Shown here: positions 1-64,000 of the stretch, piece after piece
Position numbering within the stretch: the first letter of the stretch is position 1
How the letters are laid out: every line of letters begins with the position of its first letter
Virus record (IMG/VR): IMGVR_UViG_3300020477_001008
Span: 178,647-242,646 of that record
Strand: one strand, 5' to 3'
DNA: 64,000 bases
Made by a program: the position numbers and the translations under genes
Notes under the pieces: model-generated
Databases searched by the model: none
Seen by the model: the letters and a program-made list of their open reading frames with translations, nothing else
Told to the model about the DNA's origin: nothing

Positions 1-2
1 AA

Positions 3-1412
3 ACAGCACCGTCGACACTTATTACACAAAAGATAGAACAGATAGATGAAAGACTAGTTCGTGAAAATGCTAAAGTAGAAAGATTTACATTAGATTTAGA
101 AAGATTAAACACAGGTACTAACGTAAGAATAGATACATTAGTAGATACAGAACAAGGCAAATTAGATTCAATTTATTCACGTATTGATAAAGAGATTGCT
201 GATATTACAGCAATTGCTAATACAAGTATTAATACGCAAAAAGAAAGAATAACTCAAGCTAAAGAAAGAGCTGATAGAGATATTGCACAATTAAATGAAG
301 CTAGAGCAAAAACTTGGGGTAAGAAAAGAATTGATGATGAAATAGCAAAGATTAGAGATAATGAATTAGCTGTGGCGGCCGCGGCACAAAAAGAAATAAT
401 AAAAATACAAGAAAAATTAAATGTTGATATACAAGCTATTAAAGACAAATATCAAGCTAGTATTGATGCTATTACAACCAATGTAACAAAGTTAACAGGC
501 GAAGCTGAAGCTACAACAGGTGAAATAGAAGTCAAAGCAGATGAACTTGAAGGAAAACTTACAGTTGTATATGCTAATATTGATGATTTAAATGAAGAAA
601 AATTTGTACTACAATCACAAATTAAAGAGATAGAAGTTGAAGTAGGACCAATAAAATACATAGCAGAATTTGTATATGGTATGGAAGCAGATGCTGATCT
701 ATTAGAAAAATCAGTTAGATGGGTTATTATTATAATTATATTTGTATTTGATCCACTTGCAGTATTATTATTGATTGCGGCAAACTTCTCTTTAAAAAGA
801 AGATTTGGTAGTGATATGGAAGAAATGGTTGAAGCCAAATTTGGTGGCGGAAAATTAGATGACTATTGGAAAGATAGATATCAAGATATGAAAGAAGATC
901 TTTCAAGATTTAATAAACAAAAAGAACACCAAGATACTACACAAGAAGAACATTCAGTTAGTGCCTCATATAATTTAGGTGAAGTTAATGTTGATAATAC
1001 TGATCAATCAGTTGAAGATTATTTAGATGAAGTACAATATGATATAGATCCTAAAGAATTTGAAGGTGTAGAAGAAAACGATTTAGGTCATCCAAATTAT
1101 GATTTAATTAAAGATGAAGAAACAGGTAAAAAGAAATATTGGGAAGACCAAAATAAAGAAGAACAGCTAGAAAGATTTAAACAGCGAGAAGAAGAAGAAA
1201 AACAAGCACTAGAAGAATATTCACGTAAAGCTAGGGAAGAAGATGGCTTTGATCCAGATGAAGTTGAAGGATATGAAGAATTTAATAAAAATTACGAGAA
1301 TAAAGAAGATGACGAATCAGTTAGTATTGCTGAAGATGAAGTAACGCCAACTATAATTGAAGATGTTAAGATTACAGATCTATCCGATGAGGATGTTAAA
1401 AAAAAGACTTAA
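3..1412 (+). CDS. Coiled-coil membrane protein (DUF4407-like phage protein), 5'-truncated by window edge
   Basis: Frame is open from base 3 (the ORF track starts it at GTG 372). Long heptad-like region, then GPIKYIAEFVYG...WVIIIIIFVFDPLAVLLLIAAN transmembrane segment and an acidic tail. Confidence 0.6.
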   Translation, partial: TAPSTLITQKIEQIDERLVRENAKVERFTLDLERLNTGTNVRIDTLVDTEQGKLDSIYSRIDKEIADITAIANTSINTQKERITQAKERADRDIAQLNEARAKTWGKKRIDDEIAKIRDNELAVAAAAQKEIIKIQEKLNVDIQAIKDKYQASIDAITTNVTKLTGEAEATTGEIEVKADELEGKLTVVYANIDDLNEEKFVLQSQIKEIEVEVGPIKYIAEFVYGMEADADLLEKSVRWVIIIIIFVFDPLAVLLLIAANFSLKRRFGSDMEEMVEAKFGGGKLDDYWKDRYQDMKEDLSRFNKQKEHQDTTQEEHSVSASYNLGEVNVDNTDQSVEDYLDEVQYDIDPKEFEGVEENDLGHPNYDLIKDEETGKKKYWEDQNKEEQLERFKQREEEEKQALEEYSRKAREEDGFDPDEVEGYEEFNKNYENKEDDESVSIAEDEVTPTIIEDVKITDLSDEDVKKKT

Positions 1413-1618
1413 AAACCAGGAAAGAGAGAATAAAAAAAATTGACATCAACGATGAAATTAGTGTACAATTAAAAGAAGTAAAAAAAACTATTGATATGGA
1501 AGGCATTAATCAAAGAACTCAAAAAACACTGGCACTCAATCACGGAGCAAAAGGTGAGACAGTAATATCCAAGGCTGACAAAGAATGGTTAGATCAGAAA
1601 TCAGATAATAATAAATGA
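1400..1618 (+). other. A_AAA_AAG slippery heptamer (1400-1406) and 70-codon -1 frame extension ending at TGA overlapping the clpX ATG
   Basis: 0 frame GTT AAA AAA AAG ACT TAA. The -1 frame has a stop just before the A-run, then is open 1406-1615 (DLKTRKERIKKIDIND...DQKSDNNK) and ends in an ATGA overlap. Confidence 0.55.
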
Positions 1619-2907
1619 GCGATAAAGAGATTAAAATGAAATGCTCGTTCTGTGAAAAGACTAGAGCCGAATCACATAAATTAATAGCAGGACCTAAAGA
1701 AACATTTATTTGCGATGAATGTGTAAAACTTTGCCACGATATTTTAAAAGAAGGAACAATTGAAAACGAAACAAAAGAGTTTGCTATTCCTGATCCAAAA
1801 AAATTACACGGATATTTAAATGAACACGTAATTGGTCAAGATAGAGCAAAGAAAATTGTTAGTGTAGCAGTTTATAACCATTATAAAAGAATTGTTAATA
1901 ATTTAATTAAAGAAGATGGGCAAGACGAAATTGAAAAATCTAATGTTATGATGTTAGGACCATCAGGTGTTGGAAAAACACTTTTAGCTAAAAAGGTTGC
2001 TGAATACGTAAATGTACCATTTGCTATTGCTGATGCAACAACAATAACAGAATCAGGTTATGTAGGTGATGACGTAGAGAATATTGTAACAAGATTATTG
2101 CAACAAGCAGACTTTAATGTTGAAAAAGCTGAACGTGGAATTATATACATTGATGAAATAGATAAAAAAGCAAAAAAAGGTGAGAACGTATCAATTACTA
2201 GAGATGTATCTGGTGAAGGTGTACAACAAGCTTTATTAAAAATTATTGAAGGAACAACTGTTAGAGTTCCGCCACAAGGTGGAAGAAAACATCCTGGTGC
2301 AGAAATGATTGAAGTTGATACATCAAATATATTGTTTATAGTTGGTGGAGCATTTGTTGGTATAGATAAAGTTATTAATAAAAGGGCTAATAAGTCAGCA
2401 GGTATTGGATTTAATCAACGAGTAGAAACTGTTGATACAGGATTTGATGAATGCGAACCAGATGATTTAATTAAGTATGGATTAATACCTGAACTTGTTG
2501 GAAGGTTACCAGTTATAGTAGGTTGTCATAATTTAGATAAAAAAGATTTAAAAGCAATTATGCTTGATGTAAAAAATTCATTGATTAAACAATCTCAACG
2601 TTTATTTAAAATGGAAAATGTAAATTTAATTATAACTGAAGATGCAGTAGATTATGTAGTAGATGAAGCACACGAAAAGAAATTAGGTGCTAGAGGATTA
2701 AAATCTGTGTTAGAAAAAGGTTTATTAGAAATACAATATGACTTACCAGAATACAGAGATGGTGGAGTTAGTGAAATTACAGTTACAGAAAAAACGCTCA
2801 AAGGAGAAAAACCGATGCTCACTTATGAGTTTGATGCTAAAGATATAAAAGCTAAAGAAACAAAAAAAGGGAAAAAGGAAGATAACGGTACAACAGGAAA
2901 AGAATGA
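1615..2907 (+). CDS. clpX: ATP-dependent Clp protease ATP-binding subunit ClpX
   Basis: CSFC...CDEC zinc domain, Walker [34 protein letters not shown] loop, GARGL. Confidence 0.97.
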
Positions 2908-3458
2908 AACAAAGATATAGTAATTACGAGTATCAAAAAAAGAAAGCATTAATTAACGAGAATATTAGAAGTAAAGAAGTTCGTTTAATATTAGAATCAT
3001 CACAAGAAATAGTAACTACACAAGAAGCATTAAGATTATCTAGAGAGCAAGATTTAGATCTAGTTTGTGTTAGCACAAAATCAAATCCACCTATATGTAA
3101 AATTATGGATTATGGGAAACATCTATATGAACAAAAAAAGAAACAAAAAATTGCTGATAAAAAACAAAGAGAAGCTATTGTGGATACAAAAGAAATCCAG
3201 TTTAGACCAGCAACTGGAATTGGAGATCTTAAAGTAAAAGCTAAAAAGGTACAAGAGTTTATAGATGATGGAGATAAGGTAAAATTAGTAATGAAATTGC
3301 GTGGCAGGGAAAATGCTATGAAGGATTTTGCTATGGAACAATTCAAAAAATTTGTTGATTTAATTGAGAATTATGACTACGATTATAGGCCAAATATACA
3401 GGGAAATAAAATACTTGCAATTTTAAAGAAAGGTGTTATAATAAAGAACAATGAGTGA
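2904..3458 (+). CDS. infC: Translation initiation factor IF-3
   Basis: [60 protein letters not shown]. Confidence 0.95.
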
Positions 3459-3807
3459 TAAACCAAGGAAAAAATACGACATCAAAAATTTCTCTAATTT
3501 TGGGAAATTTGAGCAAAAGCGAGATCGAAGACCAAGACGTGAGCCAGATCCACCTGGTTTAGCAGTTACAGTTCACGGCGACGATGTAATGAAAGCTTAT
3601 AGAAGGCTTAAAAAGAAACTAATGAAAGATAACCTTATGGATACAATAAGGGATAAAAGATATTACAAAAAGCCAAGTGAAATTAGACAAGAAAAATTAA
3701 AAGTGCAAAGAAGGAATATGCAAAAAGCTCAAAGAGATAGAGCTATGCAATATGGTATAAGATATAAAAACTATGATCCTAGCACAGCCAAAACACGTGG
3801 CTATTAA
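3451..3807 (+). CDS. rpsU: Ribosomal protein bS21 with N-terminal extension
   Basis: VTVHGDDVMKAYRRLKKKL...RDKRYYKKPSEIRQEK matches the bS21 core. Confidence 0.85.
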   Translation: MSDKPRKKYDIKNFSNFGKFEQKRDRRPRREPDPPGLAVTVHGDDVMKAYRRLKKKLMKDNLMDTIRDKRYYKKPSEIRQEKLKVQRRNMQKAQRDRAMQYGIRYKNYDPSTAKTRGY

Positions 3808-4133
3808 TGTTCGACCAAATAAAGTTTCATCAGCACCCCACAGAGAATAAAGGCAAACAAGCTATAATAGATTTTGTAGATTACAAAATGAGTATAGTAT
3901 GCTCACCTACATCTTATGGTGGAGATAAAGGTTTGTTTGAAATTGCAGTATTTGATAAAGCTGGAGAGTTTGTTGATTTAAAAGGTATTAGTGATAAAGA
4001 TGATCAAGTACACGGTTGGTTAAGAGAAGATGAAGTTGTATTAGTAATAGAAAAATTGTGTGAAATAACAGATATGGATGTTAGATTAGTTTTATTGCGT
4101 TCAGCATTTAGGGAGAACAAAAATGATAGATGA
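3807..4133 (+). CDS. Hypothetical phage protein
   Basis: Coupled ORF; SYGGDKGLFEIAVFD resembles a motif I recall from phage hypothetical proteins. Confidence 0.65.
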   Translation: MFDQIKFHQHPTENKGKQAIIDFVDYKMSIVCSPTSYGGDKGLFEIAVFDKAGEFVDLKGISDKDDQVHGWLREDEVVLVIEKLCEITDMDVRLVLLRSAFRENKNDR

Positions 4134-4275
4134 ACTTGTAGAACAAATAGCTAGAATGAACAAAGACGAAAGAAATGAATTTGTTGAAACTCTAGTTAAA
4201 AAATGGCCTGATTTATCAGAGTCAATTTATTTTTTATTAAATGTAAATTTAATGGAGAAGGAGAACATTAAATAG
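4123..4275 (+). CDS. Small hypothetical protein (50 aa; below ORF-track cutoff)
   Basis: ATG 4123 with GGGAG upstream; MIDELVEQIARMNKDERNEFVETLVKKWPDL...; TAG 4273-4275; fills the gap before the tRNAs. Confidence 0.6.
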   Translation: MIDELVEQIARMNKDERNEFVETLVKKWPDLSESIYFLLNVNLMEKENIK

Positions 4276-4288
4276 ATGTTTAATTCAA

Positions 4289-4364
4289 GGGCGGTTAGCT
4301 CAGTTGGTAGAGCATCTCGTTTACACCGAGGGGGTCAAAGGTTCGAGTCCTTTACTGCCCACCA
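4289..4364 (+). tRNA. tRNA-Val (TAC)
   Basis: Cloverleaf GGGCGGT/ACTGCCC, anticodon loop TT TAC AC, TTCGAGT, encoded CCA. Confidence 0.97.
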
Positions 4365-4368
4365 TTAC

Positions 4369-4444
4369 GGAGTATTAGTGTAGCGGTTAACACGTCGCCC
4401 TGTCACGGCGAAGACCACGGGTTCGAATCCCGTATACTCCGCCA
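4369..4444 (+). tRNA. tRNA-Asp (GTC)
   Basis: GGAGTAT/ATACTCC acceptor stem, TCGCC CT GTC AC GGCGA, TTCGAAT, CCA. Confidence 0.97.
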
Positions 4445-4450
4445 TCAACA

Positions 4451-4457
4451 ATAAATA
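4451..4457 (+). promoter_or_regulatory. T4-like late promoter box ATAAATA, 5 nt before sufS ATG
   Basis: One of at least 9 TAAATA-N5/N8-ATG instances in the window. Confidence 0.55.
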
Positions 4458-4462
4458 TTATT

Positions 4463-5668
4463 ATGCACAATATTCGAAAACAATTTCCCATATTTGATAA
4501 AACATTACCTAACGGTAAAAAATTAGTATATTTAGATAGTGCTAATTCTTCACAAAAACCGAAAAGGGTATTAGATAGATTATATGATTTTTATGCACAA
4601 GAATATAGTAGTGTTGGGAGAAGTATACACCAGTTAAGTACAGGTGCAAGTAAATGTTTAAATGATAGTAGAGAAGCAGTTGCAAAATTTTTAAATGCTG
4701 GTTCTGTAGATGAAATTGTTTTTACTAAAAGTGCCACAGAAGCTATTAATACGATTGCAGAAAGTTTTGGCAGAACTCAACGTGATCATTATGAAATAAT
4801 TTGTTCTGAATTAGAACATAATTCAAATTATCTTCCTTGGCATTTGCAAAGAGCTCATAAAAATGCAACAATTAAATTTATTCCTTTAAAAGATGATTAT
4901 ACATTAGATGTAGATAAGCTAGAAAGTTTAATTACTAAAAAAACTAAAATGATAGCAATAACTCATTTATCAAATGTTACTGGAGAAGTAATTAATGTTA
5001 AAAAAATATGTGAGATAGCACACAGTAAAGGAATAGCAGTTTTTGTAGATGGTACACAAGGTGCACCACATATGAAAGTTGATGTACAAGATATTGATTG
5101 TGATTTTTATTGTATTAGTGGTCATAAAATGTACGGACCTTCAGGCGTTGGGGCTTTGTACGCCAAAGAAAAATGGTTAGATGAATTATCGCCTTTTCAA
5201 GGTGGTGGTGGAACGGTACTTGATGCAACGCAAAGTGTTATTCAATATGCAGATGGACCAAAAAAATGGGAAGCTGGAACACACCCAGTTGCTGAAATTG
5301 TAGCATTAAAAGAAGCAATTGATTTTTATTATGATGTTGGATTTGATAATATGTTAAATCACGAAAAACAATTAGTTGAGTATTTGTATGAAAAATTAGC
5401 ATCTGATAATGATATTGAGTTACTATGTGGTAATAAGCCTAATGCTGTTTTATCATTTAATATTAAAGGAATACATCACGAAGATATGTCAATGTTTTTA
5501 GATGAATATGGTATTGCTACAAGACCAGGTCAACATTGTGCTATGTTATTCCATAAAAGGTACAGTTTAACTGGTTCTGTTAGAGTATCATTAGGTGTAT
5601 ATAATACCAAAGAAGAAATGGACTTTTTCTTACAGTCTTTGGGTGAAATTAAGAAGAGATTATCCTAA
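4463..5668 (+). CDS. sufS: Cysteine desulfurase, SufS type
   Basis: YLDSANSSQKP, DGTQG, SGHKMYGP (PLP Lys), EAGT, RPGQHCA (catalytic Cys). Confidence 0.93.
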   Translation: MHNIRKQFPIFDKTLPNGKKLVYLDSANSSQKPKRVLDRLYDFYAQEYSSVGRSIHQLSTGASKCLNDSREAVAKFLNAGSVDEIVFTKSATEAINTIAESFGRTQRDHYEIICSELEHNSNYLPWHLQRAHKNATIKFIPLKDDYTLDVDKLESLITKKTKMIAITHLSNVTGEVINVKKICEIAHSKGIAVFVDGTQGAPHMKVDVQDIDCDFYCISGHKMYGPSGVGALYAKEKWLDELSPFQGGGGTVLDATQSVIQYADGPKKWEAGTHPVAEIVALKEAIDFYYDVGFDNMLNHEKQLVEYLYEKLASDNDIELLCGNKPNAVLSFNIKGIHHEDMSMFLDEYGIATRPGQHCAMLFHKRYSLTGSVRVSLGVYNTKEEMDFFLQSLGEIKKRLS

Positions 5669-5673
5669 TCCTA

Positions 5674-5702
5674 TTGACTTCCTGATAAGTATTTTATATA
5701 AT
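5674..5702 (+). promoter_or_regulatory. Sigma70-type promoter
   Basis: TTGACT-N17-TATAAT upstream of rplL. Confidence 0.75.
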
Positions 5703-5739
5703 ACTGATGTACAATTAAATATAATTAATAAGGAAAACT

Positions 5740-6210
5740 ATGTCAGAAGATGAAGTAAAAAAAGCTGAAGAAACAAAGGCAGAAGAAAAGCCAGTAGAAC
5801 CAAAAGCTGAAGAAACATCTAAAACTATTACAAGAAATTTAGATGCTATTGTTGAAGAACTTGGACAATTAACAGTTATGGAAGCGGCCGATCTTGCTAA
5901 AAAATTAGCTAAAGCTTGGGATATTGATTTAGATAATATGGCGGCCGGTGTTGCACCAGCAGGTGGTGGCGCCGCGGGAGCTCCAGCAGACGCAGATGCT
6001 CCTGTAACAGTTATATTAAAAGATTTTAAAGAAGGTACTAAAATTAATGTCTTAAAAGCAATTAAGGCAATTAAAGGTTTAGGACTAATGGAATCTAAAC
6101 AATTTGTAGAAGCATTACCTAAAGAAGTTGATTCAGAAATACCAAGAGATAAAGCAGAAGAAATTAAAAAACAATTGGAAGAAGTTGGCGGTAACGTTGA
6201 AATAAAATAA
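5740..6210 (+). CDS. rplL: Ribosomal protein bL12 (L7/L12), divergent, with acidic N-terminal extension
   Basis: [20 protein letters not shown], Ala/Gly hinge, [41 protein letters not shown]. Confidence 0.9.
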
Positions 6211-7634
6211 TGTTAGATGAGCATAAGGTAGGAAAAGATTATAAAGAAGGCTTTACTACGGACATTGAAGCCTATACACTACCCCCTGGTCTAAATGAAG
6301 ACGTTATTAAAAAGATATCAAGTTTTAAAAAAGAACCACAATGGCTTTTAGACTGGAGACTAAAAGCTTATAAGGTTTGGCTGAATATGAAACAGCCTGA
6401 GTGGGCAAAGTTAGATATTAAGCCAATTGACTATCAAGCAATATCATATTATTCAACACCTAATCCTAAATTAAAATCTTTAGATGAATTAGATCCTAAA
6501 ATTTTAGAAACATATAATAAGTTAGGTATTCCATTACACGAACAAAAAGCATTAGCAGGTGTGGCCGTTGATGCAGTATTTGATTCTGTATCTGTAGCTA
6601 CAACGTACAAAGCAGATTTAGAAAAACAAGGTATACTTTTTTGTAGCTTTAGTGAAGCAGTAGAAAAATATCCAGAAATAGTTAAAAAATATTTAGGTAG
6701 TGTAGTACCACAAGGTGATAATTTTTTTGCTTGTTTAAATTCAGCTGTATTTACAGATGGTTCATTTGCTTATATTCCTAAAGGAGTTAGATGTCCTATG
6801 GAACTATCAACTTATTTTAGAATAAATGCGGCCAACACAGGACAATTTGAAAGAACATTAATTATATGTGAAGATGATGCATACGTATCTTATCTAGAAG
6901 GATGTACAGCACCAATGCGTGATGAAAATCAATTACACGCCGCGGTAGTTGAATTAGTAGCAAAAGAAAATGCAGAGATAAAATATTCAACAATACAAAA
7001 TTGGTATCCAGGAGATGAAGATGGAAAAGGTGGTGTATATAATTTTGTAACTAAACGTGGTAAATGTCAAGGACGTAAAAGTAAAATATCTTGGACACAA
7101 TTAGAAACAGGTTCAGCATTAACTTGGAAGTATCCTTCTTGTGTATTAATGGGAGATTATTCAGTAGGAGAGTTTTATTCAGTAGCAGTATCAACAGGTA
7201 AACAACAAGCTGATACAGGAACTAAAATGATACATTTAGGAAAACATACAAAATCAACAGTTATATCAAAAGGTATTTCAGCAAAACAAGGAAAGCAAAC
7301 TTATAGAGGATTAGTATCAATGGGTGGTAATGCTAAAAAATCACAAAACTATACTCAATGTGATTCGTTGCTTCTTGGAGATAAGTGTTCAGCACTTACT
7401 ATACCTTATATTAAAAGTAAAACAAAATCTTCTAAATGCGAACACGAAGCGTCAACATCAAAAGTATCTGATGAACAATTATTTTATTTAAGACAACGTG
7501 GACTTAAAGAAGAAGATGCTGTGAACTTAATTGTAAATGGTTTTGTAAAAGAAGTAACTAAACAGTTACCAATGGAGTTTGCAGTTGAGGCCAATAAACT
7601 TTTATCAGTAACATTAGAAGGATCAGTAGGATAA
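6210..7634 (+). CDS. sufB: Fe-S cluster assembly scaffold SufB
   Basis: [62 protein letters not shown]. Confidence 0.97.
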
Positions 7635-7855
7635 TGATAGATAAATTAGATTTAAGAACGTTGCAAAAAGAATCAGCAAGAGCATTAATAGTAATGCAAA
7701 ATGCTGACAATTTATCTTTATCTGAAATAAATCAAAAAGTTAGTCACGACTCAACTATATTTTATAAAAAAGTTTTAGAAAAATATGTAGAACTGTTTGG
7801 TGACTTACCAAGTAAAACAACAGAAGGACAAAAAATAAATTTAATAATGGAGTAG
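7634..7855 (+). CDS. Hypothetical protein
   Basis: Translationally coupled 73 aa ORF. Confidence 0.65.
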   Translation: MIDKLDLRTLQKESARALIVMQNADNLSLSEINQKVSHDSTIFYKKVLEKYVELFGDLPSKTTEGQKINLIME

Positions 7856-7859
7856 TTTT

Positions 7860-9230
7860 ATGAAAGTAGACAAATATATTAAAGTAATTGATGAGTCAAT
7901 TGAAGCACAGAAAAAATGGAGAACTGTTCCTGCACCTGTACGTGGTGAGGCAATTAGAAAGTTTGGAAATAAATTAAGAGAAAATTTAGTATCAGTTGGA
8001 AAAGGTGTTACTAGAGAAAGTAAAAAAATATTAGTAGAAGGTATAGGTGAAGTACAAGAAGTAATTGATATGTGTGATTTTGCAGTTGGGCTATCAAGAC
8101 AACTATATGGAAAAACAATGCCTTCTGAAAGACAGGATCATAGACTACAAGAAATTTGGAATCCTATTGGAGTAGTTGGTGTAATTACAGCTTTTAATTT
8201 TCCTGTTGCACCTTGGGGTTGGAATTTTTGTTTAGCAATTGTATGTGGTAATAGTGTTATTTGGAAACCATCTCCAAAAACAATGGAAGTATCTCATTTA
8301 TGTAAAAAGATTTGGGACGAAACTGTAGAAACTGATGATGAACGTAAACTTTTAGAAATTATAGATGGTGATGTAACTGAATCACGTTGGATGGCACAAG
8401 ACAAAAGGATTAATTTATTAAGTGCTACAGGTTCTTGTGAAATGGGTAAAGCATTAGCACCATTAGTATCAGAAAGAATGGGTAAAGGATTATATGAATT
8501 AGGTGGAAATAATGCAATGGTTGTGTCTAAACACGCAAATTTAGATTTGGCAGTAAGAGCTATTGTTTTTAGTGCAGTAGGAACTTGTGGACAAAGATGT
8601 ACAACATTAAGAAGATTAATAGTACACGAGTCTAAATATGATGAATTATTGGAAAGATTAACAAAATCATATGCAAGTTTACCTATAGGAAATCCAATAA
8701 AAAGAGAAAATTTAGTAGGTCCATTAATAAATCAACAAGCATTAGATAAAATGCAAGGTGTATTAAAAGAATGTAAAGAAAAAGGATATACAATACACGG
8801 CGGAGAACCATTAGCAGATCTTGGAGAAGGCTTTGTTAAACCTGCTATTGTTGAAGTACCAGAACAATGCGATATTGTAAGAACAGAAACATTTGCTCCT
8901 ATTTTGTATACTATGAAATATAATGAGCTAGATGAAGCAATAGCAATACAAAATGATGTAGATCAAGGATTAAGTTCTTGTATATTTACAGACAATATTC
9001 AAGAAGCTGAAACATTTATTTCTGCACAAGGTTCAGATTGTGGAATAGTAAATATTAACATAGGACCATCAGGTGCAGAGATTGGTGGAGCATTTGGTGG
9101 AGAAAAAGATACAGGCGGCGGAAGAGAATCAGGCTCTGATGCTTGGAAACAGTATATGAAAAGAACTACTGTTACAACAAACTATGGTAAAGACCTACCA
9201 TTAGCACAAGGAATAACATTCGATGCCTAA
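7860..9230 (+). CDS. Aldehyde dehydrogenase, ALDH7 / piperideine-6-carboxylate dehydrogenase family
   Basis: VPAPVRGE, ITAFNFPVA, WKPS, ATGS, ELGGNNA, GQRCT (catalytic Cys), ETFAP, GAEIGGAFGGEKDTGGGRESGSDAWKQY. Confidence 0.92.
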   Translation: MKVDKYIKVIDESIEAQKKWRTVPAPVRGEAIRKFGNKLRENLVSVGKGVTRESKKILVEGIGEVQEVIDMCDFAVGLSRQLYGKTMPSERQDHRLQEIWNPIGVVGVITAFNFPVAPWGWNFCLAIVCGNSVIWKPSPKTMEVSHLCKKIWDETVETDDERKLLEIIDGDVTESRWMAQDKRINLLSATGSCEMGKALAPLVSERMGKGLYELGGNNAMVVSKHANLDLAVRAIVFSAVGTCGQRCTTLRRLIVHESKYDELLERLTKSYASLPIGNPIKRENLVGPLINQQALDKMQGVLKECKEKGYTIHGGEPLADLGEGFVKPAIVEVPEQCDIVRTETFAPILYTMKYNELDEAIAIQNDVDQGLSSCIFTDNIQEAETFISAQGSDCGIVNINIGPSGAEIGGAFGGEKDTGGGRESGSDAWKQYMKRTTVTTNYGKDLPLAQGITFDA

Positions 9231-9813
9231 AGGCTTTTATAAAGATCCAGACTTAAATTTTGATATTAAGAAAATGCAATCAGCATTAAAAGAAGTTGAT
9301 TCAAGAGTAGCAAGACAATCTCCGTTAGGTGAAAGAGATATTAATGCAATTTGTTTAACACAGGTGCCAGGAGATCCAAATTCAATTACTGGCGGTAATG
9401 TTAGAGGATTGTTTTGGACTAAACCAGATAGTACATACGAAGAAGTTCAAAGAGAAGAACCAATTGATGAAACAAAGTATTCAGAATTTGTAAAACTATT
9501 CGAAGACACTTATTTTAAAGATGTGTATGATAGTATATGTAACAAATATAAAATTGGTAGAATTAGATTGTTATGGAAATTACCTCGTACAACTTTAAGT
9601 TGGCATAGAGATCCTGAACCAAGATTACATATTCCTATAGTTACAAACTATGGTGCTCGTATGTGTATTGATGATGTAGTTCATCATATGCCTGCAGATG
9701 GATCAACTTGGATTACTGATAATACAAAATATCATAATGCATTTAATGGTGGAGAAGAAGATAGAGTACATTTAGTTGCCACTGTTTTAGACTTTGATTT
9801 AGCTAAATTCTAA
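9223..9813 (+). CDS. Aspartyl/asparaginyl beta-hydroxylase-like Fe(II)/2OG cupin
   Basis: LSWHRDPEPRLHIPIVTN...HNAFNGGEEDRVHLV (HxD...H facial triad, basic Arg). Confidence 0.7.
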   Translation: MPKGFYKDPDLNFDIKKMQSALKEVDSRVARQSPLGERDINAICLTQVPGDPNSITGGNVRGLFWTKPDSTYEEVQREEPIDETKYSEFVKLFEDTYFKDVYDSICNKYKIGRIRLLWKLPRTTLSWHRDPEPRLHIPIVTNYGARMCIDDVVHHMPADGSTWITDNTKYHNAFNGGEEDRVHLVATVLDFDLAKF

Positions 9814-9863
9814 CATTTTTTATTTCATCCTCAACAATAACTTACACAACCTACAATATATGC

Positions 9864-9892
9864 TTGACAAAATACAACTTATACACTATATT
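9864..9892 (+). promoter_or_regulatory. Sigma70-type promoter for porin
   Basis: TTGACA-N17-TATATT. Confidence 0.7.
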
Positions 9893-9899
9893 GTATCTT

Positions 9900-9949
9900 G
9901 AGTATGAAAAAAATACATACTCTATTTTTAATGTTCCAATGAAGGAACA
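9900..9949 (+). promoter_or_regulatory. Two-hairpin 5' UTR of the porin gene
   Basis: GAGTATG/CATACTC (9900-9922) and TGTTCC/GGAACA (9932-9949), followed by GGAGG at 9955. Confidence 0.5.
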
Positions 9950-9961
9950 ATTAAGGAGGAA

Positions 9962-10891
9962 ATGATGAGAAAAATAATAAGCACAGCCTTGGTTGTATTA
10001 TTTGCAGGTTTTCTTTTTTCATTAACAGCTTGTAGTGAAGCTGAAGCAGTAGAAACAAATATCTACGGTTCAATAAACTATAAAGTTAGTAATGATGAAG
10101 ACACAAACGGCAAACACAATTTAAAGGCCGAAAATAACTCATCTTATGTTGGTATAGATGCCAGCGAAGGTATAGGCGAAGGCATAACAGGTTTCGCTAA
10201 ATTAGAAGTTGGCGTTGATACTGACGACAGTAATAACAATCCTTTTGATTCAAAGTTAGCCTATGTAGGTTTAAACTTTGGTGAGATTGGATCTGTATCT
10301 GCTGGGCGACAGTCATCTCCGTTCACTGATAATGTTAGTGGAAACACAGATGTATTTGAAGTTTATGGTTCAGGTGCTGATCAAAGTTTGTTCGTAAGAG
10401 ATACAAACACGATTGCGTACTCGAACGTATTAGGCCCACTTACATTTGATGGCTTGGCCAAAATAGATGGATCTACTGGTAAAAGTGGTGTAGATGTTGG
10501 AGAAGCAACAGTTACATACAATGGCAGTACGTTCACAGTATCAGGCGGTATGTCTAATGATAATGTCAATGACATTGATTATTATGGTGTTGGACTTACA
10601 GCAGATGCTTCATCTATAGGGCTTCCAATAACTGTGGGTTATACTCACACGTTAAAAGATGCCGCAACTGATGTAACAGGCAATGAAATCATTGGATCTT
10701 ATTCTACAGGTAATACAACAATTACAGGTGGATACGGTAAAATCGAAGATTCAACAGCATTTTATACTGCCGGTGCATCATTTGGAATAACTGATTCTTT
10801 ATCTACGTATGTTGAGTATGAACATTCAGATAAAACTGGATCATCTAATGATACAGACAATTATTCCACAGGTCTTAAATTTACTTTCTAA
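9962..10891 (+). CDS. Gram-negative outer-membrane porin
   Basis: Signal peptide, IYGSINY first strand, SSYVGIDASEGIGEG, AYVGLNFG...GR, amphipathic strands, C-terminal GLKFTF with terminal Phe. Confidence 0.85.
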   Translation: MMRKIISTALVVLFAGFLFSLTACSEAEAVETNIYGSINYKVSNDEDTNGKHNLKAENNSSYVGIDASEGIGEGITGFAKLEVGVDTDDSNNNPFDSKLAYVGLNFGEIGSVSAGRQSSPFTDNVSGNTDVFEVYGSGADQSLFVRDTNTIAYSNVLGPLTFDGLAKIDGSTGKSGVDVGEATVTYNGSTFTVSGGMSNDNVNDIDYYGVGLTADASSIGLPITVGYTHTLKDAATDVTGNEIIGSYSTGNTTITGGYGKIEDSTAFYTAGASFGITDSLSTYVEYEHSDKTGSSNDTDNYSTGLKFTF

Positions 10892-10925
10892 TTTAAGGCA
10901 TTTTCAAGTTAACTTGAGATAAATT

Positions 10926-10959
10926 GGGGGAAAGTTGGACAAACTTTCCACTTTTCCCC
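10926..10959 (+). terminator. Hairpin after porin, possible intrinsic terminator
   Basis: GGAAAGTT/AACTTTCC stem, with an alternative GGGGAAAG/CTTTTCCCC pairing; T-rich tract follows. Confidence 0.4.
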
Positions 10960-10991
10960 TCTTGACTTTTTTAAATTAATGTTTATATTAG

Positions 10992-10999
10992 TATAAATA
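10992..10999 (+). promoter_or_regulatory. T4 late promoter consensus TATAAATA upstream of hsp20
   Basis: Exact TATAAATA match. Confidence 0.65.
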
Positions 11000-11003
11000 A
11001 CTT

Positions 11004-11059
11004 TGTAGATTGCTTTAGATAGGATCTACATTACATAAACTTGCTTAAAAGGAGGAGTT
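11004..11059 (+). promoter_or_regulatory. Tandem ROSE-like RNA thermometer hairpins in hsp20 5' UTR
   Basis: Two hairpins each place UUGCU opposite purine-rich AGGA/GGAG with a bulged G; the second sequesters the SD. Confidence 0.55.
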
Positions 11060-11062
11060 AAA

Positions 11063-11506
11063 ATGACAAAAAATCTATCTATTTTTAATCAATTAAGACC
11101 AATAACAATAGGGTTCGATAATATATTTGACCATTTTGAGAATATGTTTGACGGAAACGTTATGACTATTCCACAAGTAAATTATCCACCATACAATATT
11201 GTAAGAACAGGAGACAACACTTATGATATTGAGTTAGCATTAGCAGGATTCAGCAAAGAAGATATTAATGTTGAATATGAAAATAATGTACTAACAGTAA
11301 AATCAATTAAAAAGGCAGAAGAAACAGAAGAACAAGCTGATGGAGTTATCCATAGAGGTATTTCTAAAAGAATGTTTTCTAAATCTTTTACAGTTGCCGA
11401 TGAAGTTGAGGTTAAAGGTGCAGAACTTAAAGATGGTTTGCTTAAAGTTTCTTTGGAAAGAATTATTCCAGAAGCTAAAAAGCCAAGAACTATCAAAATA
11501 AAATAA
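11063..11506 (+). CDS. hsp20: Small heat-shock protein Hsp20 (IbpA-like)
   Basis: IGFDNIFDHF, NYPPYNIVR, IELALAGFSKEDI, HRGISKRMF, AELKDGLLKVSLERIIPE. Confidence 0.95.
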   Translation: MTKNLSIFNQLRPITIGFDNIFDHFENMFDGNVMTIPQVNYPPYNIVRTGDNTYDIELALAGFSKEDINVEYENNVLTVKSIKKAEETEEQADGVIHRGISKRMFSKSFTVADEVEVKGAELKDGLLKVSLERIIPEAKKPRTIKIK

Positions 11507-11521
11507 AGACTTGATTAAGGG

Positions 11522-11541
11522 TAGGGTGTTTAGGCACCCTA
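11522..11541 (+). terminator. GC-rich hairpin between hsp20 and dnaK
   Basis: TAGGGTG-TTTAGG-CACCCTA; no U-tract, so it may be a stabiliser or processing site. Confidence 0.35.
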
Positions 11542-11599
11542 TCTAAAAGGTCGTAAATTAAAAAAACGTGCTTATATATAAAGGCGTAAAGGAGAAAAG

Positions 11600-13492
11600 A
11601 TGAGTAAAATAATTGGAATAGACTTAGGTACTACAAACTCTTGCGTTTCAGTAATGGAGGGTAAAGGTGCTAAAGTAATCGAAAATGCTGAAGGAAATAG
11701 AACAACACCTTCAGTTGTATCATTTGGAGATGAAAGATTAGTAGGTACACCGGCTAAAAGACAAGCGGTAACAAATCCAACTAATACAATTTTTGCAACC
11801 AAAAGATTAATTGGAAGAAAGTTTGATGGAGATTCTGTACAAAAAGATATACAGACATCACCATTTAAAATAGTAAAAGCAGATAACGGAGATGCTTGGG
11901 TAGAAAGTAATGGTGAAAAATACTCACCAAGTCAAATCTCAGCTTTCGTTTTACAAAAAATGAAAGAGACTGCTGAAAAGTATTTGGGACAAGAAGTAAC
12001 TAAAGCAGTTATTACCGTTCCTGCATACTTTAATGATTCACAAAGACAAGCAACTAAAGACGCAGGTAAAATTGCAGGACTTGATGTTGAACGTATAGTA
12101 AATGAACCAACAGCGGCGGCACTTGCTTATGGGCTTGATAAAAAGAAATCAGGTACAGTAGCAGTATACGATTTAGGTGGTGGTACATTTGATATTTCTA
12201 TATTAGAAATTGGCGATGGAGTATTTGAAGTTAAATCAACAAATGGTGATACATCATTAGGTGGTGAAGACTTTGATAATGTTTTAGTCAACTATATTGT
12301 TAGTGAATTTAAAAAAGATTCAGGTGTAGATTTAAAAAATGATAATCTTGCACTTCAACGTGTAAGAGAAGCGGCGGAAAAAGCAAAATGTGAATTATCA
12401 TCTGCAACACAAACAGATATTAGTTTACCATTTATTACCGCTGATAAATCTGGACCAAAACATTTAAATCTTAAACTTACAAGAGCTAAATTTGAAGCAC
12501 TTGTTGATAGTTTAATTGATAAAACACTAGAACCTTGTAAGACTGCCTTAAAAGATGCAGAACTTTCAGCAGGAGATATTAATGAAGTAATACTTGTTGG
12601 TGGTATGACAAGAATGCCAAAAGTTGAACAAGCAGTTAAAAACTTCTTTGGAAAAGATCCACATAAAGGAGTTAATCCAGATGAGGTAGTGGCAATTGGT
12701 GCCGCGATACAAGCCGGTGTGCTTCAAGGAGATGTAAAAGATGTATTGTTGTTAGACGTTACACCTTTATCACTTGGTATTGAAACATTAGGTAGTGTAT
12801 GTACAAAACTGATTGAAAAGAATACAACTATTCCTACAAGAAAAAGCCAAGTATTCTCTACAGCAGAAGATAGCCAACCTGCTGTTTCAATAAGAGTACT
12901 ACAAGGTGAAAGAGAAATGGCCGCTGATAATAAGTTATTAGGTAACTTTGAATTAGTTGGTATTGCACCTGCTCCAAGAGGAGTTCCACAAATCGAAGTA
13001 ACATTTGATATTGATGCAAATGGTATTGTAAATGTATCTGCTAAAGATAAAGGTACAGGCAAAGAACAAAAAATACAAATACAAGCATCAGGTGGATTGT
13101 CAGATGATGAAATTGACAAAATGGTTAAAGACGCAGAAGCAAATAAAGATGCTGATAAAAAGAAAAGAGAAGAAGTAGATACTAAAAACCAAGGAGATAC
13201 TTTAGTTCACTCTGTTGAAAAACAGTTAAAAGAACACGGAGACAAGTTATCTGCTGAAGATAAAAGTAAACTTGAAGAAGATGTTAATGCATTAAAAGAA
13301 GCATTAAAGTCTGACAATAGTGATGCTATTAAAGATAAAGTAAAATCTTTAACAGAGTCAGCAATGAAACTTGGTGAAGCAGTATACAAATCACAACAAT
13401 CAGAACAACCACAGCAAGAACAAAAAACAAAAGACGATAATGTAGTTGATGCTGATTTCGAAGAAGTCAATAAAAAAGACAGCAAACAGTAA
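11600..13492 (+). CDS. dnaK: Molecular chaperone DnaK (Hsp70)
   Basis: [76 protein letters not shown]. Confidence 0.99.
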
Positions 13493-13496
13493 AGTT

Positions 13497-13520
13497 ATTT
13501 CCCCCTTAATTGGGGGAAAT
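13497..13520 (+). terminator. Hairpin after dnaK
   Basis: ATTTCCCCC-TTAATT-GGGGGAAAT perfect 9-bp stem. Confidence 0.6.
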
Positions 13521-13539
13521 TCTAGATAAGTACTACTAT

Positions 13540-13704
13540 ATGAAATTTATGGTATTACTATTTTTTGTGTTAGTAGTTGGTTGTGCAAACAACAAAGTAA
13601 GAATTAACGAATCATACCAAATGGAAAAGCCATATACCTACCCTGAAGAAAGGAATGTATTACAGGCAGTTCCAATTATTCCTGTACACATTGAAAGATT
13701 ATGA
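13540..13704 (+). CDS. Small putative lipoprotein
   Basis: MKFMVLLFFVLVVGC lipobox-like signal; start moved from 13510, which lies inside the hairpin. Confidence 0.5.
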   Translation: MKFMVLLFFVLVVGCANNKVRINESYQMEKPYTYPEERNVLQAVPIIPVHIERL

Positions 13705-14033
13705 TTAAGATTATTATTTTAGCATATATGATGAATACAAACCCAATGGCAACAGCAGAAGAATTCCAAATGGGTAAAACATTTGAAACAATGGAAGCTT
13801 GTAAAAGAGAATTAACTTTGCAATCAAGAGGTATACCTCAAGTTTATGATGTCACTTGGGACTTTGTAGTTCAAGGTGATTTTAAATGGGATTGGGTAAT
13901 TGCGGCCTGTGTAGATGAATCAACCGGAGAAAAATTTAAAGTATTTCCTGCGTATGATAACGGTGTACCAGAAGGCATTGACGAACTTCTTAAAGCAACT
14001 GAAGAAGGATATGTACCAGGATTAGATGCATAA
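13701..14033 (+). CDS. Hypothetical protein
   Basis: Coupled 110 aa ORF. Confidence 0.65.
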   Translation: MIKIIILAYMMNTNPMATAEEFQMGKTFETMEACKRELTLQSRGIPQVYDVTWDFVVQGDFKWDWVIAACVDESTGEKFKVFPAYDNGVPEGIDELLKATEEGYVPGLDA

Positions 14034-14097
14034 TTAAACCTGTAACATACTTTTTTCGTTGCATTAGTTAAAATAACACTTTATACTAAATATTATT

Positions 14098-14700
14098 ATG
14101 AATAGATCCATTTTTTCAAAATACAATATATTTCTAGAGTGGTGGTGGTTTTTCTGCTCACTTATCTTAATTTTCTTTGTACTAGGAACAGTTAACTTAT
14201 ACGAAATAGTATGGAATGCTGACCAAACTAAAATATCTTATATTATTTTAGCATTGTTTGGTGCAGTATCAGTATTTTGTGGACGCGAAGCTTGGAAACT
14301 CTCTAAACTTAAAAGAGATAACTTAGATGCTGAAGTGTCTCTTAAAACAAAATATGAGACTGGTTGGTTTGCAAGTGAGATATGTTTAACATTAGGTTTG
14401 ATTGGAACGGTAAGTGGATTTATCTTAATGTTATATGGAGCATTCTCTGATTTGAACATTTCAGATCCTCATAGTGTTCAAGAAAGTTTAGGTAAAATGA
14501 GTGTAGGGATGAGTACAGCTCTATACACGACATTAGTTGGTTTGATATGTAGTGTATTATTGAAATTACAATTTTTTAGATTAGAAATGCATTTAGACAC
14601 TTACATAAAACATAGAGCAGTTGTATACAAAGCTAGGCTTATGGAAGAAGCACAAAAACTTACGGACCAAACTAATGAATCGAGATCGTTACAAGACTAG
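14098..14700 (+). CDS. MotA/TolQ/ExbB proton-channel family protein
   Basis: Four TM segments; LGLIGTVSGFI and GMSTALYTTLVGL motifs; preceded by CTAAATA box. Confidence 0.8.
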   Translation: MNRSIFSKYNIFLEWWWFFCSLILIFFVLGTVNLYEIVWNADQTKISYIILALFGAVSVFCGREAWKLSKLKRDNLDAEVSLKTKYETGWFASEICLTLGLIGTVSGFILMLYGAFSDLNISDPHSVQESLGKMSVGMSTALYTTLVGLICSVLLKLQFFRLEMHLDTYIKHRAVVYKARLMEEAQKLTDQTNESRSLQD

Positions 14701-15313
14701 TATAGCATTTATTGATTTGCTTTTTAACATAACCATTGGACTGGCTATGTTGTTTATCATTGCATTTCTTTTAATAAATCCAATTGCTAAAAAAGGTGAT
14801 ATCATTGTTAATGCAGAATTTATTATTACTATGTCTTGGCCAAAAGAAAGTAAAGACGATATTGATTTATATGTAATGGATCCAGCTGGAAATATAGTTT
14901 ATTTTAGAGATAAAGATAATGGTTTGATGCACTTAGATAGAGATGATTTAGGTGATAAAAATGATCAGATATCTACTGATGCAGGAATTATTAGTTTTGA
15001 TTTAAATGAAGAACACTTAACAATAAGAGGAATAGTGCCTGGCGAATATATTGTAAATGCACATTGGTATTCAAAAGCAACGTATTCATTTAAAACACAA
15101 GAAGGTAATAAGTATGAACCAAGTGATACGATTCCAGTAACTATTAAGGTAGAAAAATTAAATCCTTATTCTGTAGTTTATGTTGATACTAGAGTATTTT
15201 CTAAAGCTGGTGAAGAACAAACATTTCTTAGATTTTATGTAGATGCAAAAGGTAATGTAACAAAGAAAAACAATTTAGCTAAAGCTTTAGTTATGGGAGG
15301 CGATAGTAATTAA
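14675..15313 (+). CDS. ExbD/MotB-like single-pass partner with periplasmic beta domain
   Basis: AFIDLLFN (Asp in TM) then ITMSWP..DDIDLYV..P.G..VYF...LDRDD; start at ATG 14675. Confidence 0.6.
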   Translation: MNRDRYKTSIAFIDLLFNITIGLAMLFIIAFLLINPIAKKGDIIVNAEFIITMSWPKESKDDIDLYVMDPAGNIVYFRDKDNGLMHLDRDDLGDKNDQISTDAGIISFDLNEEHLTIRGIVPGEYIVNAHWYSKATYSFKTQEGNKYEPSDTIPVTIKVEKLNPYSVVYVDTRVFSKAGEEQTFLRFYVDAKGNVTKKNNLAKALVMGGDSN

Positions 15314-15838
15314 ATGGATATAATCACAGGACATATAGCAGTTATAATCAGTATAGCAATTTTAATTAGTTTTGTTATATTAGCAATCGTTAAAAGACCT
15401 AAAGTAAAACTTTTTGTTAAGATTGCATCTACTACAATGGCAGTTGGAACTGTTATTGCTTTATATTTTGCTTTAGAAACTATGTATGGATGGCCTTGGA
15501 AAACCACTTTCCCAACTGGAAAATATACATATATCAGTCATACCGTTAGTGCAGATGAAGAGGAAATTTACATATGGCTAATTGATAGGAATAAAACTAG
15601 TGACTATGCTTTTTGGCAAAAATGGTTAATTAATGATAGACAACCAAGGAACATTAGTGTATTATATGATGATATGTTACACGAACAGCTACAAAAAATT
15701 CAAGAAATGGCGGCTGGACAACCATATCCGGTTGAACTAAAATCTATGAAATTAAAAGATGTAAAAGAAGGTGAAATAAATCGTTCGGATGAAACTTTAA
15801 ATTATATCTTACCAGATGTCAACATACAGGCAAAATAA
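15314..15838 (+). CDS. Two-TM membrane protein, third gene of the Mot/Exb-like triad
   Basis: Two N-terminal hydrophobic helices, then GWPW and a soluble domain; tightly coupled. Confidence 0.6.
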   Translation: MDIITGHIAVIISIAILISFVILAIVKRPKVKLFVKIASTTMAVGTVIALYFALETMYGWPWKTTFPTGKYTYISHTVSADEEEIYIWLIDRNKTSDYAFWQKWLINDRQPRNISVLYDDMLHEQLQKIQEMAAGQPYPVELKSMKLKDVKEGEINRSDETLNYILPDVNIQAK

Positions 15839-16140
15839 TGACTGAAGAAAAATCAAATCAGCAAGTACAAACAGATGTAGAAATAAAAGAACCAAGTAGA
15901 TATAATGTTCTGTTTATGAATGATGATTATACACCAATTGATTTTGTTCAACAATTATTAACAGATATATTTTATCATAAGCCTGATGATGCATCAGAAT
16001 TAGCAAAATTAATTCACGAAAAAGGTAAAGCAATTGTAGGAACATATACATATGAGGTTGCTGAACAAAAATCAATAGAATCAACAACGATGGCTAGATC
16101 CGCTGGACATCCTTTACAAGTAACAATAGAACAAGAATAA
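15838..16140 (+). CDS. clpS: N-end-rule adaptor ClpS
   Basis: YNVLFMNDDYTPIDFV, IHEKGKAIVGTYTYEVAEQK, HPLQVTIE. Confidence 0.92.
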   Translation: MTEEKSNQQVQTDVEIKEPSRYNVLFMNDDYTPIDFVQQLLTDIFYHKPDDASELAKLIHEKGKAIVGTYTYEVAEQKSIESTTMARSAGHPLQVTIEQE

Positions 16141-17108
16141 TGTTTAGATTTTTTACCGCTAGAAAATGGCTATTATGGGCCTGGTTAGGTTCTGCTATTA
16201 TTTTAGGATCACTTTGGGTACAAGTAGAAATTGATGTTAAAATAAATGAATGGTTTGGTGTGTTTTATGATATGATTCAAAAAGCACTTGCAACACCGAA
16301 TGCAATTACAATAGAAGAATACTTTGGAAGTTTATTATCGTTTATAACACTTGCAGGAATATATGTTGGTGTTTATGTTTTAATAAGTTATTTTACAGCA
16401 CACTTTCTTTTTAGATGGCGTACAGCAATGGTAGAATGGTACCATAGTGTTTACGATAAAGCTCGTAAAATTGAAGGTGCGGCACAACGGGTTCAAGAAG
16501 ATACAATTAAATTTAGTCGTATTATGGAAGGACTTGGTACAAGTCTAATTGAAGCTATAATGATTTTAATTCAATTTATTCCAATCTTATTTGGTTTAAG
16601 TATTGGTATACCAATTTTCTTTTTTGGTGATTGGGAATATGGATTAATAGTTGGTGCATTAGTTTGGACAATTGGTGGTACTGTATTCTTGATTGGATTA
16701 GGATGGTTATTACGACTAGTTGGTGTAGAATATGATATACAAAAGAAAGAGGCCGCATATAGAAAAATACTTGTAATAGCAGAAGACGATAATACTGTAA
16801 GACCAAAAACAATTAATGAGTTGTTTGATGATGTCCGACAAATTCACTTTTTAAGTTATCTACGTTATCTATATTTTAATATTGGGCGAATGGCATACTT
16901 ACAAGCCAATGTTTTATCAGCCTATGTATTTTTAGCACCAGCCATAGTTGCTGGAGTAATGACACTTGGAGTTATGCAACAAATTATAAGAGCATTTGGA
17001 AGAGTTGAAGGTTCTATGCAATATTTGTTAAAAGCTTGGCCAACAATCATTGAATTAATGAGTGTTTATAGAAGATTACGAGAATTCGAAGCTAAATTAC
17101 CAAAATAA
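16140..17108 (+). CDS. sbmA: SbmA/BacA peptide transporter
   Basis: INEWFGVFYDMIQKAL, FRWRTAM, IEGAAQRVQEDT, EYDIQKKEAAYRKILV, FGRVEGSMQYL, SVYRRLREFE. Confidence 0.85.
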   Translation: MFRFFTARKWLLWAWLGSAIILGSLWVQVEIDVKINEWFGVFYDMIQKALATPNAITIEEYFGSLLSFITLAGIYVGVYVLISYFTAHFLFRWRTAMVEWYHSVYDKARKIEGAAQRVQEDTIKFSRIMEGLGTSLIEAIMILIQFIPILFGLSIGIPIFFFGDWEYGLIVGALVWTIGGTVFLIGLGWLLRLVGVEYDIQKKEAAYRKILVIAEDDNTVRPKTINELFDDVRQIHFLSYLRYLYFNIGRMAYLQANVLSAYVFLAPAIVAGVMTLGVMQQIIRAFGRVEGSMQYLLKAWPTIIELMSVYRRLREFEAKLPK

Positions 17109-17114
17109 TCATAC

Positions 17115-17143
17115 TTTACAAATAGTAAATATTGTAGTACAAT
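17115..17143 (+). promoter_or_regulatory. Sigma70-type promoter
   Basis: TTTACA-N17-TACAAT upstream of the Nfu gene. Confidence 0.6.
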
Positions 17144-17165
17144 AATTAAAAAATAGGAATGAATA

Positions 17166-17726
17166 ATGTTTATACAAACTGAAGCAACACCAAACCCAAA
17201 TGCTTTAATTTTTCAACCAGGTTGTGAAATTATGGGATCAAAGCCTTATAAATCTTATAACAGAAATAATCCTGTTGATGATTCACCATTAGCAGAAATT
17301 TTGTTTAATATTGATGGTATTGAAGATATAATGTTTGGAAAAGACTTTATAACAATAAGCAAAAAAGCTTCAATAGAGTGGGCAGTTTTAAAAGCACCAA
17401 TATTGCATAGTTTAAATGATTACTTGAGCAATAATAATCCAGTTGTAATAAATGATAATCCATCTCCGGCTTGTGAAGATATTAATGAAGATGATAATGA
17501 TGAAGTTATAGAACGAATTAAACAATTATTAGAAACAAAAGTTAGACCAGCAGTTGCAAAAGACGGTGGAGATATTATATTTCACAAATATGAAAAAGGA
17601 GTTGTCTATCTTGAAATGTTTGGTGCTTGTTCTGGTTGCCCAAGTTCAGAGTATACTTTAAAAATGGGTATTGAAAGTATGTTGAAACATTATATACCAG
17701 AAGTAAAAAGGGTTGATGCAATATGA
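17166..17726 (+). CDS. Nfu/NifU-like Fe-S carrier (alphaproteobacterial type)
   Basis: MFIQTEATPNPNALIF, SPLAEILF, VRPAVAKDGGDI, GACSGCPSS, GIESMLKHYIPEV. Confidence 0.9.
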   Translation: MFIQTEATPNPNALIFQPGCEIMGSKPYKSYNRNNPVDDSPLAEILFNIDGIEDIMFGKDFITISKKASIEWAVLKAPILHSLNDYLSNNNPVVINDNPSPACEDINEDDNDEVIERIKQLLETKVRPAVAKDGGDIIFHKYEKGVVYLEMFGACSGCPSSEYTLKMGIESMLKHYIPEVKRVDAI

Positions 17727-18028
17727 GTGATAAAGTAAAAGAAGAAATTATTAAAAATTTAAGAACAGTATTTGATCCAGAAATTTCTATTAACATTTAT
17801 GACCTTGGATTAATTTATAATATTGATATGAGTGAGTTACCTAAAGTAACAATTACTCATACATTAACATCAGTATTTTGCCCAGCCGCGGATCAAATTA
17901 TTGAAGATATCCAAATGGCAACTGAATCAGTAGCAGAAGTGGACCAATGTATGATTATTACTACATTTGATCCACCTTTTGGTCCAGAAATGATGAGTGA
18001 AGAAGCAAGATTAATATTAAACATTTGA
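17723..18028 (+). CDS. SufT / DUF59 Fe-S maturation protein
   Basis: LRTVFDPEISINIYDLGLIY, TLTSVFCP, FDPPF..EMMSEEARL. Confidence 0.85.
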   Translation: MSDKVKEEIIKNLRTVFDPEISINIYDLGLIYNIDMSELPKVTITHTLTSVFCPAADQIIEDIQMATESVAEVDQCMIITTFDPPFGPEMMSEEARLILNI

Positions 18029-18053
18029 CAAATTTAGGAAAGGGTAGTATTAT
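18025..18053 (+). promoter_or_regulatory. Sigma70-type promoter, 6 nt before clpP ATG (leaderless)
   Basis: TTGACA-N17-TATTAT-N6-ATG. Confidence 0.7.
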
Positions 18054-18059
18054 ATACAT

Positions 18060-18647
18060 ATGAGTAATTTAATTCCAATAGTAGTAGATCAAACTTCAAG
18101 AGGTGAAAGAAGTTATGACATCTACTCAAGACTTTTAAAAGAACGAATTGTATTTGTAACAGGTCCAATTGACGATTCAGTTTCAAGTGTAGTTTGTGCC
18201 CAATTATTATTTTTAGAATCACAAGATCCTAAAAAAGATATCTTTATGTACATTAATTCTCCAGGAGGTATTGTAACTTCTGGTTTAGCTATGTACGACA
18301 CAATGCAGTATGTAAAACCAGATATTTCAACTGTATGTATTGGACAGGCCGCTAGTGCTGGATCATTATTATTAATGGCAGGTACAAAAGGCAAAAGAAT
18401 TGCATTACCTCATAGTAAAGTAATGATACACCAACCATCAGGTGGATTTAGAGGACAAGCAACAGATATAGAGATTCACGCAAAAGATATATTAGATACT
18501 AAAGCAAGATTGAATCAACTATACGTTAAGCATACAGGGAAGGATCTTAAAACAATTGAACAAGCTATGGAAAGAGATAATTTTATGACAGCTCAACAAG
18601 CCATAGATTTTGGATTAATTGATAAGATAGAAGAAACCCGTGCTTAA
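18060..18647 (+). CDS. clpP: ATP-dependent Clp protease proteolytic subunit
   Basis: [51 protein letters not shown]. Confidence 0.98.
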
Positions 18648-19345
18648 TGTCATACGATATATTCCATTTAAGTTATAAAGAGCTATACGCAGACGAAACA
18701 TTTAAAAACTTAAAAGAAAAGTTTCCTTGGGCTAGACGAGTACAAGGTGTGAAAGGTATTTTTAATGCTCACAAAAAATGTGCCGAACAAGCCTATACAC
18801 AGATGTTTTATGTTATAGATGCTGATGCTGATTTAGATGATAATTTTGATTTAACTTATAAGCCAAACAAATGGGATTTAGATAAAATTCACGTATGGCG
18901 TTGTCGTAATCCAATTAATGATTTAATATATGGTTATGGTGGCGTTAAGTTATTCCCAACTTATACTTTACGTGATGCTACAGATTGGAAAATTGACTTT
19001 ACTAGTTCTGTAGGTGGTGCAAAAAAGTTTAAACCTATGCCGCCTGTTAGTAATACTACTAGATTCAATACTGATCCTTTTAACACTTGGAAGTCAGCAT
19101 TTAGAGAGTGTACAAAATTATCAAGTAAAATTATTGAAGAACAAAAAGATGATGAAACCAATGCACGATTAGATGTTTGGTGTACAAAAGGTGCTAATGA
19201 ACAGTTTGGAAATTATGCTATTGCAGGAGCAAAAGCAGGACGCCAATGGGGATTAGATAACAAAGATGATTTAGAAAAATTAAATTTAATAAATGACTTT
19301 GATTGGTTAAAGGAAAAATTTGATGAAGATACACGAAATACTTGA
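18647..19345 (+). CDS. GT-A-fold glycosyltransferase-like protein
   Basis: Ala-His-rich stretch (AHKKCA) followed by VIDADA DxD motif, as in GT2-like enzymes. Confidence 0.5.
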   Translation: MSYDIFHLSYKELYADETFKNLKEKFPWARRVQGVKGIFNAHKKCAEQAYTQMFYVIDADADLDDNFDLTYKPNKWDLDKIHVWRCRNPINDLIYGYGGVKLFPTYTLRDATDWKIDFTSSVGGAKKFKPMPPVSNTTRFNTDPFNTWKSAFRECTKLSSKIIEEQKDDETNARLDVWCTKGANEQFGNYAIAGAKAGRQWGLDNKDDLEKLNLINDFDWLKEKFDEDTRNT

Positions 19346-20162
19346 TAGGTTTGAAAAGTTATATCCAAATAATTCAATTATTATGGATATGCGTAGAGCT
19401 TATATTGATAAAGATTTAAATAGTATCTTTAGAATAGTAGAAACAGATAATAAAGAAGATCTACGTAAAGTTGTTTGTGAAAGCAATTATCAAAGCTTAT
19501 GGAGATTGCTAGAAAAATATTGTAAAACAAGACTTGCTACATCATTAAAATATTTTTATAATGAAGAAATTACAATAGCAGAAGATTGCTTTAGTCAAGG
19601 TCAAGTACAAAGTAAATCTTGGTTAGTAAAAGAACTATCAAAACTTGATTTAAATTTAGGTACAGTATTTTTGTGTGCTGGATGGTATGGTACACTAGCA
19701 ACTTTAATTTTTGAAAACCATAGAATAAATGTTGATAAAATAAGAAGTTTTGATATTGATGATAGTTGTTGGAAAATTGCTGAAGTGTTTAATAAGCCTT
19801 GGGTAATGGAAGACTGGAAATTTAAAGCGTCAACAAAAGATATTATGGATTTAACTTATGATGTTGATACTTACTACACTACTAAAAAGAATGGCGATGA
19901 ACAAGAGTTAAGAGAATCACCAGATACTATTATTAATACAAGTTGTGAACATATTGCAGACTTTGATACTTGGTATAATAAAATACCAAGCGGAAAAATA
20001 GTTATATTACAATCTAATAACTATATTGGATTACCTGAACACGTAAATTGCTCTAAAACCTTAAAAGATTTTAACAATAAAACACCTATGCAAGAAGTAT
20101 TATTCCAAGGTGAACTTTACCTAGACAAGTATTCTCGCTATATGAGAATCGGCGTTAAATAA
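19320..20162 (+). CDS. Class I SAM-dependent methyltransferase-like protein
   Basis: VFLCAGWYG (motif I-like), RSFDID, IINTSCEH. Confidence 0.55.
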   Translation: MMKIHEILDRFEKLYPNNSIIMDMRRAYIDKDLNSIFRIVETDNKEDLRKVVCESNYQSLWRLLEKYCKTRLATSLKYFYNEEITIAEDCFSQGQVQSKSWLVKELSKLDLNLGTVFLCAGWYGTLATLIFENHRINVDKIRSFDIDDSCWKIAEVFNKPWVMEDWKFKASTKDIMDLTYDVDTYYTTKKNGDEQELRESPDTIINTSCEHIADFDTWYNKIPSGKIVILQSNNYIGLPEHVNCSKTLKDFNNKTPMQEVLFQGELYLDKYSRYMRIGVK

Positions 20163-20168
20163 TGTTAG

Positions 20169-21245
20169 ATGTATACAATAGAACAAATAAAAACAATACA
20201 CTTAGAAATTACCCAAAAGTGTCAAGCCGCTTGTCCAATGTGCGACAGAAATCAAAATGGCGGAGACCTTAATCCACATATAAAATTAGACGAATTAACA
20301 TTACAAGACTGTAAACAAATTTTTACACCTTCATTTATATCACAATTAAAGAAAATGTATATGTGTGGTAATTTAGGTGATCCTGTAATTGCTACTGATA
20401 CTTTAGAAGTATTTGAATACTTTAGACAACACAATCCAAACATATGGTTGAATATGCATACAAACGGTGGTGCTAAAAAACCTGAGTGGTGGAAAGATTT
20501 AGCAAAAGTTATTGGCAAAAATGGAGACGTTACTTTTAGTGTTGATGGGTTAGAAGATACAAATCATTTATACAGGCAAAATGTTAATTGGAAACTTGTA
20601 GACCAATCAATGAAAGCATATATTGAAGGTGGTGGAAAAGTTAGATGGGATTATTTAATATTTGATCACAATCAACATCAAGTAGAAGAAGCAGAACAAT
20701 ATGCCAAGTCAATTGGTGTACATAAATTTCAAGCAAAGAAAACAGGTAGATTTATTACTACTACAAGTCAAGCTAAACAATCACACCAAGCAGTAAATCG
20801 TAAAGGTAAAGAAACTCAAGAATTAAAAAAGCCAGATGATAAGTTTGTAAACAAAGCTCTTAAAAAACAAGACTCTTTACTTGACAAATATGGTTCTATG
20901 GATGCATACTACGATAAAGTACCAATTTGGTGCAAAGTAAAAGATGAAGGTAGTTTATATATTAGTGCAGAAGGACTAGCATTACCTTGTTGTTGGACAG
21001 CAGGTAGAATGTACAAATGGTGGCATAAAGATCCTAAAGTAGAACAAATATGGAATCATATAGATGAAGTAGGTGGAAAACAAATGCTTGATGCTAAAAA
21101 CGGATTAGATAAAGTTTTTAATACTGGAATATTTGATTCAATTGAAAAGAGTTGGAATATTGATGGCTGTAATAACGGCAAATTAAAAGTATGTTCTATG
21201 AAATGTGGTAAAGAATTTGATCCATTTGCAGAACAGTTTAACTAA
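20169..21245 (+). CDS. Radical SAM protein, class B (core + C-terminal Cys module)
   Basis: CQAACPMC, GNLGDP, HTNGG, FSVDGLEDTNHLYR; C-terminal C...PCC...CSMKC. Confidence 0.9.
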   Translation: MYTIEQIKTIHLEITQKCQAACPMCDRNQNGGDLNPHIKLDELTLQDCKQIFTPSFISQLKKMYMCGNLGDPVIATDTLEVFEYFRQHNPNIWLNMHTNGGAKKPEWWKDLAKVIGKNGDVTFSVDGLEDTNHLYRQNVNWKLVDQSMKAYIEGGGKVRWDYLIFDHNQHQVEEAEQYAKSIGVHKFQAKKTGRFITTTSQAKQSHQAVNRKGKETQELKKPDDKFVNKALKKQDSLLDKYGSMDAYYDKVPIWCKVKDEGSLYISAEGLALPCCWTAGRMYKWWHKDPKVEQIWNHIDEVGGKQMLDAKNGLDKVFNTGIFDSIEKSWNIDGCNNGKLKVCSMKCGKEFDPFAEQFN

Positions 21246-21272
21246 TTAAATTACCAATAAATATAGTAAAAG

Positions 21273-22745
21273 ATGACTGATAAACCTAAACTACCATCGA
21301 AAACGTTTTGTGCTTTACCTTGGATGCACTTGTCAACAAGGCCTGACGGAAATATGCGAGTATGTTGTACAGCAAACGCAAGTTCTGTTGGTGCTACAAA
21401 TGATAAGGAATTTGGAGGACAAGTGGGACTATTACGTAATGAAGATGGTGTACCGGCAAATTTAAACAATGCAGATTTAATGTCTAGTTGGAATAACAGT
21501 TATATGAAAAATGTGCGTAAGCAGATGTTAACTGGAAAAAGACCACCAAGTTGTATTAAATGTTATAAAGAAGAAGATGCAGGACATATGAGTAAGCGTC
21601 AATGGGAAACTGAATATTGGTTAAACAGATATTCAATGGATGAAATAATTGGCGAAACAACTGAAGATGGTGCTATTCCACCTAAGATTAGATATATTGA
21701 TTTACGTATGGGATCTAAATGTAATTTAAAATGTATTATGTGTAGTCCACACGATAGTTCATTGTGGGTAAAAGACTGGCAGGCTGTTTATCCTAAAATT
21801 AAAAATCCTATATTAAAAGAATCAATGAGCTGGCAGAATAAAGGAAAAGTTCACGGAGCAAATTACAATTGGCATAAAGACAATCCTACATTCTGGGATC
21901 AATTATATGAGCAAATACCTCATATGTATCAGTTATATTTTGCTGGAGGCGAATCTACTATTATTGAAGAGCATTATACTTTATTAGAAGAAGTAATTAG
22001 ACGTGGATATGCTCACAAGATAGAATTACGATACAACTCAAATGGTGTCGAAATGCCTGATAGATTATTTGAGATTTGGAGCAAATTTAAGAGAGTAAGA
22101 TTTCATTATAGTGTTGACTCTATAGAAGAGATGAATAGTTATATACGTTTTCCAGCAGACTGGGATAATACAGTTAAGCAGTTTCATCTATTAGATAATA
22201 CAGATGATAAAGTTGAAGTTACAATTGCCTGTGCAGTACAGGCCTTGAATATACATTATATTCCTGACTTTATAAAATGGAAGCTTGAACAGAATTTTAA
22301 AAAGATTAATGTATGGCCATTTGGTGCTGGAATGATTAATTATCATTTTGTATATTGGCCACCTCAATTAAATGTAAAAGTATTACCACAATGGTTTAAA
22401 GAAAGAGTTAAACAGAAGTACGAGGAGTTTTATCCTTGGCTAGAAGAAAATTGGAAATTAAGTGGTGCTCCAAGTAAAGAAGCATTTTTAAACGCAGACT
22501 ACGGTATCAAAAGATTAAAAGGAATGGTTAAATTTATGATGTCAGAAGATTGGTCTGTGAGAATGCCAGAGTTTAGAGAGTACATAACACAATTTGATAT
22601 ACAGAGAAACACAGACTTTAAAAAAGTATTTCCTGATATGGCAGGCCTTTTAGATGAAACACTTGACAATAGTATTGAGACCAAACTAGGTGATAAAGTG
22701 GATGAAAAAACTGAAAAGGAACTTGCAGATGGCGGAACGATCTAA
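21273..22745 (+). CDS. Radical SAM protein, class A (N-terminal twitch-like module)
   Basis: CALPW...CC...CIKC, then DLRMGSKCNLKCIMC, AGGES, SVDS; ATAAATA 9 nt upstream. Confidence 0.92.
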   Translation: MTDKPKLPSKTFCALPWMHLSTRPDGNMRVCCTANASSVGATNDKEFGGQVGLLRNEDGVPANLNNADLMSSWNNSYMKNVRKQMLTGKRPPSCIKCYKEEDAGHMSKRQWETEYWLNRYSMDEIIGETTEDGAIPPKIRYIDLRMGSKCNLKCIMCSPHDSSLWVKDWQAVYPKIKNPILKESMSWQNKGKVHGANYNWHKDNPTFWDQLYEQIPHMYQLYFAGGESTIIEEHYTLLEEVIRRGYAHKIELRYNSNGVEMPDRLFEIWSKFKRVRFHYSVDSIEEMNSYIRFPADWDNTVKQFHLLDNTDDKVEVTIACAVQALNIHYIPDFIKWKLEQNFKKINVWPFGAGMINYHFVYWPPQLNVKVLPQWFKERVKQKYEEFYPWLEENWKLSGAPSKEAFLNADYGIKRLKGMVKFMMSEDWSVRMPEFREYITQFDIQRNTDFKKVFPDMAGLLDETLDNSIETKLGDKVDEKTEKELADGGTI

Positions 22746-24003
22746 AACATACTGTCCTTTACCTTTTATTCATTCACACGCAGGGTTAAATGGAAAATAT
22801 AAACCTTGTTGTAATTCAGATACATCAGTTCACGGTTACAAATATCATATAGAAAAATTAGGTTATAAAGATTGGTTTTATCATCCAGAAATGGATAAAC
22901 TAAGAAATGATTTATTAAATGGTGTACAAAATCCAATGTGTGATGTTTGTTGGAAACAAGAAGCATTTAGTTCAGATAGTTATAGAACAGTTTATATAAA
23001 AAAATATCAAGATGATAATATAAATCATAAAGATCCAAAAATAACTTATATTGATATGAAGCTATCAAATGAATGTAATTTAGCTTGTACTCATTGTGAT
23101 TATTCTAACTCATCACAAATTTATAAAGATATGTTATCTATAGAAGAGCAAGGTTTGGAGTTACCACCTCAATGGGAAAGAAGTCCTAATTTTGAAAAAA
23201 GATTAGAAGATAAAGATAGAAAAGATATGTATCATAAGCAACCACAAAACGTTGTTGATGAATTAATTGATTTAATGCCAGACCTTAAACACTTAAAAGT
23301 TACAGGTGGAGAGCCTACTATTACAAAAGAATTTTTTAGATTAGTAGATTATGCAGTTGAAAATAACTATGCAAAAAATCTTAATTTGTATATTACTACT
23401 AATGGAACAAGGTTTACTCCTGACTTTATAAAAAAATTACAACACTTTAAAAATTTACATTTAACAGTTAGTTGTGATGGATATGGAGATACTTACGAAT
23501 ATATTAGATATCCATTTACTTGGAAAATGTTTGAGAAAAGATTAAAAGTTGTTGCAGAACATTTAAAGTCAACTAATCATAATATTAGATCATTAAATTT
23601 TAACTGTGTAGCTCAGATGCAAAACATTGAAAACATACCAAAACTTGAAAATTGGATTTATGATTTATTTCAGCAACAAGCATCTCTTTATGTACAGCCA
23701 CATATTAATCCTGTTGATAGTACAAATCATTCTAAACTATTACCAAAGCATATTTTAGAAAAAGCACTAGAAGATATAAGAATATCAAATGCAAAATCAG
23801 GATATGATTTAAAAATGTATACAGATATGTTAGAATGGTTAATTAAAAACTTTAATAGTGATGAATTAAAAATATATAGATCAGTCAAATATCTAAAAAA
23901 TATGAAAAATGCACTTGTTAATCTTGACAAGATAAGAAAACAAGACTATAGAACTAATCTTGAACCATTAACAAGAGAATGGGTGGAGGGTTTAAATGTC
24001 TAA
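22729..24003 (+). CDS. Radical SAM protein, class A
   Basis: CPLPF...PCC...CDVC; CNLACTHC; TGGEP; SCDG; start set at MAERSK. Confidence 0.9.
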   Translation: MAERSKTYCPLPFIHSHAGLNGKYKPCCNSDTSVHGYKYHIEKLGYKDWFYHPEMDKLRNDLLNGVQNPMCDVCWKQEAFSSDSYRTVYIKKYQDDNINHKDPKITYIDMKLSNECNLACTHCDYSNSSQIYKDMLSIEEQGLELPPQWERSPNFEKRLEDKDRKDMYHKQPQNVVDELIDLMPDLKHLKVTGGEPTITKEFFRLVDYAVENNYAKNLNLYITTNGTRFTPDFIKKLQHFKNLHLTVSCDGYGDTYEYIRYPFTWKMFEKRLKVVAEHLKSTNHNIRSLNFNCVAQMQNIENIPKLENWIYDLFQQQASLYVQPHINPVDSTNHSKLLPKHILEKALEDIRISNAKSGYDLKMYTDMLEWLIKNFNSDELKIYRSVKYLKNMKNALVNLDKIRKQDYRTNLEPLTREWVEGLNV

Positions 24004-25246
24004 AACATTTAAGTTTTGTAAGGCACCATTTGGTAGTATATATGTAAGACCAAATGTAAGACCAAATCCACAAGCTGGTAAACAAACTGAGATTAGCTTC
24101 TGCTGTGTGCAGACTGAAAAATATATGTTAAAAGAAAATGAAACAGTTAATGATTTTTGGAAAAGCGACTGGGCAAAAGAACATAGGCAACAGTTTCTTA
24201 ATAAAGAGTGGCCTTCTTCTTGTAGTTATTGTGAATGGAAAGAAAATAACAATATTGAAAGCGATATTGGAACACACCAACAGATTACTATTAAAGAGTA
24301 TAATATTTCTGATGGCAATGAAATGGCTAAACCAAAATATGTTGATTATAGACCAGATAATTTATGCAACCTAATGTGTACAATGTGTGGTCCTAGTAAT
24401 AGTAATTTAATTGAAGATATGTGGCGTGAAATACCTATTAGTCCTGGGTGGCACCACGAAGCAAATGCAGGAATAGATGGTGATGTAACTATTGAAGAAG
24501 AAGAATTAGTAACCAAAGAATTACTTGGTAATCATACAATGCAATTAAAAGTTTTAGGTGGAGAACCTACTATTAATAAAAAAGTTCATTCAGTATTTCA
24601 ATATGCGATTGATAAAGGATATGCACAAAATATAGATTTAAAAATAACAACCAATTTTACTAATGTAAACAAAACTTATGATATGTTTGATAAGTTTAAG
24701 TCTTGCAGGATACAAGCTAGTATTGATGCAACAGGACCAACATATGATTATATTAGAAGACCAGCTAAATGGTCAGCTGTAAAAGAAAAGCTTTTACAAT
24801 TTGCTGATAGATACGAAAATTCTTATCCAAAAATGCAATGGAATTTTAATATTGTTTGGCAATTAGCAAATTGCTTTACTGTTAAAGATTGGTTACCTGA
24901 ATTACTTGATATGTTCTACAATGATCCAAAGCTAAAAAAAATAGCAAAACAAGACGTAGGATTATCATTAATTAATTGTGATGGAACAGGTATAACACTA
25001 GACGCTATACCAGATAGTATGAAACATTATATAATTGATGATTTAGAAGATTTATTAAAAGATTGGAAACATAATCCTTTCGCATTTAAAGATATTGAAA
25101 CATTAATCAAGTATACTGAAAATGCAAAGTTTACCAATTTGCAACATAGAGCATTTAAAAGAAAATTTACATTAATGGATCAATATAAAAAAACAAATAT
25201 GTTTGAATTAAGTCCAAGGTTTAAGGAGTTGTATGACTTTAGATAA
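23996..25246 (+). CDS. Radical SAM protein, class A
   Basis: CKAPF...FCC...CSYC; DNLCNLMCTMC; LGGEP; SIDA. Confidence 0.9.
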   Translation: MSKTFKFCKAPFGSIYVRPNVRPNPQAGKQTEISFCCVQTEKYMLKENETVNDFWKSDWAKEHRQQFLNKEWPSSCSYCEWKENNNIESDIGTHQQITIKEYNISDGNEMAKPKYVDYRPDNLCNLMCTMCGPSNSNLIEDMWREIPISPGWHHEANAGIDGDVTIEEEELVTKELLGNHTMQLKVLGGEPTINKKVHSVFQYAIDKGYAQNIDLKITTNFTNVNKTYDMFDKFKSCRIQASIDATGPTYDYIRRPAKWSAVKEKLLQFADRYENSYPKMQWNFNIVWQLANCFTVKDWLPELLDMFYNDPKLKKIAKQDVGLSLINCDGTGITLDAIPDSMKHYIIDDLEDLLKDWKHNPFAFKDIETLIKYTENAKFTNLQHRAFKRKFTLMDQYKKTNMFELSPRFKELYDFR

Positions 25247-26153
25247 AAAATTGTTTTTAACAAAACACGCCGCTATCTATGATCCTGAATTTCAAGATAG
25301 ATTGTGGAATGCACCTTGGCAAGATTGGTTAAGTAAATCAGGTTATTTTAATGTTAAAGATGAATATATAGAAACTATTGATAAATGGATTTATAATTCT
25401 AATGAAATTAAATTTAATGGGTTAGACAGATTTAAGTATAAAGATTTAATTCACGGAACAACTCAAGCTTTTGATGAAGCATATTACAGATATAAAGAAC
25501 GTAGGTTACGAACTTATAGAGGAGAGTATGCTTATCATAAAAGAGTGCAAGGAGTAAAGAATTTTATTGATACTAAAGAAGGTGATTATATACCAATTGA
25601 AGAAAATGATTGGGTAGTAATAAGTTTACCATTTTGTGGTAATGGTGCTGAGCCACCATTTTTAGAAAAAGTTTTAAATGATTGTGCAAATTTAAATGTA
25701 CCAGTATTAATTGATTGTGCTTGGTTTGGAACACACTATTGGAAAAAAACATTTACTTTAGATAATCCTTGTATTAAAGAAGTATGTTTTAGTATTTCAA
25801 AAGGAATAGGAATGGGTAATATGAGAACTGGTATTCGATATTCTAATTACGATGATCATTTACCTATTAGACAACATAATAATTATAACCATTTGCCTTT
25901 AGGATTATCACAAATTGGTATATGGCAAATGCAAAAGTTTAGTTCTGATTTTATTGGTAACAAGTATAATGAAATGGTAAAAACAGTTTGCGAACAAAAT
26001 AATATTATAATGACTCCAGTTATGCATATTGGGTTACTTGAAAAAGGACATCCTGATTATGAATATTTTTTAACTGATGATGTTTATAGTAAAGTTGGAA
26101 TACGTGAAGCTGTAAAAAAGTATAGAAAGGAATTGCGAAATGAAGAAAGATAA
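25233..26153 (+). CDS. PLP-dependent (aminotransferase fold I-like) protein inside the radical SAM array
   Basis: VISLPF..G, VLIDCAWFG, FSISKG (PLP Lys), RTGIR. Confidence 0.6.
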   Translation: MTLDKKLFLTKHAAIYDPEFQDRLWNAPWQDWLSKSGYFNVKDEYIETIDKWIYNSNEIKFNGLDRFKYKDLIHGTTQAFDEAYYRYKERRLRTYRGEYAYHKRVQGVKNFIDTKEGDYIPIEENDWVVISLPFCGNGAEPPFLEKVLNDCANLNVPVLIDCAWFGTHYWKKTFTLDNPCIKEVCFSISKGIGMGNMRTGIRYSNYDDHLPIRQHNNYNHLPLGLSQIGIWQMQKFSSDFIGNKYNEMVKTVCEQNNIIMTPVMHIGLLEKGHPDYEYFLTDDVYSKVGIREAVKKYRKELRNEER

Positions 26154-27444
26154 TTTTTGCATATTACCTTTTATACATTTAAGTACTAGGACTAACGGTG
26201 CTATGCAATTATGCTGTCACGCAAATAGTAGTACTACAAAAAATTATCGACAGCCAGGACTTAATAGAAAATCAAATGGCGAGTTTGTATATGTGTATAA
26301 AGACAAACCTTCTGATTATTGGAATACTGATTATATGAAAGCTGTTCGTAAAAAACTAATAAATGGCCAAATGCCAAAAGAATGTATGGTATGCTATAAA
26401 GAAGAAGCATCAGGATATAGATCAAAAAGACAATGGGAAAATGATGAGTGGTCTGAAAAAGTAAATTTTGATGATGTATTAGCAAAAGTAAAAGATGATG
26501 GCGAAGCACCTTTTGATATACGTTATGTAGATATGAAATTAGGTAATAAATGTGACCTGGCTTGTTTAATGTGTAATCCAGCAGATAGTTCTTTATGGAT
26601 ACCTGATTATAATAAATTAATTGATTCTAATATATCTGAAAAAGCTAAAGAAGAATTGTTATGGAAAAAAGGCGAAGGAAAATTAAATTGGTATAAAGTA
26701 GATGCAGTTTTTTGGAAAGATATAGAAAGCAAATTAGACAGTATTGAAAATCTATATATAATTGGTGGAGAACCAACAATCAATCCAGAGTTTAAAACTT
26801 TCTTGGAAATGTGCGTAGAATCAGGGCATTCCAGCCGGATAAACCTGCGTTTTAATACGAACGGGTATACTACTACAAAAGAGCTTGATCGCCTTTATAC
26901 GTGCTTTAAAACGTGTTTAATCCACCTTTCTTTAGACGGGTTTGGTGATTATCATAATCTTATACGTTATCCAAGTAATTGGGAAACAATGTTGGAAAAA
27001 TTAGATTATTGGGATAATACAGCAGACAATATACAAGTTACAATTGACTTAACAGCTTCAATATTAAACATTATGCATATACCAGATTTTATTAAGTGGA
27101 AAGTATCACAGAACTTTAAAAAAATTAATACAGATATAAATCAAGGATTTATAGGAATTCATTATTTGCATTCTCCTAATTTTTTAAAAGTAACATCATT
27201 GCCAAAACATATTAAAGAACAAGTAGTAAAACAGTATGAAGATTTATACCAATGGATAAGTGAAAACATTGAAGGTGGAGATAAAAAATTAAAAAAATAT
27301 CAAAAGTTCAAAGCACTTATAGATTTAATGAATGGTAAAGATGAAAGTCATATGTGGCCAACAGTAATAGAGTATTTAGATAAGATGGATAGTATACGAG
27401 GAACAAATTGGAGAAAGGTGTTAAAAGAATATGAAGAAAACTAG
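26140..27444 (+). CDS. Radical SAM protein, class A
   Basis: CILPF...LCC...CMVC; GNKCDLACLMC; IGGEP; SLDG. Confidence 0.92.
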   Translation: MKKDNFCILPFIHLSTRTNGAMQLCCHANSSTTKNYRQPGLNRKSNGEFVYVYKDKPSDYWNTDYMKAVRKKLINGQMPKECMVCYKEEASGYRSKRQWENDEWSEKVNFDDVLAKVKDDGEAPFDIRYVDMKLGNKCDLACLMCNPADSSLWIPDYNKLIDSNISEKAKEELLWKKGEGKLNWYKVDAVFWKDIESKLDSIENLYIIGGEPTINPEFKTFLEMCVESGHSSRINLRFNTNGYTTTKELDRLYTCFKTCLIHLSLDGFGDYHNLIRYPSNWETMLEKLDYWDNTADNIQVTIDLTASILNIMHIPDFIKWKVSQNFKKINTDINQGFIGIHYLHSPNFLKVTSLPKHIKEQVVKQYEDLYQWISENIEGGDKKLKKYQKFKALIDLMNGKDESHMWPTVIEYLDKMDSIRGTNWRKVLKEYEEN

Positions 27445-28831
27445 ACCTAGTGATTTATATTATAAACATCTTACAAAGAATAATAATTCTTGGTGCCCAG
27501 TACCGTGGACTCAGATAGCAGTCCATAACTCAGGAGAATATAGAAGTTGTATACAAGCCAGAACTTGTAAAAAAACAAAAGGTATTTTAAAAGACGAAAA
27601 TAATAAAATTATGAGAGCAGATACACACTCTATTGAAGATGTAAGAAATGCACCTTTATTAAAAGAAGTAAGAAAAGATATGCTAGACAGTAAACGCCAT
27701 AGTATGTGTATTAGATGTAATGAAGAAGATGATGCAAAAATGAATTCAAGACGTAGATATGCAATTAGAGAATACTATAACAAGTATGAATATGATTTTT
27801 GGAATGCTGAATCAAGTACAAAACCTGATGGGACTTTAGTTATAGAAAAGTCACCTATAATAGAGTGGGATATTAGATTAGGCAATTTATGTAATTTAAA
27901 ATGTAGAATGTGTGATCCAAGTGAAAGTACACAGTGGTACGACGAATGGTTTGATACAATGTTTAAAGGATTTAAAACTGATTTTACTGAAGTAGAGTTA
28001 GTTAAAGATAAAAATAGAGCTAAAGTAAAAAATGACATTTATAGTTGGTATGATGAAGTAAACTTTTATGACCAATTTGATACTAATGCAAGTGGAACAA
28101 GAAAAATACATTTCTCAGGTGGAGAACCTACTTTAGTAGAGAATATGTATGATATGTTACAAAAGTTAATTGATAGTGGTATAGCAAAAGAAATGGACCT
28201 TGATTATAATATTAATTTAACTAATATTCCAAAAAGAGCAATTAATTTATGGCACGAGTTTAAAAGTGTACAAATAGGTGGAAGTGTTGATGGTGTTGGA
28301 AAAATTAATGAATATATAAGATACCCTTCAAAATGGAGTAAAGTTGAAGAAAATATTAAATGGTTAGATGCTAATACCCAGCCTAACATTTCTTTATTCA
28401 ATACATTTACTTGGCAAATATTAAATGCTGTAGAAGTATTTGATTTAGTAAAATATCAAATTGAAAATGATTTTGTTAAGTTTAATGCAGAAGTTAATAG
28501 TGTTTTCTTTAGTATGCATTTTTTACATTCACCAGATTATTTAAATGTAAAAGCTCTACCTAAGGAATTAAAAGAATATGTACAACAAGAATTTGATAAA
28601 TTTGATAATGAATTTTTTAAATTGTGGGAAACTGATGACATAAGTTTAAAAGAAAGATTTAGAGATAAAATGCAATCAATGTTAGATTTTATGTGGAGTG
28701 AAGACAAATCAGACCATTTTATTGAGTTTGTTAAAAGAACTAAAATACAAGACAAATATAGGAATCAAAATTTTGCTGAATTATATCCAGTAATAAGCAA
28801 TTATATAAAGAGAAACTACAATGAGTTTTAA
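27431..28831 (+). CDS. Radical SAM protein, class A (paralog copy 1)
   Basis: CPVPW...SCIQARTC...CIRC; GNLCNLKCRMC; SGGEP. Confidence 0.92.
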   Translation: MKKTRPSDLYYKHLTKNNNSWCPVPWTQIAVHNSGEYRSCIQARTCKKTKGILKDENNKIMRADTHSIEDVRNAPLLKEVRKDMLDSKRHSMCIRCNEEDDAKMNSRRRYAIREYYNKYEYDFWNAESSTKPDGTLVIEKSPIIEWDIRLGNLCNLKCRMCDPSESTQWYDEWFDTMFKGFKTDFTEVELVKDKNRAKVKNDIYSWYDEVNFYDQFDTNASGTRKIHFSGGEPTLVENMYDMLQKLIDSGIAKEMDLDYNINLTNIPKRAINLWHEFKSVQIGGSVDGVGKINEYIRYPSKWSKVEENIKWLDANTQPNISLFNTFTWQILNAVEVFDLVKYQIENDFVKFNAEVNSVFFSMHFLHSPDYLNVKALPKELKEYVQQEFDKFDNEFFKLWETDDISLKERFRDKMQSMLDFMWSEDKSDHFIEFVKRTKIQDKYRNQNFAELYPVISNYIKRNYNEF

Positions 28832-30392
28832 AGATAGACATAATTATCGTCCTGTTGATTTATATTATCAACATATTAACAAGAGTAATAACTCTTGGTG
28901 TCCGTTGCCTTGGGCTCAAGTGGCAGTTCATAATTCTGGTGAATATAGAAGTTGTATACAAGCAAGATCTTGTAAAAAAACAAAAGGTATTTTAAAAGAC
29001 GAAAATAATAAAATTATGAGAGCAGAAGTTAATACTATTGATGAAGTTAGAAATGCACCGTTACTAAAAGATGTACGTAAAGATATGTTAGATGGAAAAC
29101 GCCATAGTATGTGTATTAGATGTAATGAAGAAGATGATGCAAAAATGAATTCAAGACGTAGAAATGCAATCAGAGAATATTATTTAAAATACAGTTATGA
29201 TATGTTTGATGCAGAATCAAGTACTAATTCTGATGGAACATTAATTACAGATAAAGCACCAATATTAGAATGGGATATTAGATTAGGTAATTTGTGTAAT
29301 TTAAGATGTCGTATGTGTAACCCAAGTGAAAGTACACAGTGGTATGATGAATGGTTTGATACTATGTTTTCAGGTTTTAAAACAGATTTCACAAGAGTTG
29401 AATTAATAAAAGATAGAGGAAAGGCCCAACCTAAAGATGACATATATGGTTGGTATGCAAAAGCTAATTTCTTTGATCAGTTTGATAATAGTTCAATTGG
29501 TACAAAGAAAATATATTTCTCAGGTGGAGAGCCAACGTTAGTAGAAAATATGTATGATATGTTACAAAAATTAATTGATAGCGGTATAGCAAAAGATATG
29601 GAATTAGAATATAATATTAATTTAACTAATATTCCAAGGAGAGCAATTAACTTATGGCACGAATTTAAAAAAGTACAGTTAGGATGTAGTATAGACGGTG
29701 TTGGAAAAATTAATGATTATATAAGATATCCAAGTAAGTGGAATAAGATAGATGAAAATATTAAATGGCTAGATACTAATACTAAATCAAATATTGTTTT
29801 ATTCAATACATTTACTTGGCAGATTTTAAATGCAGTTGAAGTATTAGATCTAGTTAAGTATCAAATAGAAAATAACTTTACTAAATTTAATTTTGCTGTC
29901 AATAGTGTATTTTTTAGTATGCATTTTTTACACTCTCCTGACTATTTAAATGTAAAAGCTTTACCTAGAGAGCTAAAAGAATATGTACAGCACGAGTTTG
30001 ATAAATTTGATAATGAATTTTTTAAACCTTGGGTAGATAATTTGCCAGATGATGCAAAAATATTAGGTCATAGATTTAAACAAAAAGATGATGATATAGA
30101 ACCTGAAATACCAATATTTCAAGAGATGCTTCCTTTACCTAAAAAATATCTTACTAAAGATAAGTTTAATGAACAAAATGAAAGTTATGATTGGTATGGA
30201 ACTAAAAGAAAGTTTTATTATAAATGGAAAGATAAAATGCAATCAATGTTAGACTTTATGTGGAGTGAAGACAAATCAGAACATTTTGACGAATTTGTTG
30301 AAAGAATGAAAATACAAGACAAATACAGAAATGAAAAATTAGAGGACTTATATCCACAAATAAGTAACTATATAAGGAAAAAATATCAATGA
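28821..30392 (+). CDS. Radical SAM protein, class A (paralog copy 2, with C-terminal insertion)
   Basis: CPLPW...SCIQARSC...CIRC; GNLCNLRCRMC; near-identical blocks to 27431. Confidence 0.92.
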   Translation: MSFKDRHNYRPVDLYYQHINKSNNSWCPLPWAQVAVHNSGEYRSCIQARSCKKTKGILKDENNKIMRAEVNTIDEVRNAPLLKDVRKDMLDGKRHSMCIRCNEEDDAKMNSRRRNAIREYYLKYSYDMFDAESSTNSDGTLITDKAPILEWDIRLGNLCNLRCRMCNPSESTQWYDEWFDTMFSGFKTDFTRVELIKDRGKAQPKDDIYGWYAKANFFDQFDNSSIGTKKIYFSGGEPTLVENMYDMLQKLIDSGIAKDMELEYNINLTNIPRRAINLWHEFKKVQLGCSIDGVGKINDYIRYPSKWNKIDENIKWLDTNTKSNIVLFNTFTWQILNAVEVLDLVKYQIENNFTKFNFAVNSVFFSMHFLHSPDYLNVKALPRELKEYVQHEFDKFDNEFFKPWVDNLPDDAKILGHRFKQKDDDIEPEIPIFQEMLPLPKKYLTKDKFNEQNESYDWYGTKRKFYYKWKDKMQSMLDFMWSEDKSEHFDEFVERMKIQDKYRNEKLEDLYPQISNYIRKKYQ

Positions 30393-32116
30393 GTGTAGAG
30401 AACTTTGAACAGAGACATAAGCATTATGATGTAGTTCCTGAGATAGGATCTAGGACAGATAAAGTACAACCTTTATGGCGTGATGATGACGGCAGAACAA
30501 TGTTTCAATATGAACGTGTTGATAGATTAGAGCTAGAATTTAATAATACCTGTTTCTTATATTGTGGTGGTTGTGGTAGAACATTTAATAGTAAAATTGA
30601 ACAAGCAGGTAAAAAAATTATTACATTAGAAAATATTAAAAGGTTTTTTCCACCTGAGTTTTGTAAACAACTTCGTTGGTTTTTAAGTTGCGGTAATTAT
30701 GGGGAACCAGCGGCACACCCTGAAATGTTAGATATTCTAAGATGGTTTAGAAATAATGGAACTAGAAATGTTTCAATTGGAACAAACGGTAGTTCTAGAG
30801 ATCCTGAGTTTTGGAAAGAAGTTGCAGGAATTATAAATGGCCCTGGTGGCTCAAGAGGCGATATTAAAAATTTCGGTGGTGGTAGAGTTACTTTTAGTAT
30901 TGACGGTTTAGAAGATACTAATCACTTGTATCGTATTGGTGCACGATGGGATAAGTTAATGGCTAACACAGAAGCATTTATAAATGCTGGCGGTAGAGCT
31001 AGATGGCAGTTTATTACATTTAATCATAATTCACATCAGTTACAAAAAGCTAGAGATATGGCTAAAGAACTTGGGTTTAGTGAATTTGTTGAAAAAATGA
31101 GTTTTAGATTTATTCCAGTACGTTTATCAAAACGTCACGCAGAACAGTTAGCGGATGAAGCCGAGTGGAAAATGGTTCAAGAAAAAGAAGCAACTGAAAG
31201 AGCTAGAAGAAAAAATACAAAAGATGATGGTAATAATGCTTTGACTCCTGAATCAGGTCGTCTACAGCCATCAAAAGATTTATTAGAAGGAAAATCAAAA
31301 AGAGCTGATAAAGTAGGAGGTATAATTGAACACCCTATTAACATTTCAGAAAAGCAAGAGTTTAGACATCCAGATAGAGAGATGTTAGCAAAACAAAGAC
31401 AAAAAGGTACTAAAGCTGTTAAAGGAAAAGATCACTATTCACAAAAACATAAAATTATTTGTCAAAATAGAACTGAACCAAGAATTTATGTTGATGCTAC
31501 TGGTAAAATATGGCCTTGTAATTGGTTAGGTGGAATTGAGTTTTATGAAACTGATAGTAATCCGTATAAACAACATTGGCCAATACCAAGTCAATTACAT
31601 CACGGTGTACCTATTGAATTCAACAATTTACACAATGAAGAATATAAAGATGATCCTAATCCAGTAAGAACTATTTTAGAAAGTCCGTGGTATTCACATT
31701 TATTAGAAGAAGATTGGACTAGAGAAGATGACCCAGAAGGAGTTTTACAACCAGCAAAATGTAAACAAATGTGTCATACAGAATTAGGTACAGGTATATT
31801 TGAAAAAATGCGTAGGAATGAACAAAACCTTGTTACAGGTGAATATAAAGATGTAAATGAAATTCACGGATTAACACCACCACAAGGTGGATCAGGTTGG
31901 GGTAAAGGATCTGCTATACAAATTGATGAGAAAAATACTACCAAAGTAGAAGATGTAGCAGGTATACATAAAGATTCTGCAACTGACGTAAAAATTATTG
32001 ATGAAGATGATATAAGACTTTACAAATCTTATAAGCAAATGGATGATGGTACTATTAAAACAAGAGTCACTGATGATGAAAGAAAGATATCTAAAAAAGA
32101 TGACAAAGGTGAATAA
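30389..32116 (+). CDS. Radical SAM protein, class B, with long charged insertion
   Basis: CFLYCGGC, GNYGEP, GTNGS, FSIDGLEDTNHLYR; C...WPCN...CKQMC. Confidence 0.88.
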   Translation: MSVENFEQRHKHYDVVPEIGSRTDKVQPLWRDDDGRTMFQYERVDRLELEFNNTCFLYCGGCGRTFNSKIEQAGKKIITLENIKRFFPPEFCKQLRWFLSCGNYGEPAAHPEMLDILRWFRNNGTRNVSIGTNGSSRDPEFWKEVAGIINGPGGSRGDIKNFGGGRVTFSIDGLEDTNHLYRIGARWDKLMANTEAFINAGGRARWQFITFNHNSHQLQKARDMAKELGFSEFVEKMSFRFIPVRLSKRHAEQLADEAEWKMVQEKEATERARRKNTKDDGNNALTPESGRLQPSKDLLEGKSKRADKVGGIIEHPINISEKQEFRHPDREMLAKQRQKGTKAVKGKDHYSQKHKIICQNRTEPRIYVDATGKIWPCNWLGGIEFYETDSNPYKQHWPIPSQLHHGVPIEFNNLHNEEYKDDPNPVRTILESPWYSHLLEEDWTREDDPEGVLQPAKCKQMCHTELGTGIFEKMRRNEQNLVTGEYKDVNEIHGLTPPQGGSGWGKGSAIQIDEKNTTKVEDVAGIHKDSATDVKIIDEDDIRLYKSYKQMDDGTIKTRVTDDERKISKKDDKGE

Positions 32117-33152
32117 GAAAATATATCCAAAATGTTTGTTTACTACAAAAGCAAAAGCAACTTATATTAGTCACGATGGCTATGTAAGACCTTGTTGCTT
32201 TGTTCATAGGCATAATAAAACTGAAAGAGATGAACCGTGGATGGTTGATTTTAAACATAATATTGGTTCTGGTAAAAGTTTAGAAGAAATGTTTAGTACT
32301 CCTGAGTATACAGATTTTTTTAATAGGTTAAAGACTGGAAAAGATATACCTGAAAGATGTTATGAAGTCTGTGGAAAAGTTCAAACAAATGTTGGAACAG
32401 ATCATAGAAAAGAAAAAACAACAAATGAAGTACCAAGATGGACTAAAGCAGTTGAGCAGTCATATGAAGAAACATATAAAGTACAAAAGAAATTACAAGT
32501 AGATGTAACTCACAGATGCAGTTTAGGTTGTCCTAAATGTATGAGGTTTGAAGCAAATTGGACAGATCCAGTAACTAAAAAGAAATATGCCCTAGCTCAT
32601 CAAGTTTTAAAAAAAGTAGAATTACAAGTAGATGATTTTAAAAAGTTATTTAAAGAAAATCCGCAGATGTGTAAAGGTGATGTTGATTTTTGTGGTACTT
32701 GGAGTGATGCAATTTATCATCCTGAATTTTTAGAAATTTGTAGAGTAATTAAAAACAATGGTGCTAATATTAATATTGCAACAAATGGATCTCGTAAAAA
32801 ACCAGAATGGTGGGATGAATTATATAGTATGATGGATCCTGCTTGGGATTCAATTGTATTTGGAATGGACGGTTTAAAAGATACAGCAGACAAATATAGA
32901 AAATATATTATATACGATGATGTTATTACAGCAATGAAAAAAGGTGCTGATGCTGGATTTGTTAAAAATAAATGGTCCTTTATTGTTTTTAATTTTAATC
33001 AACATCAAGTTTATGAAGCAGAACAATTAGCAAAAGATATTGGAATAAAATTTGAAATAGTAAAATCACATAGATGGGATGGACCAAATGATCCATACAT
33101 ACCTACTAAAGAATGGTTACCACAATCAACAATCAAGGAGTACAATTTATAA
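32100..33152 (+). CDS. Radical SAM protein, class B core with the Cys module moved to the N-terminus
   Basis: PKC...RPCC...CYEVC precedes CSLGCPKC, ATNGS, FGMDGLKDTADKYR; start may be GTG 32109. Confidence 0.88.
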   Translation: MTKVNKKIYPKCLFTTKAKATYISHDGYVRPCCFVHRHNKTERDEPWMVDFKHNIGSGKSLEEMFSTPEYTDFFNRLKTGKDIPERCYEVCGKVQTNVGTDHRKEKTTNEVPRWTKAVEQSYEETYKVQKKLQVDVTHRCSLGCPKCMRFEANWTDPVTKKKYALAHQVLKKVELQVDDFKKLFKENPQMCKGDVDFCGTWSDAIYHPEFLEICRVIKNNGANINIATNGSRKKPEWWDELYSMMDPAWDSIVFGMDGLKDTADKYRKYIIYDDVITAMKKGADAGFVKNKWSFIVFNFNQHQVYEAEQLAKDIGIKFEIVKSHRWDGPNDPYIPTKEWLPQSTIKEYNL

Positions 33153-34363
33153 TGCATAGGGCAAATGAATTAAAAGAAGTACAACTTGAAATATCAAGTA
33201 ATTGTCAAGCAGGCTGTATGGAATGCAGTAGATGGAAAATGTTAGATGGAAAACAAATACCTAATCCAAATGTAAAATTTGGTGCCGCAGGTAATATGAG
33301 TATTGATTTAATTAAAGAAACGTTTGATAGAAAAATATTACCTGTGTTTGAATTTATAGCACTTGATGGTAATTATGGAGATAGTTTAATACATCCACAA
33401 AGTCTTGAAATTATAGAACACTTGCTTTTAACATTTGGAGATAGAAAAAATCCTGCACTTAAAACTAATGTTCCAGTACATATTGAAATAAATTCAAATG
33501 GTGGTTATCATAATAAAGATTATTGGTATGAATTAGGAAAGCTGTTTGCTAAACATAGAGAATTAAATGGAGATAGAGAAAGTTCAGTTTGTTTTGGAAT
33601 AGATGGAACTGATAATGAAACACACGACAAATATAGAAGAAATGTTGTATATGATAAAGTTATTGAACACGCAGAACAATTTATAAAAGGTGGTGGCAGA
33701 GCTGAATGGAAATATTTGGAGTTTGATCATAATGTACATCAAACAGATGAAGCTAGGAAGATAGCTAAAGAAATGGGATTTAAAAAATTTTTTGTAAAAA
33801 GATCTAGATGGGTTGATGCCGCATTACGTGAAATTGTAGAACAAAAGCAAACAGGCGACTCGTCAGGAACAACTATACAAGGTGCAAAATTAGGTAAAAA
33901 AGCTGGAGCGACATATAGCAGGATACCAAAAGCAAAAAAAGATTTTGTTAAAAAAGTAGAACAGCAAGTTAGCAAGTATAAAGATTATTTTAATGAAGTA
34001 CCAATAAGTTGTTATTGGAGGAATCAAAAAAGAATACAAATAGAGTATGATGGTGCTGTATGGCAATGTTGTCATTTTCCACCAGTTTATAGTGTTGATA
34101 TGAGACCAGATAATCAAAGAGGAAAATGGGAATTAGAAAAAGCTAAAGAATATGATTATTATCGTGCAACATATGGCAATGATTGGAATAATTTAAACAA
34201 GCATAATTTAGTTAATATATTAGAACACCCTTATTTTGATTCTATTGAGAGAAGTTGGAGCCATACAACTAAAGATAAAATAGAACCAAGATTGTCGCGA
34301 TGTGTTGAAAAATGTGCTATAACTACTAAAGCATTAACAAAAGATAAAAGGGAAAGATTATAA
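33152..34363 (+). CDS. Radical SAM protein, class B
   Basis: CQAGCMEC, GNYGD, NSNGG, FGIDGTDNETHDKYR; C...QCC...CVEKC; AAGGAG SD upstream of ATG 33152. Confidence 0.88.
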   Translation: MHRANELKEVQLEISSNCQAGCMECSRWKMLDGKQIPNPNVKFGAAGNMSIDLIKETFDRKILPVFEFIALDGNYGDSLIHPQSLEIIEHLLLTFGDRKNPALKTNVPVHIEINSNGGYHNKDYWYELGKLFAKHRELNGDRESSVCFGIDGTDNETHDKYRRNVVYDKVIEHAEQFIKGGGRAEWKYLEFDHNVHQTDEARKIAKEMGFKKFFVKRSRWVDAALREIVEQKQTGDSSGTTIQGAKLGKKAGATYSRIPKAKKDFVKKVEQQVSKYKDYFNEVPISCYWRNQKRIQIEYDGAVWQCCHFPPVYSVDMRPDNQRGKWELEKAKEYDYYRATYGNDWNNLNKHNLVNILEHPYFDSIERSWSHTTKDKIEPRLSRCVEKCAITTKALTKDKRERL

Positions 34364-35742
34364 TGTCAGCAAAAGATGTATATTGTCCAATACCGTGGAT
34401 GTTCCAAGCAGTCAGGAACAATGGTGATGTGAGAATATGCTGTCAAGCCAATGTTACTAAAAATCAAGGAGTAGTAAGAAAAGAAGATGGATCATCATAT
34501 AATGCTGGAAAAGATGATATGGATGAAGCCAGAAATGCTGAGCTAATGAAAATTGTTAGAAAAAATATGCTTGAAGGACGTTGGAGTCACGAATGTGGTA
34601 GATGTAAAAAAGAAGAAGAAGCTGGTTTACGAAGTAGAAGACAATATGAACAGGAATGGGGATTTAAATTAGAAGACGCAATACGAATTACTAATGAAGA
34701 TGGTACTATTAAAACTGATGATACACCTTTAGTATATTATGATTTACGTTTTGGTAACTTATGTAATTTAAAATGTAGAATGTGCGGACCAACAGATAGT
34801 CACAGTTGGTATGAAGACTGGCTTGCCTTACACGGAGGTGATGGGTTTCAAGATACTCACGGATATGTAAAATTAAACAAAAATAATAAAGGCAGATTGG
34901 AAACAAACGATTATGATTGGCACAGTAGTGAAAGTTTCTGGAATAATATAGAAAAAAATATTCCTAATATGCAACACGTTTATATGGCAGGTGGAGAACC
35001 TTTAATGATAGAAAGACATTATGACTTTTTACAAAAATGTGTTGATATGGGTCAAGCAGAAAAAATGATAATTGAATATAATACTAATATGACTAATTTG
35101 CAACCTCGTGTTTTAAAATTATGGGAAAAATTTAAAACAGTAAGAGTTGGAGCGTCGATCGATGGAATAGGTAAAGTATTAGAGTATCAAAGGTATCCAG
35201 CTAAATGGAAATCAGTTTTAAAAAATTTACAAGCAGTTGATAACCTAGGACCAAATGTTCAAGGTTGGTTAGCTTGTACAGTTACAACGGTAAATGTATT
35301 TCATATACCAGAATTTATAAAATGGAAAATTATGGAGAGTGGATTTAAAAAGTTTAATACTGGAAAAAAATTACCAGTGTTAACTATACACGTAGCACAC
35401 TCACCAGGCCACGCCTGTATTAAAACTCTACCTCCTGAGTTAAAACAAATAGTTAGAGAAAAGTATGATAATTTTAAAGATTGGCTAATCAATGCAGATT
35501 TAGATGAAAAATATGTACACGCATCTATGAAAATTATTAATAGTATAGTTGACTATATGATGAGTGGCGACAATGGTGGTAAAGGTTGGGGCTGGTTTAA
35601 AATGTATACAAGAACATTAGATTTACGTAGAAAACAAAATATATTAGATATAGCACCTGAGTATGAACCATATTTTAGAGATTTAGATCATATTGATCAG
35701 AACATAAGAGAGAGTGAAAATGCAAGAGTCGGACAAACCTAA
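34363..35742 (+). CDS. Radical SAM protein, class A
   Basis: CPIPW...ICC...CGRC; GNLCNLKCRMC; AGGEP; SIDG. Confidence 0.92.
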   Translation: MSAKDVYCPIPWMFQAVRNNGDVRICCQANVTKNQGVVRKEDGSSYNAGKDDMDEARNAELMKIVRKNMLEGRWSHECGRCKKEEEAGLRSRRQYEQEWGFKLEDAIRITNEDGTIKTDDTPLVYYDLRFGNLCNLKCRMCGPTDSHSWYEDWLALHGGDGFQDTHGYVKLNKNNKGRLETNDYDWHSSESFWNNIEKNIPNMQHVYMAGGEPLMIERHYDFLQKCVDMGQAEKMIIEYNTNMTNLQPRVLKLWEKFKTVRVGASIDGIGKVLEYQRYPAKWKSVLKNLQAVDNLGPNVQGWLACTVTTVNVFHIPEFIKWKIMESGFKKFNTGKKLPVLTIHVAHSPGHACIKTLPPELKQIVREKYDNFKDWLINADLDEKYVHASMKIINSIVDYMMSGDNGGKGWGWFKMYTRTLDLRRKQNILDIAPEYEPYFRDLDHIDQNIRESENARVGQT

Positions 35743-36973
35743 AACTTTTTGCGTTGCCCCATTTTCTCATATGTGGTATCGTAATTCTGGAAACTATTAT
35801 GTCTTTAAACCTTGTTGTGAGGTAAGAGATAATGATGTTTATTATATTGATAAAAATAAAAATCATAAAGATAATGTAATTGCTGAATATTGGAATAGTG
35901 AATGGATTAAAGATATTCGAAAAACTATGTTGGAAAATAAACCGCATAAGATTTGTACAGATTGTTATAAAGTTGAAAAAACAACTGGACGTAAGCACAG
36001 AGATGATTATGCTGGATATTTAAAAGATAATACTATAGAGTTTAATGTTGATACTGGAAATAAATGGAATACACCATTAACACTTGATTATAGACCAAGT
36101 AACTTATGTAATTTAAAATGTAGAATGTGTGGCCCTGGTAGTAGTACTGAGTGGGCTAAAGAAATTGAAAGATATAAAAATTCACATTATCAAAATTTAG
36201 ATAAAATGGAAGATGGCACAGAAGTTATAATGATGTCAACGGACAATGCATTTATGTTTGATAGGGAAACAAATGCAGATGACCAATATAAAAATTTACC
36301 TTTAGACAACATAAGAAGAGCCGCTTTCTTAGGTGGAGAACCTTTATTAAATGAAGAAGTTTTTAATATAATGTCTAATTGGATAAAATTAGGAAAAGAT
36401 AATATTAAGATACAAATAACTACAAATGGTACAAGTTTTACAGATAGATGGTTAAAGTTATTTTCTAAATTCAAAAGAATAAAACTTGTAATTAGTTTAG
36501 ATGGTGTAGGTAATACTTTTGATTATATTAGAACAAATGCAAACTGGGATAAAGTTTTAGAAAATTGTAAAAATTTATCTAAATTAGATCATATTACAAT
36601 ATGTTTTAGTTATTGTATACAGATGTATAATGTTTTTGGTTTAGTTGAGATACTTGAATTTTTAAAGACTTGGAAACAACCAAAAGATGATACTCATATT
36701 TTTGAAGTAGTATTCCAAAATTTTCTTTCAACATCAATGTTAGATACAGAAGATTATAATAAAGTTATTTCAGAGTTACAAGATTATAGAAATAAAAATT
36801 TAGATAGAACTATTGAAGTGGATGAAATATTAGGTATTCTAAAGTATGATAGGAATAGAGTTGTATCAGATGCAGAGAAAAAGTATTTTATAAGTTATAC
36901 AAATAAACTAGACGAAGCTAGGAAAACTAGCCTTATTGATTTAAATCAGGATTTTAAAAAATACTTGATTTAA
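35720..36973 (+). CDS. Radical SAM protein, class A
   Basis: CVAPF...PCC...CTDC; SNLCNLKCRMC; LGGEP; SLDG. Confidence 0.92.
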   Translation: MQESDKPKTFCVAPFSHMWYRNSGNYYVFKPCCEVRDNDVYYIDKNKNHKDNVIAEYWNSEWIKDIRKTMLENKPHKICTDCYKVEKTTGRKHRDDYAGYLKDNTIEFNVDTGNKWNTPLTLDYRPSNLCNLKCRMCGPGSSTEWAKEIERYKNSHYQNLDKMEDGTEVIMMSTDNAFMFDRETNADDQYKNLPLDNIRRAAFLGGEPLLNEEVFNIMSNWIKLGKDNIKIQITTNGTSFTDRWLKLFSKFKRIKLVISLDGVGNTFDYIRTNANWDKVLENCKNLSKLDHITICFSYCIQMYNVFGLVEILEFLKTWKQPKDDTHIFEVVFQNFLSTSMLDTEDYNKVISELQDYRNKNLDRTIEVDEILGILKYDRNRVVSDAEKKYFISYTNKLDEARKTSLIDLNQDFKKYLI

Positions 36974-36993
36974 TGGGAAAGTTATTATATAAT
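36965..36993 (+). promoter_or_regulatory. Sigma70-type promoter for tRNA-Glu/fpr
   Basis: TTGATT-N17-TATAAT. Confidence 0.65.
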
Positions 36994-37003
36994 ATAGGTG
37001 CGT

Positions 37004-37078
37004 GGTCCCTTCGTCTATCGGTTAGGACAGCGGTTTTTCATACCGCAAAGAGGAGTTCGATTCTCCTAGGGACTACCA
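37004..37078 (+). tRNA. tRNA-Glu (TTC)
   Basis: GGTCCCT/AGGGACT, GCGGT TT TTC AT ACCGC, TTCGATT, CCA. Confidence 0.96.
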
Positions 37079-37096
37079 GAATAAAAAGGAATTAAA

Positions 37097-37864
37097 ATGG
37101 CGTTAGTAAAAGAAAAAGTAACAGAAGTTAAACATTGGTCTGATAAGACCTTCACATTTAAAACAACACGTAGTCCGGGCTTTAGATTTAACAATGGTGA
37201 ATTTGTAATGATGGGCTTAGAGCACGAAGGTAAAAAAATTGTTAGGGCTTATAGTGTAGCTTCAGCAAATTATGAAGATTATTTAGAATGGGTATCAATA
37301 AAAATTCAAGATGGACCGTTAACATCTAAATTACAACATATAAAAGTTGGTGATGAAGTTATTATGATGGATAAAGCAACAGGTACACTTGTAATTGATT
37401 ATTTGAAGCCAGGCCGTAATTTATATCTAGTTTCAACAGGTACAGGACTAGCACCATTTTTAGGTATTATAAAAGATTTAGAAACTTATAATAGATTTGA
37501 AAATGTTATTTTAACTCATACAGTACAATATGAAGAAGAATTAGTTTATAGGGAATATTTAGAATCTTTTAATAAGGAAAAAGAATTTATTACACAAGGA
37601 AATTTTCAATACTTTAATACTTTAACAAAAGGTCCTTGGTTAAGACAAGGTAGAATTACAACTTGGATTAAAGGAAACATATTAACATTATGGAAAGCTG
37701 TTGATAAACCAGAGTTTGATCCAACAAAAGATAGAATGATGATATGTGGATCAATGGGCCTGAATGAAGATTTAATGGAATGGTTAAACGGTACAGGCGC
37801 AAAAGAAGGTAACACGTCAACACCAGGGGACTATGTTGTAGAAAAAGCTTTCGTACAAAAATAA
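37097..37864 (+). CDS. fpr: Ferredoxin/flavodoxin-NADP+ reductase
   Basis: FTFKTTR, RAYSVAS, KIQDGPLTSKL, GTLVID, STGTGLAPF, MICGS, PGDYVVEKAF. Confidence 0.93.
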   Translation: MALVKEKVTEVKHWSDKTFTFKTTRSPGFRFNNGEFVMMGLEHEGKKIVRAYSVASANYEDYLEWVSIKIQDGPLTSKLQHIKVGDEVIMMDKATGTLVIDYLKPGRNLYLVSTGTGLAPFLGIIKDLETYNRFENVILTHTVQYEEELVYREYLESFNKEKEFITQGNFQYFNTLTKGPWLRQGRITTWIKGNILTLWKAVDKPEFDPTKDRMMICGSMGLNEDLMEWLNGTGAKEGNTSTPGDYVVEKAFVQK

Positions 37865-37867
37865 TAA

Positions 37868-38653
37868 ATGAAATATTGGCAAAAAAACGTAGATCAAAAA
37901 CCAAATTGGCATATTTGGGGTACTGGACAATCTTTCTGGCCTAAAAATTATTCTAATCAAGTACTGAATTGGTGTGACTCAGACAATAAATCTCGTTTTA
38001 ATTTTAATATGAAAACACATAAAAGTAAATTAGAGAAACTAGGATGGACTAATTCAAACATCACGTATTCTTTTAATAAAGAGAGTTTTCGTAGTGATAG
38101 TTTTAGAAAAAAATGTAGTATACTTTTTAATGGATGTTCACAAACAATGGGGACAGGATTACCTTTAGAAAAAACTTGGACAAATCAAGTTGCTAATTAT
38201 TATAAAGTAAATTATCACAATCTTGCAATAGCTGGTTCTGATTGGAATGCTATAGCACAGAGATCAGTATTTTGGTTGCCTAGACTTAAACCAAAAGTAC
38301 ATATTATCAAAGCACCACCTTCACAAAGATTTACTTGGTGGAAGGACCGAGTACTTATAGGGTCTTCTGATATGTCACGGCAAGAATTATTAAAAAATAA
38401 AGCAGTAGTTGATATAATTGATGATGGTGCAAACTATGAATGGATGAGATATTCAGCTATGAAAGTAATAGAAACTATCTGTAAAGATTTAGATATTAAA
38501 TTACTATATGTTCCTATGGGTAGGATCAGTAAATCTAACTCCGGTGATTTAGCTAGAGATTTAGTGCATTGGGGTTGTATTGAAAATGATAAACTAGCAG
38601 ACTGGGTTATTAAAAAAATGAAAGAGAAAAAATATGAAAATTTTATTAACTGA
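37868..38653 (+). CDS. SGNH/GDSL hydrolase-like protein
   Basis: FNGCSQTMG (block I), NLAIAGSD, DLVHWG (DxxH). Confidence 0.45.
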   Translation: MKYWQKNVDQKPNWHIWGTGQSFWPKNYSNQVLNWCDSDNKSRFNFNMKTHKSKLEKLGWTNSNITYSFNKESFRSDSFRKKCSILFNGCSQTMGTGLPLEKTWTNQVANYYKVNYHNLAIAGSDWNAIAQRSVFWLPRLKPKVHIIKAPPSQRFTWWKDRVLIGSSDMSRQELLKNKAVVDIIDDGANYEWMRYSAMKVIETICKDLDIKLLYVPMGRISKSNSGDLARDLVHWGCIENDKLADWVIKKMKEKKYENFIN

Positions 38654-39236
38654 TATAGACGGTGTAGTATTAGATTGGGTAAAACATTTTGAAGCTTATC
38701 TAGACAAGTACTATCCAGATAATAAATTAGCAAATCCAAAAGAATTTGATTTGACTTTAAGATATACGGATTTAAAACCAATGTCAGAATCAATGGGTAA
38801 AGATAAAGACTTTATGAGAAATGTAGTTAAAAATTTTAACACTACAGCCTGGATTGGATTTTTAGAACCTTTTAGAGATGCAAAAGAAGTATTACCAAAG
38901 TTTAAAGATGCAGGCTACAAAATAATTGCTTGTACGTCAATGGGCACTGATCCTTACTCAAATGCTTTAAGAAAAATGAATTTAGAACAACATTTTCCTG
39001 GAGTATTTGATCAAGTAGATATTATTCCATTTGCTGAACCTAAAGGAAATTGGTTAAAGCAATATAGAGATTCTGGAGCATATTGGATAGAAGACAAATG
39101 GACTAATGCAGTTGCAGGAGCAGATGTGGGGTTAAATACACTTATAATGAAGCACGAATATAATGCTTTTATGAAGGATAGTAGAATAAGACACGTTGAT
39201 AACTGGCAACAAATATATTCTATAATAAAAAAATAA
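38634..39236 (+). CDS. HAD-family 5'(3')-nucleotidase-like phosphatase
   Basis: TDIDGVVLDW, CTS, K, WIEDK motifs. Confidence 0.75.
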   Translation: MKILLTDIDGVVLDWVKHFEAYLDKYYPDNKLANPKEFDLTLRYTDLKPMSESMGKDKDFMRNVVKNFNTTAWIGFLEPFRDAKEVLPKFKDAGYKIIACTSMGTDPYSNALRKMNLEQHFPGVFDQVDIIPFAEPKGNWLKQYRDSGAYWIEDKWTNAVAGADVGLNTLIMKHEYNAFMKDSRIRHVDNWQQIYSIIKK

Positions 39237-40220
39237 ATGTACGGACAACAAAAACTATTAAGAATTAAAAATATTATTGATATCTATAAGAATGATGCTT
39301 GTAGTAAATGTGGTACTGCGATAGCATCAGATCAAAAAGAGCAGATTCTTCTTTATTCAAGAAATGATGTATCTCCTATTAGAGATTACTATAAAAAGAT
39401 TAATTTCTTATCAGTTAAAATGTTTGTTGGAAATACAAAAGTTTCTCAAGTGAACTTTTTAGATAATAAAGTAAAAATATTACATTCTGAATACTTTAGA
39501 GATAAAGAGTTTCATTTTGATGATACTATATATTTGTTACCATTTTTAAAAGCACTTCATATATATTCAAGAAATAACTTACCTACTACATTAAGAAAAT
39601 TATTAATTGATGATTATAATCAATTTTTAATTAAAGCTGTTCAATCAAATAGTGATTCAGATAATGCAACGTATGGAAAACATATTTCTAATTATAGTCC
39701 ATCAGAGAAGTTAGTAAAAATGTTTCAGAGTGCTAAACCAATTATAGTAGACCAAGAAATAAAAGGATTTGTTTCTCAAAAGTTTTATGAAAAATATGAA
39801 GGACAAGAACTATTCCTTATTATTAATGAAAATTCTCAAGAAAATTTTTTAAATCAATATACAACATCAGATAAAGATAATCATCTTGTTTGGTTAATGA
39901 TAGATGATTTTACTAAATGGTATATTAAAAATAGTGACAATTATAAATTTTTATGTAGTATATGTTTAGGAAAAGCTGAATTCAAAAGATCTAGAAGACT
40001 TTTACCAATATTAGATGAGACGTTTGAAAATAAAGAAATAGTAGATTTAAGACAAGAGTTTAGAGATAAAGTAATTGCTCGAGTTAAACGCGATCAAGAA
40101 GAAACAAAGCGAATGTATAAAGAGTTTAGACCTAAGGCGTATGAAGCCCAATACGGAACTACAGAAACAATTATTAAAGACGGTAAAAAAACTACTATCA
40201 CAAATATCAAAAAAAAATAA
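39237..40220 (+). CDS. Hypothetical protein
   Basis: 327 aa coupled ORF; no motif recognised. Confidence 0.6.
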   Translation: MYGQQKLLRIKNIIDIYKNDACSKCGTAIASDQKEQILLYSRNDVSPIRDYYKKINFLSVKMFVGNTKVSQVNFLDNKVKILHSEYFRDKEFHFDDTIYLLPFLKALHIYSRNNLPTTLRKLLIDDYNQFLIKAVQSNSDSDNATYGKHISNYSPSEKLVKMFQSAKPIIVDQEIKGFVSQKFYEKYEGQELFLIINENSQENFLNQYTTSDKDNHLVWLMIDDFTKWYIKNSDNYKFLCSICLGKAEFKRSRRLLPILDETFENKEIVDLRQEFRDKVIARVKRDQEETKRMYKEFRPKAYEAQYGTTETIIKDGKKTTITNIKKK

Positions 40221-40238
40221 CAAGTAAATATACTTGTT

Positions 40239-41408
40239 ATGGAAATTAATCTTAAAGACAATAAAACCTTTTGTGCTTTTGGCTTTAAAGGAGCAATGAT
40301 TGAAGTTGATGGCAGAGTAAGGCCGTGCTGTCGTTTTAAGATTAAAAAATCACAAAGATTAAAAGTAAATGAAGATAGATCTATTACTGATATTTTTAAT
40401 TCAGAACTTTATAAAGATATAAGAAAAAAAATGTTAGCTGGCGAAAAAGTAGATGGTTGCCAGAGATGTTATAGAGAAGAAGAAGCAGGATATCTTAGTA
40501 TGCGTTTATCTGATATTATCCAATCAACTAATACTGATGTAGAGTTACAATATCTTGAGTTTGAATCAGGAAGACATTGTAATTTAAAATGTAGAAGTTG
40601 CTCAGCTGATGTGTCAACTAAATGGAATGAAGATATAAAAAGACTTCCATCATTACAAGATCCAGATTTTGATTATGAAGCACATTATTATAATGAAGCA
40701 TTAGAAAAATTATCTAAAGATGAGTGTTCTAAATTAAGGTCTATAAAAGTTACAGGTGGTGAGCCATTTTTAAGTAAAACATTTTTAACTTTTATGAATA
40801 ATATGGTTGAATGGGATTATGCAAAAAATGTAACTTTGAAAGTTTATACAAATACTTCTTTTTTACCAAAAAAAAAGTTTCTTGATCAATTATTAAAATT
40901 TCGAAATTTATATTTGTATATGAGTATTGATGATATTAAAGAAAGAAATGATTATTTAAGATCAGGTAGTGAGTGGAAACTAGTAGAACTTGTAGCTCGT
41001 TATTGGATGGAGTTAGCATCAAAAGAGAAAAAAGTACATTTAGTTGTTAGTAATACAGTGAGTATTTTTAATCTGTTAACTTTAAATGAATTTGATGAAT
41101 GGCTAAAACAAAAAGAAAAAGAATATAATATTTTTATAGAATGCAATTATCAGCCTTTGCATTATCCAACAGAATTAGCATACTACAATTGGCCAAGACA
41201 TATTAAAAATCAAATGAAAGAATCTTTAGCTAGATACAAAAACCCATCTAATAAAATTAAAAGGCTTTATGATTTATTAGATTCACATAAGGTGACTACA
41301 ATTAGTGTTAAAAAGCAATTCTTATCCACTACAAATAGTATCGATTATGTTAGAAATGAGAGTTGGAAACAAGTATTTCCTGAACTTTTCAAGCTATTAA
41401 ATGGTTGA
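40239..41408 (+). CDS. Radical SAM protein, class A (13th copy, outside main array)
   Basis: CAFGF...PCC...CQRC; GRHCNLKCRSC; TGGEP; SIDD; GTAAATA-N8-ATG. Confidence 0.9.
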   Translation: MEINLKDNKTFCAFGFKGAMIEVDGRVRPCCRFKIKKSQRLKVNEDRSITDIFNSELYKDIRKKMLAGEKVDGCQRCYREEEAGYLSMRLSDIIQSTNTDVELQYLEFESGRHCNLKCRSCSADVSTKWNEDIKRLPSLQDPDFDYEAHYYNEALEKLSKDECSKLRSIKVTGGEPFLSKTFLTFMNNMVEWDYAKNVTLKVYTNTSFLPKKKFLDQLLKFRNLYLYMSIDDIKERNDYLRSGSEWKLVELVARYWMELASKEKKVHLVVSNTVSIFNLLTLNEFDEWLKQKEKEYNIFIECNYQPLHYPTELAYYNWPRHIKNQMKESLARYKNPSNKIKRLYDLLDSHKVTTISVKKQFLSTTNSIDYVRNESWKQVFPELFKLLNG

Positions 41409-41432
41409 CAGATCTGGATTCTATGTTATATT
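41405..41432 (+). promoter_or_regulatory. Sigma70-type promoter, leaderless spacing
   Basis: TTGACA-N16-TATATT (extended TGn), then N6-ATG 41439. Confidence 0.6.
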
Positions 41433-41438
41433 AATAAT

Positions 41439-42086
41439 ATGGAACAGAAACAATACAATTTAAAAACAGCACTTTCTATAGCTTGTGACATTTTTGATAA
41501 GCAAGGCTATGTAAAAGAAATACAACCAGGTAAAGACGTTGATACTAATAAATCCGTTTTATCTAAAAGGTTGGACAAAGAACCTAATTTTGTCCATTCT
41601 AATATAAAAGACATATTAAACTTTAAGCAAGAATTGGTTTTTAAAAAATTGAGTGGTAAATTATCTGACTATGAACATTTAGTTATTAAAATTTTAGAAA
41701 AAGAAAAAATGGATTTAAGAGAAATGGGCATAGTAGCAAGTGTACCATTAATGTATAGTAATGCTATGAAGAAAAGAGCAAAACAAGAAAAATACGAGAG
41801 TTTTCAACAAACAAGTCAGTTTCGTGGAGTACTTGGACAAAAATATTATGCACCAGTTGTATTATTAGACAAGATGTATCATAATAGAGGATTTTGGATT
41901 TACACATTTGTTGAAGATGGTAAGCATATTTTAAAATGGTTAACTGGAAAAGATTATGAAGAGTTTACTAAAGGATCTAAGATTAAATTAAGTGGTGTAG
42001 TTAAATTACATAATACTACAGGATACTATGGTGATGAAACTACATTAAGAAGTTGTAAACTAATAAGGGATATTGAAAATGCATAA
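41439..42086 (+). CDS. Hypothetical protein, possible C-terminal OB-fold
   Basis: Beta-rich C-terminus (G..VKLH...YG..TTL) resembling phage OB domains. Confidence 0.55.
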   Translation: MEQKQYNLKTALSIACDIFDKQGYVKEIQPGKDVDTNKSVLSKRLDKEPNFVHSNIKDILNFKQELVFKKLSGKLSDYEHLVIKILEKEKMDLREMGIVASVPLMYSNAMKKRAKQEKYESFQQTSQFRGVLGQKYYAPVVLLDKMYHNRGFWIYTFVEDGKHILKWLTGKDYEEFTKGSKIKLSGVVKLHNTTGYYGDETTLRSCKLIRDIENA

Positions 42087-43368
42087 ACCTTGGAAAATTA
42101 TACAAGAGCTAGAAGCTGATAATAGTAGATTAAAAAAAGAATCAATTATTAAACGAGAAAGTGATGCAGACAACATTAGATTTTTTGATGGTGTGTGTAT
42201 GGCGTTAGATGGATTTAGAACGTTTGGTGTACAAAAGGTTCCAGTAGCTACAAAAGATGGTCCAGGCATACCAGAAGCAGAATTTTTAGATACTATTCAA
42301 AAATTAGAAGATAGAACTCTTACAGGTAATGATATGAGAGATAAGATTGAAGATTTATGTAATAGATCTAATATGGAAGAATGGAACGATTGGTATAGAA
42401 GAATTTTAATTAAAGATTTAAGATGTGGTGTAACACATAAGACAGTTAATAAGTTTTCTACTTACAAAGTGCCTGTGTTTGAATGTATGTTGGCAACAGA
42501 TTCAGCAAAACACGAAAAGAAAATGGTAGGAGATGTTATTGTAGAACCAAAATTAGATGGAGTTAGAGTTGTAGTTATTTGTGATGTAGATAAAGATGAA
42601 GTAAAACTTTTTAGTAGAAACGGTAAAGAGCTTACAAACTTTCCACACATAAACGAGCAATTTGATGATATGTTAGACCAGATGGGCGAGTCAATGGTGT
42701 TTGATGGAGAAGTAATGAGTGATGACTTCCAAACATTAATGAGAGAGATACACAGAAAACAAGGTGCTAAAACAAAAGATGCAATACTTAATTTATTTGA
42801 TTGTATACCATTAGAAGATTTTAAGCAAGGCGAATGTGGATTATCAATAACAAAAAGAAAACAATTATTAGAAGATTTTAAATATGGACCAAATATTAAT
42901 TTAGTAGAGTATGTTAAAATTAATTTAAGTGACGATGATGGCCAAAAACAATTTGCTGATTACAATAAAATTTGCATTGATAAAGGATATGAAGGAATAA
43001 TGGTTAAACCAATTGGCGGTTTATATGAATGTAAGAGATCTACATTGTGGTTAAAAGTAAAACCATTTATAGAAGTATCATTAACAGTTAAAGCAACAGA
43101 AGAAGGTACAGGACGTAATATAGGTAAACTAGGTGCTCTTATTGTTGAAGGCGAAGATGATAGTAAATTTATTAAAACAAATGTTGGCTCAGGTTTAACT
43201 GATAATAATAGAGAAGAATTTTGGAAAGCAAAAGAAAAGTTAATTGGGCAAGTTGTTGAAATTAGAGCTGATGCTATTACACAAAATCAAGATGCTAAAG
43301 ATGAATACAGTTTAAGATTTCCAAGATTTTTAAGATTTAGAGGTTTTGAAGTTGGGGAGAAAATGTAA
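42073..43368 (+). CDS. ATP-dependent DNA ligase
   Basis: EPKLDGVR (motif I), FSRNGK, VFDGE, GYEGIMVK, WLKVK, VGSG, SLRFPRF. Confidence 0.95.
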   Translation: MKMHKPWKIIQELEADNSRLKKESIIKRESDADNIRFFDGVCMALDGFRTFGVQKVPVATKDGPGIPEAEFLDTIQKLEDRTLTGNDMRDKIEDLCNRSNMEEWNDWYRRILIKDLRCGVTHKTVNKFSTYKVPVFECMLATDSAKHEKKMVGDVIVEPKLDGVRVVVICDVDKDEVKLFSRNGKELTNFPHINEQFDDMLDQMGESMVFDGEVMSDDFQTLMREIHRKQGAKTKDAILNLFDCIPLEDFKQGECGLSITKRKQLLEDFKYGPNINLVEYVKINLSDDDGQKQFADYNKICIDKGYEGIMVKPIGGLYECKRSTLWLKVKPFIEVSLTVKATEEGTGRNIGKLGALIVEGEDDSKFIKTNVGSGLTDNNREEFWKAKEKLIGQVVEIRADAITQNQDAKDEYSLRFPRFLRFRGFEVGEKM

Positions 43369-43559
43369 TGAAAGTAAATTATCAAATTTGGTATATACCA
43401 AGAATACAAGACGAATTAGCAGTAGCAAATTTTAATACTTTAGACGATGCAGTAGAACAAATGAATCAACTAAAAGAAAAAAGACCAAAAGCATTTCCAC
43501 ATCATTATATATGGGACGTTACTAAAAAGCAAAAGGTCAACTATGACAAAGAAATTTAA
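43368..43559 (+). CDS. Hypothetical protein
   Basis: Coupled small ORF. Confidence 0.55.
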   Translation: MKVNYQIWYIPRIQDELAVANFNTLDDAVEQMNQLKEKRPKAFPHHYIWDVTKKQKVNYDKEI

Positions 43560-43767
43560 AATACTTGATAAAAAGAAAGTAATAAAGGAAATACAAATTG
43601 AGGAACCAAAATTTACATATCAGCAGGCAGTTAACCATTTGAGTTCAATTGGTTCGGTATATTTAGATAAACACGGAAAATCAATGCATAAAACAGATAG
43701 ACAAATGCTAGAAGAATCAATTAAAATAGTAGATGGATATTATGATTATATAAAATGGCCGAAATAA
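43543..43767 (+). CDS. Hypothetical protein
   Basis: Coupled small ORF. Confidence 0.55.
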   Translation: MTKKFKILDKKKVIKEIQIEEPKFTYQQAVNHLSSIGSVYLDKHGKSMHKTDRQMLEESIKIVDGYYDYIKWPK

Positions 43768-44054
43768 TAAATTTAAAAAAATATAGAAACGTAAAAATTA
43801 AAAAAACTGAAAAGCAGTTAAATGAAATTTGGAGACAAATTATGGAAAATGCTTTAGGTAAATTAATGGCAAGTGGAGTTAAGTTTGATGAAAGAACGGA
43901 ATTAGCAGTAGTACCAGCTTTTAAAATTTTACAAAGTATATTATTTAAAGCACACGGTCTTAAACATAATTTAGATAAACCTTTAGATCAATTTATAAAA
44001 CAATATTATGGCAAAGACATACATTCACGTAAACCAACACAAGATAAGGAGTAA
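43755..44054 (+). CDS. Hypothetical protein
   Basis: Coupled ORF with MAEIINL N-terminus. Confidence 0.6.
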   Translation: MAEIINLKKYRNVKIKKTEKQLNEIWRQIMENALGKLMASGVKFDERTELAVVPAFKILQSILFKAHGLKHNLDKPLDQFIKQYYGKDIHSRKPTQDKE

Positions 44055-44238
44055 TAAAAAGAATGGTACTAACGAACCTGTTATTACGATCAAAAGAGGT
44101 ACTAAAAATACTTACTGTCACGAAGTTAAAATTCTTGGCCCGTCATCCGTTGTTTATGGCGGTAATGATAAACCTTTGCTTTCTTGTGGCGCTAGGGTGG
44201 TCGTATTAACTGAAGCAGAAGTTGAGGTTGTAAAATAA
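44008..44238 (+). CDS. Conserved phage hypothetical protein
   Basis: IHVNQHKIRSN...EPVITIK...YCHEV...LSCGARV motif recalled from phage hypotheticals. Confidence 0.7.
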   Translation: MAKTYIHVNQHKIRSNKKNGTNEPVITIKRGTKNTYCHEVKILGPSSVVYGGNDKPLLSCGARVVVLTEAEVEVVK

Positions 44239-44798
44239 TGTTCGAAGTTCCATTTGTCCATAAGAACATTGAAGAAACTTTAGATATCAACAAAGTCGTT
44301 AATGAAATTAGAGAACATTGTAAAACATTAAAACTTCCAAATCCCTGGGCAAAGCAATCTCACGTGATAACATCAATTGCCGCTGGTGGCGAAGATTCTT
44401 GGCAAAGTGAAGATGTTTTAAAAGCCTGTATGCCTATAATAAAAGAGTATGTTGATAAAGCAATAGGACTTAATATAAAGTTAAATTGCCATATGTGGTA
44501 CAATATCTATAATGAAGGATTTAACCAAGAACAACATAATCATATTACAGTTGGTAATGTAGCAAGTGGAGTAGTATACCTATCAGTTCCAGAAAAATCC
44601 ACAGGTACAACCTTTATAAATCCAAATACACTATTTCTTAATTCTACTGAATATAAAGAAGAATTTAAGTATTATACACCTAAAGTAAAGAAGGGTGATG
44701 TTATAATTTTTCCACCTTGGGTAGAACATAGAGTTGATAAGCAGTTTGATATAGAAAATACCAGAATAACAGTAGCATTTAATATTTCCAACAGTTAA
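44238..44798 (+). CDS. Putative 2OG-Fe(II) oxygenase
   Basis: WYNIY...QEQHNH...SGVVYL...GDVIIFPPWVEHRV...RITVAFN. Confidence 0.7.
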   Translation: MFEVPFVHKNIEETLDINKVVNEIREHCKTLKLPNPWAKQSHVITSIAAGGEDSWQSEDVLKACMPIIKEYVDKAIGLNIKLNCHMWYNIYNEGFNQEQHNHITVGNVASGVVYLSVPEKSTGTTFINPNTLFLNSTEYKEEFKYYTPKVKKGDVIIFPPWVEHRVDKQFDIENTRITVAFNISNS

Positions 44799-44834
44799 AA
44801 CAGATTAACCATAGTTTTTATAAATATATATGTT

Positions 44835-45077
44835 ATGAAAACTATTTGTCCTGTAATTGATATTACATATCTTATCGAGCAACGTAAGATTAAAAGAGCT
44901 ATACGTGAGCAGTTAAAGAAGCTAGAAATAGCTGATATGTTTGTTGAAGAATGTATAGTTAACTTTAAGAACGGAAAAGCAGAATATACTGGATATGTTT
45001 GGTGCAGAGAATCAGGCGAAAAAGTTCAGCTAGGTAAAACTTACGATGTAACAGAAGCATTGGCTTGGCTAGGATAA
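44835..45077 (+). CDS. Hypothetical protein
   Basis: TATAAATA (44819-44826) then N8-ATG. Confidence 0.6.
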   Translation: MKTICPVIDITYLIEQRKIKRAIREQLKKLEIADMFVEECIVNFKNGKAEYTGYVWCRESGEKVQLGKTYDVTEALAWLG

Positions 45078-45127
45078 TATACCCATATTACCTTTTTGTT
45101 CATAAATAGATAAAGTAATACATAATT

Positions 45128-45169
45128 ACAAGACTAGAATAATTTTCTAGACTGTGGAAACAGACTTGT
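45128..45169 (+). promoter_or_regulatory. Three-way-junction RNA structure directly before the SD of a structural gene
   Basis: ACAAG/CTTGT closes CTAGAA/TTCTAG and CTGT-GGAA-ACAG (GNRA loop); GAGGA follows; CATAAATA at 45101. Confidence 0.5.
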
Positions 45170-45177
45170 GAGGAAAA

Positions 45178-45891
45178 ATGGCAGTAACATATAATATAAA
45201 AGGAACTACAAATAGTTCATTTAAAGTTGGGAAAAGTGGAACCGGAACGGTTTACCTTAATACTTTATCTGCCGACGATCTTTCAGCAACAGGTAATTTA
45301 ACAATATCAGGAAATCTTGTAGTATCAGGAACAACGACAACAGTAAATTCAACTACTATAGAAGTTAAAGATAGATTTATTTTTGAAGGTGCAACAACAG
45401 ATGCACACGAAACAACATTGATTGTTGAAGACCCAACAGCAGATAGAACAGTTACTATACCAAATGCTACAACAACATTAGTAGGTAGAGATACAACAGA
45501 TACGTTAACAAATAAAACATTAACAAGTCCTGTGATTACAGGTTTAAATATTTCTGATAATATTGTTTTTGAAGGTGCAACAGCAGATGCTCACGAACTG
45601 ACACTAGCAGTTGCAGATCCAACAACAGATAGAACAGTTACTATACCAGATGAAACAGGAATATTAATAGTAAAAAATACTGTAACAGGAATGATACAGT
45701 TACCTGTAGGTACAACGGCGGAAAGACCGACACCATCAGCAGGTATGCTAAGATTTAATTCAACAACAAAACGTTTTGAAGGCTATAATGGAATTAACTG
45801 GACACCATTATCATCTTCACCAAATGACTTGTCATCACGTGATGGTACAGAAGTTGATGTACACGCAAGTGACTTTGGTAACATAACGTAA
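45178..45891 (+). CDS. Virion structural / tail-fibre-like protein with duplicated module
   Basis: Two copies of FEGAT.DAHE.TL.V.DPT.DRTVTIP; LPVGTTAERP...GMLRFNSTTKRFEGYNG motif typical of myovirus fibre/baseplate proteins. Confidence 0.65.
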   Translation: MAVTYNIKGTTNSSFKVGKSGTGTVYLNTLSADDLSATGNLTISGNLVVSGTTTTVNSTTIEVKDRFIFEGATTDAHETTLIVEDPTADRTVTIPNATTTLVGRDTTDTLTNKTLTSPVITGLNISDNIVFEGATADAHELTLAVADPTTDRTVTIPDETGILIVKNTVTGMIQLPVGTTAERPTPSAGMLRFNSTTKRFEGYNGINWTPLSSSPNDLSSRDGTEVDVHASDFGNIT

Positions 45892-45912
45892 ATACACTAG
45901 GAGAATAATAAT

Positions 45913-46176
45913 ATGTGGAATATGATAAAATATGAAATACCTGAAATGTTAGACAATTGGAGAGTAATTCCAAGATTGTTAATATTTTTATATGCGGTGG
46001 TATTTTATCAAACAATGAATTGGTTTATGTTATTAGAAAATCCAAACAATGCACAGGCAGGTTTTGTATCAGTGATAGTTGGTGCAGGTGCGGCCTGGTT
46101 TGGTTTATATGTAAATTCAGGTTCAGGTAAAAAAGTAAGATTTGAAACTACAAGAACAGGAAGTAAAAGTAGCTAA
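45913..46176 (+). CDS. Two-TM membrane protein
   Basis: DNWRVIPRLL, two hydrophobic helices. Confidence 0.6.
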   Translation: MWNMIKYEIPEMLDNWRVIPRLLIFLYAVVFYQTMNWFMLLENPNNAQAGFVSVIVGAGAAWFGLYVNSGSGKKVRFETTRTGSKSS

Positions 46177-46610
46177 TGACACCGGATCTTAACTCATTGT
46201 CAATGGATTTAACAGGTATGCTATTACCTTGGATTGCAGTATTAATATCTTTAGTAGTAGCAATTTGGTTTAAAGACTTTGCAACAGGATTAGCAAAAGG
46301 ACTAAAGTTCAAATATGATCCTGCGTTCAAAGAAGGTGACGAAGTTATCTTAGATGGACAAACAGCAATGATAGTTAAGATTGGTGTAAGCCAAACAGTA
46401 TTTGGAATATATTCAGAAAAAGGTTATACTTGGAGATATGTTCCAAATGAAAGAATACCATATTTAAAACTTGAAAAAGTTGTTAAGAAAGATTTACACC
46501 TTGACTCTGAAGAAGAAAAAGCAGAGAAATTAAAATCAATGATTGATAAAATACAAGACCAACAAATTGCTAAAAATCAAGAAGCAATAGAGAAAATGAA
46601 AAATGAATAA
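46176..46610 (+). CDS. MscS-like mechanosensitive channel beta-domain protein
   Basis: TM helix then PAFKEGDEVILDG...IVKIGV...T...RYVPN. Confidence 0.55.
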   Translation: MTPDLNSLSMDLTGMLLPWIAVLISLVVAIWFKDFATGLAKGLKFKYDPAFKEGDEVILDGQTAMIVKIGVSQTVFGIYSEKGYTWRYVPNERIPYLKLEKVVKKDLHLDSEEEKAEKLKSMIDKIQDQQIAKNQEAIEKMKNE

Positions 46611-46962
46611 AATAATGTTAAAATTTGAATCTGAGTTGAATACTGAATCTTTGGAATCATTATTTGATACAGTTGCAACTGTTTTATCAGAAGAACTATA
46701 TGCAGAACAAAATGTTATAGGTGGAGATGGAATTGAATCCAACTATAATTTAATACATCACGAAACACACGGCTATCATTGTTATGATATGCCAATAGCC
46801 AGACCTCTTTCTATTTCAGAAAGTAAAGCACTTTACCAAGTTTTGGATAAAGCTATAACTGGAGATTATATGTTGGAAATATCAGCAGATTCTACAGAGC
46901 TACAAAACAGGTATAAATTTAATAGTTTTGAAGGTGCTATCCAAGAAGGCGATTTAGACTAG
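46603..46962 (+). CDS. Hypothetical protein
   Basis: Coupled acidic ORF. Confidence 0.6.
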   Translation: MNKIMLKFESELNTESLESLFDTVATVLSEELYAEQNVIGGDGIESNYNLIHHETHGYHCYDMPIARPLSISESKALYQVLDKAITGDYMLEISADSTELQNRYKFNSFEGAIQEGDLD

Positions 46963-46987
46963 ACATAATTTTTATTTGTGTTATACT
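46960..46987 (+). promoter_or_regulatory. Sigma70-type promoter, leaderless spacing
   Basis: TAGACA-N16-TATACT (extended TGn), then N6-ATG 46994. Confidence 0.6.
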
Positions 46988-46993
46988 AGTAGT

Positions 46994-47542
46994 ATGACAC
47001 AGCACATTATGATCGATCTGGAGACGTTAGCCACAACTATAGATGCCAATATTCTAACAATAGGTGCTATAAAGTTTGACCCCAATGAAGATTATAGTAA
47101 CTGGAAGTGGGGAGAGTATCCTAAGACGCAGGTTTTCTATAGAAGAATTGATCCTGAATCTGGATCCAAAATTGGATTGAAAAATGATGATGAAACTATT
47201 GCTTGGTGGAGTCAGCAATCAGATGAAGTTAAAGCTGAAGCATTCGCTGAAGAAGAAAGATATCCAATTGACCAAGTAATGAAAGAGTTTTATAAATTTT
47301 GTTTGCCTGGAAAATATTTTTGGGCTCAAGGTGTAGCTTTTGATACTGTAATATGTGAACAAGTATTTAAAAAATTAAAACGTGGTGCTCCTTGGATGTT
47401 TTATAATTTACGTGATACTAGAACATTATTTGATTTAAAAGATCCAAATATGCCAAGTGCTAGACACCATCACGCATTATTTGATTGTTGGAGACAAATT
47501 GTAGGGGTACAAAATGTTTATAGACAAATCTACAAAAATTAA
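46994..47542 (+). CDS. DEDDh 3'-5' exonuclease
   Basis: IMIDLETL, QGVAFD, RDTRTL, HHALFD. Confidence 0.8.
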   Translation: MTQHIMIDLETLATTIDANILTIGAIKFDPNEDYSNWKWGEYPKTQVFYRRIDPESGSKIGLKNDDETIAWWSQQSDEVKAEAFAEEERYPIDQVMKEFYKFCLPGKYFWAQGVAFDTVICEQVFKKLKRGAPWMFYNLRDTRTLFDLKDPNMPSARHHHALFDCWRQIVGVQNVYRQIYKN

Positions 47543-48602
47543 AAGAATAGGTTTTTGTTGTAAATGGTTAAACGATCCTAGTGAAACTAGGGGTATGAAA
47601 ATCAATGCTAAAGATAGAGATCTAAATGGTAGAGCAACTACTATGCGTTGGTTACGAGAACATCCAGAAGAAGCAGAACAAAGACAATGGGACATTATGA
47701 ATCATAATGCCACAGCCGCTCGTAAAATGATTGAACGTGTAGCAACATTACCTTTAGAACGTAGAATGGTTAGATTAGGTAGTGAAATGTTACAAGGTTA
47801 CACAGAACCTAATTGGATTGATTGGTGGCAACAAAAAAATGTCCAAGATCATTTAGAAAAAATATTTGCACCTGTTGGTGATGCTTCAAGAAAACATAAT
47901 GTTAAGATAAGTTTTCATCCTGGGCAATTTTGTGTACTTGCAAGTGCCACACCTGATATTGTAGAACGTAGTATATTAGAATTTGAATATCACGCAGATA
48001 TGGCTCGTTGGATGGGTTTTGGCAAAAGCTTTCAAGATGGTTGCAAACTAAATGTACATATTTCAGGTAAGCAAGGTCCAGAAGGCATTATTAAAGTATT
48101 ACCCAAATTATCATCAGAAGCAAGAAATCTTATTACTATTGAAAATGATGAAATGGGTTGGGGCCTAGATGCTAGTTTACAATTAGAAAATCATTTAGCA
48201 TTAGTATTAGATATACATCATCATTGGATACGTGATGAAGAATATATACGACCTACAGATGATAGGGTTAAAAGAGTTATTGATAGTTGGCGTGGTCAAC
48301 GTCCTACTTTACATTATTCATATAGTAGAGATGAAGCACTTGCTCCTGCAAATTTAGGAAACAAAATGCATACAGAAATGCACAATATAAAAGATTTAAT
48401 AGCCAAAGGCTGTAAAAAACAAAAATTAAGAGCTCATAGCGACTTTTATCCTAATAAAAAAGCAAATGATTGGGCTTTAAGTTTTAATGAAGAATTTGAC
48501 ATACAGGCAGAGTCCAAGGGTAAAAATTTAGCTTCGCAGATGCTTTATGAACAGTCTATTGGTGTAAAACAGTTAAATGAAGAGTGGCAAGCCGTTTGTT
48601 AA
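47514..48602 (+). CDS. uvsE: UV-damage endonuclease (UvsE/UVDE)
   Basis: RIGFCC, RMVRLGSE, ISFHPGQF, NVHISG, TIENDE, LVLDIHHH, LHYS, RAHSD, QAESKGKN. Confidence 0.9.
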   Translation: MFIDKSTKIKRIGFCCKWLNDPSETRGMKINAKDRDLNGRATTMRWLREHPEEAEQRQWDIMNHNATAARKMIERVATLPLERRMVRLGSEMLQGYTEPNWIDWWQQKNVQDHLEKIFAPVGDASRKHNVKISFHPGQFCVLASATPDIVERSILEFEYHADMARWMGFGKSFQDGCKLNVHISGKQGPEGIIKVLPKLSSEARNLITIENDEMGWGLDASLQLENHLALVLDIHHHWIRDEEYIRPTDDRVKRVIDSWRGQRPTLHYSYSRDEALAPANLGNKMHTEMHNIKDLIAKGCKKQKLRAHSDFYPNKKANDWALSFNEEFDIQAESKGKNLASQMLYEQSIGVKQLNEEWQAVC

Positions 48603-48634
48603 CACAGAGCTAGGTACAGATAAATATTTGTGTT

Positions 48635-50209
48635 ATGAGAGCAACGCATTTAAATACGGCAGTTTTTGCATTTGGAAGGTTTAATCCACCTACAATTGGT
48701 CACGGTAGATTGGTAGAAGTTGTTAAAAAACAGCCAGGAACACCTTTCTTATTTTTAACTCATACGCAAAAACCAAAAACAGATCCATTAACATTTGAGC
48801 AAAAAGTAAAGTATGCTAAAGCTAGTTTTACTAATATTAAAATTGGTGATAGTTCTGTAAGAACATTAATACAAGCTTTACAAAAACTAGAGTCTTTAGG
48901 ATTCTTAAATGTAATAATGGTTGCTGGAGATGATAGACTACAACAGTTTACAGACTTTTTACCAAAGTACAATGGTAAAGATTATAGTTTTGAAAGTGTT
49001 AAAGTTGTTAGTGCTGGAGAAAGAGATCCAGATTCAGATGGTGCTATAGGTATGTCAGCAAGTAAAATGAAAGCTATGGCAGTTGCCGGTGACTTTAAAG
49101 GATTTCAAAAAGGAACTATTAATCCTGATATAGCAAAAAGTATGTATGATGATGTAAGAGCAGGTATGGGAATTACCGAAATTAAAGAAGCACAATATCC
49201 AATGCCAAAAGTTTATGTTGATATGGATGGTGTGTTAGCAGACTTCTTTACAGCTTTAGCAAAATTTAGAGGAGTTGACCATTGGAAAGATGGCGGCCAC
49301 GATAGTGTACAAGATTCAATTGAAGCAATTCAAGGAACAGATTTCTTTTCAACATTACCAGTATTCAATACCGCACCAAATATTATTAATAGTGTAAAAG
49401 CATTTACTGGTGGCGAATGGTATATTAATTCATCTCCATTAAGAGGAGATCACGAAAATTCTACAAAGCATAAATTAGATTGGCTTAAGAAGAATAATTT
49501 TGATCCAACAGATGTTGTTATAACAGGAAGAAAAGAATCGTATGCAATTAATAAACAAACAAATCAACCAAACATATTAATTGATGATAAGCCATCTAAT
49601 TTAGAAAGATGGACATCTAAAGGTGGTATTGGAATTAGATATCAAGCAACACAAGATAATCCAATGAGAGTACAAAAAGGTTTAGAAGTAATTAAAAATT
49701 ATTTAGAAAAAAATAATGGATTAATAGATCCTAAAGATGTTGCTGAATTAAATAAAGCAATTGATACAGGACAACTAATGGAGAATGGTGGAAAAATTAT
49801 TCCAGGTGTTAATACTACTCACGATGTTGGTCCTAATGAAATAAAAATACAAGCAAAGAAAATGGGATTTACAGTTAGTAAAGATGGAGTACCACCAATT
49901 ATGAAACCAAAAAATTTAAGAGAATATATTAAACTTATTGAAGAAAGAGATACAAGAGAATTGAAATTTCAAAATAGAGATGGAAAATATTCTATGTTGA
50001 GTTTACCAGGAACACAAAAATGGCAAAAAGATAAAAAGACTGCAGAACCAGGAACAGACAAATGGTTTAAAACTTGGAAAACATTACCATATTTAACTAA
50101 AGGTAGAAAGAATCATTATATGCTACCTATAAAAGAAAAGTTAAATGAGTTAGAAAATTTATTAAAAGAATACGGAGTTATTAAAAATGAAAATAAAAGA
50201 GATAGCTAA
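48635..50209 (+). CDS. Nucleotidyltransferase (cytidylyl/NMN adenylyltransferase-like) fused to HAD 5'-nucleotidase and extra modules
   Basis: FGRFNPPTIGH...SAGERDPD...MSASKMK, then VYVDMDGVLADF...ILIDD...GGIGI; ATAAATA-N8-ATG. Confidence 0.8.
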   Translation: MRATHLNTAVFAFGRFNPPTIGHGRLVEVVKKQPGTPFLFLTHTQKPKTDPLTFEQKVKYAKASFTNIKIGDSSVRTLIQALQKLESLGFLNVIMVAGDDRLQQFTDFLPKYNGKDYSFESVKVVSAGERDPDSDGAIGMSASKMKAMAVAGDFKGFQKGTINPDIAKSMYDDVRAGMGITEIKEAQYPMPKVYVDMDGVLADFFTALAKFRGVDHWKDGGHDSVQDSIEAIQGTDFFSTLPVFNTAPNIINSVKAFTGGEWYINSSPLRGDHENSTKHKLDWLKKNNFDPTDVVITGRKESYAINKQTNQPNILIDDKPSNLERWTSKGGIGIRYQATQDNPMRVQKGLEVIKNYLEKNNGLIDPKDVAELNKAIDTGQLMENGGKIIPGVNTTHDVGPNEIKIQAKKMGFTVSKDGVPPIMKPKNLREYIKLIEERDTRELKFQNRDGKYSMLSLPGTQKWQKDKKTAEPGTDKWFKTWKTLPYLTKGRKNHYMLPIKEKLNELENLLKEYGVIKNENKRDS

Positions 50210-50651
50210 AGATCCTTGTTGGAGCGGTTATAAACAAATTGGAATGAAAAAGAAAAATGGTAAACAAGTACCAAACTGTGTACCAAACGAATCAATTGAA
50301 GTTACATTAGATGATAATCAAGACTTTCACGAAGAATATGGATATCTAGGTTATAGTATTGATGAAAATGATTTATTTGAAGCTGAGTATCAAGGTAGAA
50401 CAGTTAAATTAAACAAACCAACACGTGGTGATGTTAAAAAGTTTAAAGTGTATGTCAAAGATCCAAAAACAGGAAACGTTAAAAAAGTTAATTTTGGACA
50501 CGGCGGTACAAGTGCTAAAAAAGCCGGACAGAAAACTATGAAAATTAAAAAGTCAAATCCTGAAAGAAGAAGATCTTTTAGAGCAAGACATAATTGTAAA
50601 AATCCAGGACCTAAAACAAAAGCAAGGTATTGGAGTTGTAAGGCTTGGTAA
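50187..50651 (+). CDS. Basic phage protein (DUF6321-like C-terminus), putative head protein
   Basis: MKIKEI N-terminus; KKVNFG...RRRSFRARHNC...KARYWSCKAW. Confidence 0.6.
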   Translation: MKIKEIAKDPCWSGYKQIGMKKKNGKQVPNCVPNESIEVTLDDNQDFHEEYGYLGYSIDENDLFEAEYQGRTVKLNKPTRGDVKKFKVYVKDPKTGNVKKVNFGHGGTSAKKAGQKTMKIKKSNPERRRSFRARHNCKNPGPKTKARYWSCKAW

Positions 50652-50652
50652 T

Positions 50653-50856
50653 ATGAGATTATACGAGATAGTTGAAGCTAGTTGGTATCAAGATGTAAGG
50701 TTACAGCCAAAGAGACTTACGACTAAAAAGCCTCGTAAACTTTTACCAAAACCTATAAGAAAAATAATTGTTAAAAGACCAAAAAGAATTAAAAGTCATA
50801 TGAAAACTGACTTTACTAGAAGAGCTGATAAATCATCTTGGTTAGCAGGAAAGTAA
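50653..50856 (+). CDS. Small basic protein with capsid-targeting-like N-terminus
   Basis: MRLYEIVE followed by a Lys/Arg-rich body. Confidence 0.6.
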   Translation: MRLYEIVEASWYQDVRLQPKRLTTKKPRKLLPKPIRKIIVKRPKRIKSHMKTDFTRRADKSSWLAGK

Positions 50857-50857
50857 A

Positions 50858-51556
50858 ATGAAACTTGCAGAATTTTTTTTAAAAGAAAACTTTGATTTAA
50901 CCGATTTGGTTTATTATGATGAAGTCCAACTTAAAAAGTCAGAGAAAAAAGTAGAAGAATATGAAGCACATCATTTAAAAGATGGTTGGCAAGATATTAA
51001 ATTAGAATCACCACCTGATAATAATAGTGATGAAACTAAAAATGAATTAGTTACTATTACTAACATACAAGAAAAAAGAACTGAAGAAGATGAAAATTCT
51101 ATTCACGTTTCTGATATGATGGACGCATTTCATTTTAGAGAATTTTTAAATGCAAAGAAAATAGATTATAGATCTAGCGAAATATCAGCTATTATTGATG
51201 ATGTATGGAAAGTAGTTAGAACATATAAAAATATGTATAATAGACCTAGGCCATATCAAATTGCTGAAGCATATAATATGGAGTTTGATACAATGTACGG
51301 TCAGAGTAACAAAACACCTGCTTATCCTAGTGGTCACAGTTGTGGTGCTAGAGTAGTTGCTGAATACCTATCAAAAAAATATCCTGAGCATAAAGAAAAA
51401 TTTTTAGAGATAGCTGAAAAAATTGGCATAGGAAGAATACAAGCTGGTTTTCATTATCCATCAGATCACGTAGCAGGAATAGATCTTGCATTAAAAGTTT
51501 TTCCTTATTTAGAAATATCAGAACAACATTTGGACGATTATAAAAATGAAAATTAA
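50858..51556 (+). CDS. PAP2-superfamily acid phosphatase
   Basis: KNMYNRPRP, PAYPSGH, GRIQAGFHYPSD; MKLAEFFLKE leader. Confidence 0.85.
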   Translation: MKLAEFFLKENFDLTDLVYYDEVQLKKSEKKVEEYEAHHLKDGWQDIKLESPPDNNSDETKNELVTITNIQEKRTEEDENSIHVSDMMDAFHFREFLNAKKIDYRSSEISAIIDDVWKVVRTYKNMYNRPRPYQIAEAYNMEFDTMYGQSNKTPAYPSGHSCGARVVAEYLSKKYPEHKEKFLEIAEKIGIGRIQAGFHYPSDHVAGIDLALKVFPYLEISEQHLDDYKNEN

Positions 51557-52016
51557 AGATATTACAAATGAATGGATTCCAATATATAGCACAATGAAAG
51601 CTTATGGTATGAAACGTGCTAAACATCCAGACGGTTCAAGATATTTTAAATTAGCTGAACAAGAAATTACAGATCAAGATTTACAGCAATTAGAAACGTA
51701 TGCTGATAGATTATTTGCATCATTAGGAATTGATGTTGCATTTTCAAAACATTTTAAAGACAGATTAAATGATCCAAGAAATAAAAAACCAATAACAATG
51801 GGAGAACTTACTAGGTTATTTAGACAGGTCTATAAACAACACGGTAAGCCAATTGCACAATTAGGTCCAGACGCAGAAGCAGTAATGAAAGATATGAAAA
51901 CTGATGTAAATGTTCCATTTGCTTTACAATGGGATGGCAACGAATTAGATTTAGTTGCAAAAACAGTTATGCGTAAACAAAACTTTGCAACGCCTAATCC
52001 TGAATTTAGAATTTAA
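51546..52016 (+). CDS. Hypothetical phage protein with capsid-targeting-like leader
   Basis: MKIKDITNE leader; FSKHFKDRLNDPRN...KTVMRK core. Confidence 0.65.
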   Translation: MKIKDITNEWIPIYSTMKAYGMKRAKHPDGSRYFKLAEQEITDQDLQQLETYADRLFASLGIDVAFSKHFKDRLNDPRNKKPITMGELTRLFRQVYKQHGKPIAQLGPDAEAVMKDMKTDVNVPFALQWDGNELDLVAKTVMRKQNFATPNPEFRI

Positions 52017-52026
52017 GAGAGTTTTT

Positions 52027-52230
52027 ATGAAATGGGCGTTGGTGATTTTATATTTTGTAGTGGGACCTGAAGGTGGTTGGTATGAAAGTGAACGTAAATT
52101 TTTTAAAACAGAAACAGAATGTAAAGAGCATATGGAGTTCTTTAATTCTATGCCAAAGCCAGGAACAATGACATCAAGATGTATTACTAGTACAGATGAA
52201 GGTTGGTGGAATAAAAAGGATAGTATATAA
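52027..52230 (+). CDS. Small secreted/membrane protein
   Basis: MKWALVILYFV, F.TETEC...C; start at ATG 52027. Confidence 0.55.
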   Translation: MKWALVILYFVVGPEGGWYESERKFFKTETECKEHMEFFNSMPKPGTMTSRCITSTDEGWWNKKDSI

Positions 52231-52556
52231 TGGAATTATTACTTAAAGCAATTATTGGTGGTATAGTAATTGCAACAGTTAGTACAGTTGGACAACGTTA
52301 TCCCACTATAGGAGCCTTTGTGTTAGGTGTACCATTAGCAACATTTGTGTCATTTATTTTTATGCATTATGCTGGAGTAGATGTACAAACATTTAAAACT
52401 ATTAGTATACAAACTGTATACTTTGTGTTAATTAGTTTATTATTCTTTCCTGTATTTGTTTTTATGTTACCGCAATATGGATTTTTAATGTCAATGCTTT
52501 CTGGAGTTGTAATTTCAGGTTCATTGATGCTATTATTATTAAAGTATGTCAGCTAA
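52230..52556 (+). CDS. Four-TM membrane protein (DUF3147-like)
   Basis: KAIIGGIVIATVS...YPTIGAFVLGVPL. Confidence 0.55.
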   Translation: MELLLKAIIGGIVIATVSTVGQRYPTIGAFVLGVPLATFVSFIFMHYAGVDVQTFKTISIQTVYFVLISLLFFPVFVFMLPQYGFLMSMLSGVVISGSLMLLLLKYVS

Positions 52557-52761
52557 TTTTGATAAAACACATAATCAGTTTTGTAAAGTTTACGTGGCTA
52601 ATGAGAAAAAGACTGATACATTTCATTGGGGATACTTTACTAAACGTATGGTTGATAAAGAGTTTAAAGAATTAGTTAAGTCAGACGAATGGGATGTTAT
52701 AGTAGTTGATGATATTACTAAAGAAGAATTTGATAAAATAATGGAACCATATACAGGATGA
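52546..52761 (+). CDS. Hypothetical protein
   Basis: Coupled ORF. Confidence 0.55.
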   Translation: MSANFDKTHNQFCKVYVANEKKTDTFHWGYFTKRMVDKEFKELVKSDEWDVIVVDDITKEEFDKIMEPYTG

Positions 52762-52988
52762 TTGATTGGGATAGACATAAAAGACCACAGTATGAACCAC
52801 CAAGTTGGATTGAGTGGCAACCAACTAATCCTATGAAATATTTGTTTATGCTTTGTCTTGTTCTTTGGATACTTCCAGTTTTATTTGGATTAATTTTAAC
52901 ACCCTTAGGTGCAATAGTTAATATTTTATTTGTTGATTGGGTTATGTATAAAAGAGATACTTCTTTTTTAAACCGTGATCGTGATTAA
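52758..52988 (+). CDS. Small membrane protein
   Basis: Two hydrophobic segments. Confidence 0.55.
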   Translation: MIDWDRHKRPQYEPPSWIEWQPTNPMKYLFMLCLVLWILPVLFGLILTPLGAIVNILFVDWVMYKRDTSFLNRDRD

Positions 52989-52996
52989 ATATTATT

Positions 52997-53542
52997 ATGC
53001 ACAAAGAATATTTTTTTCATATACCTAAACTAGATTTAAATGATGAACAAAGGTCTATATTACATAAAAAATATCTAGTTTCTAAAATTACACATAAAGG
53101 TTATAATAAAAATACGCATCAATATCTTAAAACATTTCATACTGAAATTGATGTTTTAAAAGACATTTATTCAAGTAAAATAATTAAGCAAATAGAAGAT
53201 TTATGTGAAGGATTACCTATAGATAAATTTAATAGACACACGTCATACGAATTTTTAAAAACAGAAGGTAAAGTTGAAATACATAGAGATCCTGTACGTT
53301 TAGCAGTTTTAGTTATTCCTTTGTTTAGTAAAGAAAACAATAAATTAGAATTTTGGAATGAAGAAGAAACAAAAATTGTTAATGAATTAGATTATGGTAC
53401 TAAAACCTATATAATGAGAACTCGTGTGCCTCATAGTGTATCAACTAGTAAAAAACCAAGGGTTTTTTGGCAGGGAAGTATTTTTACAAGAGATTTTGAT
53501 GAAGTGTTAAAAGATTATCGTCAAGGACGACTTTTTAAATAA
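52997..53542 (+). CDS. Cupin / 2OG-Fe(II) oxygenase-like protein
   Basis: IHRDPVR...PHSV...PRV; TTAAATA-N5-ATG. Confidence 0.5.
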   Translation: MHKEYFFHIPKLDLNDEQRSILHKKYLVSKITHKGYNKNTHQYLKTFHTEIDVLKDIYSSKIIKQIEDLCEGLPIDKFNRHTSYEFLKTEGKVEIHRDPVRLAVLVIPLFSKENNKLEFWNEEETKIVNELDYGTKTYIMRTRVPHSVSTSKKPRVFWQGSIFTRDFDEVLKDYRQGRLFK

Positions 53543-53550
53543 ATATTGTT

Positions 53551-53754
53551 ATGATAGAATGGATAAAAAAATTGTTCGCATCGCAGACTTACGAACTAAT
53601 TATAGAGCATTTAGGAACAGTAAAAAATTATACAGTTACTAAGGTTTATACATTAAATGATCGTACTGCTCATTTTAAAGCAATAGATGGCGAAAAATAT
53701 ACATTAAGAAGTGCTGATAAAATGAGTTGGTCTTTAAGAAAGATTACAAAATGA
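53551..53754 (+). CDS. Hypothetical protein
   Basis: ATAAATA-N5-ATG. Confidence 0.6.
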   Translation: MIEWIKKLFASQTYELIIEHLGTVKNYTVTKVYTLNDRTAHFKAIDGEKYTLRSADKMSWSLRKITK

Positions 53755-53951
53755 GTAAATTTAGAGTAATTGAAAAATCAAATAAAACGTTTATTCTTAA
53801 ACAAGAGAACGTAATTGAAGCTATTGCTAACTTTCTTGCTGATGCTGGTATGCTAGAAGAAGACGAAACTGAAGGTAAAATGACTTATAAAATGAACAAA
53901 GATGCTTCAATAACAGTTGAATTGCACTTTGCAAAAACCACTGTAAACTAA
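53751..53951 (+). CDS. Hypothetical protein
   Basis: ATGA-coupled to upstream ORF. Confidence 0.55.
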   Translation: MSKFRVIEKSNKTFILKQENVIEAIANFLADAGMLEEDETEGKMTYKMNKDASITVELHFAKTTVN

Positions 53952-53974
53952 AATAAACACTAAATACAGCTATT

Positions 53975-54475
53975 ATGCGTTATTCGGAAATAATTAATGA
54001 GTCAATGAGCTTTTCAGCAGGACATTCTGAGAAAAGAGAAGACGGAAACTACTGGATAAGCGACACAGATTCAGGTGATAGATATGCTCCAGAATTTTAT
54101 AAGAATATGGACAAGTATTCTAAAGATCTTGATTTAGAGCCACCTGAAAACCCAGATTATAAAGAAGAATTAGATTTATCATTATCAAACGCAAGTATGC
54201 GTGAAGTATTTCACGAATTAGGATATCCTACAGATTTAGAGGACAGAGCACCTTTTCCAATAGATGAATTTATTGGTAGAACTACACAATGGTTACAAAA
54301 AGCAATTGGCAAGCCATCTCCAGAGCAAAAACCAGAAATAGTTAAACAACCATATGGGGCTACAATGATTAGTGGTGGCAAACCAGAAGGATATTTTAAT
54401 AGAGTTATCAAAAGAATGAATGAGATTGCTAGAGCTGGGAAACAAAATGGTGCAACTCACGTGTGGGCAAGTTAG
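53975..54475 (+). CDS. Hypothetical protein with capsid-targeting-like leader
   Basis: MRYSEIINE; CTAAATA-N8-ATG. Confidence 0.65.
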   Translation: MRYSEIINESMSFSAGHSEKREDGNYWISDTDSGDRYAPEFYKNMDKYSKDLDLEPPENPDYKEELDLSLSNASMREVFHELGYPTDLEDRAPFPIDEFIGRTTQWLQKAIGKPSPEQKPEIVKQPYGATMISGGKPEGYFNRVIKRMNEIARAGKQNGATHVWAS

Positions 54476-54487
54476 GTAAATATTACT

Positions 54488-56500
54488 ATGAGACTTACAA
54501 AACTTTTTGAAGCATTAGATAAACAAGCTAAAAAGCCAAATCCAATGGCTAAAGCATTATCAGATCCTAAATTTAAGCCAAAAACAGAAACAGATAAAAA
54601 GAAAGAAGCTAAAAAAGGTTATCAAAAGCATAAAGGTAAGATAGATGAAGCAGGCTACGAAGGACAAGTAGAGCCAACACACCACGATTTTAAAAATGTA
54701 AATTTAGATTCAATTAAAAAAATTATAGCTGATAGAGATTTATCAGCAGATGCTGAAGAAGTAGATGGTGCTATTAGAGTACACACATATGATACTGATA
54801 GAAAATCAGTAGCAAAATCATTAGGAATCAATGAAGAACTTTATATTAATGGTATGAAAGATGTTGAAGATGTTATTAATATGATTAAAGACACACTTGA
54901 TGATGGTCAAATTGATAGTGCTAAAGATTATTTAGAACAGTTTAAAGAATATCTACACTCAAAAGGAATTACAGATTCAGTTGATCCTATTAGACACGAT
55001 CAAGATGCTAAAGAAGAACTTGCAAAAGAAATTTATGCTAACAATGAATATTACCAAAGTGAGTATGAAGATTGGGAAGCATTTATGAATTCAGATGATT
55101 TTGAAGAAGAAAATATGAGACTATGGAGTAAGTTTGGTGAATCAAAAATTAAACCATATGTGTCTATGTATAATGATAAAGACACAGGTAAGATGACGTA
55201 TGACGTATTAGATAGCGATGGAAAATCAGCATTTAAAACTAAAGACAAGAAAGCGGCTATGGGTTTCTTTAATAAAAACTTTGATGCTTTAAGAAAAGGT
55301 TTTGATTCATTAAAAGATGAAAATGTTTCAGCTATAGCTAAAGCAATAAATTCAGCTTATGATCCAACTTTTGGAGATACTGATAATAGATTTATGAAAA
55401 CTGTAAAAAAATTAAATCCTTTTAAAAGTGATGAATATAAAAAATTGCAAATGGCAAAACAAGCTGAAAGAGATAATCCAAATTGGAAAGGTGAGCCTGG
55501 CGACCAAGCTGGTGAAACTTTACCAAATGGAAGAAGAGCATATTACAGAAATGTAAATGGACAGAAGCAAAGAGTAGATATTTACAAAGACATATATCCA
55601 AGTGAAGCAGTTGCAGAATTTGATGGTCCAGATGAAACTAAAGATAATGCAGACTTTACAGATAAAGAAATTAAAATGGCGTTTGGTGTTTTAAATGATC
55701 CAAGATTTAAAGGTGGTAATTACAGTGGTGCTGTTAATGTTATTAATAAAATTGCACCAGGTTTAGCAGATCACCCATCAGTAGCAAATGCTTTAAAAAG
55801 AACAAATGAAAATTTAACTGAAGATCAAATGACAGATGAAGTTAAAGCAATATTAGACAAACACGGTATTAAAAGTACAGACGATATTGAATATGGTGGA
55901 GAAGCTTTTAGTGATTTATTTGATTATTTCTCAAGTGATCCTGATGAAATGCCATATGGTGTTCAAAAAGCAAGAACAGGAATGCCAGATGAATGGATTG
56001 CAAATAGAATTTTAGATTTAGGTTTACTTAAAGAAGTAGAGCCACAAATGAATCCAGAACCTAATAGACCACAACCTACTACTCCACAAAGAGGACCAGA
56101 TGATACAAGATTAAAAACAAATGTTTCTTTACAACAAATTGCTAACTTATTTCCTGGAATAGAAGATAAGCAAACATTTTTACAATCATTGTTAAGATTA
56201 AAGCAAGGGCAAAAAATTTCAATGCAACACGCATATACTTTAGCTAATGCATTTAAAGAATTAATTTCAAAAGATCCACAAGACACACAAAGAGCAATGA
56301 TACAATTAAAAAAAATCGGAGCTCAAGAGTCAATAAACGAAACTAAAGAAGATGATGCACCTGGTTATCCACACCAATATAAAACTATGAATCAAGGTAA
56401 GACGCCAGAAGAAGCATTACAAGATGAAAGAATTGAAGATAGTAAAGAATTAGAACGAATTCAAATGTTAGCAGGGTTATTTCATAGCGAGAAGGAATAA
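54488..56500 (+). CDS. Large modular putative head-internal polyprotein
   Basis: MRLTKLFE leader; unrelated short modules separated by (I/L/V)xE sites; ends ELERIQMLAGL. Confidence 0.65.
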   Translation: MRLTKLFEALDKQAKKPNPMAKALSDPKFKPKTETDKKKEAKKGYQKHKGKIDEAGYEGQVEPTHHDFKNVNLDSIKKIIADRDLSADAEEVDGAIRVHTYDTDRKSVAKSLGINEELYINGMKDVEDVINMIKDTLDDGQIDSAKDYLEQFKEYLHSKGITDSVDPIRHDQDAKEELAKEIYANNEYYQSEYEDWEAFMNSDDFEEENMRLWSKFGESKIKPYVSMYNDKDTGKMTYDVLDSDGKSAFKTKDKKAAMGFFNKNFDALRKGFDSLKDENVSAIAKAINSAYDPTFGDTDNRFMKTVKKLNPFKSDEYKKLQMAKQAERDNPNWKGEPGDQAGETLPNGRRAYYRNVNGQKQRVDIYKDIYPSEAVAEFDGPDETKDNADFTDKEIKMAFGVLNDPRFKGGNYSGAVNVINKIAPGLADHPSVANALKRTNENLTEDQMTDEVKAILDKHGIKSTDDIEYGGEAFSDLFDYFSSDPDEMPYGVQKARTGMPDEWIANRILDLGLLKEVEPQMNPEPNRPQPTTPQRGPDDTRLKTNVSLQQIANLFPGIEDKQTFLQSLLRLKQGQKISMQHAYTLANAFKELISKDPQDTQRAMIQLKKIGAQESINETKEDDAPGYPHQYKTMNQGKTPEEALQDERIEDSKELERIQMLAGLFHSEKE

Positions 56501-56503
56501 GCT

Positions 56504-57142
56504 ATGGACCTTGAATATCTAAAAAAATTAGCAGGGATAGGTGAGCAGAATCAAATGAAAAGTTTGGCTCAAGAAATGGCCGAACGTAGAAGAGACATTA
56601 TGAAAAATGTAATGAAAGAACAAAAAGAAGAACAATTGGAATTACAAGCACTTCCTTACAAAATTACAGATTTAGCACCAGTACTATCAAAAGAAAATGT
56701 TGATTATCATTATGATATATTAAGTAGAGGATACGTAAACAGATATAATAATAATGAAGGCGATTCAGACTTTAATTATGGTGGTGCAAAACTACACAAT
56801 TTATGGTGGCAACAATTTAAACCAGCAAAAGAAACATCAAATTACAGCGGTCCTATAAAGCAAACTATAGATGCTAATTATGGTGATTTAAAAGGTTTAG
56901 AAGAAAAATTAGTTGAAGCCGCAATGACTATACAAGGATCAGGATGGGTTTATCTAACTAAAACTGGAACAATTAAAACAACACCAAATCAAAGTTACAA
57001 ACCAGATGTGTTTATGCCTATAGATATGTGGGAACACAGCTTCACGGACTATGTACCAGCCAAAGACGCAAAGGTTAAATACATTAAAGCAGTTCTTAAA
57101 TTAATAGATTGGAATGCGATTAATAGAAGGTTAGAAGGATGA
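56504..57142 (+). CDS. sod: Fe/Mn superoxide dismutase with N-terminal extension
   Basis: LPY...YHY, LHNLWW, QGSGW, PNQ, DMWEH: all four metal ligands present; Gly-Gly and NQ suggest Mn-type. Confidence 0.9.
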   Translation: MDLEYLKKLAGIGEQNQMKSLAQEMAERRRDIMKNVMKEQKEEQLELQALPYKITDLAPVLSKENVDYHYDILSRGYVNRYNNNEGDSDFNYGGAKLHNLWWQQFKPAKETSNYSGPIKQTIDANYGDLKGLEEKLVEAAMTIQGSGWVYLTKTGTIKTTPNQSYKPDVFMPIDMWEHSFTDYVPAKDAKVKYIKAVLKLIDWNAINRRLEG

Positions 57143-57957
57143 ATTTAAAAGATTTTACTAAAGAAGATATTACACCTGCAGATTTAAAAAGGCTAGGTGC
57201 TTCTGAGCCTCAAATTTATATGCACAAAGATGGCAAAACAATAATGGTGCCTAAATCTAAAGAACAAGAATATGCAAAACAAGGTTATCAAAAGTCTTCA
57301 TTAAGAGCTGAAACAAAAGTAAATGAAAGAATGCCTGCGTCAGTTATCAAGCATAAAGAAAGATTAGCACATATGACGGATCAAGAACTTGCTGATAGAC
57401 ACGGTGATACTGATGAAGAAAGATTAAGACAAATGGCTTGGAGACACGGCTATGGTAAAATGAGTTCACATTATGTTGACAGAATTCGTAGAGCTAAAGA
57501 AAAAGTTGAAGGCTTACAAGAAGACTATGCAAAAATGACAAAAGATTTAATTATTAAATTAGTTAAAAAAGGTAAAACAGATGATGAAATTCAACAAGCA
57601 ACAGGGGAAACTGGTTTGCGAATTAGACTTATTAGAAAAAGTGTCGACTACGATAAAAAAGAAGAAGCAATTAAAATAGCAGAAGAAAACGCAAGAAGAG
57701 ATTTTATGAAAAAAGCGGCCGCTGGAATGGGTGCAGTAGCATTGGGAACAATGGCACCATCAGTAGCTTGGCCAGATGAACCACCTGAAAATTTTGATTT
57801 TATGGATCAGTTCTTTAGTGATAAAATTTTAAATGATCCAAAATATAAAGAGTTTAAATTAAAAGGAAATGATTTTTTAAATATGATGAAAGATTTAGAA
57901 AAGAAATGGGAAAAAGATAAACAAAAAAATAAAGATGATGGTTCAGTAGAGGTATAA
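57139..57957 (+). CDS. Modular putative head protein with internal twin-arginine signal
   Basis: MNLKDFTKE leader; ARRDFMKKAAAGMGAVALGTMAPSVA at 57691-57768. Confidence 0.65.
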   Translation: MNLKDFTKEDITPADLKRLGASEPQIYMHKDGKTIMVPKSKEQEYAKQGYQKSSLRAETKVNERMPASVIKHKERLAHMTDQELADRHGDTDEERLRQMAWRHGYGKMSSHYVDRIRRAKEKVEGLQEDYAKMTKDLIIKLVKKGKTDDEIQQATGETGLRIRLIRKSVDYDKKEEAIKIAEENARRDFMKKAAAGMGAVALGTMAPSVAWPDEPPENFDFMDQFFSDKILNDPKYKEFKLKGNDFLNMMKDLEKKWEKDKQKNKDDGSVEV

Positions 57958-57958
57958 T

Positions 57959-58210
57959 ATGTTAATATCAGAAATTTGCAATAAAAAATTAAAAGAAGAT
58001 GCCACAGCAGGAGCAACTACTTCAGGTGTAGTAGCTTCAGTTAATATGCCGATGTTTACAGGTAAAAGAGGTGGCGATCATTATGCAACAGCCAGAAAGG
58101 CTATTGATCCAATGGGTAAAATCTTTAAGAAAAAGAATTTAAGAAAAGCACCACACAAATTAAAAGATAGTGTTGACAAATTAGTATATACAAAGGAAAT
58201 CACTAAATAA
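57959..58210 (+). CDS. Small putative head protein
   Basis: MLISEICNKKLKE leader, then DATAGATTSGVVASV. Confidence 0.6.
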   Translation: MLISEICNKKLKEDATAGATTSGVVASVNMPMFTGKRGGDHYATARKAIDPMGKIFKKKNLRKAPHKLKDSVDKLVYTKEITK

Positions 58211-58239
58211 CAAAGCAGAGATAGGTGAGCGGAATTATT

Positions 58240-58725
58240 ATGAAAAACAATATAAGAAAATGGAAACAATTAATTGAAAGCTGTGGTGAAATAAACCACA
58301 CTGATTCTGGCGAACACGACCACGAAGCTTCAATGGCACGTGGACAATTATATCATATAGCCAAAGATGCAATTAACTTAATCAAATTTATTGAAAAAGG
58401 TGAAAACCTAGAAGGTTGGGTTGCATCTAAAATTACTAAAGCAAAAGAAAATATATCAGTAGTTGCAGACTATATTGAGTCAGAAAAAACTGTTAACAAT
58501 AACGATTCACCTGAAGAATATACAAAAGTACCTGAAGAAATGCCTACAGAAGAAGATAGCAAATATACAAGTATGAACAAATACGGTATCTATACTACAA
58601 AAAGTAAAGATGGTGATTTTCAAGTTTGGCAACACGACAAACATTTAGGCTCTTTTAAAACTATTCAAGATGTAGATAAGTTCTTAACTACACATCTAAA
58701 CAAAGAATCCGTTGACAATCAATAA
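58240..58725 (+). CDS. Putative head protein
   Basis: KQLIE leader; DHEASMARGQL...LEGWVASKITKA module; CTAAATA at 58203. Confidence 0.6.
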   Translation: MKNNIRKWKQLIESCGEINHTDSGEHDHEASMARGQLYHIAKDAINLIKFIEKGENLEGWVASKITKAKENISVVADYIESEKTVNNNDSPEEYTKVPEEMPTEEDSKYTSMNKYGIYTTKSKDGDFQVWQHDKHLGSFKTIQDVDKFLTTHLNKESVDNQ

Positions 58726-58740
58726 TTAATATTGTATTCT
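58712..58740 (+). promoter_or_regulatory. Sigma70-type promoter for tRNA-Thr/Asn and fdx
   Basis: TTGACA-N17-TATTCT. Confidence 0.65.
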
Positions 58741-58750
58741 ATTAACTTAT

Positions 58751-58826
58751 GCCGCTTTAGCTCAGTTGGTAGAGCAACTGATTTGTAATCAGTAGGTCCG
58801 CGGTTCGAGTCCGTGAAGCGGCACCA
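58751..58826 (+). tRNA. tRNA-Thr (TGT)
   Basis: GCCGCTT/AAGCGGC, ACTGA TT TGT AA TCAGT, CCA. Confidence 0.97.
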
Positions 58827-58837
58827 GGCTACCACAT

Positions 58838-58913
58838 TCCTCGGTAGCTCAGTTGGTAGAGCAGTTGACTGTTAATCAATTGGTCGCAGGTTCGAGTCCT
58901 GCCCGAGGAGCCA
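58838..58913 (+). tRNA. tRNA-Asn (GTT)
   Basis: TCCTCGG/CCGAGGA, GTTGA CT GTT AA TCAAT, CCA. Confidence 0.97.
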
Positions 58914-58926
58914 AAAAGGATTAACA

Positions 58927-59232
58927 ATGACACTGACTATTAATGTTATAGATAGAGACGGAAATAATCATAAAATTGAAACATTTGAAGGCCAATCTAT
59001 AGCTCAAGCAATTGTTCAACATATAAAACCAAGTGAATTTATGATATGTGGAGGTTGTTGTGCTTGTGGTACGTGTGCTGTTGATATTGATAAAAAAGGC
59101 GAACTACCTGAAATGGATGTTGATGAAGATGCATTATTAGATACAGTAGATGATAGAAATCCTAATAGTAGATTAAGTTGCCAAGTACCAATGACTAAAG
59201 AGCTTGATGGAGTTACAGTAAAGATAATATGA
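58927..59232 (+). CDS. fdx: [2Fe-2S] ferredoxin, adrenodoxin/Fdx type
   Basis: CGGCCACGTC...EDALLD...SRLSCQ. Confidence 0.9.
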   Translation: MTLTINVIDRDGNNHKIETFEGQSIAQAIVQHIKPSEFMICGGCCACGTCAVDIDKKGELPEMDVDEDALLDTVDDRNPNSRLSCQVPMTKELDGVTVKII

Positions 59233-59969
59233 TAAAATCATTTACGGTATTTGCACCACAACGTTCCGGAACCAATTACACAGAACATCTTATAACTCAA
59301 AATTTTAAAAATATACATTGTCATTTACCTATGAATGAGTATGCGTGGAAGCACGAACCTAGTGCAAAAAGAATTTATGGAAATTATAAAGAGCATAGAA
59401 AAGAATTAAGACAACATTTACATTTACTTGTAACAAAATATGTTTATAAATGGATTGAAAGTATACAACGGAATGCAGTTGATATTGTTATAAGAAGACC
59501 TGAACTATTAGATATTTCATATTGTAGTTCACACGAAAAATTAAAAACAGAAAACAATATGCAAGTACCAATATCTTGGGTAGTTGGTGAAATAAATTTA
59601 ATTGAACTTGTAAAATTATGGAATGAATTTTATAATAATTGGTTAGAAATGGGACCAAAGTTTAAGCATTGGGGAATAGTAAAGTATGAAAGTCTATTAG
59701 TAAGAGAGTTAAGGCAAAATTTTTTACAAGCTATGCAAAAAACTTATGGATTAGAAAAAGTTAACTTAACTGGCTGGAATTTACCAGTAGCAGTACCAAT
59801 GTCTCCAAGATGGAATAAATCTTTAGCAATAGTTAAGAGCAGAGATTATTCAGATTTAAGTAGATGTTATAAATTAACACAAAATCAAATAGATATTATA
59901 GATACGTTAGTAGACAAAGATTTGCTAGACAAATTAGGATACCCTACAGAAAAACCTATATCCAATTGA
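59229..59969 (+). CDS. Sulfotransferase-fold protein
   Basis: APQRSGTN (5'-PSB loop), KH, VTKYVYKWIES (3'-PB-like), VKYESL. Confidence 0.6.
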   Translation: MIKSFTVFAPQRSGTNYTEHLITQNFKNIHCHLPMNEYAWKHEPSAKRIYGNYKEHRKELRQHLHLLVTKYVYKWIESIQRNAVDIVIRRPELLDISYCSSHEKLKTENNMQVPISWVVGEINLIELVKLWNEFYNNWLEMGPKFKHWGIVKYESLLVRELRQNFLQAMQKTYGLEKVNLTGWNLPVAVPMSPRWNKSLAIVKSRDYSDLSRCYKLTQNQIDIIDTLVDKDLLDKLGYPTEKPISN

Positions 59970-59994
59970 CACATTATACTTTATAGTATATAAT
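59966..59994 (+). promoter_or_regulatory. Perfect sigma70 promoter, leaderless spacing
   Basis: TTGACA-N17-TATAAT-N6-ATG 60001. Confidence 0.8.
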
Positions 59995-60000
59995 CTTAAT

Positions 60001-60231
60001 ATGACAGAATTTACTAATGGAATATTTAAAGTAGTTGCCGGTACTAGTATAGGCCGTGCGTTAATTTATACACTTGGTCATATTATAATTGCAATGACAG
60101 TTGTAAGTTTAGTTACGGGTGCTAGTTTATGGGAAGCGGGGTTAGTTGCTTTAATAGAGCCTACTATAAATGGTTGTTGGTATTATTGTCTTGATAAATT
60201 ATGTACAAAGTACATAAGACAAAGTACATAA
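60001..60231 (+). CDS. DUF2061-like small membrane protein
   Basis: RALIYTLGHIIIAMTV...ALIEP.ING.WYY.LDK. Confidence 0.6.
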   Translation: MTEFTNGIFKVVAGTSIGRALIYTLGHIIIAMTVVSLVTGASLWEAGLVALIEPTINGCWYYCLDKLCTKYIRQST

Positions 60232-60233
60232 GA
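60206..60233 (+). repeat. Perfect 14-bp tandem duplication
   Basis: CAAAGTACATAAGA x2. Confidence 0.9.
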
Positions 60234-60240
60234 TCTTAAT

Positions 60241-60316
60241 GGGGGATTAGCTCATCTGGGAGAGCGCCTGATTTGCATTCAGGAGGTGGCTGGTTCGAGT
60301 CCAGTATCCTCCACCA
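60241..60316 (+). tRNA. tRNA-Ala (TGC)
   Basis: GGGGGAT/ATCCTCC with G3:U70, CCTGA TT TGC AT TCAGG, CCA. Confidence 0.97.
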
Positions 60317-60409
60317 AATTCATTAATAATTATAATAGCATATTTTAAATCATTAACTCATCATTTAAATACAGTTATACGGTATAGGAATAACTAAAAA
60401 GAGAGAGCG

Positions 60410-61390
60410 ATGAGTTTAAAACAAATTATTGAAACAGTTGGTATAGTTGGAATGGCGGCATTATTTTGCTGGTTCCTATTAATGAGTGCTACAAGTATGA
60501 ATAGAGCATACGCAGATGTAACAAACTCAGGTGCAACTACAAATACGCAAACAAATACTTCAGGTTCAAACACTACTATCTCAGGTGGTTATGCGGCTGA
60601 AACAACAAACACATATCAGGATGGCTCATCAAACAATACTACTACTAATAACGATACTACTAATACAACAAATAACAAATCAACTATTCCAGTACCAAGT
60701 GCAGGTGCTCCAAGTATGAGTGCTTACTCTCAAGATGTTTGTGCTGTTGGTAGATCAGGTGGTTTACAATTACCAGGTGTTGGTTTATCAGGTGGTAGTA
60801 CAGCAAGAGATATGAATTGTGAACGTATGAAGCTTTCTAAATTATTAAATGATTATGGTATGAAGGTTGCCGCGGTGGCAATACTCTGCCAAGACGAAAG
60901 AGTGTTTGAAGCAATGGAACAAGCAGGTACTCCTTGTCCGTTTGAAGGTCGAATTGGTAAAGATGCAAAAGCACAATGGGAAAAATACGATATTGAAAGA
61001 CCAGATTACGACAAGTATGTTGAGAAAATGGATGAACGTTTAGAAATAGATGAACGTATTATGAAAGAAGAAGGTGTACTTGAAGAAAACGAAACTTTAA
61101 AAGTAAACATAAAACAAATTGCAAAAGATAATAAAAAATTACAAAAAGAAATACAAAAGTTACAAAAAATGCAGGCAGAATTACTAGCGGCGGCTGAGGA
61201 AGAAGCATCTAAAACAGAAAAGATGATATTACCAAAGAAAAAGCCAGTAGTAGAAACAGTGAATCCAGAAGTGCATACTGATAATAATGATGAGCAGGCT
61301 TGGAATGAGCTTGATGATGAAGCTGTAGAAGATCCATCTGAAGTAATTGAGCCAGTAGCAGAGACAGAATACAATTCAGCAGGGAAGTAA
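60410..61390 (+). CDS. Secreted/membrane protein with Cys-containing conserved domain
   Basis: N-terminal hydrophobic segment, Thr/Asn-rich repeats, SQDVC...NCERMKLSK...LCQDERVFEAM..AGTPCP, coiled coil. Confidence 0.7.
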   Translation: MSLKQIIETVGIVGMAALFCWFLLMSATSMNRAYADVTNSGATTNTQTNTSGSNTTISGGYAAETTNTYQDGSSNNTTTNNDTTNTTNNKSTIPVPSAGAPSMSAYSQDVCAVGRSGGLQLPGVGLSGGSTARDMNCERMKLSKLLNDYGMKVAAVAILCQDERVFEAMEQAGTPCPFEGRIGKDAKAQWEKYDIERPDYDKYVEKMDERLEIDERIMKEEGVLEENETLKVNIKQIAKDNKKLQKEIQKLQKMQAELLAAAEEEASKTEKMILPKKKPVVETVNPEVHTDNNDEQAWNELDDEAVEDPSEVIEPVAETEYNSAGK

Positions 61391-61393
61391 TAG

Positions 61394-63247
61394 ATGAGAG
61401 TGTTTCTTTCAACACTCGTTATAACACTAGGACTGGTGTTATTTTCTACAAACGTGGGCGGTGAAACAGCAACGTCATCAAACTTGTTACCTCAAGGTTC
61501 AGGTTGTAGTCAAACTTATGATGATAATAGTGTAAGTGTACCAGGAGTAGGTTGTTCGGGTAGTGGAAAAAATTTATCAACAGGGGATACAACTAATCAA
61601 GGTTTTGATGTAAGATCAGGTACAGGATACGAATTTGGTACAAGTGGAACTCAAGATTTAGAATCAAATGGTAACATAACAATAGGCTCATCAGGTTCAC
61701 TAGAAAATCTTAATATCATAACAGAGAACGCCACAAGTCATACAACTACAACAGATAGTTTAGATGGTGGTGTTACACTAAAGTCAACCACAGAAACGCA
61801 GAACTGTGAATGGACAGGATCAAGTTATCAATGTGGACAAGCACGTTCAGGCAGAGACACATTCACAGTCAGAGTACAGATCAAAGATGCTAGTGGTAAC
61901 GTGTTGGCCACAGTAGAACAACAAAGGAACACAGATGCTGGTTATTATGGTAACTCAGCTGTACACGATGATACAGTAACTTATACAGGAGAAGGCTCAA
62001 GAAGCTGGGACTGGCAATGGACAGGTACAGATGGTAACAATCCAAATGCTACCAGCAGTAGGCAAGGACCAAACTTGTTAGGTGCGGCACTATATTTGAC
62101 ACTAGCAGACGTTAACTATACGCCAACGCCACCTATATCAGAAGAAACACAAGAAGAAATTAATGAAGCAAATGAAGCCATAGAAGAAGTAGAGGAAATT
62201 ATTGAAAATATTCCAATAGAAGAAATAGTAGAAGGTGTTGAAGAAGTTGCTATAGAAGAACCAACTGTTGAAGTAGCGGAACCTACAATAGAAGAACCAA
62301 CAGTAGAGATTGAACAACAAGCATTCCAAGAATCATTTGAAGAAAACTTTACAGCAATAATTGAAGAAGAAGGTTTAACAGAAACATTTGAACAAGCATT
62401 AGAAGAAGAAGGTATTACAGAAGAACAATTTTTTGAATCAGTAACAGAAATGGTTACAGAAGAATTTGCAACGCCTACAGAATCAGAACCTACTGTAGAA
62501 GAACCTACTGTAGAAGAAGAACCAGTAGTGGAAGAAAGTCCAGTAGTAGAAGAAACACCTACAGAAGAAGAAACAGTAAATACTAACGAAGAGTCAGTAG
62601 AAACAGAAACTGAGCCAACTACAGAAACAGAAGCGGAAACAACTGAAAGTGAGCCTAGTACTGAAACATCATCAGAACCTGAAACGTCAGAAACTGAAAC
62701 GGAAAGCACAGAGAGTGAGACCGAGTCTACAGAATCAGAAGAAGCTGAGACAACTGAACAAGAAGAGTCCACTGGTAATGAGGAAGAGTCAGTGGAAGAA
62801 GGTAACGAGGAAGCATCCACTGATGAACAAGATGGTGCAGATGGAAGTGTTGATACCGATAGTGTAGAATCAGCAGTTAGTGAAATTCAAGCTAAAGTAG
62901 AAAAAGTACTTAAAAAATTAGAATCAAAATTAAAAACAATTGATCAAAAATTAAAAGTTATATCAATTGTAACTTTACAAGGTATGGTTGAAGATCAACC
63001 TGATATGACAGAATATACTCAAACGCAATTTTATGATACAAGAAAAATGTCTGATAATCCAGATTGGTATGCAGAAGATCAATTATTAAATGCTTACAGT
63101 AGATCAATATATCAAAATATTACGTTAGCAGAGTATCAAACTAGCGATCCTGTGTTCCAACATACAGAATCGGTAAATAGAGTAAACGAAACAATAGGCC
63201 GATTAGAGGCTGAACTAGAGGTATTAAGAAATGAACTTAATGAATAA
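61394..63247 (+). CDS. Secreted protein with long Glu/Thr-rich low-complexity stalk
   Basis: Signal peptide, beta-rich domain, EEPTVEE/ETE repeats, C-terminal coiled coil. Confidence 0.7.
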   Translation: MRVFLSTLVITLGLVLFSTNVGGETATSSNLLPQGSGCSQTYDDNSVSVPGVGCSGSGKNLSTGDTTNQGFDVRSGTGYEFGTSGTQDLESNGNITIGSSGSLENLNIITENATSHTTTTDSLDGGVTLKSTTETQNCEWTGSSYQCGQARSGRDTFTVRVQIKDASGNVLATVEQQRNTDAGYYGNSAVHDDTVTYTGEGSRSWDWQWTGTDGNNPNATSSRQGPNLLGAALYLTLADVNYTPTPPISEETQEEINEANEAIEEVEEIIENIPIEEIVEGVEEVAIEEPTVEVAEPTIEEPTVEIEQQAFQESFEENFTAIIEEEGLTETFEQALEEEGITEEQFFESVTEMVTEEFATPTESEPTVEEPTVEEEPVVEESPVVEETPTEEETVNTNEESVETETEPTTETEAETTESEPSTETSSEPETSETETESTESETESTESEEAETTEQEESTGNEEESVEEGNEEASTDEQDGADGSVDTDSVESAVSEIQAKVEKVLKKLESKLKTIDQKLKVISIVTLQGMVEDQPDMTEYTQTQFYDTRKMSDNPDWYAEDQLLNAYSRSIYQNITLAEYQTSDPVFQHTESVNRVNETIGRLEAELEVLRNELNE

Positions 63248-63584
63248 ATTAACTCAATGGGGATCTTTGATCGGAGTCATTTGTGCTATCGGTGGTGGAT
63301 TTTATGCTTGGGGTGAATTTAATACAAGATTATCATCAATTGAAAATAGCGGTAACGTTAACGAATTAAGAGTAGATATGGTTGACAGAATTACAGCTAT
63401 TGAAGATAAACTTGAAGCACAATCAGAATCAGATTTAGGATCTATCCAATCTGACATTAGTGCTATTAAAGAAGATTTATCTAAAGCATTAAAAGAAATC
63501 GAAATTGGCAAAAAAGTGGACGAACTTCAAGATACTAAAATTGAAGCAGTAAGATTAAAAGCAACAAATCCACTCGCAAACTAA
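63231..63584 (+). CDS. Single-TM coiled-coil protein
   Basis: LIGVICAIGGGFYAWGEF..RL..IE, then heptads. Confidence 0.65.
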   Translation: MNLMNKLTQWGSLIGVICAIGGGFYAWGEFNTRLSSIENSGNVNELRVDMVDRITAIEDKLEAQSESDLGSIQSDISAIKEDLSKALKEIEIGKKVDELQDTKIEAVRLKATNPLAN

Positions 63585-63588
63585 ACTA

Positions 63589-63617
63589 TTGACAAAAACC
63601 AATTTGTACAATAGTAT
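63589..63617 (+). promoter_or_regulatory. Sigma70-type promoter for tRNA-Gly
   Basis: TTGACA-N17-TAGTAT. Confidence 0.65.
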
Positions 63618-63627
63618 AGAAGTATAG

Positions 63628-63702
63628 GCGGGTGTAGCTCAGTGGTAGAGCGTCTCGTTGCCAACGAGAAGGTCAAGGGTTCGAACCCCTTTACCCGCTC
63701 CA
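63628..63702 (+). tRNA. tRNA-Gly (GCC)
   Basis: GCGGGTG/TACCCGC, TCTCG TT GCC AA CGAGA, CCA. Confidence 0.97.
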
Positions 63703-63716
63703 GACAAAGGATTGAA

Positions 63717-64000
63717 ATGCAAGAAGAAAAATTTAAAAAATTCACTGGAATGGTCCAGCAAGAAATATACAGTGAGCCAGACTCAGAATTACATCAAAAA
63801 TTAATTGATGAAATATTTCCTGCTTTAGCACAAAGGCCAGATGGTCCAAAAAAGGATGAAAAAATTCTTGATATTGGTTGTGGACCAGGTTTAGTTATGG
63901 ACAAGTTAGTTGAACTAGGTTATAAAAAAGAAAATTTAGTTGGGCTTACAAAAGGTAAATCAGATATTCAAAGAGTAACAGAAAAAGGTTATCGTGTTGT
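63717..64000 (+). CDS. Class I SAM-dependent methyltransferase, 3'-truncated
   Basis: MQEEKF...KILDIGCGPG; runs off the window end. Confidence 0.75.
   Translation, partial: MQEEKFKKFTGMVQQEIYSEPDSELHQKLIDEIFPALAQRPDGPKKDEKILDIGCGPGLVMDKLVELGYKKENLVGLTKGKSDIQRVTEKGYRV

What the first reader, a model, noticed from the sequence alone, without database searches (positions are those of the whole stretch)
14086..15838. Late-expressed MotA/ExbB-type ion-motor triad in a phage
Seen: CTAAATA box, a MotA/TolQ/ExbB-like gene, an overlapping partner with a TM Asp (FIDLLFN) and a non-OmpA periplasmic domain, and a third membrane gene. Known: 5:2 MotAB/ExbBD/TolQR/ZorAB complexes turn ion flux into rotation. 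Inference: a phage-encoded energy transducer, with the third protein as a TonB/TolA-like effector, for envelope remodelling, superinfection exclusion, lysis timing or interference with host Zorya/Tol systems.
Basis: partly seen in the sequence, partly recalled or inferred. Interest (0 to 1): 0.7.

Follow-up and report, generated by a model that had tools for sequence, protein, structure and literature searches.

The report
Phage-borne MotA/ExbB-like membrane motor triad
A marine T4-like jumbo phage carries a three-gene membrane cassette built like the ion-driven Tol/Ton/flagellar stator motors but with new periplasmic parts; the cassette is common in uncultured ocean phages, some cultured Rhizobium phages and some bacteria, and nobody has described it.

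Summary
Window 14098-15838 encodes three co-directional genes. A is a 200-aa, 4-TM protein that passes Pfam MotA_ExbB. B overlaps A by 26 nt and has one TM with a conserved Asp plus a periplasmic beta-sandwich. C has a TM hairpin plus a small domain with no annotated relative. The record is a T4-like phage (Gp23, terminase), 242.6 kb and about 55% complete.

The A-B-C order recurs in at least 131 of 157 related loci. These include over 200 IMG/VR contigs in many different contexts, cultured Rhizobium phages where all three genes are "hypothetical", and proteobacterial chromosomes. B's domain has the TerD/DUF2135 fold (Z 9-11), not the ExbD or OmpA fold. C shows no TonB or TolA feature. A carries the PomA-type GxxGTxxG + TT ion-site signature.

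A TAAATA box lies 5 nt before A's ATG. This arrangement is a genome-wide signal (37 genes against 0.6 expected), and a similar box precedes gene A in many other phages. Exact-match metatranscriptome contigs cover A, B and C.

My verdict is a previously undescribed branch of the MotA/ExbB/TolQ motor family, kept as a phage cassette. The physiological output is unknown, and 5:2 assembly could not be tested here.

The parts
14086..14092 (+). CTAAATA box, a T4-late-promoter-like TAAATA element 5 nt upstream of the start codon of gene A
   Evidence: Sequence. TAAATA placed 5-8 nt before an ATG is found at 37 of 306 genes against 0.57 expected. TAAATA lies within 45 nt upstream of gene A in 28 of 54 distinct viral upstream regions, against about 1.3 of 54 expected (0.025 per region).
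14098..14700 (+). Gene A: 200-aa, 4-TM MotA/ExbB/TolQ-family channel subunit. GxxGTxxG is at residues 100-107 (14395-14418) and the Thr144-Thr145 pair is at 14527-14532.
   Evidence: Pfam PF01618 at 34.8 bits, cut-off 22.9. Four hydrophobic segments with loop charges that fit an N-in topology. The motifs align to PomA G154-G161/T158 and T185/T186. 565 homologues found.
14675..15313 (+). Gene B: 212-aa stator-B-like subunit. Short N-terminal tail, one TM (about residues 9-34) with Asp14 (14714-14716), a linker of about 12 residues, and a TerD/DUF2135-fold beta-sandwich (about residues 46-205, 14810-15289).
   Evidence: AlphaFold model pLDDT 89. TerD structures match at Z 9.4-10.7 over 133-145 residues. 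DUF2135 proteins match in AFDB. Asp14 is D in 137 of 149 sequences, and D62, D64, D90, D91, D97, N111 and E113 are essentially invariant. B directly follows A in 165 of 167 loci.
15314..15838 (+). Gene C: 174-aa protein with a TM hairpin (about residues 3-57) with a KRPK loop, and a 110-aa alpha/beta domain predicted to be periplasmic (15485-15835). The family is unannotated.
   Evidence: AlphaFold model pLDDT 84. Hydropathy. The family clusters across 146 of 167 loci and sits right after B. 3,508 representative clusters at E<=1e-3, nearly all stand-alone proteins of 150-240 aa. No Pfam, NCBIfam, PADLOC or PDB match.

Best explanation
A, B and C are one conserved membrane module of the MotA/ExbB/TolQ kind.

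A is the ion-channel subunit. It has four TMs and almost no cytoplasmic domain. B is the axle-type subunit, whose TM Asp takes up and releases the coupling ion. A's PomA-like three-threonine site suggests the ion may be Na+ in the marine members. B's periplasmic part is a metal-binding (probably Ca2+) TerD-fold sandwich held close to the membrane by a short linker. C is an inner-membrane hairpin protein with a small periplasmic domain and is the likely third subunit or output partner.

Ion flow through A/B would drive a conformational or rotary cycle. Its work is done at the periplasmic face of the inner membrane, not at a cytoplasmic rotor and not across the whole periplasm.

The module is an extra system in bacteria, beside Tol and Ton. 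Phages carry it as a long-held cassette. This phage probably transcribes it from a late-type promoter, to supply or boost that envelope function in the infected diderm host.

Shown here: family membership of A, conservation and gene order of the trio, the folds of B and C, motif conservation, the promoter-like box, and presence in RNA libraries.

Inferred: physical assembly, stoichiometry, coupling ion, topology, and the physiological output.
For: - A passes Pfam MotA_ExbB. It aligns to the TolQ/ExbB/PomA TM hairpins, with GxxGT and TT on the ion-site residues. According to PMC10374538, T158/T185/T186 mark Na+ stators.
- B follows A in 165 of 167 loci, and A-B-C is the order in at least 131 of 157 loci.
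- B Asp14 is conserved in 137 of 149 sequences, including Rhizobium phages.
- B's domain has the TerD fold with invariant acidic residues.
- The C family is large and always stand-alone next to B.
- Viral copies form their own clades apart from the cellular clades.
- Cultured Rhizobium phages RHph_I1_18 and P10VF have all three genes.
- Marine alphaproteobacterial genomes of about 1 Mb keep the triad beside canonical ExbD, TonB and TonB-dependent receptors.
- The late-type box is enriched genome-wide and recurs before gene A in other phages.
- Exact-match metatranscriptome contigs lie on A, B and C. In the same runs the capsid gene is 30-100 times deeper and the stretch after it is empty, so the signal is RNA.
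Against: - No assembly was shown.
- B has no detectable sequence similarity to ExbD, TolR or MotB beyond the TM Asp.
- One gammaproteobacterial clade of 12 sequences lacks the Asp at the aligned position.
- The invariance of A's motifs is partly built in, because the locus scans used those peptides as search patterns.
- Freshwater and groundwater members also carry TT, so the Na+ reading is weak.
- No gp55-type sigma factor was found in the 55%-complete genome.
- Neighbouring genes give no consistent functional clue.
Confidence: 0.55

Rival explanations
1. The triad is a Ton-like energiser for uptake. It powers the phage's own outer-membrane TonB-dependent receptor, perhaps together with the phage porin and the SbmA/BacA-like inner-membrane transporter, so that the infected cell keeps importing a scarce nutrient such as iron or a cofactor for the phage's Fe-S and radical-SAM genes.
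For: - The genome encodes a complete TonB-dependent receptor: Plug E 4.6e-17 and barrel E 2e-36.
- The complete 328-kb relative encodes one too.
- No TonB_C domain is found in these phages.
- An SbmA/BacA-like gene lies 1-3 genes after C in several different viral contexts, and here in a tightly packed string A-B-C-ClpS-SbmA.
- A porin-like gene and Suf/NifU genes lie nearby.
Against: - Eight other triad-bearing phage records, including a complete 527-kb genome and two cultured Rhizobium phages, have no TonB-dependent receptor.
- Bacteria with the triad also have canonical ExbD and TonB.
- C has no TonB_C fold, no long linker, and two TMs.
- B's short linker keeps its domain at the inner membrane.
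Confidence: 0.15
2. The triad is a lysis-clock or membrane-potential device. It is made late and senses or dissipates the ion-motive force, setting holin triggering or lysis timing, or it acts in the lysis cassette itself.
For: - The late-type promoter box.
- In one phage lineage a Peptidase_M15 endolysin-type gene lies directly upstream of A, and in another a GH108 lysozyme lies four genes upstream.
- All three proteins are membrane proteins.
Against: - Cellular homologues sit in ordinary chromosomal contexts and in streamlined genomes, not in prophage lysis cassettes.
- In the window the neighbours are chaperone, protease and Fe-S genes.
- Strict conservation of a motor-type ion site and a folded periplasmic domain is more than a simple leak would need.
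Confidence: 0.12
3. The triad is a superinfection-exclusion or anti-phage device. It would work like a Zorya-type sensor of envelope perturbation, or as a decoy that interferes with host Zorya or Tol.
For: - A's best named HMM hits are ZorA models (PADLOC E 1.7e-7, NCBIfam E 6e-6).
- Temperate Rhizobium phage 16-3 carries a B-like gene.
- TerD-family proteins are historically linked to phage-inhibition phenotypes (my own knowledge, not tested here).
Against: - The ZorA scores are far below the family cut-offs (25 against 500 bits).
- A has no ZorA tail.
- B has no peptidoglycan-binding domain.
- No ZorC/D-type effector and no PADLOC hit for B or C.
- Bacterial copies lie beside housekeeping genes rather than in defence islands.
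Confidence: 0.08
4. The triad is not a working phage function. It would be host DNA mis-assembled into a viral contig, or recently captured genes carried passively.
For: The surrounding block is rich in cell-like genes (DnaK, ClpXPS, Suf, NifU, porin). The record is an uncultured contig estimated to be 55% complete.
Against: - The same contig carries Gp23 and terminase.
- The block recurs in a complete 328-kb genome with terminal repeats and in contigs of 255-314 kb.
- Viral B sequences form their own deep clades.
- The triad is present in cultured phage genomes.
- It is seen in RNA libraries.
Confidence: 0.02

Closest known systems
TolQ-TolR-TolA and ExbB-ExbD-TonB (proton-driven 5:2 inner-membrane motors with a third, membrane-anchored periplasmic partner)
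   Same: - A three-gene unit in the order channel subunit, TM-Asp subunit, third inner-membrane-anchored protein with a periplasmic domain.
- A aligns to the TolQ and ExbB TM2-TM3 hairpins (hhalign 80% and 53%), with the conserved Thr positions.
- B's Asp lies near the cytoplasmic end of its single TM, as in TolR D23 and ExbD D25.
- There is no cytoplasmic output domain.
   Different: - A has four TMs with the N-terminus inside, as in MotA, not three.
- B's periplasmic domain is a TerD/DUF2135 sandwich on a linker of about 12 residues, not the ExbD fold (hhalign below 1%).
- C has a TM hairpin and a 110-aa globular domain, with no conserved SHLS His, no long linker, and no TonB_C or TolA fold.
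- Bacteria with the triad also have canonical Ton and Tol genes.
PomA-PomB / MotA-MotB flagellar stator units
   Same: - Four-TM A subunit.
- GxxGTxxG on the third TM and a Thr-Thr pair on the fourth TM, aligned to PomA T158, T185 and T186, the Na+ site.
- Overlapping A/B genes.
- TM Asp in B.
   Different: - A's cytoplasmic loop is about 30 residues, against about 100 in the flagellar proteins, so there is no torque-generating interface.
- B has no plug or OmpA-like peptidoglycan-binding domain.
- E. coli MotA is not detectably similar by hhalign.
- The loci contain no flagellar genes.
ZorA-ZorB of the Zorya anti-phage system
   Same: The best-scoring named HMMs for A are ZorA models. Both are MotAB-like pairs with a non-flagellar role in phage-bacterium conflict settings.
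   Different: - A is 200 aa and lacks the long ZorA tail.
- Scores are far below the family cut-offs.
- B has no peptidoglycan-binding domain.
- No ZorC, ZorD or ZorE partner is present.
- The triad is carried by the phage and by housekeeping regions of bacteria.
TerD-family / DUF2135 (YfaP-type) Ca2+-binding beta-sandwich domains
   Same: B residues 46-208 superpose on the TerD crystal structures 3ibz, 2qz7 and 2qng (Z 9.4-10.7) and on AFDB DUF2135 proteins. The acidic residues are invariant, as expected for a metal site.
   Different: - No Pfam TerD hit, and only sub-threshold DUF2135 hits for bacterial copies.
- The domain is fused to a stator-type TM helix and predicted to be periplasmic, whereas classical TerD proteins are soluble and cytoplasmic (the latter from my own knowledge).

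Membership tests
MotA/ExbB/TolQ superfamily (Pfam PF01618), for A | Profile score above the curated cut-off | tested here: met
   34.8 bits against a cut-off of 22.9. 35.1 bits in the six-frame search. Nearly all of the 120 listed homologues carry PF01618.
MotA/ExbB/TolQ superfamily, for A | Conserved polar residues (Thr) on the two pore-lining helices | tested here: met
   T104, T144 and T145 are invariant in 158 sequences. This is partly circular, because the scans used these peptides as patterns. They align to TolQ T145/T178 and to PomA T158/T185/T186.
MotA/ExbB/TolQ superfamily, for A | Adjacent gene for a single-TM partner with a membrane-embedded Asp | tested here: met
   B follows A in 165 of 167 loci. 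Asp14 is D in 137 of 149 sequences.
MotA/ExbB/TolQ superfamily, for A plus B | Assembly as a 5:2 complex | not testable with these tools
   Complex prediction takes at most six chains. The 1:1:1 job gave no answer.
ExbD/TolR family (PF02472), for B | Sequence or profile similarity to ExbD/TolR | tested here: not met
   No Pfam hit at E<=0.1. hhalign probability 0.6-0.7% against E. coli TolR and ExbD.
ExbD/TolR family, for B | ExbD-type periplasmic domain | tested here: not met
   The model shows a TerD-fold beta-sandwich.
MotB/PomB/ZorB, for B | C-terminal OmpA-like peptidoglycan-binding domain | tested here: not met
   No OmpA-family hit. The fold is TerD-like. hhalign against E. coli MotB gives 0.5%.
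TonB/TolA, for C | TonB_C or TolA C-terminal fold | tested here: not met
   No Pfam or NCBIfam hit. Foldseek against PDB and AFDB returns only unannotated proteins or weak OB-like matches. No PF03544 anywhere in the genome.
TonB/TolA, for C | Single N-terminal TM with a conserved His (SHLS) and a long periplasm-spanning linker | tested here: not met
   C has two TM helices. No invariant columns, and only G59, P61, W88 and P111 are nearly invariant. The globular domain starts right after TM2.
Zorya (ZorAB plus effectors) | ZorA with a long C-terminal tail that scores above the family cut-off, plus ZorC/D/E neighbours | tested here: not met
   NCBIfam ZorA_4 gives 25.4 bits against a cut-off of 500. 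A is 200 aa. B and C have no PADLOC hit.
TerD fold, for the periplasmic domain of B | Structural superposition on solved TerD proteins | tested here: met
   3ibz, 2qz7 and 2qng match at Z 9.4-10.7 with 133-145 residues aligned, clearly above the next unrelated hits at Z<=6. Foldseek probability 1.0.
TerD fold, for the periplasmic domain of B | Ca2+-binding acidic motifs | tested here: inconclusive
   D62, D64, D90, D91, D97, N111 and E113 are near-invariant. They were not mapped residue by residue onto the TerD metal sites, and there is no Pfam TerD hit.
T4-type late transcription unit | TATAAATA-like box just upstream, enriched before genes genome-wide | tested here: met
   CTAAATA at 14086-14092. 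37 genes have TAAATA 5-8 nt before the ATG against 0.57 expected. The box recurs before gene A in 28 of 54 viral upstream regions.
T4-type late transcription unit | gp55-type late sigma factor in the genome, and transcript 5' ends at the box | tested here: inconclusive
   No match to the P10VF sigma factor, but the record is only 55% complete. Only assembled RNA contigs were available, so no 5' ends could be read.

The most novel reading that the evidence does not exclude
The triad is a new functional class of ion-driven 5:2 motor, the first carried by viruses. It would have a Na+-type ion site, a Ca2+-binding TerD-fold stator domain and its own output subunit C. Marine and rhizobial phages would switch it on late to drive an as yet unknown process at the periplasmic face of the host inner membrane. 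In this phage lineage that process could be energising the phage's own TonB-dependent receptor without any TonB.
Probability: 0.3. Interest if true: 0.8.

Novelty: new variant of a known kind. Interest (0 to 1): 0.62.

Why it matters
Only a handful of output types are known for the MotA/ExbB/TolQ motors: the flagellar rotor, TonB, TolA, GldM/PorM, the gliding complex and the ZorA tail.

This would add a further architecture. It is very common: thousands of 50%-identity clusters for C, and over 200 IMG/VR contigs in many different contexts. It is retained in bacterial genomes of about 1 Mb. It is also carried by phages, for which no ion-driven motor has been described in the literature I could search.

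It can be tested directly, because cultured Rhizobium phages (P10VF, RHph_I1_18 and relatives) carry all three genes.

If the phage copy changes envelope energetics, nutrient uptake or lysis timing in abundant marine hosts, it bears on how large ocean phages reprogram their cells.

Tried and rejected
- **Complex prediction.** Complex prediction on A+B+C at 1:1:1 with my own alignments gave no answer (score 0.01, controls not run). This counts neither for nor against binding. A 5:2 job exceeds the six-chain limit.
- **GenBank phage searches.** blastn of the locus and tblastn of A against GenBank phages found nothing. tblastn of B did find 29 Rhizobium and Sinorhizobium phage records.
- **Fold searches for C.** Foldseek against PDB gave nothing below E 0.1. 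VIA-align wide returned only helical-hairpin look-alikes of the TM part. AFDB returned only unnamed proteins.
- **ESM Atlas.** The B and C clusters are 'hypothetical', mostly viral.
- **Defence and annotation libraries.** PADLOC and NCBIfam have no hit for B or C, and only sub-threshold ZorA, MotA and TolQ hits for A.
- **hhalign of B** against E. coli TolR, ExbD and MotB showed no similarity.
- **hhalign of A** against E. coli MotA showed none.
- **The CTAAATA heptamer** on its own is not enriched. The shorter TAAATA at a fixed distance from start codons is.
- **gp55.** A search with the P10VF sigma factor found no match.
- **Literature.** Searches on jumbo phage, DnaK, ClpP, ExbB, TolQ, TerD, DUF2135 and TonB-dependent receptor found no description of the triad. 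The 'moraphage' lineage (PMC12619734) is a different group, freshwater with Bacteroidota hosts.
- **Rejected idea.** I considered that the triad replaces Ton or Tol in the small marine alphaproteobacteria. They have canonical ExbD and TonB too.
Full report
**What is there.**
- Window 14098-15838 holds three co-directional genes on the + strand.
- Gene A (14098-14700, 200 aa) scores 34.8 bits on Pfam PF01618 MotA_ExbB, above the cut-off of 22.9. It is the only such gene in the genome.
- Hydropathy gives A four TM segments (about 11-29, 44-62, 95-119 and 136-160). The loop charges fit an N-in, MotA-like topology, and the cytoplasmic loop is only about 30 residues.
- Gene B starts at the ATG at 14675, 26 nt inside A. 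Its product (212 aa) begins MNRDRYKTSIAFIDLLFN.
- Gene C (15314-15838, 174 aa) starts right after B's stop codon.
- ClpS (15838) and an SbmA/BacA-like gene (16140) follow with one-base overlaps. No convincing terminator lies within the string.

**The replicon.**
- The window is the last 64 kb of a single 242,646-bp virus record.
- The record has a T4-type Gp23 major capsid gene (E 3e-80) and a large terminase gene. CheckV puts it at about 55% complete.
- It is 32% G+C and almost all genes lie on one strand.
- It is rich in cell-like genes: DnaK, ClpX/P/S, SufS/B, NifU, a porin, many radical-SAM proteins, ten tRNAs and a permuted tmRNA.
- Near-identical DNA is found in many marine metagenomes.

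**Conservation of the trio.**
- A has 565 homologues in the large protein collection, mostly marine.
- Scans with an alignment of A found 217 IMG/VR stretches and 157 stretches in prokaryote genomes.
- In the 167 loci fetched, phmmer finds a B homologue directly after A in 165.
- BLAST clustering puts the third gene in one family in 146 loci, and the order A-B-C holds in at least 131 of 157. Most of the apparent exceptions are long antisense ORFs in G+C-rich genomes or loci that end early.
- The viral contexts differ widely:
  - the window's type: HSP20-DnaK-A-B-C-ClpS-SbmA, on contigs of 255-328 kb, one of them complete with terminal repeats;
  - a ThyX/PhoH/GH108 ... DnaJ/PDF/ClpB type;
  - a Peptidase_M15-A-B-C-...-DNA polymerase B type;
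  - several more.
- Cultured phages have the triad too. Rhizobium phage RHph_I1_18 has EVB91_122/123/124. A gives Pfam MotA_ExbB E 4.6e-6, and C gives hhalign 98%.
- P10VF has P10VF_191/192/193, next to its late sigma factor gene. All six genes are annotated 'hypothetical'.
- Phage 16-3 has a B-like p040.
- Cellular carriers are real:
  - Desulfobacterales and gammaproteobacterial MAG chromosomes;
  - the isolate Denitrobaculum tricleocarpae;
  - marine alphaproteobacterial MAGs of about 1 Mb, where the triad sits beside sufBCDS and a TonB-dependent-receptor/ABC-2 cluster.
- In many gammaproteobacteria a YkuD L,D-transpeptidase gene and a DUF302 gene precede A.
- Two 'Legionellales' MAG contigs (L102, L111) carry phage genes and are probably mis-binned phage.
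- A tree of B puts most viral sequences in their own clades, apart from the gamma-, delta- and alphaproteobacterial clades. The cassette is therefore old in phages, not a recent capture.

**The proteins.**

*Protein A.*
- G100xxG103T104xxG107 and T144-T145 are invariant in all 158 sequences. There is a caveat: these peptides were the scan patterns.
- In the PDB profile search they align to PomA G154-G161/T158 and T185/T186.
- Hu et al. (PMC10374538) report that these three threonines are conserved in all Na+-driven stators, and that T158 and T185 are Ala in H+ stators.
- E. coli TolQ and ExbB have Ala-Thr at the pair.
- The soil Rhizobium phage copies have Ala or Thr at the first site, and Ser-Thr or Cys-Thr at the pair.
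- This hints at Na+ coupling in the marine members. Freshwater members found by the biased scan also have TT, so the hint is weak.

*Protein B.*
- The AlphaFold model (pLDDT 89) has one TM helix (5-34), a short linker, and a beta-sandwich at 49-199.
- The sandwich matches TerD crystal structures (Foldseek probability 1.0; VIA-align Z 9.4-10.7 over 133-145 residues, with the next unrelated hits at Z<=6).
- It also matches DUF2135 proteins in AFDB.
- Weak sequence echoes are DUF2135/MG1 for bacterial copies and a subtilisin beta-jelly-roll.
- Asp14 is kept in 137 of 149 sequences. The 12 exceptions are one gammaproteobacterial clade with 'PFDPITAVLFKIIQ'.
- D62, D64, D90, D91, D97, N111 and E113 are near-invariant, as expected of a metal site.
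- B has no profile similarity to TolR, ExbD or MotB.

*Protein C.*
- The model (pLDDT 84) has a TM hairpin with a KRPK loop and a beta-beta-alpha-beta-alpha-beta-beta domain.
- By the positive-inside rule the domain is periplasmic.
- No library names it.
- A profile search finds 3,508 representative clusters, nearly all stand-alone proteins of 150-240 aa.

**Expression.**
- CTAAATA at 14086-14092 ends 5 nt before A's ATG.
- The heptamer is not enriched by itself.
- TAAATA ending 5-8 nt before an ATG occurs at 37 of 306 genes against 0.57 expected, with 19 at exactly 5 nt. The terminase and several genes of the structural module are among them.
- A second class has the box 17-30 nt upstream, with a Shine-Dalgarno sequence in between.
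- The T4 late promoter is TATAAATA and starts transcription about six bases downstream (my own knowledge). The 5-nt class would therefore give leaderless mRNAs. This is inference.
- TAAATA lies within 45 nt upstream of gene A in 28 of 54 distinct viral upstream regions, against about 1.3 of 54 expected (0.025 per region).
- No gp55 homologue was found in the incomplete genome.
- In two marine metatranscriptomes from samples that also hold the DNA, and in a third, contigs with zero or one mismatch lie on A, B and C at word depth 3-13.
- In the same runs the capsid-gene region reaches 100-1,200 and the stretch after it is empty. Contaminating DNA would not give that pattern.
- So the phage is active in situ and the triad is transcribed, at a few percent of capsid level.

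**How it most likely works.**
- The architecture is that of a MotAB/ExbBD/TolQR-type ion-driven unit.
- It has no cytoplasmic output, because A has almost no cytoplasmic domain and no tail.
- It has no reach across the periplasm, because B has a short linker and C has no linker.
- I therefore place its work at the periplasmic face of the inner membrane, with C as the probable third subunit or output.
- Assembly, 5:2 stoichiometry, coupling ion and target are inferred, not shown.

**What speaks for and against specific uses.**

*Uptake.*
- This phage and its complete 328-kb relative encode a full TonB-dependent receptor but no TonB_C domain.
- An SbmA/BacA-like gene recurs near the triad in several contexts.
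- However, eight other triad-bearing phage records have no such receptor.
- The small marine alphaproteobacteria with the triad also have canonical ExbD (all five), TonB_C (four of five) and receptors.
- The triad is therefore an additional system, not a Ton substitute.

*Lysis timing.* Late expression, and endolysin-type neighbours in two lineages, allow this role. Bacterial contexts do not fit it.

*Defence or exclusion.* This rests only on weak ZorA-model hits far below cut-off.

**Comparison and novelty.**
- A is a member of the MotA/ExbB/TolQ superfamily.
- B is not a member of the ExbD/TolR or MotB families, though it has their TM-Asp logic.
- C is not a TonB or TolA.
- The trio works like Tol/Ton in layout but differs in every periplasmic part.
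- I found no description of it in Pfam, NCBIfam, PADLOC, PHROGs or the searchable literature.
- A recent survey of MotAB relatives groups such non-flagellar pairs only as heterogeneous 'generic ion transporters' (PMC12505986).
- I rate it a new variant of a known kind.

Noticed in passing
Own genome G000 about 142818-144686 (L177:829-2697), outside the window. Also L178 in the 328-kb relative.: The phage encodes a complete TonB-dependent outer-membrane receptor: signal peptide, Plug E 4.6e-17, barrel E 2e-36. A DUF6580 membrane protein precedes it. The complete relative with terminal repeats has a receptor too. No TonB_C domain is found in either.
   Followed up: partly
Whole genome G000. In the window, for example 4446-4462, 14086-14097, 52980-52996 and 54471-54487.: TAAATA followed by exactly 5 (or 6-8) bases and then ATG precedes 37 genes against 0.57 expected. 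If this is the T4-type late box, these late mRNAs would start at or next to the start codon, which would make them leaderless. A second class has the box 17-30 nt upstream with a Shine-Dalgarno sequence.
   Followed up: partly
window 15838-17108: ClpS and an SbmA/BacA-like transporter (Pfam E 9.5e-136) follow C with one-base overlaps. An SbmA/BacA-like gene lies within three genes of the triad in several otherwise different viral contexts: L053, L064, L080 and L092.
   Followed up: partly
window about 20169-36973: A long run of large genes, several of them radical-SAM/SPASM proteins. It lies downstream of the Suf/NifU Fe-S assembly genes (4463-7634, 17166-18028).
   Followed up: no
window 9962-10891: A Gram-negative porin-like gene (Porin_1, E 1.6e-10) in a phage genome.
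   Followed up: no
window 13540-13704 and 13701-14033: Two small genes lie between DnaK and gene A. The first begins MKFMVLLFFVLVVGC, which looks like a lipoprotein signal. Neither has a family hit, and they are absent from related loci that place HSP20 or DnaK just before A.
   Followed up: partly
Own genome G000 172238-172557, outside the window: A permuted (two-piece) tmRNA gene with tag ADENLALAA. This gene form is typical of alphaproteobacteria and a few other groups (my own knowledge), so it hints at the host lineage.
   Followed up: no
L102 and L111 (contigs filed under 'Legionellales' MAGs): These contigs carry phage genes (family-B DNA polymerase, Peptidase_M15, zeta-toxin-like kinase) and group with viral sequences in the B tree. 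They are probably phage contigs binned into bacterial MAGs.
   Followed up: partly
L118-L147 (gammaproteobacterial loci): A conserved bacterial operon: YkuD L,D-transpeptidase, DUF302, A, B, C, and often a second C paralogue. It lies next to a divergent sigma-54 two-component pair and a cytochrome b561-like gene. This points to a cell-wall or envelope link for the cellular system.
   Followed up: partly
L168 (own genome 113653-117366): In marine metatranscriptomes the capsid-gene region of this phage reaches word depth 100-1,200 with exact matches. The phage was therefore actively infecting cells in the sampled water.
   Followed up: partly

What the first reader, a model, noticed from the sequence alone, without database searches (positions are those of the whole stretch)
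20169..41408. Array of 13 radical SAM enzymes in two architectures
Seen: 12 CxxxCxxC genes in 20169-36973, mostly overlapping and interrupted only by one PLP gene, plus a 13th at 40239. Nine (class A) have an N-terminal CxxP(W/F)...C(C)...CxxC module before the GGEP core. Four (class B) share GNxG(D/E)-TNG-F.IDG.....H.YR-like motifs with a C...CC/CN...CxxxC module and variable Lys-rich linkers. TAAATA boxes precede 21273 and 40239. Known: SPASM/twitch enzymes use auxiliary clusters for peptide crosslinking, sugar/cyclitol dehydrogenation (BtrN) or cofactor synthesis (MoaA); the auxiliary domain is normally C-terminal. Inference: a diversified late-acting modification factory, plausibly decorating virion proteins/glycans or DNA; the substrate is unknown.
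Basis: partly seen in the sequence, partly recalled or inferred. Interest (0 to 1): 0.9.

Follow-up and report, generated by a model that had tools for sequence, protein, structure and literature searches.

The report
Phage radical SAM enzyme array
A giant marine phage carries 13 intact iron-sulfur "radical SAM" enzyme genes next to its own iron-sulfur assembly genes; they most likely tailor sugars, but no member of these enzyme families has ever been tested.

Summary
Thirteen intact ORFs each carry one CxxxCxxC motif. Twelve sit in a tightly coupled block (20169-36973) and one at 40239.

The nine "class A" genes all pass the curated NCBIfam model NF033640 (N_Twi_rSAM, N-terminal twitch). That architecture is therefore a named but uncharacterised family. 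Three class B genes have a C-terminal four-Cys module. The fourth (32043) is a hybrid: class-B core with an N-terminal module.

Many-rSAM marine phages were already reported (12 genes in a T4-like genome, 2017; rSAM cassettes in pelagimyophage host-recognition clusters, 2020).

New here:
- The array extends a conserved four-gene core: u232 (GT-A glycosyltransferase-like by fold), u280, B1 and A1. This core occurs in 80 viral contigs and, among cellular genomes, almost only in Bdellovibrionota.
- Its neighbours there are GT2 glycosyltransferases, carbamoyl- and acetyltransferases.
- The "PLP gene" is a divergent aminotransferase-like protein, fused to the A3 orthologue in relatives.
- The genes tested are under purifying selection.
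- The window also encodes SufS, SufB/D, Nfu, ferredoxin-NADP reductase and ferredoxin.

Best reading: a combinatorial sugar/glycan-tailoring toolkit. The substrate and the chemistry are inferred, not shown.

The parts
18647..19345 (+). u232: GT-A glycosyltransferase-like protein; first gene of the conserved four-gene core
   Evidence: No Pfam, NCBIfam or PDB sequence hit. The AF2 model has pLDDT 90. The top 50 Foldseek PDB hits are GT-A-fold enzymes, nearly all glycosyltransferases (WrtF, RmlT, GtrB, K4CP, SunS, TarP, ArnC), at E down to 1.8e-4 and TM 0.31-0.47. D58 is nearly invariant and D60 invariant, giving a DxD-like motif. The gene is syntenic with B1 and A1 in most related loci. dN/dS is 0.05-0.13.
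19320..20162 (+). u280: conserved partner with Rossmann/methyltransferase-like motifs; function unverified
   Evidence: No Pfam or NCBIfam hit. The family alignment shows G-G-W-x-G and S-F-D-I-D motifs. The only PDB profile hit is a non-significant match to motifs I-II of thermospermine synthase (E=0.7). The gene is syntenic in viral and Bdellovibrionota loci. dN/dS is 0.14-0.16.
20169..21245 (+). B1: radical SAM enzyme with a C-terminal four-Cys (twitch-like) module; core gene
   Evidence: PF04055 scores 29.7 bits. CxxxCxxC starts at residue 18; C-terminal Cys at 255, 274/275, 342 and 346. Orthologues are found in 131 of 160 related loci. dN/dS is 0.05-0.19.
21273..22745 (+). A1: N-terminal-twitch radical SAM enzyme; the most conserved core gene
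   Evidence: NF033640 scores 429.5 bits against a cutoff of 170. Pfam SPASM covers residues 13-98. Orthologues are 60-70% identical across viruses and Bdellovibrionota. The AF2 model has pLDDT 82.8. dN/dS is 0.07-0.14.
22690..24003 (+). A2: N_Twi radical SAM enzyme (likely start at ATG 22729)
   Evidence: NF033640 scores 270.9 bits and PF04055 56.7 bits. The start codon was inferred.
23996..25246 (+). A3: N_Twi radical SAM enzyme, functionally linked to the PLP-like gene
   Evidence: NF033640 scores 226.8 bits. Its orthologue (43% identity, E=3e-114) is fused C-terminally to the PLP-like domain in L003; ORFs of similar size in L006 and L013 begin with the same PLP-like domain.
25233..26153 (+). 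PLP-like protein: divergent, short fold-type-I aminotransferase-like
   Evidence: No Pfam or NCBIfam hit. Family profile against PDB hits aminotransferases 3if2 (E=0.003) and 3g7q across the D-x-A and S-x-S-K...R motifs. D161, S187 and K190 are invariant. None of the 201 homologues is annotated. dN/dS is 0.17-0.22.
26140..27444 (+). A4: N_Twi radical SAM enzyme
   Evidence: NF033640 scores 370.2 bits. dN/dS is 0.13-0.20.
27431..28831 (+). A5: N_Twi radical SAM enzyme
   Evidence: NF033640 scores 328.9 bits. It is 71% identical to A6, the only recent duplication in the array.
28821..30392 (+). A6: N_Twi radical SAM enzyme, recent paralogue of A5 with a C-terminal insertion
   Evidence: NF033640 scores 316.2 bits, matched in two stretches. 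The insertion is visible in the alignment.
30389..32116 (+). B2: class B radical SAM enzyme with a long Lys/Arg-rich linker, a C-terminal Cys module and an acidic/basic tail
   Evidence: No Pfam hit. NF033640 core region scores only 49 bits. CxxxCxxC starts at residue 55; Cys at 358, 377, 458 and 462. It is 28% identical to B1 over 348 aa. dN/dS is 0.14-0.18.
32043..33152 (+). B3: hybrid architecture, with an N-terminal SPASM/twitch module and a class-B-type core (likely start at ATG 32100)
   Evidence: Pfam SPASM covers residues 36-106 (24.7 bits) and Radical_SAM residues 155-315. The core is 33% identical to B1 and 30% to B2. It is conserved in L003, L006, L013 and L015. dN/dS is 0.31.
33113..34363 (+). 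B4: class B radical SAM enzyme with a C-terminal Cys module (alternative start at 33152)
   Evidence: PF04055 is weak (20 bits). CxxxCxxC starts at residue 31; Cys at 300, 319/320, 397 and 401. See alignment A6.
34363..35742 (+). A7: N_Twi radical SAM enzyme; third most widespread subfamily
   Evidence: NF033640 scores 382.7 bits. The subfamily occurs in 46 related loci, 24 of them cellular, often beside a PLP-like gene.
35714..36973 (+). A8: N_Twi radical SAM enzyme (likely start at ATG 35720); last gene of the coupled block
   Evidence: NF033640 scores 276.8 bits. tRNA-Glu follows at 37004-37078.
37097..37864 (+). Ferredoxin-NADP(+) reductase-like flavoenzyme; candidate start of the electron supply to the radical SAM clusters
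   Evidence: Pfam FAD_binding_6 and NAD_binding_1 match. NF008178 scores 121 bits, below its cutoff.
37868..38653 (+). u261: unknown protein that lies inside rSAM arrays in some relatives
   Evidence: No family or PDB hit. Homologues sit between B2-like and A1 genes in L020-L023.
40239..41408 (+). A9: thirteenth radical SAM enzyme, N_Twi class, detached from the main block
   Evidence: NF033640 scores 292.1 bits. Pfam SPASM covers residues 12-78 (33 bits, E=7.5e-8). TAAATATA lies at 40225-40232.
4463..5668 (+). Cysteine desulfurase-like protein (SufS/NifS type); sulfur donor for Fe-S assembly
   Evidence: Pfam Aminotran_5 scores 411.9 bits.
6210..7634 (+). SufB/SufD-like Fe-S scaffold
   Evidence: Pfam SUFBD_core scores 271 bits.
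17166..18028 (+). NfuA-like carrier (17166-17726) and FeS_assembly_P/PaaD-like protein (17723-18028), just upstream of ClpP and the array
   Evidence: Pfam Nfu_N, NifU and FeS_assembly_P match. The synteny is conserved in relatives.
58927..59232 (+). [2Fe-2S] ferredoxin; possible partner of the reductase at 37097
   Evidence: Pfam Fer2 scores 28 bits.

Best explanation
The array is a phage-borne toolkit of two-cluster (twitch-type) radical SAM enzymes that tailors a carbohydrate: a sugar, oligosaccharide or glycan.

Proposed pathway (inferred):
- A conserved four-gene core builds or primes the substrate. The core is a GT-A glycosyltransferase-like protein (u232), a Rossmann protein (u280), B1 and A1.
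- A variable tail of anciently diverged paralogues then edits it. In this phage the tail holds eleven more rSAM genes and one aminotransferase-like protein.

Proposed chemistry (inferred):
- Each enzyme would cleave SAM at the CxxxCxxC cluster and abstract a hydrogen atom from a sugar C-H.
- It would resolve the radical through its fully Cys-ligated auxiliary cluster, as BtrN does. The outcome would be oxidation to a ketone, epimerisation or deoxygenation.
- The A3 + PLP-like pair would make an amino or deoxy position. The precedents are BtrN/BtrS and DesI/DesII.

Support genes: the phage supplies cluster assembly (SufS, SufB/D, Nfu, FeS_assembly_P), reducing power (ferredoxin-NADP reductase plus ferredoxin) and proteostasis.

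Because the cassette content differs even among close relatives, the product is probably a hypervariable surface structure, on the infected host envelope or on the virion.

Shown: gene identities, architectures, synteny, distribution and purifying selection. Inferred: the carbohydrate substrate, the reaction types and the target.
For: 1. All 13 genes keep the SAM-cluster triad and four auxiliary Cys. Nine pass NF033640.
2. The core u232-u280-B1-A1 recurs in 80 IMG/VR loci. In genomes it is almost only in Bdellovibrionota, including complete chromosomes and an isolate.
3. u232 folds as a GT-A glycosyltransferase.
4. Bacterial loci are rich in glycosylation genes. L162 has five GT2s, an acetyltransferase and five rSAMs. 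L081-L083 have GT2s and PMT_2. A GT2 HMM hits 27 of 81 cellular loci.
5. A NodU/CmcH-type carbamoyltransferase co-occurs in 13 loci, 7 of them viral.
6. The PLP-like protein resembles class I/II aminotransferases and keeps the Lys. In L003 it is fused to the A3 orthologue.
7. In the cultured pelagimyophage Mosig, class-B-like rSAM genes sit beside the tail fibres. They lie with an ArnB/DegT-type sugar aminotransferase, a carbamoyltransferase, methyltransferases, an acetyltransferase and an epimerase. The pelagimyophage host-recognition cluster is reported to vary by rSAM cassettes (PMC7029224).
8. The 710 rSAM ORFs in 160 loci fall into 156 subfamilies at 40% identity. Only A1, B1 and A7 are widespread. 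This pattern is typical of glycan-diversity loci.
9. dN/dS is 0.05-0.31.
10. Fe-S assembly and reductant genes are in the same window.
11. BtrN's auxiliary cluster also has four Cys ligands and is proposed to accept an electron during oxidation of a cyclitol (PMC9012708).
Against: - No member of NF033640, of class B, or of the u232, u280 or PLP-like families has a tested function. Everything about the substrate is guilt by association.
- Canonical GT2 genes are absent from all 79 viral loci and from the window.
- No nucleotide-sugar synthesis genes flank the array.
- u232's fold match has low TM scores (0.31-0.47).
- u280's methyltransferase reading is not significant.
- The PLP assignment rests on E=0.003 and motifs.
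- Foldseek places A1 nearest peptide maturases (SkfB, SuiB) as much as sugar or nucleotide enzymes, at TMq of about 0.3 only. BtrN is not among the top 50.
- In this window the array lies next to Fe-S assembly and Clp genes, not tail fibres.
Confidence: 0.5

Rival explanations
1. The enzymes modify proteins or peptides. Like SPASM/twitch RiPP maturases, they would install crosslinks, epimerise residues or otherwise harden virion proteins (fibres, capsid) or a secreted peptide.
For: The weak secondary NCBIfam hits are mostly to peptide maturases (PapB, CcpM, HxsB/C, YhhB, XyeB, WgkB). The best Foldseek PDB hits for A1 are SkfB and SuiB. Some loci have fibre genes nearby: a Peptidase_S74 fibre in L162, an Mtd_N fibre in L080 and tail fibres in Mosig. 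In L004 the array abuts homologues of 60410 and 61394.
Against: No PqqD/RRE domain appears in any of the 13 genes. There is no room for precursor-peptide genes inside the block, where junctions are 27 nt or less. The secondary hits are 15-60 bits against cutoffs of 265-720. The consistent partners are sugar-type enzymes (GT-A/GT2, carbamoyltransferase, acetyltransferase, aminotransferase-like).
Confidence: 0.15
2. The enzymes modify a lipid of the envelope: lipid A, other membrane lipids or a polyprenyl carrier. This would remodel the host outer membrane during infection.
For: There are weak hits to the tetraether lipid synthase Tes for A4-A6 and A9 (E 5e-6 to 4e-3). Asp/Asn beta-hydroxylase-family genes recur near arrays: the window gene at 9223, and loci L003, L006, L037, L062, L125, L128 and L137. 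I recall that LpxO, the lipid A hydroxylase, belongs to this family. PAP2 phosphatase, a porin, MotA/ExbB and SbmA are in the window. PMT_2/ArnT-like membrane transferases occur in bacterial loci. A PagP-annotated gene lies near the rSAM cluster of Vibrio phage K566.
Against: The Tes hits are far below cutoff (15-25 bits against 450). No acyl, isoprenoid or lipid A biosynthesis genes are in the block. The GT-A, carbamoyltransferase and aminotransferase partners fit sugars better, although a glycolipid would satisfy both readings.
Confidence: 0.1
3. The enzymes hypermodify phage DNA or nucleotides, as an anti-restriction measure.
For: The context is a phage. An NT5C-type deoxynucleotidase (38634) and a DNA ligase (42073) lie next to the array. 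ThyX is near arrays in 10 viral loci. A GT-A-like enzyme could in principle glycosylate bases.
Against: The same core is chromosomal in Bdellovibrionota, among GT2, PMT_2 and acetyltransferase genes. No base-modification enzymes (hydroxymethylases, dNMP kinases, aGPT-Pplase-like proteins) are in the block. The ligase and u215 are a conserved anchor flanking a variable slot rather than part of the cassette.
Confidence: 0.07
4. Most copies are redundant or decaying passengers: a hitch-hiking, recently amplified gene family without distinct functions.
For: Copy number varies greatly among relatives, from 2-3 to 12. A3, A8 and A9 have no orthologue at 40% identity or more in the sampled loci.
Against: All 13 genes keep every cluster ligand. 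Paralogues are only 20-37% identical, so they are ancient, with the single exception of A5/A6. dN/dS is 0.05-0.31 for the ten genes that could be tested. The genes are translationally coupled.
Confidence: 0.05

Closest known systems
NCBIfam NF033640, N_Twi_rSAM (twitch domain-containing radical SAM protein)
   Same: All nine class A genes match the model end to end at 227-430 bits, against a cutoff of 170. They share the N-terminal four-Cys twitch, the CxxxCxxC core, GGE and the conserved C-terminal helical region.
   Different: The family has no assigned reaction, so membership says nothing about function. Nine deeply diverged members (23-37% identity, apart from the 71% A5/A6 pair) sit in one operon-like block, and one related gene (B3) joins an N-terminal module to a different core.
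BtrN (2-deoxy-scyllo-inosamine dehydrogenase, butirosin pathway) with the aminotransferase BtrS
   Same: Both have a single auxiliary [4Fe-4S] cluster with four Cys ligands (PMC9012708). As I recall it, the BtrN ligand spacing is C-x18-C-x43-C-x2-C; class A has C-x17-20-C ... C-x2-C. The logic of a radical SAM oxidation followed by PLP transamination matches the A3 + PLP-like fusion.
   Different: BtrN's twitch is C-terminal, whereas class A's is N-terminal. No sequence hit to BtrN was found in PDB searches, and it is not in the Foldseek top 50. The substrate here is unknown.
Many-rSAM marine T4-like phage genomes (TARA_ERS488813_N000010; pelagimyophage host-recognition-cluster cassettes; Mosig EXVC030M)
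   Same: All are AT-rich marine myophage-type genomes with many radical SAM genes plus Fe-S assembly genes. The 2017 genome has 12 rSAM genes, an A-type carrier (ATC) gene and paaD (PMC5332604). rSAM cassettes vary between close pelagimyophages (PMC7029224). The window also has two pelagimyophage core markers, ribosomal protein S21 and an Asp/Asn hydroxylase.
   Different: This genome is larger: the contig is 242.6 kb, and identical DnaK and SbmA proteins occur on contigs up to 311 kb. It has a fuller set of support genes (SufS, SufB/D, Nfu, FNR, ferredoxin, SOD). Its array lies beside Clp and Fe-S genes rather than tail fibres. The published work counted the genes but did not classify them or propose a substrate.
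DesI/DesII (TDP-desosamine pathway)
   Same: A PLP aminotransferase paired with a radical SAM enzyme on a sugar, achieving deoxygenation by transamination and then radical deamination (from my own knowledge). DesII appears among the Foldseek hits (8hzv, E=7e-3).
   Different: As far as I recall, DesII has no auxiliary cluster. Similarity is at fold level only. No NDP-sugar genes flank the array here.
SPASM/twitch peptide maturases (SkfB, SuiB, anSME)
   Same: These are the best structural neighbours of the A1 model (E 3e-5 to 5e-4). They have the same superfamily core plus auxiliary clusters.
   Different: TM normalised to the query is only about 0.3. Their auxiliary domains are C-terminal. 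Here there is no RRE domain and no precursor peptide, and all curated maturase models score far below their cutoffs.

Membership tests
Radical SAM superfamily (PF04055) | CxxxCxxC motif for the SAM-binding [4Fe-4S] cluster, with a match to the core model | tested here: met
   There is one motif in each of the 13 genes. PF04055 matches 12 of 13 at E<=1e-3, six above the gathering score. Gene 30389 is recognised only through its alignment to class B and a 49-bit NF033640 core match.
Radical SAM superfamily (PF04055) | Reductive cleavage of SAM to a 5'-deoxyadenosyl radical | not testable with these tools
   This needs anaerobic reconstitution and a SAM cleavage assay.
NF033640 N_Twi_rSAM | Whole-protein score above the curated cutoff of 170 bits | tested here: met
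   A1 429.5, A2 270.9, A3 226.8, A4 370.2, A5 328.9, A6 316.2, A7 382.7, A8 276.8 and A9 292.1 bits. Class B genes do not qualify: B1 and B2 score 49 bits over the core only, and B3 and B4 have no hit.
NF033640 N_Twi_rSAM | Twitch-type Cys module N-terminal to the radical SAM core | tested here: met
   Four invariant Cys lie upstream of CxxxCxxC in all nine genes. Pfam SPASM matches the N-terminus above its gathering score in A1 and A9, and below it in A5.
SPASM/twitch subfamily (PF13186; one or two auxiliary clusters) | A domain that binds auxiliary Fe-S cluster(s), normally C-terminal to the core | tested here: inconclusive
   The N-terminal modules of A1, A9 and B3 pass PF13186 (22.4, 33.0 and 24.7 bits against 21.5). 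The C-terminal modules of B1, B2 and B4 get no PF13186 hit and are called twitch-like only from the C-x18-C(C)-x~66-80-C-x3-C pattern. hhalign between the class A N-modules and the class B C-modules gives 16% probability. Cluster binding itself is not testable here.
BtrN-type radical SAM dehydrogenases | Detectable homology to BtrN, and a C-terminal twitch | tested here: not met
   There is no PDB sequence hit. BtrN is absent from the Foldseek top 50. The twitch is N-terminal in class A. Only the four-Cys ligation pattern is shared.
MoaA (GTP 3',8-cyclase), TIGR02666 | Score above the curated cutoff of 284 bits | tested here: not met
   The best score is 38 bits (A2), and all others are lower. 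A housekeeping MoaA role is excluded.
Anaerobic sulfatase maturase / tungsten-cofactor maturase (TIGR03942, TIGR04317) | Score above the curated cutoffs of 349 and 380 bits | tested here: not met
   The best scores are 27 bits (A2, TIGR03942) and 63 bits (B3, TIGR04317). The JGI label 'AslB' on homologues is a generic COG name.
Fold-type I PLP aminotransferases (PF00155 and relatives), for 25233-26153 | Match to a curated aminotransferase model | tested here: not met
   There is no Pfam or NCBIfam hit, even at E<=0.01, and none among 201 homologues.
Fold-type I PLP aminotransferases (PF00155 and relatives), for 25233-26153 | Conserved Asp (pyridine N), Schiff-base Lys in S-x-S-K, and a following Gly/Arg | tested here: met
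   D161, S187, K190 and G200 are invariant in 12 homologues. They align to the equivalent motifs of aminotransferases 3if2 and 3g7q (E=0.003 and 0.055).
GT-A glycosyltransferases (GT2-like), for u232 | GT-A Rossmann-like fold with a DxD motif | tested here: met
   The AF2 model has pLDDT 90 and pTM 0.84. The top 50 Foldseek PDB hits are GT-A-fold enzymes, nearly all glycosyltransferases, at probability 0.84-1.0 but TM only 0.31-0.47. D58-x-D60 is conserved. There is no sequence-level match to Pfam GT2 or to a bona fide GT2 of the same length by hhalign.

The most novel reading that the evidence does not exclude
Tailed phages and predatory Bdellovibrionota share a previously uncharacterised glycan-editing system. 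A conserved core (a GT-A-like enzyme, a Rossmann protein and two twitch radical SAM enzymes) makes a sugar scaffold. Interchangeable radical SAM cassettes then rewrite it after assembly by oxidation, epimerisation, amination or deoxygenation. There are at least 156 subfamilies of these cassettes in the 160 loci sampled, and most have a circularly permuted, N-terminal twitch. The result would be hypervariable surface structures in a recognition arms race. The hybrid B3 would be a living intermediate of the domain permutation. The phage would pay for 26 [4Fe-4S] clusters per enzyme set with its own Suf/Nfu/FNR/ferredoxin module in an iron-poor ocean.
Probability: 0.25. Interest if true: 0.85.

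Novelty: new member of a known kind. Interest (0 to 1): 0.6.

Why it matters
Radical SAM enzymes with auxiliary clusters carry out chemically difficult reactions. Here a whole curated family (NF033640) and its class B partners have no known reaction. A1 alone has more than 2,700 homologues, the closest listed being 65-96% identical, and the families dominate variable regions of abundant marine phages.

If the enzymes edit sugars, this would be a new route to glycan diversity. It would also be a source of new biocatalysts and a clue to how large marine phages and Bdellovibrionota shape recognition surfaces.

One enzyme set needs about 104 iron atoms (13 enzymes, two [4Fe-4S] clusters each). Together with phage-encoded Fe-S assembly and reductant genes, that makes the array relevant to iron economy during infection in oligotrophic seas.

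Practical value of this analysis:
- It reduces a 13-gene puzzle to a testable four-gene core.
- It points to a cultured organism, Bdellovibrio sp. HCB2-146, that carries the A1, B1 and u280 orthologues of that core among GT2 and further rSAM genes (its u232 homologue was not detected).
- It points to cultured phages with related genes: Mosig (class B-like), and KVP40 and Vibrio phages K566/K567 (class A-like).

Tried and rejected
- Megablast of the whole region against 50,697 phage records found no match.
- tblastn of A1, B1 and A7 against cultured phages found only distant hits: RsoM2USA, Vibrio K566/K567, Campylobacter CP220/F379 and Pelagibacter Mosig. A7 against plasmids found nothing.
- Sequence searches of A1, B1, u232, u280, u261 and the PLP-like protein against PDB found nothing significant. 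The one exception was the PLP-like family profile.
- Pfam on fusion proteins that contain u232 or u280 domains was uninformative.
- hhalign of the u232 family against a same-sized GT2 from Bdellovibrio showed no relationship. Only the predicted fold revealed GT-A.
- The first genome-collection scan, with A1 peptide patterns, found nothing. The alignment-based scan worked.
- Sigma-70 promoter and terminator scans were at chance level. The full T4 late consensus TATAAATA is depleted (2 copies against 16 expected) and is absent upstream of the array genes.
- The homology test between N-terminal and C-terminal Cys modules was only suggestive, at 16-51% probability. The circular-permutation idea stays a hypothesis.
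- Foldseek of A1 against PDB does not separate sugar, nucleotide and peptide enzymes.
- Housekeeping roles (MoaA, AslB/anSME, NirJ, PqqE and others) were rejected, because all curated equivalog scores are far below their cutoffs.
- Reading through stops was not needed, since none of the 13 ORFs is interrupted.
- I could not measure Cys-Cys distances in the models, because coordinates are not exposed to scripts.

Full report
**The locus**

The window is 30% G+C. All genes are on the + strand and there are seven tRNAs. It is identical to part of IMG/VR contig IMGVR_UViG_3300020477_001008, which is 242,646 bp. Identical DnaK and SbmA proteins occur on contigs up to 311 kb.

The DNA ligase is of the phage ATP-dependent type, with matches in 1,516 phage records. 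A 617-aa ORF at 61394 shares a carbohydrate-binding-type domain with Pelagibacter podophages. Ribosomal protein S21 and an Asp/Asn beta-hydroxylase-family protein are present; both are described as core genes of pelagimyophages (PMC7029224). I therefore treat the source as a jumbo marine myophage-like virus. A SAR11-like AT-rich host is likely but is only inferred.

**Observation check**

Thirteen intact ORFs each carry exactly one CxxxCxxC motif. Twelve lie in 20169-36973 and one at 40239-41408. Pfam Radical_SAM matches 12 of them. Gene 30389 is recognised only through its alignment with the other class B genes and a weak NCBIfam core match.

From ClpP (18060) to the end of A8 (36973), all 16 junctions are overlaps or gaps of 27 nt or less. 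This is one translationally coupled block.

**Architectures**

- *Class A.* The nine class A genes all pass the curated NCBIfam model NF033640 'N_Twi_rSAM, twitch domain-containing radical SAM protein' at 227-430 bits, against a cutoff of 170. Across the nine, the invariant residues are four N-terminal Cys, the SAM-cluster triad, GGE and a handful of others. Pfam's SPASM model matches the N-terminus above threshold in A1 and A9.
But it is a named family, not a new architecture.
- *Class B.* Genes B1, B2 and B4 have the core first, then a Lys/Arg-rich linker, then a C-x18-C(C)-x66-80-C-x3-C module.
- *B3, the hybrid.* The fourth 'class B' gene (32043) has a class-B-type core, 33% identical to B1. 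Its Cys module is N-terminal (Pfam SPASM 24.7 bits) and nothing follows the core. It is conserved in four relatives, with dN/dS 0.31.
- *Permutation idea.* Profile comparisons among the three kinds of Cys module align the same hairpin-CC region, but at only 16-51% probability. The idea that the N-terminal twitch arose by permutation, with B3 as an intermediate, is attractive but unproven.

**The 'PLP gene'**

Gene 25233-26153 has no Pfam or NCBIfam hit, and none of its 201 homologues is annotated. A profile of the family hits class I/II aminotransferases (3if2, E=0.003; 3g7q, E=0.055) exactly across the D-x-A and S-x-S-K...R motifs. The Asp, Ser and Lys are invariant.

In L003 the domain is fused N-terminally to the orthologue of A3 (43% identity, E=3e-114). 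ORFs of similar size in L006 and L013 begin with the same domain. I read this as a Rosetta-stone link between one rSAM enzyme and a PLP-type enzyme.

**Are the copies functional?**

Paralogues are 19-37% identical to each other, except A5/A6 at 71%. The array is therefore an assembly of old lineages, not a recent amplification. All cluster ligands are intact. dN/dS against relatives is 0.05-0.31 for u232, u280, B1, A1, A2, PLP-like, A4, A5/A6, B2 and B3.

**Distribution**

A1 has more than 2,700 homologues in the large protein collection, and the closest listed are 65-96% identical to it. Eighty IMG/VR loci carry it, nearly always preceded by the same three genes: u232, u280 and B1. After A1 the content varies. 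Close relatives of this phage have 2-3 further rSAM genes (L004, L005, L007, L016) or 7-8 (L003, L013, L015), between the conserved anchors ClpP and u215/ligase.

Within 10 kb either side of A1, 23 of 160 loci have eight or more rSAM genes, and the maximum is 12. The 710 rSAM ORFs fall into 156 subfamilies at 40% identity. Only A1, B1 and A7 are widespread.

Among 185,579 species genomes, A1 orthologues (60-68% identical) are found almost only in Bdellovibrionota. These include complete chromosomes and the isolate Bdellovibrio sp. HCB2-146. A few 'MAG' hits have unidirectional viral-type arrays and look like mis-binned phage contigs (Rickettsiales MED657, Gammaproteobacteria MED685, Chloroflexota NAT137, Acidimicrobiaceae NP20, and a Euryarchaeota record).

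**Functional context**

- In Bdellovibrionota the core sits among GT2 glycosyltransferases, PMT_2, acetyltransferases and further rSAM genes. A GT2 HMM hits 27 of 81 cellular loci but none of the 79 viral loci.
- u232 has no sequence-level annotation, in a family of more than 5,500 proteins. It gives a confident AF2 model (pLDDT 90) whose 50 best PDB matches are GT-A-fold enzymes, nearly all glycosyltransferases.
- A NodU/CmcH-type carbamoyltransferase co-occurs in 13 loci.
- In the cultured pelagimyophage Mosig, class-B-like rSAM genes lie beside the tail fibres. The same region is annotated with an ArnB/DegT-type sugar aminotransferase, a carbamoyltransferase, methyltransferases, an acetyltransferase, an epimerase and two Asp/Arg-hydroxylase-domain proteins.
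- Published work already noted that the pelagimyophage host-recognition cluster differs between close relatives by rSAM cassettes. It also noted that a 183-kb T4-like marine genome carries 12 rSAM genes plus Fe-S assembly genes.

**Support genes in the window**

- Fe-S assembly: SufS-like desulfurase, SufB/D, an NfuA-like carrier and FeS_assembly_P.
- Reducing power and oxidative protection: a ferredoxin-NADP reductase-like enzyme directly after the array, a [2Fe-2S] ferredoxin and SOD.
- Proteostasis: DnaK, HSP20, ClpX, ClpS and ClpP.

Thirteen enzymes with two [4Fe-4S] clusters each need 26 clusters per set. The co-location makes sense as a supply chain, but that is an inference.

**Structure of class A**

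The A1 model (pLDDT 82.8) has no close solved relative. The best PDB hits are generic rSAM enzymes (SkfB, SuiB, viperin, anSME, MoaA, DesII, BlsE), with TM normalised to the query of about 0.3.

Against predicted viral structures it matches about 20 'uncultured Caudovirales' proteins over their full length (TM 0.6-0.85). It also matches the 'MoaA/NifB/PqqE family' proteins of vibriophages KVP40 and phi-pp2. The fold is therefore common in tailed phages and has never been characterised.

**Mechanism proposed**

The four-Cys, fully ligated auxiliary cluster is the BtrN situation rather than the MoaA one (PMC9012708). It points to a redox role for the cluster: accepting or returning an electron after H-atom abstraction. 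It does not point to substrate binding at an open iron site.

Combined with the carbohydrate-type partners and the rSAM-aminotransferase fusion, the most economical reading is as follows. The enzymes oxidise, epimerise, aminate or deoxygenate positions of a sugar or glycan. The u232/u280/B1/A1 core starts that substrate and the variable cassettes diversify it. The precedents (BtrN/BtrS; DesI/DesII) are from my own knowledge and the cited review.

Whether the product decorates the host envelope, the virion or a free metabolite cannot be told from sequence. I give the carbohydrate reading 0.5. The rivals are protein/peptide modification (0.15), lipid modification (0.1), DNA/nucleotide modification (0.07) and largely redundant copies (0.05).

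**Promoter note**

TAAATATA occurs seven times in the window, against 16 expected. All four + strand copies lie in short intergenic spacers 6-17 nt upstream of start codons, at 5740, 21273, 40239 and a small ORF at 44835. The full T4 late consensus TATAAATA occurs only twice, both times intergenic. Timing of expression remains untested.

**Verdict**

The finding is real and correctly described apart from the B3 architecture. It is a large new member of an already noticed kind: multi-rSAM cassettes of marine myophages, built from a curated but uncharacterised N-terminal-twitch family.

Its interest lies in three things. The enzymology is completely unknown. The core is shared with Bdellovibrionota. 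And there is now a concrete, testable hypothesis with cultured handles.

Noticed in passing
window 4463-7634, 17166-18028, 37097-37864, 56504-57142, 58927-59232: The window holds a near-complete Fe-S support set: SufS-like cysteine desulfurase, SufB/D, an NfuA-like carrier, FeS_assembly_P (PaaD/SufT-like), a ferredoxin-NADP reductase-like enzyme, Fe/Mn superoxide dismutase and a [2Fe-2S] ferredoxin. It plausibly supplies and protects the 26 clusters of the array.
   Followed up: partly
window 1615-2907, 11063-13492, 15838-16140, 18060-18647: The phage carries a full proteostasis kit: ClpX, HSP20, DnaK (919 bits to Hsp70), ClpS and ClpP. ClpP is the first gene of the coupled block that runs into the array.
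   Followed up: no
window 2904-3807, 5740-6210, and tRNAs at 4289-4444, 37004-37078, 58751-58913, 60241-60316, 63628-63702: The window holds translation genes: IF3, ribosomal protein S21, ribosomal protein L7/L12 and seven tRNAs. tRNA-Glu sits directly after the last gene of the array.
   Followed up: no
window 9962-10891, 14098-14700, 16140-17108, 50858-51556: The window holds envelope-related genes: a porin-like protein, a MotA/ExbB-type proton channel, an SbmA/BacA-like transporter (453 bits) and a PAP2 phosphatase. SbmA and ExbB hint at uptake functions (peptides, or iron complexes?) during infection.
   Followed up: no
window 5716-5723, 21258-21265, 40225-40232, 44821-44828 (also 10992-10999 and 44819-44826): The 8-mer TAAATATA is under-represented overall (7 copies against 16 expected). 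All four + strand copies are intergenic and lie 6-17 nt upstream of start codons. The T4 late consensus TATAAATA occurs only twice, both times intergenic. This is a candidate promoter element for this phage group.
   Followed up: partly
L003:12716-14863 (also L006:8134-10251 and L013:12679-14790): In L003 the PLP-like protein and the A3-type radical SAM enzyme are one 715-aa polypeptide. ORFs of similar size in L006 and L013 begin with the same PLP-like domain. In the window they are two genes in the opposite order, overlapping by 14 nt.
   Followed up: yes
L084-L162 (genome contigs), e.g. L125/L162 = Bdellovibrio sp. HCB2-146 NZ_JBLEQP010000001.1:1879803-1901179: Among cellular genomes, the A1/B1/u232/u280 core is almost confined to Bdellovibrionota, the predatory bacteria. 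A1 there is 60-68% identical to the phage copies. In the isolate it lies 6 kb from a 1,959-aa Peptidase_S74 fibre-like protein. The direction of transfer is unresolved.
   Followed up: partly
L134 (NZHE01000012.1), L136 (NZGL01000008.1), L141 (PAAV01000055.1), L143 (PBYV01000081.1), and protein P0241 (MBR20029.1): Public MAGs labelled Rickettsiales, Gammaproteobacteria, Chloroflexota, Acidimicrobiaceae and Euryarchaeota carry unidirectional viral-type rSAM arrays, up to 12 rSAM genes in 21 kb. They are probably mis-binned phage contigs.
   Followed up: no
window 28821-30392 versus 27431-28831: A5 and A6 are the only recent duplicates (71% identity). A6 has an extended N-terminus and an insertion of roughly 50-60 residues in the C-terminal helical region.
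   Followed up: no
window 60410-63247; L004 downstream of its short array: In the 328-kb relative L004, homologues of 60410 (74%) and of the 617-aa protein 61394 (79%) directly follow a three-rSAM array. Protein 61394 shares a carbohydrate-binding-type domain with Pelagibacter podophage proteins. It is possibly a host-recognition protein.
   Followed up: no
window 7860-9813, 44238-44798, 47514-50209: Other auxiliary genes are present: aldehyde dehydrogenase, an Asp/Asn beta-hydroxylase-family protein (whose homologues recur near arrays in other loci), a 2OG-Fe(II) oxygenase, UvdE UV endonuclease and a cytidylyltransferase-NT5C fusion.
   Followed up: no
u232 family (P0121-P0240): Most database homologues of the 232-aa u232 are 340-460 aa long and score about 400 bits against the single-domain profile. 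This suggests tandem-domain or extended versions. In some loci u232 and u280 domains are embedded in 500-1,200-aa proteins.
   Followed up: no

What the first reader, a model, noticed from the sequence alone, without database searches (positions are those of the whole stretch)
48620..58725. 10-kb cluster of putative head-packaged cargo sharing a capsid-targeting-like leader
Seen: N-termini MKIKEI (50187), MRLYEIVE, MKLAEFFLKE, MKIKDITNE, MRYSEIINE, MRLTKLFE, MNLKDFTKE and MLISEICNKKLKE, with TAAATA boxes at 48620, 53960, 54476 and 58203. Known: T4 internal proteins use the leader MKTYQEFIAE, removed by gp21 cleavage after Glu at (I/L)xE, and are injected with the DNA. Inference: a repertoire of unrelated domains addressed to the capsid by a common tag and delivered at infection.
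Basis: partly seen in the sequence, partly recalled or inferred. Interest (0 to 1): 0.8.

Follow-up and report, generated by a model that had tools for sequence, protein, structure and literature searches.

The report
Capsid-targeting leaders on phage cargo genes
A marine jumbo T4-type phage has a gene cluster in which unrelated proteins all start with the same 5-13-residue tag, which closely matches the T4 "capsid targeting sequence"; they are therefore most likely loaded into the phage head, which extends a known T4 trick to a distant, uncultured phage group and to enzymes such as a phosphatase.

Summary
The eight N-termini and four TAAATA boxes are in the sequence as described. The window is the end of a 242.6-kb marine T4-type jumbo phage. 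Its capsid protein is 70% identical to that of Pseudomonas phage PA5oct. It encodes a gp21-type prohead protease, a gp22-like scaffold and a gp55-type late sigma factor.

The leader, M-[KR]-hydrophobic-x-[DE]-hydrophobic-x(1-4)-E, is rare genome-wide (15 of 326 genes) and concentrated here (8 of 17). Its other copies lie in the head module or on homologues of PA5oct virion proteins. It is conserved as amino acids, not codons. In relatives, each split-off domain has its own leader. Homologous SOD-like and PAP2 domains elsewhere carry swapped leaders, most ending (L/I/V)xE.

In PA5oct, leader-bearing proteins are enriched among mass-spectrometry virion proteins (8/93 against 2-3/386). Leader positions 3, 6 and (L/I)xE map onto T4 CTS residues 4, 7, 8 and 10.

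Packaging of these particular proteins and their injection remain inferred. About half the genes in the interval lack the tag.

New here: a second tag (...LAG[ILV]), shared with the scaffold's C-terminus, marks the 670-aa and SOD-like proteins.

The parts
48619..48626 (+). Late-promoter-like box GATAAATA, 8 nt before the ATG of 48635. It heads the operon 48635-52016.
   Evidence: The genome-wide enrichment of the box is; the gp55-type sigma factor is.
48635..50209 (+). 524-aa fusion of a cytidylyltransferase-like domain and an NT5C 5'-nucleotidase domain; first gene of the operon. Its N-terminus, MRATHL (MRANEL or MKATDL in relatives), is only leader-like, with Ala at position 3. It is probably not cargo.
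   Evidence: Pfam and PHROG hits. The PA5oct homologue EST35_0307 was not detected in virions.
50187..50651 (+). Tagged protein 1: 154 aa, pI 9.8, leader MKIKE|IAKD. A Cys-containing 30-aa motif is followed by a C-terminal domain (phrog_7595). In relatives the same C-domain sits behind other leaders (MRLAELE, MKLNELIE, MKLDDLL).
50653..50856 (+). Tagged protein 2: 67 aa, very basic (pI 11.3), leader MRLYEIVE|A. In size and charge it resembles the T4 internal proteins.
50858..51556 (+). Tagged protein 3: 232 aa, leader MKLAEFFLKE|N followed by a soluble class-A (PAP2) acid phosphatase with complete catalytic motifs. It has no signal peptide and no transmembrane segment.
   Evidence: Homologues carry varied CTS-like leaders.
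51546..52016 (+). Tagged protein 4: 156 aa, leader MKIKDITNE|W (P3 is Thr, so this is not a canonical site). Relatives carry MRFFELLKE or MRYAELTE in front of the same domain.
52230..53951 (+). Six small genes without the tag (52230, 52546, 52758, 52997, 53551, 53751). Two are predicted membrane proteins. They are not part of the tagged set.
53959..53966 (+). Late-promoter-like box ACTAAATA, 8 nt before the ATG of 53975.
53975..54475 (+). Tagged protein 5: 166 aa, leader MRYSEIINE|SMSF. In eight orthologues the leader varies in length, but P3 (L/I) and P1 (Glu) are kept. The AlphaFold model puts residues 1-7 at pLDDT below 50, and the fold starts at Ser10. The fold has no known relative.
54475..54482 (+). 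Late-promoter-like box GGTAAATA, exactly 5 nt before the ATG of 54488.
54488..56500 (+). Tagged protein 6: 670 aa, leader MRLTKLFE|A, DUF7230 at residues 17-51, mosaic body. A scaffold-like motif LERIQMLAGL lies at the C-terminus (nt 56450-56479).
56504..57142 (+). Fe/Mn-SOD-like protein, 212 aa. It has no M-[KR]-hydrophobic leader, but carries a 45-aa N-terminal extension that starts with the scaffold-like motif (MDLEYLKKLAGI, nt 56510-56539). The PA5oct homologue was detected in virions.
   Evidence: The leaders are interchangeable on homologues.
57139..57957 (+). Tagged protein 7: 272 aa, leader MNLKDFTKE|D (non-canonical P3). Its parts are separate genes in relatives, each with its own leader. 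An internal I-A-E (nt 57676-57684) lies directly before a Tat-signal-like segment (nt 57685-57774).
57959..58210 (+). Tagged protein 8: 83 aa, pI 10.0, leader MLISE|ICNKKLKE|D.
58202..58209 (+). Box ACTAAATA, overlapping the stop codon of 57959 and 30 nt before the ATG at 58240.
58240..58725 (+). 161-aa protein starting MKNNIRKWKQLIE|S. This resembles a third leader type (..IRxYIxLxE) seen on SOD-like homologues. It is the only instance in this genome, so the assignment is tentative.

Best explanation
The cluster is a variable (hyperplastic) locus of late genes for head-internal proteins of a T4-type jumbo phage. Eight unrelated proteins begin with a short propeptide, M-[KR]-hydrophobic-x-[DE]-hydrophobic-x(1-4)-E. 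This works like the T4 capsid targeting sequence.

Proposed steps:
1. The two hydrophobic residues three positions apart (positions 3 and 6, equivalent to T4 CTS residues 4 and 7) dock the protein onto the gp22-like scaffolding core while the prohead assembles.
2. The gp21-type prohead protease cuts after the Glu of an (L/I)-x-E site (after residue 5 and/or residues 8-13).
3. The mature protein stays inside the head with the DNA.
4. At least some of these proteins probably leave with the DNA at infection.

Two neighbouring proteins (the 670-aa protein and the SOD-like protein) carry a different address, ...hydrophobic-x-x-hydrophobic-x-x-LAG[ILV]. It copies the conserved extreme C-terminus of the scaffold protein and probably binds the same partner.

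Shown here: the tag is real, modular, selected at the protein level, associated with head or virion genes, and enriched in the virion proteome of a relative. The required protease, scaffold and late sigma factor are present.

Inferred: physical packaging of these particular proteins, cleavage, and ejection.
For: 1. Machinery. Portal, gp21-type protease, gp22-like scaffold and gp23-type capsid protein were found by PHROGs, and a gp55-type late sigma factor by PHROGs. By my alignment of the N-termini to T4 gp23, the capsid protein has an L-A-E|A site where T4 gp23 has its L-T-E|A. That T4 gp23 is cut there is from my own knowledge; the papers read only say gp21 removes an N-terminal propeptide.

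2. Specificity. In the leave-one-out matrix the eight seeds rank in the top 19 of 326. The best non-seed hits are:
- a 217-aa gene between the head-closure and terminase genes;
- a 66-aa gene between the portal and protease genes, the slot that gp67 occupies in T4;
- a 107-aa homologue of a virion protein.

3. Homologues in PA5oct. All five leader-bearing genes of this genome that have a PA5oct homologue hit proteins detected in virions by mass spectrometry. So do the SOD-like protein and the 677-aa protein that carries the LAG motif.

4. PA5oct virion proteome. The GenBank record flags 93 proteins as ESI-MS/MS. The leader occurs in 8/93 detected proteins against 2-3/386 undetected (Fisher p 5e-5 to 1.5e-4). 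Among proteins of 300 aa or fewer it is 7/51 against 2/357 (p 1e-5). With a regex built from the eight seeds alone it is 6/93 against 5/386 (p 0.009).

5. Protein-level selection. Position 2 is coded by AAA, AGA, CGT or AGG, and positions 3 and 6 by 11-13 different codons.

6. Modularity.
- Window gene 57139 corresponds to two genes in relatives, each with its own leader.
- The SOD-like domain carries LAG-type (69), CTS-type (21) or DIRxYIxLxE-type (16, plus about 7 variants among the 14 left unclassified) N-termini in 120 homologues. All CTS-type and DIRxYIxLxE-type leaders end (L/I/V)xE in front of a conserved linker.
- PAP2 homologues carry a range of leaders, running up to T4-like forms such as MIKSFKSFISE.

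7. Cleavage site. A second (L/I)xE ending at residues 7-13 is present in 8/15 leader genes against 27/311 others (p 3e-5), and in 21/27 against 16/227 in relatives. In eight orthologues of 53975, P3 (L/I) and P1 (Glu) are kept while the leader length varies. The AlphaFold fold begins right after that Glu.

8. T4 precedent.
- MKTYQEFIAE was verified twice in the T4 genome.
- The first 10 residues suffice for targeting; residues 4 and 7 matter for targeting and residues 8 and 10 for processing (PMC9026906).
- Alt is cut at ITE-6, and all T4 internal head proteins use a CTS (PMC5694885).
- T4 gp24 starts MAKINELLRE and Alt starts MELITELFDE.

9. Scaffold motif. 109 of 111 scaffold homologues end ...LAG[LI] plus at most 4 residues. 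The motif occurs 4 times in the proteome where 0.07 are expected.

10. Late-promoter-like boxes lie upstream of 48635, 53975 and 54488, and upstream of the portal, terminase and other structural genes.
Against: - There is no direct evidence for this phage. It is a metagenome assembly, so there is no virion proteome.
- None of the eight window proteins has a PA5oct homologue.
- The PA5oct virion list also contains evident cytoplasmic enzymes such as ribonucleotide reductase and thymidylate synthase. Being on the list is therefore not proof of packaging, and the enrichment could partly reflect abundant late proteins.
- Three of the eight leaders (51546, 57139, 50187) lack a canonical second (L/I)xE.
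- The refined regex was shaped after seeing PA5oct data. The seed-only test is weaker (p 0.009).
- Overall matrix scores do not separate detected from undetected PA5oct proteins (Mann-Whitney p 0.43). That is expected if only a minority of virion proteins use the tag.
- Two or three leader-regex hits in this genome (140982, 197969) have no link to the head.
- Metatranscriptome contigs cover the locus but show neither timing nor 5' ends.
Confidence: 0.72

Rival explanations
1. The tag is a prohead-core propeptide, but the tagged proteins are assembly components in the manner of T4 gp67, gp68 and gp22. They would be degraded or retained in the head. They would not be a repertoire of effectors injected into the host.
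For: The leader is also on the 66-aa gene in the slot that gp67 occupies in T4 and on acidic head-module proteins. The LAG motif is the scaffold's own C-terminus. Nothing here tests ejection.
Against: The cargo includes apparently intact enzymes (PAP2 phosphatase, SOD-like) and very basic small proteins like the T4 internal proteins. The locus varies between relatives as the T4 internal-protein locus does (PMC3012670), which is unlike essential assembly genes. One module exposes a Tat-like signal only after the predicted cut, which makes sense only in a new cell.
Confidence: 0.15
2. The shared start is a nucleic-acid feature, not a peptide signal. It would be either a mobile 5' gene cassette spread by recombination, or a translation-initiation context needed by leaderless or coupled late mRNAs.
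For: Late genes appear to have 0-3-nt leaders (TAAATA-N5-ATG in 20 genes), so the first codons could matter for initiation. Modular shuffling by regulatory cassettes is known in T4-type phages (PMC2839356 came up in the search; I did not read it).
Against: - Codons at the conserved positions are diverse and upstream sequences are unrelated.
- Most tagged genes are internal to operons, without a box of their own.
- Other box-N5-ATG genes such as portal and terminase lack the motif.
- The pattern is physicochemical (basic, hydrophobic, acidic, hydrophobic, then (L/I)xE) and correlates with virion detection in PA5oct.
Confidence: 0.05
3. The similarity is compositional chance in an AT-rich genome rich in K, E, I and L, combined with the general preference for Lys at position 2.
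For: GC content is 32%. (L/I)xE is common: 8.7% of non-leader genes have one at residues 7-13.
Against: - Seeds rank in the top 19 of 326 in the leave-one-out test.
- The leader clusters in this locus.
- It is conserved in orthologues across relatives of 65-75% identity.
- It is enriched in the PA5oct virion proteome.
- It is swapped among homologues of the same cargo.
Confidence: 0.02
4. The tag directs the proteins elsewhere, for example to export from the infected cell or to regulated degradation (an N-terminal degron for a Clp-type protease).
For: One module has a Tat-like signal right after the leader. PA5oct-type phages encode Clp components.
Against: The leader has no hydrophobic core. 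Only one module has the Tat-like segment. The association is with head-module genes, virion detection, and a cleavage site of the prohead-protease type.
Confidence: 0.04

Closest known systems
T4 capsid targeting sequence (CTS) of internal proteins IPI-III, and the short propeptides of Alt and gp24
   Same: - A short N-terminal tag sits on otherwise unrelated proteins.
- Hydrophobic residues are spaced i and i+3, with an acidic residue between them.
- The tag ends at a gp21-type (L/I)xE site.
- The genome has a gp21 protease, a gp22-like scaffold and a gp23-type capsid protein.
- The genes look late.
- The locus varies between relatives.
- Some cargo is small and very basic.
- MRYSEIINE aligns with MK(T)YQEFIAE, MKTFTQYLSE aligns without a gap, and MNLTDLFE resembles Alt's MELITELFDE.
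   Different: - The consensus is one residue shorter.
- There are at least 13 tagged genes per genome, against a handful in T4.
- The host phage belongs to a different family-level group (PA5oct-like, marine, uncultured).
- Cargo has no homology to T4 internal proteins and includes enzymes (PAP2 phosphatase) and a 670-aa mosaic protein.
- Some proteins look like polyproteins with internal sites.
- Packaging and cleavage are not demonstrated.
Head-protein propeptides of phiKZ-like giant phages (phiKZ, 201phi2-1, SPN3US)
   Same: Jumbo-phage head-internal and ejection proteins are targeted by N-terminal propeptides that a T4-related prohead protease removes after Glu (PMC5694885).
   Different: Those propeptides are mostly over 100 residues long, share no common leader sequence, and are cut at (S/A/G)-x-E. 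Here the tags are 5-13 residues long, share a consensus, and have L/I at P3. The phage has a clear gp22-like scaffold, which is not confirmed in phiKZ-like phages.
C-terminal coat-binding segment of scaffolding proteins (for example P22 gp8) and cargo-loading peptides of encapsulins (comparison from my own knowledge)
   Same: A short terminal peptide that binds the inside of an HK97-fold shell serves as an address. The LAG motif is the conserved extreme C-terminus of the scaffold (109/111) and recurs at a terminus of three other proteins.
   Different: There is no sequence similarity to those peptides. Binding to the capsid protein or core was not tested. The motif can sit at either the N- or the C-terminus.

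Membership tests
T4-type CTS / internal-protein system | A short (about 6-20 aa) N-terminal leader shared by proteins that are otherwise unrelated | tested here: met
   The eight proteins have different or no Pfam/PHROG families and a common leader. The leave-one-out matrix ranks all of them in the top 19 of 326.
T4-type CTS / internal-protein system | Targeting determinants: two hydrophobic or aromatic residues three apart (T4 residues 4 and 7) | tested here: met
   Positions 3 and 6 are I/L/Y/F/V/M in the 45 non-redundant leaders selected with a pattern that itself requires this, so the test is partly circular; the independent support is that they are coded by 11-13 different codons. The mapping onto T4 follows PMC9026906. 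The function of these residues was not tested.
T4-type CTS / internal-protein system | The leader ends in a gp21 cleavage site, (L/I)-x-E | tested here: met
   Five of the eight window leaders have a canonical site at residues 8-13, and three do not. Genome-wide it is 8/15 against 27/311 (p 3e-5), and in relatives 21/27 against 16/227. P3 and P1 are kept in eight orthologues of 53975. Cleavage itself was not observed.
T4-type CTS / internal-protein system | The genome encodes a gp21-family prohead protease, a scaffolding core and a gp23-type capsid protein with a propeptide | tested here: met
   phrog_207 protease, phrog_10922 scaffold, phrog_138 capsid protein and phrog_213 portal. By my alignment the capsid protein has L-A-E|A where T4 gp23 has L-T-E|A.
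T4-type CTS / internal-protein system | Late expression together with head genes | tested here: inconclusive
   NTAAATA boxes lie upstream of 48635, 53975 and 54488 and of structural genes (66 genes against about 5 expected). A gp55-type sigma factor is present. Timing was not measured, and the metatranscriptome contigs are uninformative.
T4-type CTS / internal-protein system | The proteins are physically inside mature heads with the leader removed | not testable with these tools
   Only indirect evidence exists: enrichment in the PA5oct virion proteome and virion-detected homologues of out-of-window leader proteins and of the SOD-like protein. The peptide-level data of the PA5oct paper are not held.
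T4-type CTS / internal-protein system | The proteins are ejected into the host with the DNA | not testable with these tools
   Inference from T4 only (PMC3012670; PMC9026906).
T4-type CTS / internal-protein system | The locus varies in gene content between related phages while the leader is kept | tested here: met
   The syntenic loci L006, L007, L009, L011 and L012 show gains, losses, fusions and splits, and the leader is present on nearly every gene.
T4-type CTS / internal-protein system | Cargo homologous to T4 IPI, IPII, IPIII or Alt | tested here: not met
   No Pfam or PHROG family of T4 internal proteins or Alt was hit. In T4 relatives the cargo is not conserved either (PMC9026906), so this does not count against the mechanism.
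phiKZ-type long propeptides | Propeptides mostly over 100 aa, cut at (S/A/G)-x-E | tested here: not met
   The leaders are 5-13 aa long with L/I at P3. The AlphaFold fold starts at residue 10.
Sec/Tat signal peptide | A hydrophobic h-region after the N-terminus | tested here: not met
   No hydrophobic segment is present in any of the eight leaders. Only an internal module of 57139 is Tat-like, and it scores below the Pfam cut-offs.
Scaffold-derived terminal address (LAG motif) | The motif is the conserved terminus of the scaffold and recurs at termini of other head proteins | tested here: met
   109/111 scaffold homologues carry it. It occurs 4 times against 0.07 expected in this genome and 3 times against 0.085 in PA5oct, where two of the three are virion-detected. 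It is interchangeable with CTS-type leaders on SOD-like homologues.
Scaffold-derived terminal address (LAG motif) | The motif binds the capsid protein or core and suffices for packaging | not testable with these tools
   No complex prediction or experiment was available.

The most novel reading that the evidence does not exclude
This group of phages may use at least two interchangeable head-address tags. One is the T4-like N-terminal CTS. The other is a separate motif, (I/L)-x-(K/R)-(K/R)-L-A-G-(I/L), borrowed from the scaffold protein's own C-terminus. With these tags the phages would load and inject active enzymes: a soluble acid phosphatase and an Fe/Mn superoxide dismutase. They would also inject mosaic polyproteins whose prohead-protease cuts release modules, including one whose new N-terminus is a Tat export signal. 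That would send an injected protein on to the host periplasm.
Probability: 0.3. Interest if true: 0.75.

Novelty: new member of a known kind. Interest (0 to 1): 0.55.

Why it matters
If this holds, a short sequence rule predicts the head-internal, and probably injected, proteins of uncultured marine jumbo phages directly from metagenomes. Injected proteins are the first phage products to meet host defences. The rule would therefore give a focused list of candidate counter-defence and take-over factors, most of unknown fold. It would also show that the T4 CTS principle is ancient and widespread across the T4-type head lineage, not a peculiarity of T-even coliphages. Finally, it offers new packaging tags, including a possible scaffold-derived one, for loading foreign proteins into large capsids.

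Tried and rejected
- **Strict T4 late promoter.** TATAAATA occurs only twice in the window, against about 16 expected. The functional unit is NTAAATA.
- **Megablast of the cluster against named phages.** Only the tRNA matched. A tblastn search with the 166-aa protein found nothing.
- **Function of the 166-aa protein (53975).** The Atlas search found viral clusters of unknown function only. The model is good (pLDDT 84.5), but Foldseek found nothing significant in PDB and only uncharacterised entries in AFDB.
- **PA5oct peptide-level data on N-terminal cleavage.** The supplements are not held. The paper does not discuss leaders or cleavage.
- **Whole-distribution test of matrix scores in PA5oct.** Not significant (Mann-Whitney p 0.43). 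Only the tail of the distribution is enriched.
- **Metatranscriptome contigs.** They cover pieces of the locus with zero mismatches, but give no direction, no 5' ends and no proof of transcription.
- **A third leader type (..IRxYIxLxE).** Only gene 58240 matches in this genome, so this stays tentative.
- **Resemblance of DUF7230 in 54488 to the ribosome-rescue factor ArfA (from memory).** Pfam gives DUF7230 only and no ArfA hit, so I do not claim it.
- **Serratia phage BF, a more distant relative.** The leader is recognisable only on the small gene after the portal gene (the slot gp67 holds in T4) and on one structural protein. The scaffold ends ...QLSGINKKR. The tags therefore fade with distance.
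- **48635 as cargo.** Rejected as unlikely: position 3 is Ala, position 5 is His, and the PA5oct homologue was not detected in virions.

Full report
**What the window is**

The window is the last 64 kb of a single 242,646-bp contig with 32% GC. PHROG profiles identify a T4-type head module outside the window: portal (phrog_213), gp21-type maturation protease (phrog_207), a gp22-like scaffold (phrog_10922) and a gp23-type major capsid protein (phrog_138). They also identify the large terminase, tail tube and head-closure proteins and a gp55-type late sigma factor (phrog_12791 and phrog_234).

The capsid protein is 70% identical to that of Pseudomonas jumbo phage PA5oct, and 65-68% identical to RaK2-like phages. 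The DNA is near-identical to contigs of many marine metagenomes. This is therefore an uncultured marine relative of the PA5oct group.

**Check of the observation**

All eight N-termini are present, each at the first start codon of its ORF. The four TAAATA boxes lie within one base of the stated places.

The leader is not a compositional accident:
- With a position matrix built from seven seeds and scored on the eighth, all eight rank in the top 19 of 326 gene calls.
- By regex, 8 of 17 genes in 48635-58240 carry it against 7 of 309 elsewhere. This regex was fitted to the seeds, so the test is circular; the leave-one-out ranking is the fair one.

TAAATA lies within 40 nt upstream of 66 genes, where about 5 are expected. 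These include the portal, terminase and other structural genes. Together with the gp55-type sigma factor, this makes it a late-promoter-like element of the whole genome. The strict T4 octamer is depleted.

The interval is not uniform. The six genes at 52230-53951 and genes 48635, 56504 and 58240 lack the M-[KR]-hydrophobic leader.

**Where else the leader occurs**

The best non-seed matches are:
- a 217-aa gene (MRYREITE) between the head-closure and terminase genes;
- a 66-aa gene (MRYKELKE) between the portal and protease genes, the slot that gp67 holds in T4;
- a 107-aa gene (MRLKEISE).

A 219-aa gene in the same module starts MKTFTQYLSE and matches a virion-structural PHROG from residue 1. 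The 107-aa gene and its 263-aa neighbour also match virion-structural PHROGs. The tag therefore marks head or virion genes independently of the cluster.

**Relatives**

Ten IMG/VR loci encode the 166-aa protein, and five of them are syntenic with window 45.9-60.2 kb. There nearly every gene of the cluster starts with the same pattern (MRLNEV, MRFFEL, MKLQEL, MRLAEL, MLINEI, MRYSEL, MNLTDL, MRISEI, MLIAEI, MLIQDI), while gene content differs.

Domains are shuffled. Window gene 57139 corresponds to two separate genes in relatives, each with its own leader. The C-domain of 50187 sits behind different N-terminal parts. The C-terminal module of the relatives' large protein is part of 57139 here.

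Across 45 non-redundant leaders, the conserved positions are coded by many different codons (Arg by AGA, CGT or AGG; positions 3 and 6 by 11-13 codons), and the upstream DNA is unrelated. Selection therefore acts on the peptide.

**Cleavage-site anatomy**

By my alignment of the N-termini, the capsid protein has L-A-E|A where T4 gp23 has its L-T-E|A. The cut site in gp23 is from my own knowledge. The protease itself starts MVQLITE.

A second (L/I)xE ending at residues 7-13 occurs in 8 of 15 leader genes against 27 of 311 others (p 3e-5). In relatives the figures are 21 of 27 against 16 of 227.

In eight orthologues of 53975, the leader varies in length (MRYSEIINE, MRYTELLE, MRFRELVQAIQE). P3 is always L or I and P1 always Glu, followed by the invariant SMSF. 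An AlphaFold model (pLDDT 84.5) leaves residues 1-7 unstructured and starts the first strand at Ser10.

Three window leaders lack a canonical second site. 51546 and 57139 have Thr at P3, and 50187 has only I-K-E at residues 3-5.

**Link to virions**

PA5oct's GenBank record flags 93 proteins found in virions by ESI-MS/MS (PMC7318152).

| Test | Detected in virions | Not detected | Fisher p |
|---|---|---|---|
| Refined regex, annotated starts | 8/93 | 2-3/386 | 5e-5 to 1.5e-4 |
| Refined regex, proteins of 300 aa or fewer | 7/51 | 2/357 | 1e-5 |
| Regex from the eight window seeds only | 6/93 | 5/386 | 0.009 |

All five leader-bearing genes of this genome that have a PA5oct homologue hit virion-detected proteins. 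So do the SOD-like protein and the 677-aa head protein.

Caveats: the PA5oct list contains some cytoplasmic enzymes, and the refined regex was shaped after looking at PA5oct. The PA5oct paper does not mention any leader or processing.

**Comparison with T4**

MKTYQEFIAE is encoded twice in T4, in the two genes at 65.7 and 66.4 kb, presumably ipII and ipIII.

From the literature:
- The first 10 residues of IPIII suffice for packaging. Residues 4 and 7 matter for targeting and residues 8 and 10 for processing. The CTS is proposed as a general way for T4-like phages to load varied proteins (PMC9026906; PMC3012670).
- Alt is cut at ITE-6 and also at its C-terminus. All T4 internal head proteins use a CTS (PMC5694885).

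The leader here is one residue shorter. Y/L/I at position 3 and I/F/L at position 6 correspond to T4 residues 4 and 7, and (I/L)-x-E corresponds to residues 8-10. T4 gp24 (MAKINELLRE) and Alt (MELITELFDE) show the same pattern. More distant PAP2 homologues carry leaders even closer to T4's, such as MIKSFKSFISE and MKTFKLFKE.

**A second tag**

The motif hydrophobic-x-x-hydrophobic-x-x-LAG[ILV] occurs four times in the proteome, where 0.07 are expected:
- at the extreme C-terminus of the scaffold;
- at the C-terminus of the 677-aa head protein;
- at the C-terminus of window protein 54488;
- at the N-terminus of the SOD-like protein 56504.

In PA5oct it is at the scaffold C-terminus and in two virion-detected proteins. 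Of 111 full-length scaffold homologues, down to 47% identity, 109 end with it.

Among the 120 best homologues of the SOD-like protein, the same domain carries one of three N-termini. 69 are LAG-type, 21 CTS-type (for example MKIRQLFE|AKE, MRLNEVTLHE|AKE) and 16 ..IRxYIxLxE-type, with about 7 more variants among the 14 left unclassified. The CTS-type and IRxYIxLxE-type leaders end (L/I/V)xE in front of a conserved linker. Different tags on one cargo are what interchangeable address labels would look like. I read the LAG motif as a mimic of the scaffold's terminus that binds the same partner. This is inference.

**The cargo**

- **50858** is a soluble class-A acid phosphatase with complete catalytic motifs. 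It has a CTS-like leader in place of a signal peptide.
- **56504** is an Fe/Mn-SOD-like domain starting at residue 46. The four metal-ligand positions are present by eye.
- **50653 and 57959** are small and very basic, like the T4 internal proteins.
- **54488** carries DUF7230.
- **53975** has a fold without known relatives.
- **57139** contains I-A-E directly before a Tat-signal-like segment. In relatives this module is a separate gene in which the leader's Glu abuts the twin-arginine motif.

**Verdict**

This is a T4-type capsid-targeting propeptide system in a distant jumbo-phage group, with an unusually large tagged repertoire.

Packaging of these very proteins, removal of the tag, and delivery into the host are inferred. 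The most novel element is the scaffold-derived second tag and the enzyme cargo. These need experiments in a cultured relative such as PA5oct.

Noticed in passing
whole genome; in the window for example 4463, 14098, 52997, 53551, 54488: The TAAATA box is spaced very sharply from the start codon. It is exactly 5 nt away in 20 genes and 6-10 nt away in 21 more, with no Shine-Dalgarno-like 4-mer in between. If it is a T4-type late -10 element, late mRNAs would be leaderless or have leaders of 0-3 nt. The PA5oct paper reports only sigma70-like promoters.
   Followed up: partly
window 57676-57774 (gene 57139); L006:10156-10473; L011:12714-13028: A Tat-signal-like segment (RRDFMKK plus a hydrophobic stretch plus AWP; below the Pfam cut-offs) follows an internal I-A-E. 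In relatives it is a separate 104-105-aa gene in which the CTS-like leader ends right before the twin-arginine motif. Protease cleavage would expose a Tat signal, so 57139 may be a polyprotein.
   Followed up: partly
window 54539-54640 (gene 54488, residues 17-51): A Pfam DUF7230 match above the gathering score (31.7 bits against 27) lies just after the leader. It is a lysine-rich segment conserved in the relatives' large proteins. Its function is unknown.
   Followed up: partly
window 21273-41408: An array of about a dozen paralogous 390-575-aa genes. Seven of the nine tested hit Pfam Radical_SAM, four of them above the curated cut-off, and one also hit SPASM. Two more radical-SAM-like genes sit between the head genes and the terminase gene. 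This is unusual for a phage.
   Followed up: partly
window 11600-13492: A full-length Hsp70/DnaK homologue (Pfam HSP70, 919 bits).
   Followed up: no
window 46994-48602: An Rv2179c-like 3'-5' exoribonuclease and a UvdE UV-endonuclease lie directly upstream of the cluster. A 2Fe-2S ferredoxin lies at 58927-59232.
   Followed up: no
window 58240-58725: The 161-aa protein starts MKNNIRKWKQLIE|S. This resembles the ..IRxYIxLxE leader type seen on SOD-like homologues of other phages. It is the only instance in this genome.
   Followed up: partly
window 1-64000: The full T4 late-promoter octamer TATAAATA occurs twice on both strands, where about 16 are expected. The shorter NTAAATA is 13-fold enriched just upstream of genes. 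This looks like avoidance of stray late promoters.
   Followed up: no
genome 161670-161963 (L003:3670-3963) and genome 11979-12215 (L004, minus strand): Two further small, very basic proteins (pI 11.6 and 9.8) carry leader variants MFISDIITD and MKVSDIITD. The second is a lone minus-strand gene with TATAAATA 5 nt upstream, in a region of plus-strand small ORFs.
   Followed up: no
window 4289-4444, 37004-37078, 58751-58913, 60241-60316, 63628-63702: Seven tRNA genes (Val, Asp, Glu, Thr, Asn, Ala, Gly). Thr and Asn directly follow the cluster.
   Followed up: no
window 53000-58900: Marine metatranscriptome contigs from the same sample as a DNA run cover pieces of the cluster with zero mismatches. 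The phage, or close strains of it, occurs in more than 15 marine metagenome runs.
   Followed up: partly
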